Shown here one piece after another: positions 1 to 24,865 of a stretch of 24,865 nucleotides of DNA. Under the pieces are notes generated by a model that worked only from the letters and a program-made list of their open reading frames with translations, searched no databases and had not been told where the DNA came from. Origin of the DNA: Octopus sinensis (taxonomy: Eukaryota); NCBI RefSeq assembly GCF_006345805.1, contig NW_021836198.1, positions 1-24,865 on the forward strand, in the 5' to 3' direction. How positions within the stretch are numbered: the stretch's first letter is position 1; every line of letters starts with the position of its first letter. A program made the translations under genes and the position numbers.

Positions 1-105
1 TCTTCTGTTAAAAATGAGTTCTGATTAAATATATTTTAAATTTAATTTGTTTCTTTTAATAATTAACAATTAATTAAAATTTATTTAATTGTTATATACT
101 TTCTG

Positions 106-681
106 ATGGTACACGCTATCAAACGAGAAAAGACAAAAACTGAATTTGAGGTTGAAGCAATTCTTGGAGTGAGAACAAATAAAAAGAAGCAAAAAGAATA
201 TCTTATAAAATGGAAAAATTATTCAATGTTATTTAATAATTTGTTTATATAAATTTAGTGATGATAATACATGGGAACCCATAAGAAATTTGCACTGTTC
301 TGAGCTTATTGATGATTTTGAAAATAAAAATCATAATACCAAAAAACAAAATCCGAATTACCGAAATAAATTAAAATTAAATACTTATAAAATCAACAAA
401 TTGGATAACAATCATCAAAACCGTTTATCTTCTACAAGTGTAAGATTCCAATTCATTTGATATTTCAGAGTTCTGAAATCAATTTGAAACAAATTGATAA
501 GATAACAAATATTACTCGTGAAAATGATAATATATTTGTTTATGTGAAATTGTATTATCTTTATAATATAATTTTAAGACAAAACAGTCGAAAGCAACAA
601 AAGATTCCATTAGAGTCTTTACGAGACACGTGTCCAGTCATATTGATTAATTTTTTGATCAGTCGAATCAATTTTAATTAG
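106..681 (+). CDS. HP1: HP1-like heterochromatin protein (chromodomain + chromoshadow), copy 1, type A, intact; exons 106-227, 259-439, 469-551, 579-681; 162 aa
   Basis: The spliced translation is [61 protein letters not shown]...QIDKITNITRENDNIFVYVKLQNSRKQQKIPLESLRDTCPVILINFLISRINFN*. It has the chromodomain motifs EFEVE.I, YLIKWK.Y and NTWEP..NL.C..LI..F with aromatic cage F14/W36/Y39. The C-terminus aligns gap-free to the HP1 chromoshadow pattern (K..NS......P.......CP...I.F...R) once intron 3 is removed. Confidence 0.9.
228..258 (+). other. 31-nt spliceosomal intron 1 of HP1 copy 1
   Basis: GTTATT...TTTAG. Read-through hits TAA; removal gives the canonical [13 protein letters not shown] spacing. 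Confidence 0.9.
440..468 (+). other. 29-nt intron 2 of HP1 copy 1
   Basis: GTAAGA...TTTCAG, phase 0. It joins the hinge to the chromoshadow frame. Length and splice sites are kept in type B copies despite internal substitutions. Confidence 0.85.
552..578 (+). other. 27-nt intron 3 of HP1 copy 1
   Basis: GTATTA...TTAAG. It is in-frame here but contains an in-frame TAA in type B copies; removal restores the chromoshadow register. Confidence 0.85.
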
Positions 682-800
682 ATGTAATTTGAAATTTTTT
701 TGCCTAATGAATAATGTTTTCACATCTTAATAATAAAATGGTATGGTGTGTGTCTGTCTGTCTGTCTGTGTGTGCACACCAACTTCAAATTGGCAATACG

Positions 801-1692
801 ATGTCCTCGACTTACATGATGAGGTCCTTAAAACCTTCCCCCCCAAAAAAATTAAAAAAAAATTTTCTGCATTTTGGTTAAAATGAACAACTACAATGTC
901 CTCGACTTACATGATGAAGTCCTTAAAACCTTCCCCCCCAAAAAAATTAAAAAAAAATTTTCTGCATTTTGGTTAAAATGAACAACTACAATGTCCTCGA
1001 CTTACATGATGAAGTCCTTAAAACCTTCCCCCCAAAAAAATTAAAAAAAATTTTCTGCATTTTGGTTAAAATGAACAACTACAATGTCCTCGACTTACAT
1101 GATGAAGTCCTTAAAACCTTCCCCCCCCCCCAAAAAAAATTAAAAAAAATTTTCTGCATTTTGGTTAAAATGAACAACTACAATGTCCTCGACTTACATG
1201 ATGAAGTCCTTAAAACCTTCCCCCCCAAAAAATTAAAAAAAAATTTTCTGCATTTTGGTTAAAATGAACAACTACAATGTCCTCGACTTACATGATGAAG
1301 TCCTTAAAACCTTCCCCCCAAAAAAAATTAAAAAAAAATTTTCTGCATTTTGGTTAAAATGAACAACTACAATGTCCTCTTACAATGATGAAGTCCTTAA
1401 AACCTTCCCCCCCAAAAAAATTAAAAAAAAATTTTCTGCATTTTGGTTAAAATGAACAACTACAATGTCCTCGACTTACATGATGAAGTCCTTAAAACCT
1501 TCCCCCCCAAAAAAATTAAAAAAAAATTTTCTGCATTTTGGTTAAAATGAACAACTACAATGTCCTCGACTTAGATGATGAAGTCCTTAAAACCTTTCCC
1601 CCAAAAAATCAAAAATTATTTTCTGCATTTTGATTAAAATGAACAACGCGAATGTCCTCGACATTCATGATGAGGTCCATTAAAACCTTCAA
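801..1692 (+). repeat. Homogeneous minisatellite, ~93-99 bp unit, ~9.5 copies, inside the Helitron
   Basis: Repeated AAAATGAACAACTACAATGTCCTCGACTTACATGATGAAGTCCTTAAAACCTTCCCCCC-A-rich-TTTTCTGCATTTTGGTT. Units differ mainly in homopolymer length, with divergent units at the edges. Confidence 0.95.
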
Positions 1693-1900
1693 GGCAAAAA
1701 TCTCACGTATTAAGAATATCCTTGATGAAAACGACAGCGAGAATATTAACAATGATGAACTCCCAATTATTCGCGATAAAGAAATTCAATTCATCCTATG
1801 TTTTTCTCTTTAAAATTAAATGCATATATCATTATCGACCATGAATCAAAATTAAAGCTATTATCATATTGACTTTGACAGAATGTGCAATCACAGATTG

Positions 1901-2103
1901 CACGACTTTGAATAGAGTGTGCAATTAACAGATTTTGAAAAACCACTTTGATAGTTGAAACCACATTAGCACAATCATTAACACAATTTACCACCAATTG
2001 ACGCACGACCTTGAATAGAGTGTGCAATTAACAGATTTTGAAAAACACTTTGATAGTTGAAACCACATTAGCACAACCATTAACACAATTTACCACCAAT
2101 TGA
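1901..2103 (+). repeat. Two-copy ~103-bp direct tandem repeat inside the Helitron
   Basis: CACGAC(T/C)TTGAATAGAGTGTGCAATTAACAG...CACCAATTGAC at 1901 and 2004. Confidence 0.9.
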
Positions 2104-2487
2104 CAGCGCAATCAGAAGAATTTGCGTAAAAATATTAACTATTTACTTGAGTTTTTCGTAAGATAGAATTTATTTTCGGTATGCCTCTTTTCCTAAACTT
2201 TTTTATTATTCAAAAATAATTGTTTAAATAGATAACCGAAGGAGGAAAAACGAAGCTGAAGAAAAAACGGTCAGCTTAATAAGGTAATTAATTAAATCTT
2301 TTTTGTGTGTCGCTTTTTTGTGTGTCGCTTTCTTGCTTTCTGCCGCCGCATTCCGCCTGCCGCATCTCCCCCTGCCCCATTTCCGCCAGTAAAAAAAAAA
2401 AAAAAAAAGAGAAAAAAAAGGAAATTACAAAGGAAAAATGAAAAATTAAATATAAAAAAAAATAAACCACAAAAAATGAAAAAAAAG

Positions 2488-2674
2488 TTTGCAATGACAA
2501 TAAACAAGGCCCAGGGACAGTCATTAAAGGTAGTTGGGTTTTTTAGAGAGTGAGTGCTTTTCACATGGACAGCTGTATGTGGGATGCTCGAGGGTAGGCA
2601 GAAGAGAAAATTTATTCATATATGCCAAGGAAGGACGGACGACAAACATCGTTTATCAACAGGCGATAGAATAG
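2488..2674 (+). pseudogene. Helitron RepHel PIF1-like helicase C-terminal fragment (frameshifted)
   Basis: FAMTINKAQGQSLKVVG, then after a frameshift ECFSHGQLYVGCSRVGRRENLFIYAKEGRTTNIVYQQAIE*. These are the terminal helicase motifs and the typical Helitron C-terminus. Confidence 0.9.
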
Positions 2675-2915
2675 GGTTACATTAAACCAGGTAGTTTTAT
2701 ACATCTACATAAACTTATAGTTGTTTGATGAAACAGGCCCTCCGCAGGAGCTAGGTCGCGGTGAGCGAAGCGAGCTGCCGAGCTAGTTTAATCATAAAAT
2801 ATTAATCTTTCTAACGTGTACTTAATCAACTCGATGTTTACATGACCCCATTTTCGAATAGATGATTCGACATAATCTCTGAGGAATACTAAAGATTGTA
2901 AAAGTAAAGTCACCT

Positions 2916-3766
2916 GACTAACATGATAAGTTGCTTTAACCTTCTGTAAAATAAATTTAAAAATAATTTTCTGGATTTTGGTTATAATGAACAACAACAT
3001 GTCTACGACTAACATGATGCGTTTCTTTAGACCTTCCCGCCATAAAAATTGAAAAAATAATTTCTGGATTTTGGTTAAAATGAACAACAAGCCTGTCCTC
3101 GACTAACATAATGTATTTCTTTAAACCCTTCCGCCAAAAGAAATGAAAAAAATTTTCTGGATTAAGCTTAAAATGAACAACAAGCATGTCCCCGACTAAC
3201 ATGATGAGTTTGTTTAAACCTTCCCGCCAAAAAAAATGAAAAAATATTTTCTGGATTTTGGTTAAAATGAACAACAAGCATGTCCCCGACTAACATAATG
3301 TATTTCTTTAAACCCTTCCGCCCAAAAAAATGAAAAAAAATTTTCTGGATTAAGATTAAAATAAACAACAAGCATGTCCCCGACTAACATGATATATTCC
3401 CTTAAACCTCCCCGATAAAAATGAAAAAATAATTTTCTTCATTTTGTTTAAAATGGACAACAGCCATGTCCCCGACTTTCATGATGAGGTCTCTAAAACT
3501 TTCTCGCTAAAAAATTAAAAATAATTTTCTAGATTTTGGTTAAAATGAACAAGTATTTGTGCGATTAACATGATAAGTTCCTTTAAACCTTCTGCCAAAT
3601 AAATTAAAAAAATAATTTTCTGGATTTTGATTAAAATGAACAACAACATGTCCCTGACTAACATGATAAGTTCTTTTAACCTTCTGTAAAATAAATTTAA
3701 AAATAATTTTTTGAATTTTGGTTATAATGAACAACAACATGTCCACGACTAGCATGATGAGTTCCT
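2916..3766 (+). repeat. Diverged array of the same ~93-bp minisatellite family, outside the young Helitron
   Basis: Units such as TTTTCTGGATTTTGGTTAAAATGAACAACAAGCATGTCCCCGACTAACATGAT...AAACCTTCCCGCC are homologous to 801-1692 but heterogeneous. Confidence 0.9.
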
Positions 3767-3769
3767 GTC

Positions 3770-3955
3770 TTAAAAGTAAAGAATCTCAGGCCAGTAATTC
3801 GAATGAACAGCATACAGAAAGTACTGGCTATTATTAGTCTACAAGGAATAAAGCCTCGTGCGGAACTATTTATATCCACTTTCTATAGCGGTTTTGTAAG
3901 GGAAGATTCACCTATGACATTGCTTGGAGTCATAGATGGAGATGTTCCACTATTC
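3770..3955 (+). mobile_element. RTE-like non-LTR retrotransposon RT fragment
   Basis: KNLRPVIRMNSIQKVLAII...SGF, then frameshifted RKGRFTYDIAWSHRW; homologous to the RT fragment at 17700-17800. Confidence 0.7.
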
Positions 3956-3974
3956 AAAAGTTCAAAAATGTGAC

Positions 3975-4490
3975 AAACATTCAATTTCTCTCTATCTTAG
4001 TCGACGTCCGTAATGGGTCAATATTGTCCCCGTTCATTAAATTTTTTCCCACACTCCGTAGGTTTCTGTCAGATAACCTGGATAGTATTTTATTGGCGTT
4101 CACGGAAACGGTGGCCGTCAGTTACGAAATAGTCTTTCATTGCTGTGTTTGGAGGTGGCTTTAAATCCATCCTTAGGTTGTGTCCGAATAGCCTCCTGCT
4201 GTATGCAGTAATTTCAAGAGAGATTGGTTTGCTTAATGCTCTGGCATAAACTGTTTTACTGCTGAGCGTCGAATGCCATTTAGAACTTGGAGTATGTCGA
4301 AGTTGCTCTCTATGAAAGGAATTTAGATTCAATTTTTCCCTATCAGAAAGCCCCCGTGTTCCGGCATTATAAATGAGGATAGTTTTCACCCGTATATTGT
4401 ATAAACGTATCCGTTTTTCTGTACTGAGTCGTTTGCGCTTTAGCCAATTTTCCGTTAGGCTGCGCAGTGCGCTATTTGCATGTGAAGTGT
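3975..4490 (-). mobile_element. RTE-like retrotransposon 3' (RT thumb/C-terminal) fragment
   Basis: ANSALRSLTENWLKRKRLSTEKRIRLYNIRVKTILIYNAG...LNSFHREQLR...RRLFGHNLRM...P matches the RTE C-terminal pattern. Confidence 0.8.
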
Positions 4491-5199
4491 CTTTCTGGAC
4501 TTTAGAAGTTTAAAAAGCATCAGTCTATACAACCAGTACATCGTGCCTTATTGAGAAATTGTTATTTTAAATCGAATTATTTTTGTCTAAAAATATCCGA
4601 AAATTTTTCAAACTATTTTTAGAATAAATAAATAATTTTCATCTCACGTCAATACATTTGTAAACGCGACCTTTCAAGACGAAAAAGCTCCAATTCCAGT
4701 AACCCAAATATTGAATACAACAGATCTAATAAAAAGGAAGAAGTACAATATCTTTACTCATGATAAAAAAATACAACCAAACTCAGCGAAAATAAAGTAA
4801 TTTTGTTAAAACATGTCAGAATGGACAAAATGGTAAAAAAATTATTTTTGAAAATAGAATAATTTTTAATACTAACTTGTTCTAAATTGTTTAAAAAGTT
4901 TTAAAAAAAGAATAATTTTTTGACAGTCCCAAAGCAGAAACGACCTTGGTTACCGTCTCAATCAAAAACCTTCAACTAATTATCATTCTCAGGTTGTACC
5001 CTTAAACTGTATGTGTAATTTATTTACATTCTGGAGCCTAACTAAAAACGAACAAACAAAATATGATTTAGTAGGTCATGGAACGGCTATCTTTTTTAAT
5101 TTGACATGTTTTATAATGATGATTACTATTTTTGATAGTTTTTATAACTTTTATAATGAAATTTTGTATTCTTTTAACCTATTTTTTATTAATGATTTT

Positions 5200-5430
5200 C
5201 ATGAATTTCAACTAAATATCATTAAAACTGCACTTTAATTGAAAAATCAAAAATTTTGTGGAAAGACTCAAATTGCTGATTTTACTAAAAAGTACAGTTT
5301 GGAATATTATTATACGATGGAAACAAAACGGAACTATCATTAATCGACCAAGATTAGGTGCTCCAAAAAAATAACACGACATTCTTGCTCATTAATGAAA
5401 AAAATGGTAGTTACAAAAAAAGTATTTCCT
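5200..5430 (+). mobile_element. Degenerate Tc1-like transposase N-terminal HTH remnant (part of the amplified HP1 cassette)
   Basis: With frameshifts it reads GKTQIADF..STVWNIIIRWKQNGTIINRPRLGAPKKIT, which fits the Tc1 pattern TV..I..RW...G....RPR.GRP.K.T. Confidence 0.7.
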
Positions 5431-5726
5431 GAAAAGAAATTTATATTCAAGATTGGCTGAGGATGGTAGTTTTTATTCTTGTCACCAATTTTTCCATTTT
5501 TCCTTTTTCTCACAGAATAAACGGCATTACTCTTTGGGAACACTTTACCTATTCTATATGTTCTGTACATGAAGCATGATATACAAAAAATACCGTTAAA
5601 ATTTAGCATTTTAATAATTTTTCTTCTGTTAAAAATGAGTTCTGATTAAATATATTTTAAATTTAATTTGTTTCTTTTAATAATTAACAATTAATTAAAA
5701 TTTATTTAATTGTTATATACTTTCTG

Positions 5727-6302
5727 ATGGTACACGCTATCAAACGAGAAAAGACAAAAACTGAATTTGAGGTTGAAGCAATTCTTGGAGTGAGAACAAA
5801 TAAAAAGAAGCAAAAAGAATATCTTATAAAATGGAAAAATTATTCAATGTTATTTAATAATTTGTTTATATAAATTTAGTGATGATAATACATGGGAACC
5901 CATAAAAAATTTGCACTGTTCTGAGCTTATTGATGATTTTGAAAATAAAATCATAATACCAAAAAACAAAATCCGAATTACCACCGAAATAAATTAAAAT
6001 TAATACTTATAAAATCAACAAATTGGATAACATCATCAAAACCGTTTATCTTCTACAAGTGTAAGATTCCAATTCATTTGATATTTCAGAGTTCTGAAAT
6101 CAATTTGAAACAAATTGATAAGATAACAAATATTACTCGTGAAAATGATAATATATTTGTTAATGTGAAATTGTATTATCTTTATAATATAATTTTAAGA
6201 CAAAACAGTCGAAAGCAACAAAAGATTCCATTAGAGTCTTTACGAGACACGTGTCCAGTCATATTGATTAATTTTTTGATCAGTCGAATCAATTTTAATT
6301 AG
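5727..6302 (+). pseudogene. HP1: HP1-like copy 2 (type A); exon 2 has three 1-bp deletions and a 3-bp insertion
   Basis: Near-identical to copy 1. The indels are mostly single A losses and give an internal stop as written; they could be sequencing error. Confidence 0.75.
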
Positions 6303-6540
6303 ATGTAATTTGAAATTTTTTTGCCTAATGAATAATGTTTTCACATTTAATCATAAAATATTAATCTTTCTAACGTGTACTTAATCAACTAGATGTTTAC
6401 ATGACCCCATCTGGAACAGACTATTGATACATTCTCTGACGGATGTTAAAGATTGTAGAAGCAATATCAATGTTTTTCTTTATATTATTTCTAATTCATT
6501 GACAAATATAAATTTCGTTGTCTAGTTTTTATTTTATTAC

Positions 6541-6687
6541 TCTGGAACTGCTTGATTCTATTCTCAACTGGTACATACAGTAGAAGATGTAGTAATAGAA
6601 GATGCCCATATAGAAAATCTCTATAAATCACTTCCGACTAGGATTATCGATGTTGTAAATAATAAAGAAGGTGGAGTTAATTACTAA
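6541..6687 (+). mobile_element. Tc1-like transposase C-terminal remnant
   Basis: ELLDSILNWY..., then IENLYKSLPTRIIDVVNNKEGGVNY*, matching the Tc1 C-terminal pattern (W..I...I.NL..S.P.R...V....GG...Y). Confidence 0.75.
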
Positions 6688-6747
6688 TTATTTTTTTAAT
6701 AAGATATTTTCATTGAATAAAGTGGTTTTTTTGATGCTGTTAATCAC

Positions 6748-6767
6748 TGGTCCGGAACATATGCACG
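6748..6767 (+). mobile_element. Truncated Tc1 right terminal inverted repeat
   Basis: TGGTCCGGAACATATGCACG is 19/20 identical to the complete end at 8161-8180 and lies 60 bp after the transposase stop. Confidence 0.6.
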
Positions 6768-6839
6768 GGTCAAAATTTACTGATTGCTAAAAATTCAATA
6801 TTGTAAAATTTTATGGAAAAAGAAAAACCATAAAAGTTA

Positions 6840-8080
6840 TTTATTTTTTTTTAGACAACGAAAATCGTTAAGTCCCAGCGGCGAGGACGCAGTGTGCGTT
6901 GCCCAGAACAATGGCCAGGCCGATGCGCTGGCGGAACCAGAGGCCCTCTCTCGTGTCCTTGAGCCTCCTGCCAATGGACTGCCCGACCTCGTTGAGGAAC
7001 GAGTCAGTCTCCTTTCCCGCAGCTCCAGCGGTCTCCAGGGCGATTGCCGTAACGCGGTAGCGGTCCGCGAGCGAAGAATATTTTTGTATTTTGATCTTTT
7101 CGGCGTGGTTTGCAGCCGAACAAGGGTTTGCGGCGGAAGAATGGATCCTCGATTTTGAAAAGGTATCCACAACGGTAACATCCCATACGAGGGCCTTCCC
7201 CGACGAGTACGGGAATATTGTCATCCCGTCAGGCCTTTTGCCATCTCCCCGATCGAGTCCGACCGATTCGAGGAGGCACGAATGGCCCGCCGATTCGAGA
7301 CCGGCCTTCACGATTTCATTGAGCCTGTGTCTGTGTCTGTGTTCCTGCCTGCGCTCCTCTTGCAGGAAAGTAAGTGCAGTCCCTTTCGTCAACGTCCTCA
7401 CCGCATCTGCAGCGGTGTTTTGCACAAACATCCAGGCCGAGACGGTGAGCCACTCCGATGCGTATGGCAGCATCGTCTAGCCACGTCCCGATGCTGGAAA
7501 GAGGAAGAGCATTCAGCCAGCTGGCAGAGTGAGGGGCGGATGCCGCACGAAGGCATGCCAGGCGGTGTTGGTCAAGGGTTGCCGAGAGCTCAGACACACG
7601 CGCTTGGCATGCGATAGAGTCCCAGGCACGTTGGGAGGAGAAATCTTCGGGCCTCTCAGAAAAGGAGCGATCCCAGGTAGTAAGCCCATCCGAAAAAGCA
7701 CCGTCCAGGCAAGATCCGAAAGATTTGAGTAGGATCTCAGAGGCCAGGTTGTTGTACATCGAAAGGGAGGATAGATATGCCAGAAGTGCCAAATCGGATG
7801 CAGTGCGGATTCCCGCACCTCCGAATCTCAGTAGGAACGAGCATTGGGCCCATCCCGGGCCATCGAGGTGGACATTGAGGACGGATTCAGCAGTCTTTTT
7901 CAGGATTGCGTCGTATTTGGCGAGTAGGTCCATATGCAGGAAGCAGGGATTGCTCCTGAGGGTGAAAATGAGTTTCGGCAGATGAATGCTGTTCTTCAGG
8001 AGGAAAAAGGCAGTGTGCGAGTCTAAGATAGATAGGTTTGTTGAAAGTCTTTGGAAGTATTCGGTTTTGGCAGAATTCAT
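6840..8080 (-). mobile_element. 5'-truncated CRE-like non-LTR retrotransposon (post-RT region, CCHC knuckle, RLE endonuclease)
   Basis: ORFs 7316-8080 and 6868-7473 join across frameshifts: GGAGIR, WL.ALP, CRCGEDVD..GLHLLSC, RH..LNE, KRPDGMTIFPY..GKALVWDVTVVDT, KYSSL, IALET.G. GC-rich, with an A-rich tail near 6842-6852. Confidence 0.88.
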
Positions 8081-8157
8081 TTATTCATTTAATAATAAAA
8101 TTTGTCTAAGAAAGTCAAGCCGTAGCTGCCAAATATATATAGAATTGAAAAATAATT

Positions 8158-8188
8158 GGGTGGTCCGGAACATTTGCACGCTACTGTA
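8158..8188 (+). mobile_element. Tc1/mariner terminal inverted repeat with flanking TA
   Basis: The reverse complement reads TA-CAGTAGCGTGCAAATGTTCCGGACCACCC, a typical Tc1-type CAGT...GCAAA start after a TA target. Confidence 0.65.
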
Positions 8189-8289
8189 GTTGGAAATTTA
8201 GTGGAGATGTCAGAAGGCACGATTAAATGACGACATTTGCTCCAAATGGGGGAAGTGTCTGGGTTCAAAAATTATCTGTTTATTTTTTT

Positions 8290-9480
8290 TCTACATTTGG
8301 CATCTTCAAGGGCAAGGCCCGTCAGGTTCCAGAATTGAAGGGATACCAGCTCTTTTCAGAGCTTTGTGAATTAGATTGTTAATTTCAGTGTTCCGAGGAA
8401 ATCTAACGGCACTCATTCGACAAGACTGAGGATGTAGCCCAAAGACGTCAACTTTATCCCCACAACGACAGTGGTGGGGTCTGCAGACAGGGCGGAGAAG
8501 GGAATAAATTCAGCCCAAAGCCTGAGTATGGCTGACAGGCGGAACGGAAACAAGCCAGTCTGTGTTGGTCGAGGAGTGGTTCTAGGTCAGTTGAAGATCG
8601 ACGGAAAAAAATTTTGTCCCTGTCTCGCTGAGAAAAGACATCGGAAGGGACTTCAGAAAAATGCGTCTCCAAAGAGCGAGAGCCGAATCAATATCAGAGT
8701 CCAACGATGATTAAGTAGTTTTTTCCAGAATTTTTTGGACAAGAAGATATGATCCAGATGTCGAAGAAAGAAAGGCAAGAAGGGCCAAATCAATACTTGA
8801 ACGGAAGCCCAGACCCCCGTGACTCACAGGAAGTTTAGCCTGACACCAGGTAATATCGTCGAAATACACATTGAGAATTTTCTTTCCATACCTCCGAACC
8901 AAAGAATCATAAGATTCCTGCTTTTGCGTGGCATAAAAACAAGGTGAGGTCCTCAGGATATTAACGATTTTTGGGATCAAAAGATAGTTCTTGAGGATTT
9001 AGTATGAAGGATGAGAATCAATGGCAGAAGGTTTTTCAGATTCTATAAATTTTTTTTGGCAGGGAGAATTCGTGAAGCTGAGTCGGCGAGAATTGGTGAC
9101 CCCAGAATTTTCAAATCATACAGGGGTGTCTCTTTCAACTCAGAAGGAATCCGCAAAAAAAGAGAAGGAGTTCTTAAACAAGGATGGCTCAACAGAGAGA
9201 TTGACAATATCGGTTTTGCTGGAATTAATAACCAGACCAATGTCGGATAAAGCCGGAATTAGACTGGCTAAGTCCTTTAGCAAAACATCAGGCCGACCGC
9301 CCAGGGTACAATCGTCGAGATACCAAAGATTAAGGGGTGATTTATTAACCCGGGCAATGGCATCCACGGCAAGAGCGAACGATAATGGTCCTAAAGGATC
9401 ACCCTGTTGGACGCCACAGGACGAAGAAATGAAAGAACCACCAGCGATTAAAAGTGATGGAAGCCAGTACAAATCAATTT
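8290..9480 (-). mobile_element. Second, diverged CRE-like retrotransposon (RT core to zinc knuckle, degenerate)
   Basis: GVQQGDPLGPLSF, NLWYLDD, KILGSPI, AKLPVSHGGLGFR, CGDKVDVFGLHPQSC..RFPRNTEINNLIHKALKRAGIPSILEP; several frameshifts and internal deletions. Confidence 0.88.
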
Positions 9481-9481
9481 G

Positions 9482-9645
9482 ATGGTACGTGAAATCAAAC
9501 AAAAAAATACAAAAACTGAATTTAAGGTTGAAGCGATTCATGGAGTGAGGATAAATAGAAAGAAAAAAAAAGAATATCTTATAAAATGAAAGAATTATTC
9601 ACTGTTATTTGATAATTTGTTTATATAAATTTAGTGATGATAATA
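9482..9645 (+). pseudogene. HP1: HP1-like copy 3 (B-related): exon 1, intron 1 and 11 nt of exon 2 only; Trp36 changed to TGA
   Basis: MVREIKQKNTKTEFKVEAIHGVRINRKKKKEYLIK*; homology ends at GATGATAATA|TGTCGC. Confidence 0.85.
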
Positions 9646-10100
9646 TGTCGCGAGCGCTGCGAGCGATCGAGCGCTGAGAGCGACTTTGACGCCTAACAAG
9701 CCTGTCATCAACAAATATATTTATTAAATTATTTAAAATTTTAACATGATTTAAAATTAAAATTGAAATAACTTAAGTTTTCCATTGAATCCCATAAAAT
9801 AATTTATAAGTAGACCTTAATATAAAAAGTAAAATCAATGAATACTGAACGCTAATTTGGTTTAGGTTGTGAGGGGGTAATAATTTGACAGATCTCATTG
9901 CTATTTCTCGTTTCAATCTCTAAAATTAGGTCTTCTAATCACAAATGAACTGTGCAGACAGGCTTGCTCCTTCAGAAGATTCTTGTTTTGACATTTTAAT
10001 AAATTATGAAGCATTTAGATTTTTTCTCATTATTCTAAAATATCAATTATAAATTTTAAAATTTTATTTTTATTTATGAAATCGGTTTTAAAGCACATTC
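9646..10100. mobile_element. Putative element beginning TGTCGC with a GC-rich foldback terminus; right boundary unknown
   Basis: Abrupt switch to TGTCGCGAGCGC...GAGCGAC (GTCGC/GCGAC inverted) followed by AT-rich DNA. No matching second terminus was found, so the end coordinate is approximate. Confidence 0.4.
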
Positions 10101-10399
10101 TGCTTTGGCATCGATTTTAATTTTTGTAATCGAATATATTTAAACCCAAATACCAGCCCGGGTATTTGACTTACCTGGAATTTAGAGAGTATATTAACGT
10201 GCTTATTGTTGTTGTGGTGAACATACATGTCAAAAACTCGATTTTTCATTTTACTCTGCCAAATTCCCTTCTCAGATCCTGCAGCTAATCGAAAAAAGAA
10301 ATTCGTTTAAAGGTCGAAAGCATTTCACAATAGACAACGGGATCGAATAAGAGAACTAAATAAAGTCATTTCCAACAAATTAATAAAATTTTATGCCGG

Positions 10400-11580
10400 G
10401 ATCAGCCATATTCCTCACAGGAAATACGATGGACCATGTCTGAAGTCCCTTCTACCTCGGAGAACCCGTGATATAATAATTTTTACTCACGAAGAAGTGT
10501 CCCAGACTATCAAAAATCTAAGAAGGACGGGCTCTTGTGGATCTGATGGAATTTCAACAATTCTGTTGAAGAACCTTGAGAAAGTAGAAATAACAGCCCT
10601 GGTTTAAATCTATAACTTCTCAATAAACAACAATGCAATACCTACCATTTTTCAAGTTTGTCCTTTCCTAAAACCGGGAAAGCCTAAATACGACTTAGCG
10701 TCATATAGACCAATCTCCTTTCCCTGTGTGTTATCTAAAGCTCTGGAAAAGCTGGTACTCGATCAAGTCAAACTTTACCTTCCTGAAATGAATTTCCAAC
10801 ATGGATTCAAAAGTAGGAAATCAACGGACTCAGATCTTACCACGCTGACTACTTTTATCTCGAAAAGACTAACGCTCAAACTCTGCAGCGAAAAGACCGT
10901 CATGTGTTCGGTGGACATTCACAAGGATTTCGACTCCGTGTCTACAAAAATACTGACTAGGACAATATTTCTCAGGAGTATTCCCTCCATCTAAAAAAAG
11001 TGGATAACTAATTTTCTCACTGGGTGAAATTGAAGAATCTATACGAAAAGTACAAATCAAGCTCGAAGTATTTTCCAAATGAAGTACCTCAAGGCTTGCC
11101 TTTATCACCAGCTCTTTTCATATTATACTTATAGATCACACCATTCCAAAAGCTGAATATTTAATTGTTTTACATATACGAATGATATTGTATTTACGAA
11201 TGATAGATAACTTATTTCATGGCTTTACCGAGTACGCCATTTCATTGCTAAACTACTACGTTGGCCTGATCAAATTCGAGACGAGTTAGTACGATGAAAT
11301 GGATCTTATTGTCCAAAGAGTACTTGGAGAAAATCCGTCCACGTGTTGGGAAGCAATAAGGAGAGATTTTACTTGATTCGCGGGCAGCTAGGACGTGGAC
11401 TGAGTAATATCGTACACTTAAGTGAGCGAATTCTTACTAAGATGCACGACACCTTGTGGAGTGGGTCGAGTGTATCCCAAAGGAAGGCTGCCATTCTTGC
11501 TCCTGAAAAAGCGCGTGGTACACACCTAGGGACCATAAAAGACTATGTCTCGGCTAAATATTGTCTAGGTGCTATCTAAG
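10400..11580 (+). mobile_element. Degenerate I/jockey-like LINE reverse transcriptase region
   Basis: FTHEEV..TIKNL...SCGSDGI, LKPGKP...SYRPIS...LSKALEKLV, QHGFKSRKST, VDIHKDFDSV, a frameshifted VPQGLPLSP motif, and WEANKE..LIR.QL. Confidence 0.8.
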
Positions 11581-11819
11581 TTAATGTAAAAAGTTGATCA
11601 AACTTCAGGGGGAATCCCTAATTAAAAAGATCAACTTAAAAGTACTTCAGGCGACTCTCTTAGCAGCCTGGACAACCCGGACATTGACGTATCGTCGTCA
11701 TCAACGGTGCTGAATTATAGCAATAACTCTCCTCAATCAGAATGCTTGCTCTCATATTTCAGGACAGAAACTTTTTTAATGGTCAACGGAAACAGTGAAA
11801 CCACTGTAAAAGTAAGGCG

Positions 11820-11990
11820 GCGAACGTTGACAATTTAGCCACTTAATGCTGGAGTACATGATTACACATGGAGGCATAACGAGGTGGTGAGATCCCTCCA
11901 TCTTCTGCTCTGCAATAAGTATGGCTTGAGGCGGTCCAGAAAGATGCGAAGATGCGAATTCATAGAGTTCTGTCGGTGTCTGAGAATTTT
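11820..11990 (+). mobile_element. R4/NeSL-like (RLE-type) non-LTR retrotransposon fragment
   Basis: VDNLAT.C...DYTWRHNEVVRSLHLLLCNKYGLRRSRKMR, the CCHC end plus RHN motif that precedes the RLE nuclease. Confidence 0.65.
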
Positions 11991-12118
11991 AATAATAGCA
12001 TTTTAATAATATACGTTCTATTAAAAATGTGTTTTGTTTTAATATATTTTAGATTTAATTGTTTTTCTTTTTATAAATAACAATCAATAAAAAATATCTA
12101 ATTGTTATATACTCTCTG

Positions 12119-12687
12119 ATGGTACACGCTATCATACGAGAAAATACAAAAACTGAATTTGAGGTTGAAGCGATTCATGGAGTGAGAATAAATAGGAAGA
12201 AGGAAAAAGAATATCTTATAAAATGGAAGAATTATTCACTGTTATTTGATAATTTTTTTATATAAATTTAGTGATGATAATACATGGGAACCCGTAAGAA
12301 ATTTAAATTGTTCCAAGCTTATTGATGATTTTAAAAAAAAAATCATAATAAAAAAAAATCTTAATTCCCAAAATAAATTGAATTTAAATACTTCTAAAAT
12401 CAACAAATTAGATAGCAATCATCAAAACCGTCTATCTTCTAAAATGTAAAATTTCATTTAATGTTATATTTCAGTGTTCGGAAATCAATTTGACACAAAT
12501 TGACAAGATAACAAATATTACTCGTGAAAATGATAATATATTAGTTTATGTGAAATTGTATTAACTTTATAAAATAATTTTAAGACAAAACAGTCGAAAG
12601 CAACGAAAGATTCCATTGGAGTCTTTACGAGACACGTGTCCAGTCCTTTTAATTAATTTTTTGATCAGTCGAATCAATTTTAATTAG
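12119..12687 (+). pseudogene. HP1: HP1-like copy 4 (type B), full length, one 1-bp deletion just before intron 2
   Basis: MVHAIIRENTKTEFEVEAIHGVRINRKKEKEYLIKWKNYSLDDNTWEPVRNLNCSKLIDDF; all three introns keep GT-AG. The base missing here (ACA) is present in copy 6, so the lesion may be a sequencing error. Confidence 0.75.
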
Positions 12688-12773
12688 ATGTAATTTGAAA
12701 TCATTTTGCCTAATGAATAATTTTTTCTTTCTAACGTGTACTTGATCAAGTAGATGTTTACATGACCTCATTT

Positions 12774-13564
12774 CGAATCAATATCAGAGTCCAACGATGA
12801 TTAAGTAGTTTTTTCCAGAATTTTTTGGACAAGAAGATATGATCCAGATGTCGAAGAAAGAAAGGCAAGAAGGGCCAAATCAATACTTGAACGGAAGCCC
12901 AGACCCCCGTGACTCACAGGAAGTTTAGCCTGACACCAGGTAATATCGTCGAAATACACATTGAGAATTTTCTTTCCATACCTCCGAACCAAAGAATCAT
13001 AAGATTCCTGCTTTTGCGTGGCATAAAAACAAGGTGAGGTCCTCAGGATATTAACGATTTTTGGGATCAAAAGATAGTTCTTGAGGATTTAATATGAAGG
13101 ATGAGAATCAATGGCAGAAGGTTTTTCAGATTCTATAAATTTTTTTTGGCAGGGAGAATTCGTGAAGCTGAGTCGGCGAGAATTGGTGACCCCAGAATTT
13201 TCAAATCATACAGGGGTGTCTCTTTCAACTCAGAAGGAATCCGCAAAAAAAGAGAAGGAGTTCTTAAACAAGGATGGCTCAACAGAGAGATTGACAATAT
13301 CGGTTTTGCTGGAATTAATAACGAGACCAATGTCGGATAAAGCCGGAATTAGACTGGCTAAGTCCTTTAGCAAAACATCAGGCCGACCGCCCAGGGTACA
13401 ATCGTCGAGATACCAAAGATAAGGGGTGATTTATAACCCGGCAATGGCATCCAGCAAGAGCGAACGATAATGGTCCTAAAGGATCACCTGTTGGACGCCA
13501 CAGGACGAAGAAATGAAAGAACCACCAGCGATTAAAAGTGATGGAAGCCAGTACAAATCAATTT
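12774..13564 (-). mobile_element. Duplicate of the second CRE-like fragment
   Basis: Same ORFs as 8711-9480 (e.g. 12801-13070 is identical in the ORF track). Confidence 0.85.
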
Positions 13565-13565
13565 G

Positions 13566-13728
13566 ATGGTACGTGAAATCAAACAAAAAATACAAAAACT
13601 GAATTTAAGGTTGAGCGATTCATGGAGTGAGGATAAATAGAAAGAAAAAAAGAATATCTTATAAAATGAAAGAAAGAATTATCACTGTTATTTGATAATT
13701 TGTTTATATAAATTTAGTGATGATAATA
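13566..13728 (+). pseudogene. HP1: HP1-like copy 5, duplicate of truncated copy 3
   Basis: Same TGA and same GATAATA|TGTCGC breakpoint. Confidence 0.85.
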
Positions 13729-14479
13729 TGTCGCGAGCGCTCGAGCGATCGCGCGCTCGAGAGAGCTGAGAGCGACTTTGACGCCTAACAAGCCTGTCAT
13801 CAACAAATATATTTATAAATTATTTAAAATTTAACATGATTTAAAATTAAAATTGAAATAACTTAAGTTTCCATTGAATCCCATAAAATTTATAAGTAGA
13901 CCTTAATATAAAAAGTAAAATCAATGAATACTGAACGCTAATTTGGTTTAGGTTGTGAGAGGGGGTAATAATTTGACAGATCTCATTGCTATTTCTCGTT
14001 TCAATCTCTAAAATTAGGTCTTCTAATCACAAATGAACTGTGCAGACAGGCTTGCTCCTTCAGAAGATTCTTGTTTTGACATTTTAATAAATTATGAAGC
14101 ATTTAGATTTTTTCTCATTATTCTAAAATATCAATTATAAATTTAAAATTTTATTTTATTTATGAAATCGGTTTTAAAGCACATTCTGCTTTGCATCGAT
14201 TTTAATTTTTGTAATCGAATATATTTAAACCCAAATACCAGCCCGGGTATTTGACTTACCTGGAATTTAGAGAGTATATTAACGTGCTTATTGTTGTTGT
14301 GGGAACATACATGTCAAAAACTCGATTTTCATTTTACTCTGCCAAATTCCTTCTCAGATCCTGCAGCTAATCGAAAAAAGAAATTCGTTTAAAGGTCGAA
14401 AGCATTTCACAATAGACAACGGGATCGAATAAGAGAACTAAATAAAGTCATTTCCAACAAATTAATAAAATTTTATGCC

Positions 14480-15650
14480 GGGATCAGCCATATTCCTCAC
14501 AGGAAATACGATGACATGTCTGAAGTCCCTTCTACCTCGGAGAACCGTGATATAATAATTTTTACTCACGAAGAAGTGTCCCGACTATCAAAATCTAAGA
14601 AGGACGGGCTCTTGTGGATCTGATGGAATTTCAACAATTCTGTTGAAGAACCTTGAGAAGTAGAAATACAGAAATAACAGCCCTGGTTTAAATCTATAAC
14701 TTCTCAATAAACAACAATGCATACCTACCATTTTTCAAGTTTGTCCTTTCCTAAAACCGGGAAAGCCTAAATACGACTTAGCGTCATATAGACCAATCTC
14801 CTTTCCCTGTGTGTTATCTAAAGCTCTGGAAAAGCTGGTACTCGATCAAGTCAAACTTTACCTTCCTGAAATGAATTTCCAACATGGATTCAAAAGTAGG
14901 AAATCAACGGACTCAGATCTTACCACGCTGACTACTTTTATCTCGAAAAGACTAACGCTCAAACTCTGCAGCGAAAAGACCGTCATGTGTTCGGTGGACA
15001 TTCACAAGGATTTCGATCCGTGTCTACAAAAATACTGACTAGGACAATATTTCTCAGGAGTATTCCCTCCATCTAAAAAAAGTGGATAACTAATTTTCTC
15101 ACTGGGTGAAATTGAAGAATCTATACGAAAAGTACAAATCAAGCTCGAAGTATTTCCAATGTGAAGTACCTCAAGGCTTGCCTTTATCACCAGCTCTTTT
15201 CATATTATACTTATTAGATCACACATTCCAAAGCTGAATATTTAATTGTTTTACATATACGAATGATTGTATTTACGAATGATAGATAACTTATTTCATG
15301 GCTTTACCGAGTACGCCATTTCATGCTAAACTACTACGTTGGCCTGATCAAATCGAGACGAGTTAGTACGATGAAATGGATCTTATTGTCCAAAGAGTAC
15401 TTGGAGAAAATCCGTCCACGTGTTGGGAAGCAAATAAGGAGAGATACTTGATTCGCGGGCAGCTAGGACGTGGACTGAGTAATATCGTACACTTAAGTGA
15501 GCGAATTCTTACTAATGCACGACACCTTGTGGAGTGGGTCGAGTGTATCCCAAAGGAAGGCTGCCATTCTTGCTCCTGAAAAAGCGCGTGGTACACACCT
15601 AGGGACCATAAAAGACTATGTCTCGGCTAAATATTGTCTGGTGCTATCTA
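14480..15650 (+). mobile_element. Duplicate of the I/jockey-like RT fragment
   Basis: Matches 10400-11580. Confidence 0.8.
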
Positions 15651-15889
15651 AGTTAATAAAAAAGTGATCAAACTTCAGGGGGAATCCCTAATTAAAAAGA
15701 TCAACTTAAAAGTACTTCAGGCGACTCTCTTAGCAGCCTGGACAACCCGGACATTGACGTATCGTCGTCATCAACGGTGCTGAATTATAGCAATAACTCT
15801 CCTCAATCAGAATGCTTGCTCTCATATTCAGGACAGAAACTTTTTTAATGGTCAACGGAAACAGTGAAACCAACGTGTAAAGTAAGGCG

Positions 15890-16055
15890 GGCGAACGTTG
15901 ACATTTAGCCACTTAATGCTGGGAGTACACCATGATTACACATGGAGGCAACGAGGTGGTGAGATCCCTCCATCTTCTGCTCTGCAATAAGTATGGCTTG
16001 AGGCGGTCCAGAAAGATGCGAAGATGCGAATTCATAGAGTTCTGTCGGTGTCTGA
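15890..16055 (+). mobile_element. Duplicate of the R4/NeSL-like fragment
   Basis: Matches 11820-11990. Confidence 0.62.
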
Positions 16056-16188
16056 GAATTTAATAATAGCATTTTAATAATATACGTTCTATTAAAAATG
16101 TGTTTTGTTTTAATATATTTTAGATTTAATTGTTTTTCTTTTTATAAAAACAATCAATAAAAAATATCTAATTGTTATATACTCTCTG

Positions 16189-16760
16189 ATGGTACACGCT
16201 ATCATACGAGAAAAATACAAAAACTGAATTTGAGGTTGAAGCGATTCATGGAGTGAGAATAAATAGGAAGAAGGAAAAAGAATATCTTATAAAATGGAAG
16301 AATTATTCACTGTTATTTGATAATTTTTTTATATAAATTTAGTGATGATAATACATGGGAACCCGTAAGAAATTTAAATTGTTCCAAGCTTATTGATGAT
16401 TTTTAAAATAAAAATCATAATAAAAAAAAATCTTAATTCCCAAAATAAATTGAATTTAAATACTTCTAAAATCAACAAATTAGATAGCAATCATCAAAAC
16501 CGTCTATCTTCTACAAATGTAAAATTTCATTTAATGTTATATTTCAGTGTTCGGAAATCAATTTGACACAAATTGACAAGATAACAAATATTACTCGTGA
16601 AAATGATAATATATTAGTTTATGTGAAATTGTATTAACTTTATAAAATAATTTTAAGACAAAACAGTCGAAAGCAACGAAAGATTCCATTGGAGTCTTTA
16701 CGAGACACGTGTCCAGTCCTTTTAATTAATTTTTTGATCAGTCGAATCAATTTTAATTAG
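16189..16760 (+). pseudogene. HP1: HP1-like copy 6 (type B), full length, TAA/frameshift in the A-rich hinge
   Basis: Duplicate of copy 4. The lesions lie in homopolymer runs and differ from those of copy 4. Confidence 0.75.
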
Positions 16761-16924
16761 ATGTAATTTGAAATCATTTTGCCTAATGAATAATTTTTTC
16801 TTTCTAACGTGTACTTGATCAAGTAGATGTTTACATGACCTCATTTCGAATAAACGATTGACATAATCTTTGACGAATGTTAAAGATTGTAGAACTAAAA
16901 TCACTGTTTTTCAAAATATTTATT

Positions 16925-17255
16925 TTTAATGTATTTATCCCATGCCATACTCTCTTCTATCCTTCCAGTCAGTCTTTTCCATCCAGCTTTGTTCCTCGCA
17001 GGTCTGGGAATGTCTTCAAGATCGTCACCGGTTTTGAATCAGTCGCCAATTCTTGCATAATCATACCTCAGGCAGAGAAAAGGCGTGCGTCTTGGCCGAC
17101 CATGAAATCCAATTTTGTGATTGGAGAAGTATTCTTCAATGATTTGATTGCAAGGAATCATTTTTTCAATTCTCAGGACATGTCTAAAAAGTCTCCAGCG
17201 TGAAATAGTAACTTCCTTGCTAATCGGATTGCATTTAAATAATTTGTAGAGAGTG
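16925..17255 (-). mobile_element. RTE-like retrotransposon 3' fragment
   Basis: PISKEVTISRWRLFRHVLR...P.NQIIEEYF....FHGRPRRT...DLEDI..ARNKAGWKRL. Confidence 0.8.
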
Positions 17256-17699
17256 TCGATTTTAATGTATATTAAATTCTAGCGATAAGATAATGTGAAT
17301 AAGTTGATCAAACTTCAAAACAAATTTCTAATTAAAAAAAACAACTTCAAGATTCTTTTAGCAGTTTGGACAGCCAGAACACAGTTTGGACACCGTATCA
17401 ACGTCATTAACGTAGCTAAAGTATAAGAATAGCTCTCTAAGATCAGAAGAGTTATTTTTATATTTTGCAGAATAGGAATTTTTTCAATTGTCAGCGGATT
17501 CAATGTAACCACTTTAAAAATAAGGTGTTTATCATTTACGAAACTTTACTGTATTATGATTACAAATTTCTGTTATGGAATAATTATAAATTTGAGACAG
17601 TACAGAGATTTTTTTAAATCTCCAGTTTAATCTGTGTGTGCAAAACTCGATGGTGTGTATTACGGTCAATAATAACGTTGAATCGTATATCAAAATCAG

Positions 17700-18084
17700 T
17701 TGAATAATACCTGCCGCAAGTCGAAGCGGATTCAGACCAGGAAGATCAACATCTGATATAGTATGGAGTCATCGGTGCCTTACTGCCATATGTCAGAAGT
17801 ACAGGAAAACGATGCACATTTTAAGAGCTGACCTATCAAAAGCCTTTGACAGCATCTGCAAAAATAAACTACAGCGGGTTCTCAAGGATATTGTTGATGA
17901 AGACTTCTTGAGGATTGTGCGTTTTGTTCTGGCTGATACGAGCCTCTTAGTGAAAATTGAGAGAGACTATTCGAATAAATTTACCACCGGGATTGGTACT
18001 CCACAGGGAGACTCTCTTTCGCCAGTCCTCTTTATGATCTATTTGGAAGCCGCGTCAAAGGATGTCAGAAAAAAATTGCTGTAG
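17700..18084 (+). mobile_element. RTE-like RT core fragment
   Basis: SGFRPGRSTSDIVWSHR, DLSKAFDSI, GIGTPQGDSLSPVLFMIYLE. Confidence 0.85.
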
Positions 18085-18525
18085 TAGACAAAGCTATAAC
18101 AGTTTTAAAGAGGTGGTCCTTGAAGATCAAACCGGAAAAGACGGACATAACTTCGATTCAGCGGCTTTCGACTCGGAATGACGAGAAGTGAAGCTTTACT
18201 AACAGGCTCGTGTCGCTTTTGCGCGATGCTGAAGACATTGCCTGCTAAAAAAGCTGGCGTCATGTGCAGTAAAAATGTGGAGTATCCGACAAGCCAAAAA
18301 CTTATCTTTAAATCTTTTGACACGCTTGTATAGTACGTTCGTATTACCAATCCTATTATACAACTTAGGAACAAGGGGAAAATCAAAAACGGACCTTAAC
18401 AGATTAGACGTATTTTCTAGAAATCAATTGAAAAAATAATAGAAATCCATAGTCATATTTTCTTTTTAATCTTTTCTTATTTGTCTACCTTAATACCAAT
18501 GAAATAATTCATTCATTACGTGAGT

Positions 18526-18600
18526 CTAGTTGGCTTTTTCAGCGCATTTCGCTCGCGATATTGCGCGGAAACTGCCTATCTATTCGCGCGTCCTCTCAAT
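18526..18600 (-). mobile_element. Candidate Helitron 3' terminus
   Basis: A strong GC hairpin (GCGCATTTCGC-TC-GCGATATTGCGC, 18542-18566) lies 12 nt from CTAG (18526-18529). Caveat: on the minus strand the CTAG is followed by A rather than the usual T. Confidence 0.55.
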
Positions 18601-18819
18601 CAAAGAATTAACATCATAAATTTACTTAATTAACAATTATTTTAAAAAAAAATTCATTTCTGCACCCGAGGAAAGTCAATTTCAGAAACACGGGATTTTA
18701 AACTATCAAATAACACACTCTTAGAGTCTCTTAAAAATAGTTCGCTTTGCAAAGTACAGGTTTATGTTCTTGAGCCTATGTGAATTCCTTCAAGTGAGGA
18801 TTCTCATAGGTAACTTTAT

Positions 18820-19100
18820 ATAAATTTATCCAAATAGTCTCTAGTTATTCTCACTACAAGGCTCGTCGTATCAGCTAGAACAAAACGCTCAATCCTCAAG
18901 AAGTCTTCATCAACAATATCCTCGAGAACCCGCAGTAGTTTATCTCGACAGATACTATCAAAAGCTTTTGATAGGTCAACTCCCAAAATTTGCATCGTTT
19001 TTCTGTACTTCTGACATATGGCAGTAAGCCACCGATGACTCCATACTATATCAGCGGTTGATCTTCCCGGTCTGAATCCGCTTTGACTTAGCGACAGGTT
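18820..19100 (-). mobile_element. Inverted paralog of the RTE-like RT fragment
   Basis: Reverse complement aligns to 17700-17981 (SGFRPGRST..DIVWSHRW, DLSKAFDS). Confidence 0.8.
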
Positions 19101-19269
19101 ATGATTTTGATATACGATTCAATTAACTGATATTAATATACGATTCTATGTTATAATTGACCGTAAAATACACCATCGAGTTTATACACAGAGATTAAAT
19201 GCTTGGTTTGCAAAAATTCCATAAAGAAAATGAAGTTGTTCTTTTAATTAGAAATTTTTTTAATAAGAA

Positions 19270-19520
19270 AACCTAAATTCAGAAAATATTTTTTCATTTC
19301 TTTTGGCGGAAGGGTTAAAGAAACACATCATTTTAGTCGGGGACATGCTTACTGTTCATTTTAACCAAAATCCAGAAAATATTTTTCACTTTTTTTGGCC
19401 AGAAGGTTTAAACGAACTCATCATGTTAGTCGTAGACATGTTGTTGTTCATTATAACCAAAATGCAGAAAATTATTTTAAATTATTTTACAGAAGGTTAA
19501 AGCAACTTATCATGTTAGTC
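19270..19520 (-). repeat. Inverted short array of the ~93-bp minisatellite
   Basis: Reverse complement of 2916-3300-type units, with the same HP1 3' flank junction. Confidence 0.9.
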
Positions 19521-20108
19521 AGGTGAATTTGCTTTTAAAATCTTTAGTATTCCTCAGAGATTATGTCGAATCGTCTATTCGAAAAAGGAGTCATGTAAAC
19601 ATCTAGTTGATTAAGTACACGTTAGAAAGATTAATATTTTATGATTAAATGTGAAAACATTATTCATTAGGCAAAAAAATTTCAAATTACATCTAATTAA
19701 AATTGATTCGACTGATCAAAAAATTAATCAATATGACTGGACACGTGTCTCGTAAAGACTCTAATGGAATCTTTTGTTGCTTTCGACTGTTTTGTCTTAA
19801 AATTATATTATAAAGATAATACAATTTCACATTAACAAATATATTATCATTTTCACGAGTAATATTTGTTATCTTATCAATTTGTTTCAAATTGATTTCA
19901 GAACTCTGAAATATCAAATGAATTGGAATCTTACACTTGTAGAAGATAAACGGTTTTGATGATTGTTATCCAATTTGTTGATTTTATAAGTATTTAATTT
20001 TAATTTATTTCGGTAATTCGGATTTTGTTTTTTGGTATTATGATTTTTATTTTCAAAATCATCAATAAGCTCAGAACAGTGCAAATTTTTTATGGGTTCC
20101 ATGTATTA

Positions 20109-20902
20109 TGTCACATGCCCTGTTCGTTACCATGCCCCGCTCGTTACCATTGCTCTAAATTTTTAAAATTTCAATTTAAAATATTTAAATGATTGAAATA
20201 TATTTACTTATAATTTAAAAATAATAATATTATGGATTTTTATTTTTTCAATGCTTAAACCATTATCATTAAAAAACAATAAATTAAGCATGCTGTTTTA
20301 TCTCATGTTCATGGTTATAGGGTATAGGTTAGGGTTAGGGTATAGGTTAGGGTTAGGGTTAGGGTTTGAAAAATTTAAAGTAGAATTTTCGAATGGAGAT
20401 ACAAAGATTGTTCACATGAAAAGAATCAAAAAAGGACAAATTTAATTTTCGTTTTAAACTTCAGATCTATATATGATTTTAAACTAAAAAATGGATAAAG
20501 TTGAGTTTTTTATAAGAGATCTACAGATGATTTTAAACCTTTATCTTTTACATTTCAAAAAATGTTTTAAATAAAACTAAAAACTGGTTAGAGTTAATTA
20601 TAAAACTATCAAATTATGTGCCTTTAAAGCGTTTCACAACATTCAATTTAAAATATGTTTTAATGTGCTTATCAGTCAAAATGGTTTGTTGTATAAAATA
20701 TTATTTTAATTTATTTGTTTTAAAGCATCTTTTAGTATAATCATTAAATTGTACTCTAATTAACCTAATATATAGGTTGAATTTTATGTCGTTGTGATTG
20801 ATTATTAATTTTTCTAAAAATTGAAAAATCATTAATCAATTATTTCTCAGAAATAATTCGGAGGTAACGAGTGGGGCATAGTAATCCCTGAGGCATGTGA
20901 CA
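20109..20902. mobile_element. Non-autonomous Ginger-like (TGT...ACA) TIR element with 5-bp TSD
   Basis: Ends are TGTCACATGCC...GGCATGTGACA with ~40-bp imperfect TIRs. TATTA is duplicated at 20104-20108 and 20903-20907, and the other HP1 copies show the empty site. Confidence 0.8.
20314..20367 (+). repeat. Telomere-like (TTAGGG)n block inside the TIR element
   Basis: GTTATAGGGTATAGGTTAGGGTTAGGGTATAGGTTAGGGTTAGGGTTAGGGTTT. Confidence 0.85.
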
Positions 20903-21361
20903 TATTATCATCACTAAATTTATATAAACAAATTATTAAATAACATTGAATAATTTTTCCATTTTATAAGATATTCTTTTGCTTCTTTTATTTGTTCTCA
21001 CTCCAAGAATTGCTTCAACCTCAAATTCAGTTTTTGTCTTTTCTCGTTTGTTTGATAGCGTGTACCATCAGAAATTATATAACAATTAAATAAATATAAT
21101 TAATTGTTAATTATTAAAAGAAACAAATTAAATTTAAAATATATTTAATCAGAACTCATTTTTAACAGAAGAAAAATTATTAAAATGCTAAATTTTAACG
21201 GTATTTTTTTGTATATTATGTTTCATGTACAGAACATATAGAATAGGTAAAGTGTTCCCAAAGAGTAATGCCGTTTATTCTGTGAGAAAAAGGAAAAATG
21301 GAAAAATTGGTGACAAGAATAAAAACTACCATCCTCAGCCAATCTTGAATATAAATTTCTT

Positions 21362-21600
21362 TTCAGGAAATACTTTTTTTGTAACTACCATTTTTTTCAT
21401 TAATGAGCAAGAATGTCGTGTTATTTTTTTGGAGCACCTAATCTTGGTCGATTAATGATAGTTCCGTTTTGTTTCCATCGTATAATAATATTCCAAACTG
21501 TACTTTTTAGTAAAATCAGCAATTTGAGTCTTCCACAAAATTTTTGATTTTTCAATAAAGTGCAGTTTTAATGATATTTAGTTGAAATTCATGAAAATCA
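21362..21600 (-). mobile_element. Inverted copy of the Tc1 N-terminal remnant
   Basis: Reverse complement of 5200-5430. Confidence 0.65.
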
Positions 21601-21884
21601 TAATAAAAAATAGGTTAAAAGAATACAAAATTTCATTATAAAAGTTATAAAAACTATCAAAAATAGTAATCATCATTATATAACATGTCAAATTAAAAAA
21701 AGATAGCTGTTCCATGACCTACTAAATCATATTTTGTTTGTTCGTTTTTAGTTAGGAACCAAAATGTATATAAATTACACATCCAGTTTAAGATTGAGGC
21801 AAGCTTGAAAAGAGCTCGAGCATTCATGAAGCGGTTTAATTTTTTCAATGTATCTTTCAGAACAAACACCATACGAAATAACTT

Positions 21885-22810
21885 CTAAAAGACGTTATCA
21901 TTAAGGGAGACATGAATGTTAAACACCCACTTCGGTTTGCTAGACAAACGTCAGACTCAAGAGGGAAGAAACAACTATATCATCTCGGTTTCCTAACGGT
22001 CCTGAATTACCGTACAAAAATTCGAGAACCCCATACAGGCAACTGATAAGATGACATCGTTGCACATCTCTCTCTGCTGTCCCGCCCAGTCTACAATAAC
22101 ATCCTTTATCCTATAATTTCAGAAGTGTGCACAATCCAATTATTTTGAGAATTAAGAAGAACTTTTCACCGAAAGAATGCTTAATCAACTACAAACACAC
22201 GGACTGGATTCTTTACCAAAAGTTTACAGATAAATACTTGCAGAATTTTTTTCTAGGCAATTAAATTCCTCTGGAGAAAATAATTGCCTACGTCAATAGT
22301 TCTATTTTGGTAACTCATTTTAGACTCGGAAAGAAGTCAGTAGTTCTTAACTTCAACAAAAACGAAATATCATTTTGCCCGATTCAGAAAATCTTAGGAG
22401 TTACGTTCGATGCGCACATGTGCTTCTCTCCACACGTAGTCAACGTCTTAACGAAAAGTGAAAAGAAGACCAACATATTGAACTGTCTTTCGGGACGTTA
22501 GAAGTTTAAAAAGCATCAGTCTATACAACCAGTACATCGTGCCTTGTTTCTTGTATATATGCACGGTATGAAGCAACTTCATTTCCTGGTCCAAATAAAG
22601 GAAGATTGAGGCAAGCTTGAAAAGAGCTCGAGCATTCATGAAGCGTAAAAAAAAGCTTTCGACTCTTACAAGCATGGAAGACCTATTGATGTTATATGGA
22701 CGAACAGATGAAGAAATGAAGACAAGGCTCACACGACTACTACGCGTTTGCGGGGGTACTTGTGAGGAGTCTCTGGATCACGAAATGTTATTTGTCCTGT
22801 CTTTTGCATT
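21885..22810 (+). mobile_element. Heavily deleted I/jockey-like LINE (APE, RT end and zinc-knuckle scraps)
   Basis: IIKGDMNVKHP...DSRG..VLN (APE), KILGVTFDAHMCFSPHV...NILNCLSG (RT end), and CGG.CEESLDH (knuckle-like). Confidence 0.7.
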
Positions 22811-23454
22811 CTTAATGAGAAATTGTTATTTTAAATCGAATTTATTTTGTCTAAAAATATCCGAAAAATTTTATCAAACTATTTTTAGAATAAATAAATA
22901 ATTTTCATCTCACGTCAATACATTTGTAAACGCGACCTTTCAAGACGAAAAAGCTCCAATTCCAGTAACCCAAATACTGAATACAACAGATCTAATAAAA
23001 AGGAATAAGTACTCATGATAAAAAAATACAACCAAACTCAGCGAAAATAAAGTAATTTTGTTAAAACATGTCGGAATCGACAAAATGGTCAAAAAATTCT
23101 TTTTGAAAATAAAATAATTTTTAATACTAATTTGTTCTAAATTGTTTAAAAAGTTTTTAAAAAAAGAATAATTTTTTGATAGTCCCAAAGCAGAAACGAC
23201 CTTGGTTACCGGCTCAATCAAAAACCTTCAACTAATTATCATTCTCAGGTTGTACCCTTAAACTGTATGTGTAATTTATTTACATTCTGGAGCCTAACTA
23301 AAAACGAACAAACAAAATATGATTTAGTAAGTCATGGAACGGCTATCTTTTTTTAATTTGACATGTTTTATAATGATAATTATTATTTTTGATAGCTTTT
23401 ATAACTTTTATAATGAAATTTTGTATTCTTTTAACCTATTTTTATTAATGATTT

Positions 23455-23690
23455 TCATGATTTCAACTAAATATCATTAAAACTGCAATTTAATTGAAAA
23501 ATCAAAAATTTTGTGGAAAGACTCAAATTGCTGATATTACTGAAAAGTACAGTTTGGAATATTATTATCCGATGGATACAAGACGGAACTATCATTAATC
23601 GACCAAGATTAGGTGCTCCAAAAAAATAACACGACATTCTTGCTCATTAATGAAAAGATTGGTCGATACAAAAAAAGTATTACTTGAAAA
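23455..23690 (+). mobile_element. Third copy of the Tc1 N-terminal remnant
   Basis: STVWNIIIRWIQDGTIINRPRLGAPKK. Confidence 0.65.
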
Positions 23691-23982
23691 GAAATTTATA
23701 TTCAAGATTGCCTGAGGATGGTAGTTTTTATTTTTGTCATTAATTTTTCCATTTTTCCTTTTTCTCAGAAAATAAACGGCATTACTCTTTGGGAACACTT
23801 TACCTTTTCTATATGTTCTGTACATGAAGCATGATATACATAAAAACACCGTTAAAATTTAGCATTTTAATAATTTTTCTTCTGTTAAAAATGAGTTCTG
23901 ATTAAATATATTTTAAATTTAATTTGTTTCTTTTAATAATTAACAATTAATTAAAATTTATTTAATTGTTATATACTTTCTG

Positions 23983-24555
23983 ATGGTACACGCTATCAAA
24001 CGAGAAAAGACAAAAACTGAATTTGAGGTTGAAGCAATTCTTGGAGTGAGAACAAATAAAAAGAAGCAAAAAGAATATTATAAATAAAATGGAAAAAATT
24101 ATTCAATGTTATTTAATAATTTGTTTATATAAATTAGTGATGATAATACATGGGAACCATAAGAAATTTGCACTGTTCTGAGCTTATTGATGATTTTGAA
24201 AATAAAAATCATAATACCAAAAAAAACAAATCCGAATTACCGAAATAAATTAAAATTAAATACTTATAAAATCAACAAATTGGATAACAATCATCAAAAC
24301 CGTTTATCTTCTACAAGTGTAAGATTCCAATTCATTTGATATTTCAGAGTTCTGAAATCAATTTGAAACAAATTGATAAGATAACAATATTACTCGTGAA
24401 AATGATAATATATTTGTTTATGTGAATTGTATATCTTTATAATATAATTTAAGACAAAACAGTCGAAAGCAACAAAAGATTCCATTAGAGTCTTTACGAG
24501 ACACGTGTCCAGTCATATTGATTAATTTTTTGATCAGTCGAATCAATTTAATTAG
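23983..24555 (+). pseudogene. HP1: HP1-like copy 8 (type A, same subtype as copy 1), many small indels
   Basis: Shares copy 1's diagnostic bases (ATAAGA, GTTTATGTG) and its downstream Helitron insertion; the indel pattern resembles read error. Confidence 0.75.
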
Positions 24556-24598
24556 ATGTAATTTGAAATTTTTTTGCCTAATGAATAATGTTTTCACA

Positions 24599-24865
24599 TC
24601 TTAATAAAATAGGTATATGGTGTGGTTGTCTGTCTGTCTGTCTGTGTGTGCACACCAACTTCAAATTGGCAATACGATGTCCTCGACTTACATGATGAGG
24701 TCCTAAAACCTTCCCCCCAAAAAAATTAAAAAAAAATTTTCTGCATTTGGTTAAAATGAACAACTACAATGTCCTCGACTTACATGATGAAGTCCTTAAA
24801 ACCTTCCCCCAAACAAATTAAAAAAAATTTCTGCATTTTGGTTAAAATGAACAACTACAATGTCC
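24599..24865 (+). mobile_element. 5' part of a second copy of the Helitron, at the same site as 725, running off the window
   Basis: TCACA|TCTTAATAAAAT...(TCTG)n, then the ~95-bp minisatellite from 24677. Confidence 0.88.

What the first reader, a model, noticed from the sequence alone, without database searches (positions are those of the whole stretch)
106..24555. Eight copies of a cryptic HP1 (chromo + chromoshadow) gene amplified inside a transposon cluster
Seen: a 4-exon gene invisible to the ORF track recurs at 106, 5727, 9482, 12119, 13566, 16189, 21068(-) and 23983, always next to TE remnants, in two sequence types. Established: HP1 reads H3K9me through an aromatic cage (F14/W36/Y39 are kept here) and dimerises through the chromoshadow domain to silence transposons. 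Inference: the silencing reader itself has become mobile cargo. It could act as a TE-borne decoy or anti-silencer, as a host dosage expansion, or as a neutral passenger of repeat amplification.
Basis: partly seen in the sequence, partly recalled or inferred. Interest (0 to 1): 0.88.

Follow-up and report, generated by a model that had tools for sequence, protein, structure and literature searches.

The report
Decaying HP1 gene copies among repeats
A small heterochromatin-protein (HP1) gene really is repeated eight times in this transposon- and satellite-rich stretch, but only one copy is intact as assembled, and the copies look like passengers of local DNA duplication rather than cargo of a transposon.

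Summary
A 4-exon gene with 31/29/27-nt GT..AG introns starts at all eight stated coordinates. The spliced 162-aa product of copy 1 passes Pfam thresholds for Chromo (1.3e-18) and Chromo_shadow (1.4e-9) and aligns end to end with human HP1-alpha, with F14/W36/Y39 at the cage positions.

Of the eight copies, five are full length, one is split by a 794-bp TIR element, and two are 166-bp stubs with W36 changed to a stop. As assembled, only copy 1 (106-681) has an open frame.

There are two types, A and B, about 10% apart. Exons diverge half as much as non-exons, and dN/dS is about 0.33, so the ancestor was a working gene.

The gene lies outside the one definable neighbouring transposon, a canonical Helitron at 725-2786. 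The copies share different lengths of flank, and they nest by shared insertions and substitutions. That pattern indicates stepwise segmental duplication, including a 4.09-kb tandem repeat, and gives no evidence of transposition.

Caveat: indels equal or outnumber substitutions between near-identical duplicates, so some 1-nt frameshifts may be assembly errors.

Verdict: a lineage-specific HP1 paralogue cluster, mostly pseudogenes. The "mobile cargo/decoy" reading is not supported. The host was not identified.

The parts
106..681 (+). HP1 copy c1 (type A). Exons 106-227, 259-439, 469-551 and 579-681. It is the only copy with an intact 162-aa ORF as assembled.
   Evidence: Splice model and translation. 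Pfam Chromo 1.3e-18 and Chromo_shadow 1.4e-9. Full-length alignment to CBX5.
5727..6302 (+). HP1 copy c2 (type A). It has three 1-nt deletions in the hinge (near 5946, 6001, 6031) and a 3-nt insertion (5980-5982). The frame is lost between the first and third deletion and stops appear there.
   Evidence: All three deletions lie in A-runs, so they could be assembly errors.
9482..9645 (+). Stub f1: exon 1, intron 1 and 10 nt of exon 2. W36 is changed to TGA at 9587-9589. It abuts a LINE RT fragment on the left and unrelated GC-rich sequence on the right.
12119..12687 (+). HP1 copy c3 (type B). It has a 1-nt and a 5-nt deletion in the hinge, together -6 and so in frame, and a 1-nt deletion near 12441 at the end of exon 2 that shifts the frame.
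13566..13728 (+). Stub f2, the tandem-duplicate of f1, with further small indels.
16189..16760 (+). HP1 copy c4 (type B). It has a 1-nt insertion at 16211, a TAA stop at 16404-16406 caused by a substitution, and the shared 5-nt hinge deletion.
19693..21068 (-). HP1 copy c6 (type A). It is split in exon 2 by the insertion at 20109-20902. It also has a 4-nt insertion and a 2-nt deletion in exon 1, and a 1-nt deletion next to the insertion site.
23983..24554 (+). HP1 copy c5 (type A). It has six indels, including a rearranged W36 region that creates a TAA stop.
725..2786 (+). Non-autonomous Helitron inserted 44 nt after the c1 stop codon. It has 5'-TC and 3'-CTAG ends, an A|T target and no TSD. 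It carries a 95-bp satellite (797-1690), a 102-bp x2 repeat (1900-2104) and a PIF1-like helicase C-terminal remnant (about 2485-2680).
   Evidence: The empty site TTTTCACA|TTTAATCAT is kept in c2 and c6. Sequence, satellite, helicase remnant below threshold.
24599..24865 (+). 5' part of the same Helitron after c5. It runs off the end of the window.
2787..3766 (+). Leader L (2787-2916) plus a 92-95-bp satellite array. The same leader follows c2, c3, c4 and c6.
19270..19649 (-). Leader L plus satellite following c6.
20109..20902 (.). 794-bp TIR element inside c6. Its TIR is TGTCACATGCC and it has a 5-bp TSD (TATTA at 20104-20108 and 20903-20907). It contains TTAGGG-like repeats at 20318-20363.
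8684..16854 (+). 4.09-kb tandem duplication (two units, 97.6% identical). It produced the pairs f1/f2 and c3/c4.
4547..5621 (+). Upstream block shared by type A copies. c2 and c5 (22811-23877) share 1075 bp. c6 (21173-21792, minus strand) shares only the proximal 620 bp.

Best explanation
The window holds a local cluster of paralogues of one small HP1-family gene. The protein is 162 aa and consists of a chromodomain, a Lys/Asn-rich hinge and a chromoshadow domain. The gene has four exons and 27-31-nt introns. It sits in a heterochromatin-like nest of a Helitron, satellite arrays, LINE fragments and a TIR element.

Shown:
- The ancestral locus already had the gene immediately upstream of a leader-plus-satellite block.
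- That locus was copied at the DNA level, with introns kept, in steps: direct duplications, an inverted duplication and a 4.09-kb tandem duplication.
- Transposons then landed beside and inside the copies.
- The gene is not between the ends of any definable transposon.

Shown as assembled: only copy 1 (106-681) keeps an open frame. The others have frameshifts, stop codons or a TE insertion, or are 166-bp stubs.

Inferred:
- The copies are passengers of segmental duplication, and most are decaying pseudogenes.
- The family descends from a working HP1 paralogue and, through copy 1 or an intact relative elsewhere, may still include one. Such a protein would read H3K9me2/3 with the F14/W36/Y39 cage and dimerise through its chromoshadow domain.
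For: Identity:
- Pfam Chromo at residues 14-64, 67.1 bits against a cutoff of 25.1. Chromo_shadow at residues 111-161, 38.3 bits against a cutoff of 22.4.
- phmmer against PDB aligns residues 10-159 with CBX5 residues 20-176. F14, W36 and Y39 fall on the cage positions.

Copies and lesions.

Past constraint between types A and B:
- Exon divergence is 8.1% against 15.6% in introns and flanks (Fisher p=0.003).
- dN/dS is 0.33-0.35 overall and 0.18 in the chromoshadow domain. Synonymous changes are in excess (binomial p=0.004).
- GT..AG and intron lengths are kept in both types.

Not cargo:
- The Helitron at 725-2786 begins with TC right after ...TTTTCACA and ends CTAG|TTTAATCAT. c2 and c6 show the uninterrupted TTTTCACA|TTTAATCAT. 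The gene is therefore outside that element.
- No inverted terminal repeats bracket the gene.
- The upstream homology differs in length between copies: about 125 bp between A and B, 620 bp for c2/c5/c6 and 1075 bp for c2/c5.

Stepwise history:
- c1 and c5 share the Helitron insertion.
- c2 and c6 share two substitutions.
- c3/c4 and f1/f2 are pairs from one 4.09-kb tandem duplication.
Against: - Indel events equal or outnumber substitutions between near-identical duplicates: 48 against 32 in the 4-kb tandem repeat, 5 against 3 for c1/c2 and 4 against 1 for c3/c4. Most are 1-nt changes in homopolymers. That is unusual for real divergence and typical of long-read consensus error. c2 and c3 might therefore be intact, which would favour a maintained multi-copy family.
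- All full copies keep the same leader-plus-satellite block on their 3' side. A Helitron-type element could in principle have moved them together.
- Only 25 kb is visible. There are no reads, no RNA data and no genome to count or place other copies.
- The host organism was not identified.
Confidence: 0.6

Rival explanations
1. Maintained multi-copy (ampliconic) host HP1 family. Several copies would be functional and kept for dosage or for an arms race with heterochromatic selfish DNA, like the young HP1 paralogues of flies. On this reading, many of the frameshifts seen here are assembly errors.
For: - dN/dS of about 0.33 and lower exon divergence between types A and B show selection acted after the two types split.
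- Splice sites and intron lengths are kept in both types.
- The indel excess, mostly in homopolymers, suggests consensus errors. If 1-nt indels are discounted, c2 and c3 read through.
- Recurrent lineage-restricted HP1 amplification is documented in Diptera (PMC6188558, PMC3380853).
Against: Several lesions are not homopolymer slips:
- the TAA substitution in c4 (16404-16406);
- the 5-nt hinge deletion shared by c3 and c4;
- the rearranged W36 region with a stop in c5;
- the 4-nt insertion and the 794-bp TE insertion in c6;
- two truncated stubs that share a W36 stop.

At most about three of the eight copies could be intact.
Confidence: 0.2
2. Transposon cargo. The HP1 gene would travel with a Helitron-type, satellite-bearing element, for example by use of an upstream alternative 5' end. 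It could serve the element as a decoy, an anti-silencer or a heterochromatin-targeting factor.
For: - Every full copy is followed at the same nucleotide by the leader of a satellite-bearing block (L). In c1 and c5 a canonical Helitron sits at that same A|T site.
- Introns are retained, so copying was at the DNA level, as with Helitron capture.
- TEs that capture host silencing-pathway gene pieces are known, for example TART-A and nxf2 (bioRxiv 10.1101/2020.02.20.957324, listed).
Against: - The gene lies 5' of the Helitron's TC end, not inside it.
- No TC...CTRR or TIR pair brackets the gene.
- The Helitron 3' end (about 2300-2786) occurs only once in the window.
- The copies have unequal shared flanks.
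- Seven of the eight copies are defective as assembled.
- No literature precedent for TE-borne chromo-plus-chromoshadow genes was found.
Confidence: 0.08
3. Assembly artefact. The array, or part of it, would come from mis-assembly of a repeat-rich region or from two haplotypes placed side by side, so the true copy number is lower.
For: - The indel-rich differences between near-identical copies suggest a noisy consensus.
- The 4.09-kb tandem pair differs by only 0.8% in substitutions.
Against: - The copies differ by large structural characters: the Helitron is present in c1/c5 and absent in c2/c6, and c6 alone has the 794-bp TIR insertion.
- Orientations, upstream flanks and the 10% A/B divergence also differ.
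- At least five distinct loci must therefore be real.
Confidence: 0.07

Closest known systems
HP1 / CBX1-3-5 family (Su(var)205, Swi6)
   Same: It has an N-terminal chromodomain, a hinge and a C-terminal chromoshadow domain. The aromatic cage positions are kept (F14/W36/Y39), as are V16 and N51. The Ile at the dimer-interface position is kept.
   Different: It is very small (162 aa), with almost no N-terminal tail and no C-terminal extension. The Trp that contacts PxVxL ligands is Phe here, and the Trp inside the chromoshadow KWK motif is Leu; both are read by eye from the alignment. The closest database proteins are only about 38% identical over 40% of the query.
Lineage-restricted amplification of HP1 paralogues in Diptera (Levine et al. 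2012, PMC3380853; Helleu and Levine 2018, PMC6188558), including Rhino, Oxpecker and HP1D2
   Same: Several young paralogues with chromodomain and chromoshadow domain, birth and death of copies including pseudogenes, and a proposed link to heterochromatic selfish DNA.
   Different: Here the copies lie inside the repeat nest itself and most are broken. The host is not a fly, since its introns are 27-31 nt. No expression data are available.
Host-gene capture by transposons (Helitron gene capture, Pack-MULEs; TART-A carrying a piece of nxf2 as counter-defence)
   Same: A host silencing-pathway gene is found physically tied to transposons and is copied at the DNA level.
   Different: In this window the gene is not between the ends of any element, and its copies do not share fixed boundaries.
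Transposon-borne chromodomains (chromoviruses; the copia-like element found in loci L002/L003)
   Same: The chromodomain sequence is similar: 67% identity over 38 residues to the polyprotein of L003.
   Different: Those are single chromodomains inside a polyprotein with no chromoshadow domain. This window has a free-standing gene with its own introns and a chromoshadow domain.
Helitrons that carry internal tandem-repeat (satellite) arrays (from my own knowledge of DINE-1-like and bivalve Helitron-type elements; not checked here)
   Same: The element at 725-2786 has TC...CTAG ends, an A|T target, no TSD, an internal 95-bp array and a helicase remnant.
   Different: It is a neighbour of the HP1 gene, not its carrier.

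Membership tests
HP1 family | N-terminal chromodomain | tested here: met
   PF00385 at residues 14-64, E=1.3e-18, 67.1 bits against a cutoff of 25.1. There are many PDB chromodomain hits.
HP1 family | C-terminal chromoshadow domain | tested here: met
   PF01393 at residues 111-161, E=1.4e-9, 38.3 bits against a cutoff of 22.4. The alignment with CBX5 runs through the chromoshadow domain.
HP1 family | Aromatic cage for methyl-lysine | tested here: met
   In the alignments F14, W36 and Y39 align with the Y/W/F cage positions of CBX5 and CDYL. They are kept in types A and B. W36 is a stop in f1/f2 and is disrupted in c5.
HP1 family | Chromoshadow dimer interface and PxVxL-binding residues | tested here: inconclusive
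   Read by eye from the alignment, the interface Ile is kept, the C-terminal Trp is Phe, and the protein ends one residue later.
HP1 family | Binding of H3K9me2/3 and dimerisation | not testable with these tools
   Needs peptide-binding and sizing experiments.
HP1 family | Open reading frame in each copy | tested here: not met
   Only c1 is open as assembled. Seven of the eight copies carry frameshifts, stops or an insertion, or are truncated. Some 1-nt indels may be assembly errors.
Transposon cargo (captured host gene) | The gene lies between the two termini of a definable element | tested here: not met
   The Helitron's 5'-TC starts at 725, 44 nt after the stop codon, and the empty site is preserved in c2/c6. 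No inverted termini lie around the gene.
Transposon cargo (captured host gene) | All copies share the same outer boundaries | tested here: not met
   Shared upstream flank is about 125 bp (A against B), 620 bp (c2/c5/c6) and 1075 bp (c2/c5). The 3' flanks also differ.
Transposon cargo (captured host gene) | Discrete insertions at unrelated loci with target-site signatures | not testable with these tools
   Only a 25-kb window is available. The source genome is not in the collections: the exact-sequence look-up failed for the spliced HP1 protein and three window ORFs.
Young HP1 paralogue amplification (Diptera type) | Several paralogues with chromodomain and chromoshadow domain, with signs of constraint | tested here: met
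   Two types about 10% apart with dN/dS 0.33-0.35 and exons less diverged than non-exons.
Young HP1 paralogue amplification (Diptera type) | Expression, typically germline-biased | not testable with these tools
   No transcript data.
Helitron (element 725-2786) | 5'-TC and 3'-CTRR ends, insertion between A and T, no TSD | tested here: met
   The left junction is CACA|TC..., the right junction is ...CTAG|TTTAATCAT, and the empty site is CACA|TTTAATCAT.
Helitron (element 725-2786) | Subterminal 3' hairpin | tested here: inconclusive
   The fold of 2727-2790 gives -9.8 kcal/mol with z=-0.28 against shuffles.
Helitron (element 725-2786) | Rep/helicase coding remnant | tested here: inconclusive
   Herpes_Helicase E=8.4e-5 (21.2 bits, cutoff 27) and UvrD_C_2 E=0.004. 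Both are below the cutoff.

The most novel reading that the evidence does not exclude
The HP1 paralogue is physically coupled to a Helitron/satellite module and spreads with it, for example by 5' transduction. Repeats would then carry their own H3K9me reader, acting as a decoy or anti-silencer, or as a factor that seeds heterochromatin on the element's satellite arrays. A milder version is an ampliconic HP1 family inside heterochromatin that takes part in an intragenomic conflict.
Probability: 0.08. Interest if true: 0.8.

Novelty: new member of a known kind. Interest (0 to 1): 0.33.

Why it matters
If copy 1 (or an intact relative elsewhere) is expressed, the host has a very small, lineage-specific HP1 paralogue whose gene sits in the type of repeat-rich DNA that HP1 proteins are known to bind. 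That would extend the 'recurrent HP1 birth and death' pattern known from flies to a very different eukaryote with 27-31-nt introns. Such hosts may include myxozoans, which are reported to lack the cytosine-methylation pathway (PMC13644364), but the host is unverified.

As it stands, the cluster is mainly a worked example of how segmental duplication and transposon insertion multiply and then erode a gene. It also shows that ORF-based tracks miss genes with ultra-short introns.

Tried and rejected
1. The word-indexed protein search with the spliced HP1 gave one weak hit (38% identity). The exact-sequence look-up found neither the HP1 nor three window ORFs in the collection. The source genome is therefore not available.

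I did not try to get round this.

3. LINE ORFs used as taxonomic probes gave only unnamed ENA proteins at 40-58% identity. One encoding contig (L001) was uninformative.

4. The metagenome scan with the HP1 protein returned three loci. L002 and L003 match 67% over 38 residues; L003, the one I read, is a GC-rich copia-like retrotransposon whose polyprotein holds that chromodomain. L004 (43% over residues 14-64) was not examined. None was pursued as a relative of this gene.

5. Rfam and tRNA scans found nothing.

Selected stop-free fragments were scanned instead.

7. From memory I read the block upstream of c2/c5/c6 (about 5250-5440) as the N-terminus of a Tc1/mariner transposase. Neither Pfam nor PDB supports this, so it remains an unverified lead.

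8. A search for inverted termini around the gene found only AT-rich chance matches.

9. I searched for a second end of the sequence that truncates f1/f2. There is none in the window.

10. Literature searches for HP1 captured by transposons found no case.

Full report
WHAT IS THERE

The window is AT-rich eukaryotic DNA with no tRNA or Rfam hits. It is made almost entirely of repeats. A blastn of the first 760 bases against the window finds:
- five full-length copies (1-760, 5622-6359, 12016-12727, 16087-16800, 23878-24636);
- one copy on the minus strand split in two (21172-20903 and 20109-19636);
- two 166-bp pieces (9480-9645 and 13564-13728).

THE GENE

In copy 1 the exons are 106-227, 259-439, 469-551 and 579-681. 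They are joined by GT..AG introns of 31, 29 and 27 nt and give a 162-aa protein.
- Pfam finds Chromo at residues 14-64 (E=1.3e-18) and Chromo_shadow at residues 111-161 (E=1.4e-9). Both are above their gathering scores.
- Against PDB sequences the protein aligns over residues 10-159 with human CBX5/HP1-alpha. F14, W36 and Y39 fall on the methyl-lysine cage positions.
- By eye from that alignment, the Ile of the chromoshadow dimer interface is kept and the PxVxL-contacting Trp is Phe.

STATE OF THE COPIES

Only c1 is open as assembled.
- c2 has three 1-nt deletions in the hinge and a 3-nt insertion. Stops appear in the shifted stretch.
- c3 has -1 and -5 deletions in the hinge, which together keep the frame, and a further -1 at the end of exon 2.
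- c4 has a +1 in exon 1, a TAA made by a substitution (16404-16406) and the same -5 deletion.
- c5 has six indels, including a rearranged W36 region with a stop.
- c6 has a 4-nt insertion, a 2-nt deletion and a 794-bp TIR element in exon 2. The element spans 20109-20902, with a 5-bp TSD and the TIR TGTCACATGCC.
- f1 and f2 are stubs ending 10 nt into exon 2, with W36 changed to TGA.

A CAVEAT ON THE FRAMESHIFTS

Between near-identical duplicates, indel events equal or outnumber substitutions:
- 48 against 32 in the 4-kb tandem repeat;
- 5 against 3 for c1/c2;
- 4 against 1 for c3/c4.

Most are 1-nt changes in homopolymers. That is not what real divergence usually looks like, and it is what long-read consensus error looks like. 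c2 and c3 might therefore be intact in the organism. The lesions in c4, c5, c6, f1 and f2 are not of that kind.

WAS IT EVER A WORKING GENE?

Types A (c1, c2, c5, c6) and B (c3, c4) differ by 8.1% in exons and 15.6% in introns and flanks (Fisher p=0.003). dN/dS is 0.33-0.35 overall and 0.18 in the chromoshadow domain, with a significant excess of synonymous changes (p=0.004). Splice sites and intron lengths are kept in both types. The two types therefore diverged, at least for part of the time, as functional genes.

IS THE GENE TRANSPOSON CARGO?

The evidence says no.

1. After the stop codon, c2 and c6 read ...TTTTCACA|TTTAATCATAAAAT.... In c1 and c5 the same CACA is followed by TC.... At 2786/2787 an element ends ...GAGCTAG|TTTAATCATAAAAT. 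This is a canonical Helitron insertion: 5'-TC, 3'-CTAG, between A and T, no TSD, and the empty site preserved in paralogues. The element spans 725-2786. It carries a 95-bp satellite and, just before its 3' end, a helicase C-terminal remnant (Herpes_Helicase E=8.4e-5, below threshold). The HP1 gene lies outside this element.

2. No inverted termini bracket the gene.

3. The copies share unequal flanks. A and B share only about 125 bp before the ATG. c2, c5 and c6 share 620 bp. c2 and c5 share 1075 bp.

4. The copies nest by derived characters:
   - c1 and c5 share the Helitron;
   - c2 and c6 share two substitutions;
   - c3/c4 and f1/f2 are pairs from a single 4.09-kb tandem duplication, 8684-12773 and 12774-16854;
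   - c5 and c6 lie head to head.

This is the pattern of stepwise segmental duplication in a repeat-rich region, with transposons landing afterwards. Introns are retained, so retroposition of a spliced mRNA is excluded.

One feature keeps the cargo idea alive at low probability. All full copies are followed at the same nucleotide by the leader of a satellite-bearing block (L; also present alone at 2787-2916), which may itself be an old Helitron-type element.

SURROUNDINGS
- Reverse-transcriptase fragments lie at 9143-9598(-), 10608-10991(+) and 17704-18188(+).
- The C-terminal part of a GC-rich LINE lies at 6871-8080(-). Its nearest relatives are only about 40-44% identical.
- Satellite arrays lie at 797-1690, 2916-3766 and 19270-19520, and further monomers run from about 24674 to the window end.

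HOST

The host was not identified. The source genome is not in the searchable collections. Introns of 27-31 nt are very unusual. A 2026 paper reports introns under 30 bp in animals only in myxobolid myxozoans and in Dicyema. It gives Henneguya salminicola a median intron length of 27 bp and a GC content of 29.1%, from a long-read assembly polished with Racon. Outside animals it lists ciliates and microsporidia (PMC13644364). The AT-rich background and the TTAGGG-like repeats at 20318-20363 are compatible with such a host. This is a lead, not a result.

COMPARISON WITH WHAT IS KNOWN

Recurrent, lineage-restricted birth and death of HP1 paralogues, including pseudogenes, is documented across Diptera and linked there to heterochromatic selfish DNA (PMC3380853, PMC6188558). 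I found no report of a chromo-plus-chromoshadow gene carried by a transposon. Transposon-borne chromodomains exist but are single domains within polyproteins. An example turned up in the metagenome scan (L003).

VERDICT

The best reading is a lineage-specific HP1 paralogue cluster amplified passively by segmental duplication inside a heterochromatin-like repeat nest and now mostly decaying (confidence 0.6). The rivals are:
- a maintained multi-copy family masked by assembly errors (0.2);
- true Helitron-linked cargo (0.08);
- an assembly artefact (0.07).

This is a new member of a known kind and of moderate to low interest, unless reads, transcripts or a genome-wide survey revive the cargo or ampliconic reading.

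Noticed in passing
window 725-2786 (and 24599 to the window end): A canonical non-autonomous Helitron (TC...CTAG, A|T target, no TSD, empty site preserved in paralogues). It carries an internal 95-bp satellite array of 9.4 units that is 79% similar to the free-standing arrays next to it. The satellite may therefore spread with Helitron-type elements.
   Followed up: partly
window 20109-20902; also 9645/9646 and 13728/13729: A 794-bp TIR element (TGTCACATGCC..., 5-bp TSD) sits in exon 2 of c6. The stubs f1 and f2 are truncated at exactly the same nucleotide (GATGATAATA|TGTC...) by a different GC-rich sequence that also begins TGTC. This could be a shared insertion hotspot or a related element family. 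The element also holds TTAGGG-like repeats at 20318-20363.
   Followed up: partly
window, all near-identical duplicate pairs (for example 8684-12773 against 12774-16846): Indel events equal or outnumber substitutions, mostly 1-nt changes in homopolymers. This suggests residual long-read consensus errors in the assembly, so frameshift-based pseudogene calls anywhere in this assembly need read-level checking.
   Followed up: partly
window 228-258, 440-468, 552-578 and the same introns in the other copies: The spliceosomal introns are only 31, 29 and 27 nt. This restricts the likely host to a few groups: myxobolid myxozoans, dicyemids, ciliates and microsporidia (PMC13644364). The host was not identified.
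   Followed up: partly
window 6871-8080 (-) and 8309-9470 (-): Two fragments of one LINE superfamily have a C-terminal region that I read from memory as a restriction-like endonuclease. The first is 55% GC in a genome background of about 27% GC and still has long open frames, which suggests a recent arrival. The best database relatives are only 40-44% identical.
   Followed up: partly
window 17718-17941 and 18866-19089: An inverted pair of LINE reverse-transcriptase fragments, 91% complementary and 924 nt apart.
   Followed up: no
window about 5250-5440 (also upstream of c5 and c6): A short ORF (VWNIIIRWKQNGTIINRPRLGAPKKITRH...) recalls the N-terminal helix-turn-helix of Tc1/mariner transposases. 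Neither Pfam nor PDB confirms this.
   Followed up: yes
L003 40-4632 (marine metagenome contig Ga0115001_10014518; L002 is similar): A GC-rich copia-like retrotransposon polyprotein with a chromodomain placed between the integrase and reverse-transcriptase regions. It is 67% identical over 38 residues to this window's chromodomain.
   Followed up: no
window 1900-2104: A 102-bp unit repeated twice (97% identical) inside the Helitron. Its origin is unknown.
   Followed up: no

What the first reader, a model, noticed from the sequence alone, without database searches (positions are those of the whole stretch)
9641..20907. Two different TGTC-starting elements inserted at the identical nucleotide of two HP1 paralogs
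Seen: read in gene orientation, copy 7 (type A) has GATGA-TAATA|TGTCACATGCC, while copies 3 and 5 (B-related) have GATGA-TAATA|TGTCGCGAGCG. The breakpoint is the same, in the NTWEP motif of the chromodomain, but the inserted sequences diverge after 4 bases and the host alleles differ. Inference: independent, recurrent targeting of this site by related integrase-type elements, each disrupting the chromodomain. The alternative is one old insertion later remodelled and spread by gene conversion.
Basis: partly seen in the sequence, partly recalled or inferred. Interest (0 to 1): 0.7.

Follow-up and report, generated by a model that had tools for sequence, protein, structure and literature searches.

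The report
Two junctions at one HP1 site
In a repeat-filled array of HP1 chromatin-protein gene copies, one copy holds a small mobile element, and a broken copy of a different allele type ends at exactly the same base next to a different sequence that also starts TGTC; this most likely reflects an ordinary sequence preference of such elements rather than any targeting of HP1.

Summary
Copies 3 and 5 read GATGATAATA|TGTCGCGAGCG and copy 7 reads GATGATAATA|TGTCACATGCC, at the DDN|TWEP codons of a Pfam-confirmed chromodomain.

Three corrections apply.
1. Copies 3 and 5 are one event. They lie in two units of a 4.1-kb tandem duplication.
2. Only the TGTCAC sequence is a proven insertion. It is 794 bp with no ORF, has terminal inverted repeats (TIRs) matching 11/11 and 31/40, and a 5-bp target-site duplication (TSD), TAATA. 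Removing it restores a copy 98% identical to copy 1.
3. The TGTCGC sequence is only a one-sided junction. It has no second terminus, no TSD and no 3' half of the gene. Copy 3 is a 166-bp scrap with a truncated LINE on its other side.

The two sequences share no reliable homology beyond TGTC. Both fit the TGTNR terminus of Gypsy/Ginger integrase-type elements, and both start with an unusually GC-rich block.

The site is a palindromic TANTA (A|TAATA|C). An HP1 unit holds 8-10 such sites, so reuse is about a 1-in-9 event once both insertions fall in an HP1 unit.

My best reading (about 0.5) is a second, distinct TG-type element that used the same preferred site. The main rival (about 0.3) is that TGTC is a stub of a TGTCAC element. 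No other genomic copies could be retrieved, so HP1-specific targeting is unsupported.

The parts
20109..20902 (.). TGTCAC element: a 794-bp non-autonomous element with TG...CA ends, inserted in HP1 copy 7. No ORF of 70 aa or more. Contains a (TTAGGG)-like run at 20318-20366.
   Evidence: Both termini match TGTCACATGCC exactly. It is the only pair with an exact 9-bp terminal inverted repeat and TGT-type ends plus a matching 5-bp TSD in the window scan. Removing it restores a copy 98% identical to copy 1.
20109..20148 (+). Left terminal inverted repeat, with a 17-bp subterminal direct repeat (CATGCCCYGYTCGTTAC, 2.2 copies).
   Evidence: TIR matches 11/11 and then 31/40. Tandem repeat at 20114-20150.
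20863..20902 (-). Right terminal inverted repeat. This is the end that abuts the 5' half of copy 7.
20104..20108 (.). Target-site duplication copy 1: TATTA on the + strand, TAATA in gene orientation.
   Evidence: The flanks read GGGTTCCATGTATTA | element | TATTATCATCACTAA.
20903..20907 (.). Target-site duplication copy 2 (TATTA / TAATA).
20903..21172 (-). HP1 copy 7, 5' half (exon 1, intron 1 and the start of exon 2, up to the DDN codons).
   Evidence: Blastn against copy 1 gives 96.7%. Alignment.
19636..20108 (-). HP1 copy 7, 3' half (TWEP onward, including the chromoshadow exons).
   Evidence: Blastn against copy 1 gives 98.95%.
9480..9645 (+). HP1 copy 3: a 166-bp orphan fragment (5' part of the chromodomain, with W>stop), ending at TAATA.
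   Evidence: The left edge abuts a 5'-truncated minus-strand LINE reverse transcriptase (RT).
9646..10225 (+). TGTCGC segment: the first 40 nt are 68% GC and made of GAGCG-type short repeats, followed by AT-rich non-coding DNA. The right limit is approximate, where the + strand LINE RT pseudogene begins.
   Evidence: No partner inverted terminus within 9600-12100. No other copy in the window.
13564..13728 (+). HP1 copy 5: a duplicate of copy 3 made by the 4.1-kb tandem duplication.
13729..14305 (+). Duplicate of the TGTCGC segment. It has a 10-nt length difference inside the GC-rich block.
8684..12773 (+). Unit 1 of the tandem segmental duplication: LINE fragment, copy 3, TGTCGC segment, LINE RT pseudogene, repeat X, copy 4.
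   Evidence: 8684-12778 matches 12774-16851 at 97.7% over 4130 nt. The junction shows CGAAT microhomology, read directly.
12774..16851 (+). Unit 2 of the tandem segmental duplication (contains copies 5 and 6).
8292..9479 (-). 5'-truncated LINE with RT (YLDD) and a restriction-like endonuclease tail. It forms the left boundary of the copy 3 fragment.
   Evidence: Pfam RVT_1 E=3.5e-7. Profile hit at 8509-8309, E=4e-20.
10262..11580 (+). LINE RT pseudogene with many stops. It bounds the TGTCGC segment on the right.
   Evidence: Pfam RVT_1 E=1.2e-8. Frames shown.
265..269 (+). Unoccupied TAATA site in copy 1. The same clean site is at 5886-5890 (copy 2), 12278-12282 (copy 4), 16349-16353 (copy 6) and 24144-24148 (copy 8).
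   Evidence: No footprint in any intact copy.

Best explanation
Two separate events hit the same TAATA in two diverged HP1 paralogs.

Event 1 is shown. A 794-bp non-autonomous element with TG...CA ends, roughly 40-bp imperfect inverted repeats and subterminal repeats integrated into copy 7 by a 5-bp staggered cut. This duplicated TAATA and split the chromodomain at DDN|TWEP.

Event 2 is inferred. In the ancestor of copies 3 and 5, a different element whose terminus begins TGTCG integrated at the same pentamer. Like the first element, it starts with a GC-rich terminal block followed by AT-rich DNA. Later LINE insertions and rearrangements removed its far end and the 3' half of the gene. A 4.1-kb tandem duplication then copied the wreck.

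The shared site is explained by target preference, not by HP1 biology. TAATA is an odd-length palindrome (TA-N-TA) in the context A|TAATA|C. This is the 5-bp analogue of the RTATAY preference reported for Ginger2, whose termini, like those of Gypsy LTRs, follow TGTNR.

The superfamily assignment (Ginger2/TDD-like MITE or a solo LTR) is inferred from anatomy only. No transposase or integrase gene is present in the window.
For: - The junctions are identical at the base level.
- The copy 7 element has all the hallmarks of an insertion: TIR 11/11 and 31/40, TSD TATTA, and an empty-site reconstruction that is 729/743 identical to copy 1.
- Copies 3 and 7 belong to different allele groups, and all five intact copies have a clean site. 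One inherited insertion would therefore need several precise losses.
- Both starts fit TGTNR (TGTCA and TGTCG). Published values for comparison: Ginger2 has 4-bp TSDs, or 5-bp in TDD-4/5, with an RTATAY target (PMC2836005). TSD lengths are 4 or 5 bp for Ginger2 and 3-6 bp for LTR elements (PMC10045372).
- The first 40 nt after the copy 3/5 junction are 68-70% GC. Only 0.6% of 40-nt windows outside the GC-rich LINE block reach 60% (2.5% window-wide). The proven element's ends are 53-57% GC. A GC-rich block that starts exactly at the junction is what a TIR would give, and is improbable for an arbitrary fusion partner.
- TANTA occurs 8-10 times per 740-bp HP1 unit and 178 times in the window. Site reuse under a TANTA preference is therefore unremarkable.
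Against: - For the TGTCGC sequence there is only one boundary. There is no inverted partner, no second TAATA, and no orphan 3' half of the gene anywhere in the window.
- No second copy exists in the window to show that homology between copies ends at TGTC.
- The only near match, TATCGCGAGCG at 18550-18560(-), lies in the coding tail of a LINE. It is not a terminus.
- Copy 3 is a 166-bp scrap whose other side is also a rearrangement junction, so the locus is heavily reworked.
- Similarity between the TGTCGC segment and the TGTCAC element beyond TGTC did not survive a reciprocal control.
- No genome-wide copies could be obtained.
Confidence: 0.5

Rival explanations
1. TGTC in copies 3/5 is a 4-base stub of a TGTCAC-type element that once sat there. 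The stub could have been left by aberrant excision with misrepair, by a deletion, or by a nested insertion 4 bases inside the terminus. The GC-rich sequence beyond it would then be unrelated DNA. On this reading only one element family is involved. The site was still hit twice, or the insertion was moved between paralogs.
For: Only one element family has demonstrated mobility and this target. This reading explains why no partner terminus, TSD or 3' gene half exists, and why the locus is a scrap bounded by LINEs. The last 34 bases of HP1 before the junction are identical in copies 3 and 7, including one site where copies 4/6 differ.
Against: It needs a breakpoint exactly 4 bases into a 794-bp element. 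It also needs a fusion partner that happens to begin with a block of 68-70% GC, a composition found in 0.6-2.5% of windows. It still requires a TGTCAC-type element in the copy 4/6 lineage, and none is seen there.
Confidence: 0.3
2. One old insertion in an ancestral HP1 copy, later remodelled and spread or erased by gene conversion among the tandem paralogs.
For: Tandem paralogs commonly undergo gene conversion. Copy 3 carries the copy 1/2/7/8 state at the diagnostic site nearest the junction.
Against: Five intact copies from both allele groups have a clean TAATA with no footprint. Copy 3's three sites with the other group's state are scattered, not clustered at the junction, which fits retained ancestral states. 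The two inserted sequences share nothing demonstrable after 4 bases. The emptied copy 7 is 98% identical to copy 1, which suggests a recent insertion.
Confidence: 0.08
3. The TGTCGC segment is a piece of another known kind of repeat, and the match to the TGTCAC junction is coincidence or an assembly artefact. Candidates are a Helitron 3' end on the minus strand or the 3' coding tail of a LINE that carries a restriction-like endonuclease (RLE).
For: The reverse complement ends in a GC-rich hairpin. It shows weak similarities to the Helitron-like 3' end at 2700-2786 (p=0.04 and p<0.003 on mononucleotide shuffles, in opposite orientations). There is a 10/11 match to a LINE tail at 18550-18560. 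The assembly is noisy.
Against: There is no CTRR end, and the junction is G|T rather than A|T. The hairpin is not better than shuffled sequence (z -0.45 to -1.15). A 71-sequence profile of the LINE tail finds the three LINE copies (E=1.6e-67, 4e-20, 3.6e-6) but not this segment, and tblastn is also negative. A same-base junction plus 4 shared bases is about 1e-5 by chance. The junction appears in both duplication units with different error patterns.
Confidence: 0.07
4. Integrase-type elements home specifically to the chromodomain-coding site of HP1 genes.
For: Two junctions lie at one base of the DNTWEP codons in two diverged paralogs. Under a TANTA-only model, a second window-wide hit at a homologous site has a probability of about 0.02-0.05.
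Against: There are only two events. The site is a generic AT-rich palindrome. Six of eight copies are unoccupied. No targeting domain or protein is available to examine. Insertions are tolerated in a decaying multicopy array, so ascertainment bias is strong.
Confidence: 0.04

Closest known systems
Ginger2/TDD cut-and-paste DNA transposons and their MITE derivatives (Bao, Kapitonov and Jurka 2010, PMC2836005; Ginger2_NA MITEs, PMC3845634)
   Same: TGTNR termini (TGTCA, TGTCG). TG...CA ends. TIRs of tens of bp. A 5-bp TSD, as in TDD-4/TDD-5. An AT-rich palindromic target: A|TAATA|C here against RTATAY/TATA. Short non-coding derivatives with AT-rich interiors.
   Different: Most metazoan Ginger2 families make 4-bp TSDs. 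The TIR here is about 40 bp and imperfect, against the 50-180 bp reported. No integrase-like transposase is present, so membership is untested.
Solo LTR of a Gypsy, BEL or Copia LTR retrotransposon
   Same: TG...CA ends with TGTNR. A 5-bp TSD. A size of about 0.8 kb. No ORF.
   Different: A 31/40 terminal inverted repeat with subterminal direct repeats is long for an LTR. The window holds no second LTR, no PBS/PPT and no gag-pol remnant of LTR type; all RT remnants are LINE-type.
Target-sequence-preferring integrase-type elements that reuse short AT-rich palindromes, such as the Ginger2 RTATAY preference (PMC2836005) and the TATA preference of Ginger2_NA MITEs (PMC3845634)
   Same: Independent insertions can land on the same short motif, so paralogous sequences can be hit at the homologous base.
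   Different: Here the second event is known from one junction only, and no target logo could be built.
Young, lineage-restricted HP1 paralog amplifications (Helleu and Levine 2018, PMC6188558)
   Same: A cluster of closely related chromodomain plus chromoshadow genes, several of them decaying, embedded in repeat-rich DNA.
   Different: The organism is unknown. Under my gene model only copy 1 reads open, and the noisy assembly prevents judging which copies are functional.

Membership tests
Ginger2/TDD DNA transposon (non-autonomous derivative) | Termini follow TGTNR ... YNACA (TG...CA) | tested here: met
   The TGTCAC element has TGTCA at both ends. The TGTCGC junction begins TGTCG. The pattern is taken from PMC2836005.
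Ginger2/TDD DNA transposon (non-autonomous derivative) | Terminal inverted repeats of about 50-180 bp | tested here: inconclusive
   The TGTCAC element matches 11/11 and then 31/40, with similarity fading after about 40 bp. The TGTCGC sequence has only one end.
Ginger2/TDD DNA transposon (non-autonomous derivative) | TSD of 4 bp (5 bp in TDD-4/5) | tested here: met
   The TGTCAC element has a 5-bp TATTA on both sides, and the empty site is restored on removal. This cannot be tested for the TGTCGC sequence.
Ginger2/TDD DNA transposon (non-autonomous derivative) | Preference for an AT-rich palindromic target (RTATAY) | tested here: inconclusive
   The single site A|TAATA|C fits an R-TANTA-Y analogue. 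One or two sites cannot define a preference.
Ginger2/TDD DNA transposon (non-autonomous derivative) | Autonomous partner encoding an integrase-like H2C2 + DDE transposase | not testable with these tools
Solo LTR | TG...CA ends and a 4-6-bp TSD | tested here: met
Solo LTR | Identity to the LTRs of a full-length element (PBS/PPT, gag-pol) | not testable with these tools
   No LTR-type coding remnant and no second copy in the window.
MITE | Short, non-coding, with TIRs and a TSD | tested here: met
   794 bp, no ORF of 70 aa or more, with TIRs and a TSD.
MITE | Many homogeneous copies in the genome | not testable with these tools
   There is a single copy in the window.
Helitron 3' end (for the TGTCGC segment read on the minus strand) | 3' CTRR terminus with insertion between A and T | tested here: not met
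   The strand ends ...GCGACA and the host junction is G|T. By contrast, the Helitron-like element at about 725-2786 ends CTAG|T.
Helitron 3' end (for the TGTCGC segment read on the minus strand) | Subterminal GC-rich hairpin about 10 nt from the end | tested here: inconclusive
   A hairpin is predicted, but it reaches the last base and is not better than shuffles (z -1.15 and -0.45).
3' tail of an RLE-type LINE (for the TGTCGC segment read on the minus strand) | Encodes the conserved C-terminal tail (FL.E.G..I...RE..L.QRISLAI.RGN) | tested here: not met
   A profile of 71 sequences hits LINE copies at 7476-6871, 8509-8309 and 18453-18608 but not 9646-9770 or 13729-13860. tblastn is negative at E<=50.
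HP1 family (host gene) | N-terminal chromodomain plus C-terminal chromoshadow domain | tested here: met
   Pfam Chromo E=2.8e-18 and Chromo_shadow E=1.1e-7 on the spliced copy 1 model.

The most novel reading that the evidence does not exclude
A lineage of integrase-type (TG...CA, 5-bp TSD) elements with at least two subfamilies homes to the DNTWEP-coding site of HP1 chromodomain genes. On this reading it repeatedly knocks out paralogs of the protein family that reads heterochromatin marks, as a transposon counter-measure against silencing or a self-limiting safe haven.
Probability: 0.04. Interest if true: 0.75.

Novelty: new member of a known kind. Interest (0 to 1): 0.25.

Why it matters
If the two-element reading holds, this is a small, clean example of insertion homoplasy. 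Distinct elements that share TGTNR ends reuse one palindromic pentamer in paralogous genes. That is a caution for anyone using shared insertion sites as markers of common descent, and a hint at the target logo of a poorly sampled group with 5-bp TSDs. It would matter much more only if a genome-wide census showed enrichment in HP1 genes beyond what the frequency of the motif predicts. Nothing here shows that.

Tried and rejected
1. Retrieving other genomic copies failed.
- A protein search with the HP1 model gave one irrelevant chromovirus hit.
- An exact look-up of a window ORF found nothing.
- A viral-contig scan for the HP1 exon gave 0 matches.
- I spent the single metagenome scan on the 16-mer junction GTGATGATAATATGTC. 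It returned 120 chance matches, none of which contains the longer junction. That was a poor choice of pattern.
- LINE ORF searches gave only 40-54% relatives from unnamed metagenome contigs and one tardigrade protein. The organism stays unknown.

2. Homology between the TGTCGC segment and the TGTCAC element was tested and not established. Blastn gave only scattered AT-rich hits in many registers. With the TGTCGC segment as query, a 47-nt match to the element's left end scored 43 against a null maximum of 33. With the element's left end as query, it scored 43-46 against unrelated loci. I rejected the match as low-complexity stickiness.

3. I first took the 10/11 match TATCGCGAGCG at 18550-18560(-) (0.03 expected) for a second terminus. 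I rejected that because the site lies in the coding tail of a LINE.

4. The TGTCGC segment as a LINE tail was rejected.

5. The TGTCGC segment as a Helitron 3' end was rejected: no CTRR, no A|T junction, and a non-significant hairpin.

6. A scan for other TG-type pairs with an exact 9-bp terminal inverted repeat and a TSD found only the known element.

7. Rfam and tRNA scans found nothing.

Full report
**Setting**

The window is AT-rich eukaryotic DNA (24-42% GC, apart from a 55% GC block at 7-8 kb) and is full of repeats.

It holds eight units of one gene:
- copy 1 at 1-739
- copy 2 at 5622-6359
- copy 3 at 9480-9645
- copy 4 at 12016-12727
- copy 5 at 13564-13728
- copy 6 at 16087-16800
- copy 7 on the minus strand at 21172-20903 and 20108-19636
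- copy 8 at 23878-24605

I spliced copy 1 at three very short introns (31, 29 and 27 nt). This gives a 162-163-residue protein with a Pfam chromodomain (E=2.8e-18) and chromoshadow domain (E=1.1e-7), so 'HP1 paralogs' is a fair name. Under this model only copy 1 reads open. The assembly is noisy, so this says little about which copies function.

The words 'type A' and 'B-related' in the finding refer to allele groups of the gene: copies 1/2/7/8 against copies 4/6, with copies 3/5 nearer the latter.

**The observation**

TAATATGTC occurs three times against 0.29 expected. In the alignment of all copies:
- the five intact copies read GTGATGATAATA|CATGGGAACC
- copies 3 and 5 read ...TAATA|TGTCGCGAGCG
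- copy 7 reads ...TAATA|TGTCACATGCC

The break lies in GAT GAT AAT A|CA TGG GAA CCC, which encodes DDN|TWEP.

**First correction: copies 3 and 5 are one event**

Window 8684-12778 and 12774-16851 are two units of a tandem duplication, 97.7% identical over 4.1 kb. They differ by 50 indels, mostly of 1-2 nt, and 25 substitutions, many of them next to indels. The units are therefore essentially identical copies seen through assembly noise. The duplication junction shows CGAAT microhomology (read). There are two junction events in the window, not three.

**The copy 7 sequence is a real insertion**

- It spans 20109-20902 (794 bp).
- Its ends are TGTCACATGCC ... GGCATGTGACA. The inverted repeat matches 11/11 and then 31/40.
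- The left end carries a 17-bp subterminal direct repeat.
- It has no ORF of 70 aa or more.
- TATTA (TAATA in gene orientation) flanks it on both sides.
- Joining the flanks with one TAATA gives a unit 729/743 identical to copy 1, with the clean site GATGATAATACATGG.

TG...CA ends with a 5-bp duplication are the anatomy of integrase-type elements. Bao et al. report TGTNR termini for Ginger and most Gypsy elements, 5-bp TSDs for TDD-4/5, and an RTATAY target for Ginger2 (PMC2836005). Kojima lists TSDs of 4 or 5 bp for Ginger2 and 3-6 bp for LTR elements (PMC10045372). The long inverted repeat and subterminal repeats favour a MITE-like DNA element over a solo LTR. Without a coding partner, neither assignment can be tested.

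**The copy 3/5 sequence is only a junction**

- Copy 3 is a 166-bp scrap.
- Its left edge (9479|9480) abuts the 5'-truncated end of a minus-strand LINE (RVT_1, YLDD).
- Its right edge is TAATA|TGTCGCGAGCG.
- About 580 bp of non-coding sequence follow. The first 40 nt are 68-70% GC and made of GAGCG-type short repeats. The rest is AT-rich.
- Next come a plus-strand LINE RT pseudogene (10262 to about 11580), a repeat also seen at 17300-17560, and then the upstream region of copy 4.
- The window contains no inverted partner of TGTCGCGAGCG, no second TAATA next to such a partner, and no orphan 3' half of the gene. ACATGGGAACC occurs only in the six copies that have a 3' half.
- The segment has no other copy in the window.

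**Is the TGTCGC sequence related to the TGTCAC element?**

Beyond TGTC, 3 of the next 7 bases agree. Blastn gives only AT-rich matches in many registers.

A 47-nt local match to the element's left end looked significant when the TGTCGC segment was the query: score 43, against a maximum of 33 in 848 real windows, with Gumbel p about 1e-3. The reciprocal control failed. The element's left end scores 43-46 against unrelated loci. I treat the match as unproven.

So the segment is not demonstrably a deletion derivative of the TGTCAC element, and it is not demonstrably a relative either.

**Other identities tested for the TGTCGC segment**

1. *A second terminus at 18550-18560(-).* TATCGCGAGCG matches 10/11 where 0.03 matches are expected. 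That locus proved to be the coding tail of a plus-strand LINE (RESSWLFQRISLAILRGN). The tail is homologous to that of the LINE at 6868-7473 (tblastn E=4e-4) and to a profile of 70 database homologues (E=3.6e-6). It is therefore not a transposon end.
2. *A decayed LINE tail.* The same profile and tblastn find nothing in the TGTCGC segment.
3. *A Helitron 3' end on the minus strand.* There is no CTRR end. The host junction is G|T rather than A|T. The terminal hairpin is no better than shuffled sequence. Weak similarities to the Helitron-like 3' end at 2700-2786 lie in opposite orientations and are borderline.

**Weighing the explanations**

A random breakpoint at the same base with four shared bases is about 1/700 x 1/256, so pure chance is out.

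Copies 3 and 7 belong to different allele groups, and every intact copy of both groups has a clean site. A single inherited insertion would need several precise losses or erasures by gene conversion. Copy 3's three sites with the other group's state are scattered, not clustered at the junction.

Two serious readings remain.

*(a) A second element whose terminus is TGTCG used the same pentamer.*
- For it: the TGTNR fit, and the GC-rich block that starts exactly at the junction. Only 0.6% of 40-nt windows outside the GC-rich LINE block reach 60% GC, or 2.5% window-wide. The proven element's ends are 53-57% GC.
- Site reuse is cheap under a palindromic TANTA preference. There are 8-10 TANTA and 3-6 R-TANTA-Y sites per HP1 unit and 178 TANTA sites in the window. 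That gives about 1 in 9 once both insertions fall in an HP1 unit, and about 0.02-0.05 window-wide.

*(b) TGTC is a 4-base stub of a TGTCAC-type element, fused to unrelated DNA by aberrant excision repair, a deletion or a nested insertion.*
- For it: only one proven family is needed, and the missing far side is explained.
- Against it: a break exactly 4 bases in, and a partner that happens to begin with a rare GC-rich block.

I put (a) at about 0.5 and (b) at about 0.3. Gene conversion of one old insertion gets about 0.08, another repeat or an artefact about 0.07, and HP1-specific homing about 0.04.

**What is and is not shown**

Shown:
- both junctions
- the duplication that links copies 3 and 5
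- the insertion status and anatomy of the TGTCAC element
- the palindromic target
- the absence in the window of any second end for the TGTCGC sequence

Inferred:
- that TGTCG is a transposon terminus
- the superfamily assignment
- that target preference explains the reuse of the site

Not shown: any targeting of HP1 or of the chromodomain as such.

The decisive test is a genome-wide census of both termini with target logos. I could not run it because the source genome is not in any collection I could reach, and I wasted the one metagenome scan on a pattern that was too short.

**Verdict**

This is a correct and careful observation. The thing itself is an ordinary kind of event, a non-autonomous TG...CA element in a decaying multicopy gene array, with a mildly interesting site coincidence. 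Interest 0.25.

Noticed in passing
window 725-2786 (also from 24606 after copy 8): A Helitron-like insertion lies downstream of copy 1. It has a 5' TC and a 3' CTAG followed by T. The empty site is visible in copy 2 (CACA|TTTAATC at 6345|6346). It carries a 95-bp satellite array and, near its 3' end, a helicase C-terminal remnant (FAMTINKAQGQSL...FSHGQLYV; Pfam Herpes_Helicase E=5e-5, below the cut-off). The first 15 nt resemble the target, so the exact 5' limit (725 or 740) is ambiguous.
   Followed up: partly
window 797-1690, 2916-3766, 19270-19520, 24670-24865: A family of 92-95-bp tandem repeats occurs in four arrays: 9.4 copies at 94% identity, and older arrays at 78-80%. One array lies inside the Helitron-like element. 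There is no Rfam match.
   Followed up: partly
window 20318-20366: A (TTAGGG)-like run (TAGGGT x 8, with TATAGG variants) lies inside the 794-bp TGTCAC element.
   Followed up: no
window 6868-8080 and about 8292-9479 (minus strand); tail at 18453-18608 (plus strand): These are LINE copies with a restriction-like endonuclease motif (RPD...WDVTVVD) and a conserved C-terminal tail. Seventy homologues turned up in unnamed metagenome contigs, plus one in the tardigrade Paramacrobiotus metropolitanus, at 37-66% identity. The GC-rich copy at 6868-8080 still has long open frames.
   Followed up: partly
window 8684-12773 / 12774-16851: This is a 4.1-kb tandem duplication with CGAAT microhomology at its junction. 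The units differ almost only by 1-2-nt indels. The assembly therefore looks like weakly polished long-read data, and frameshifts in the gene copies should not be trusted.
   Followed up: yes
window 108-683 (copy 1 gene model): The HP1 gene has three introns of only 31, 29 and 27 nt with GT...AG ends. This is unusual for most animals and a possible clue to the unknown source organism.
   Followed up: no
window 17626-17983 and 18821-19199: Two 83%-identical LINE RT segments lie in inverted orientation, about 840 bp apart.
   Followed up: no
window 11587-11995 and 17300-17560: An unclassified repeat ('X') sits next to LINE fragments in both places.
   Followed up: no
window 6749-6775 and 8158-8185: The motif GGTCCGGAACAT(A/T)TGCACG recurs in direct orientation on either side of the GC-rich LINE copy. 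It may be the ends of another element.
   Followed up: no
window 18550-18560: TATCGCGAGCG is a 10/11 match to the TGTCGC junction sequence (0.03 expected by chance). It lies in LINE coding sequence (ISLAI). Whether this is coincidence or a trace of the origin of the GC-rich block is unresolved.
   Followed up: yes
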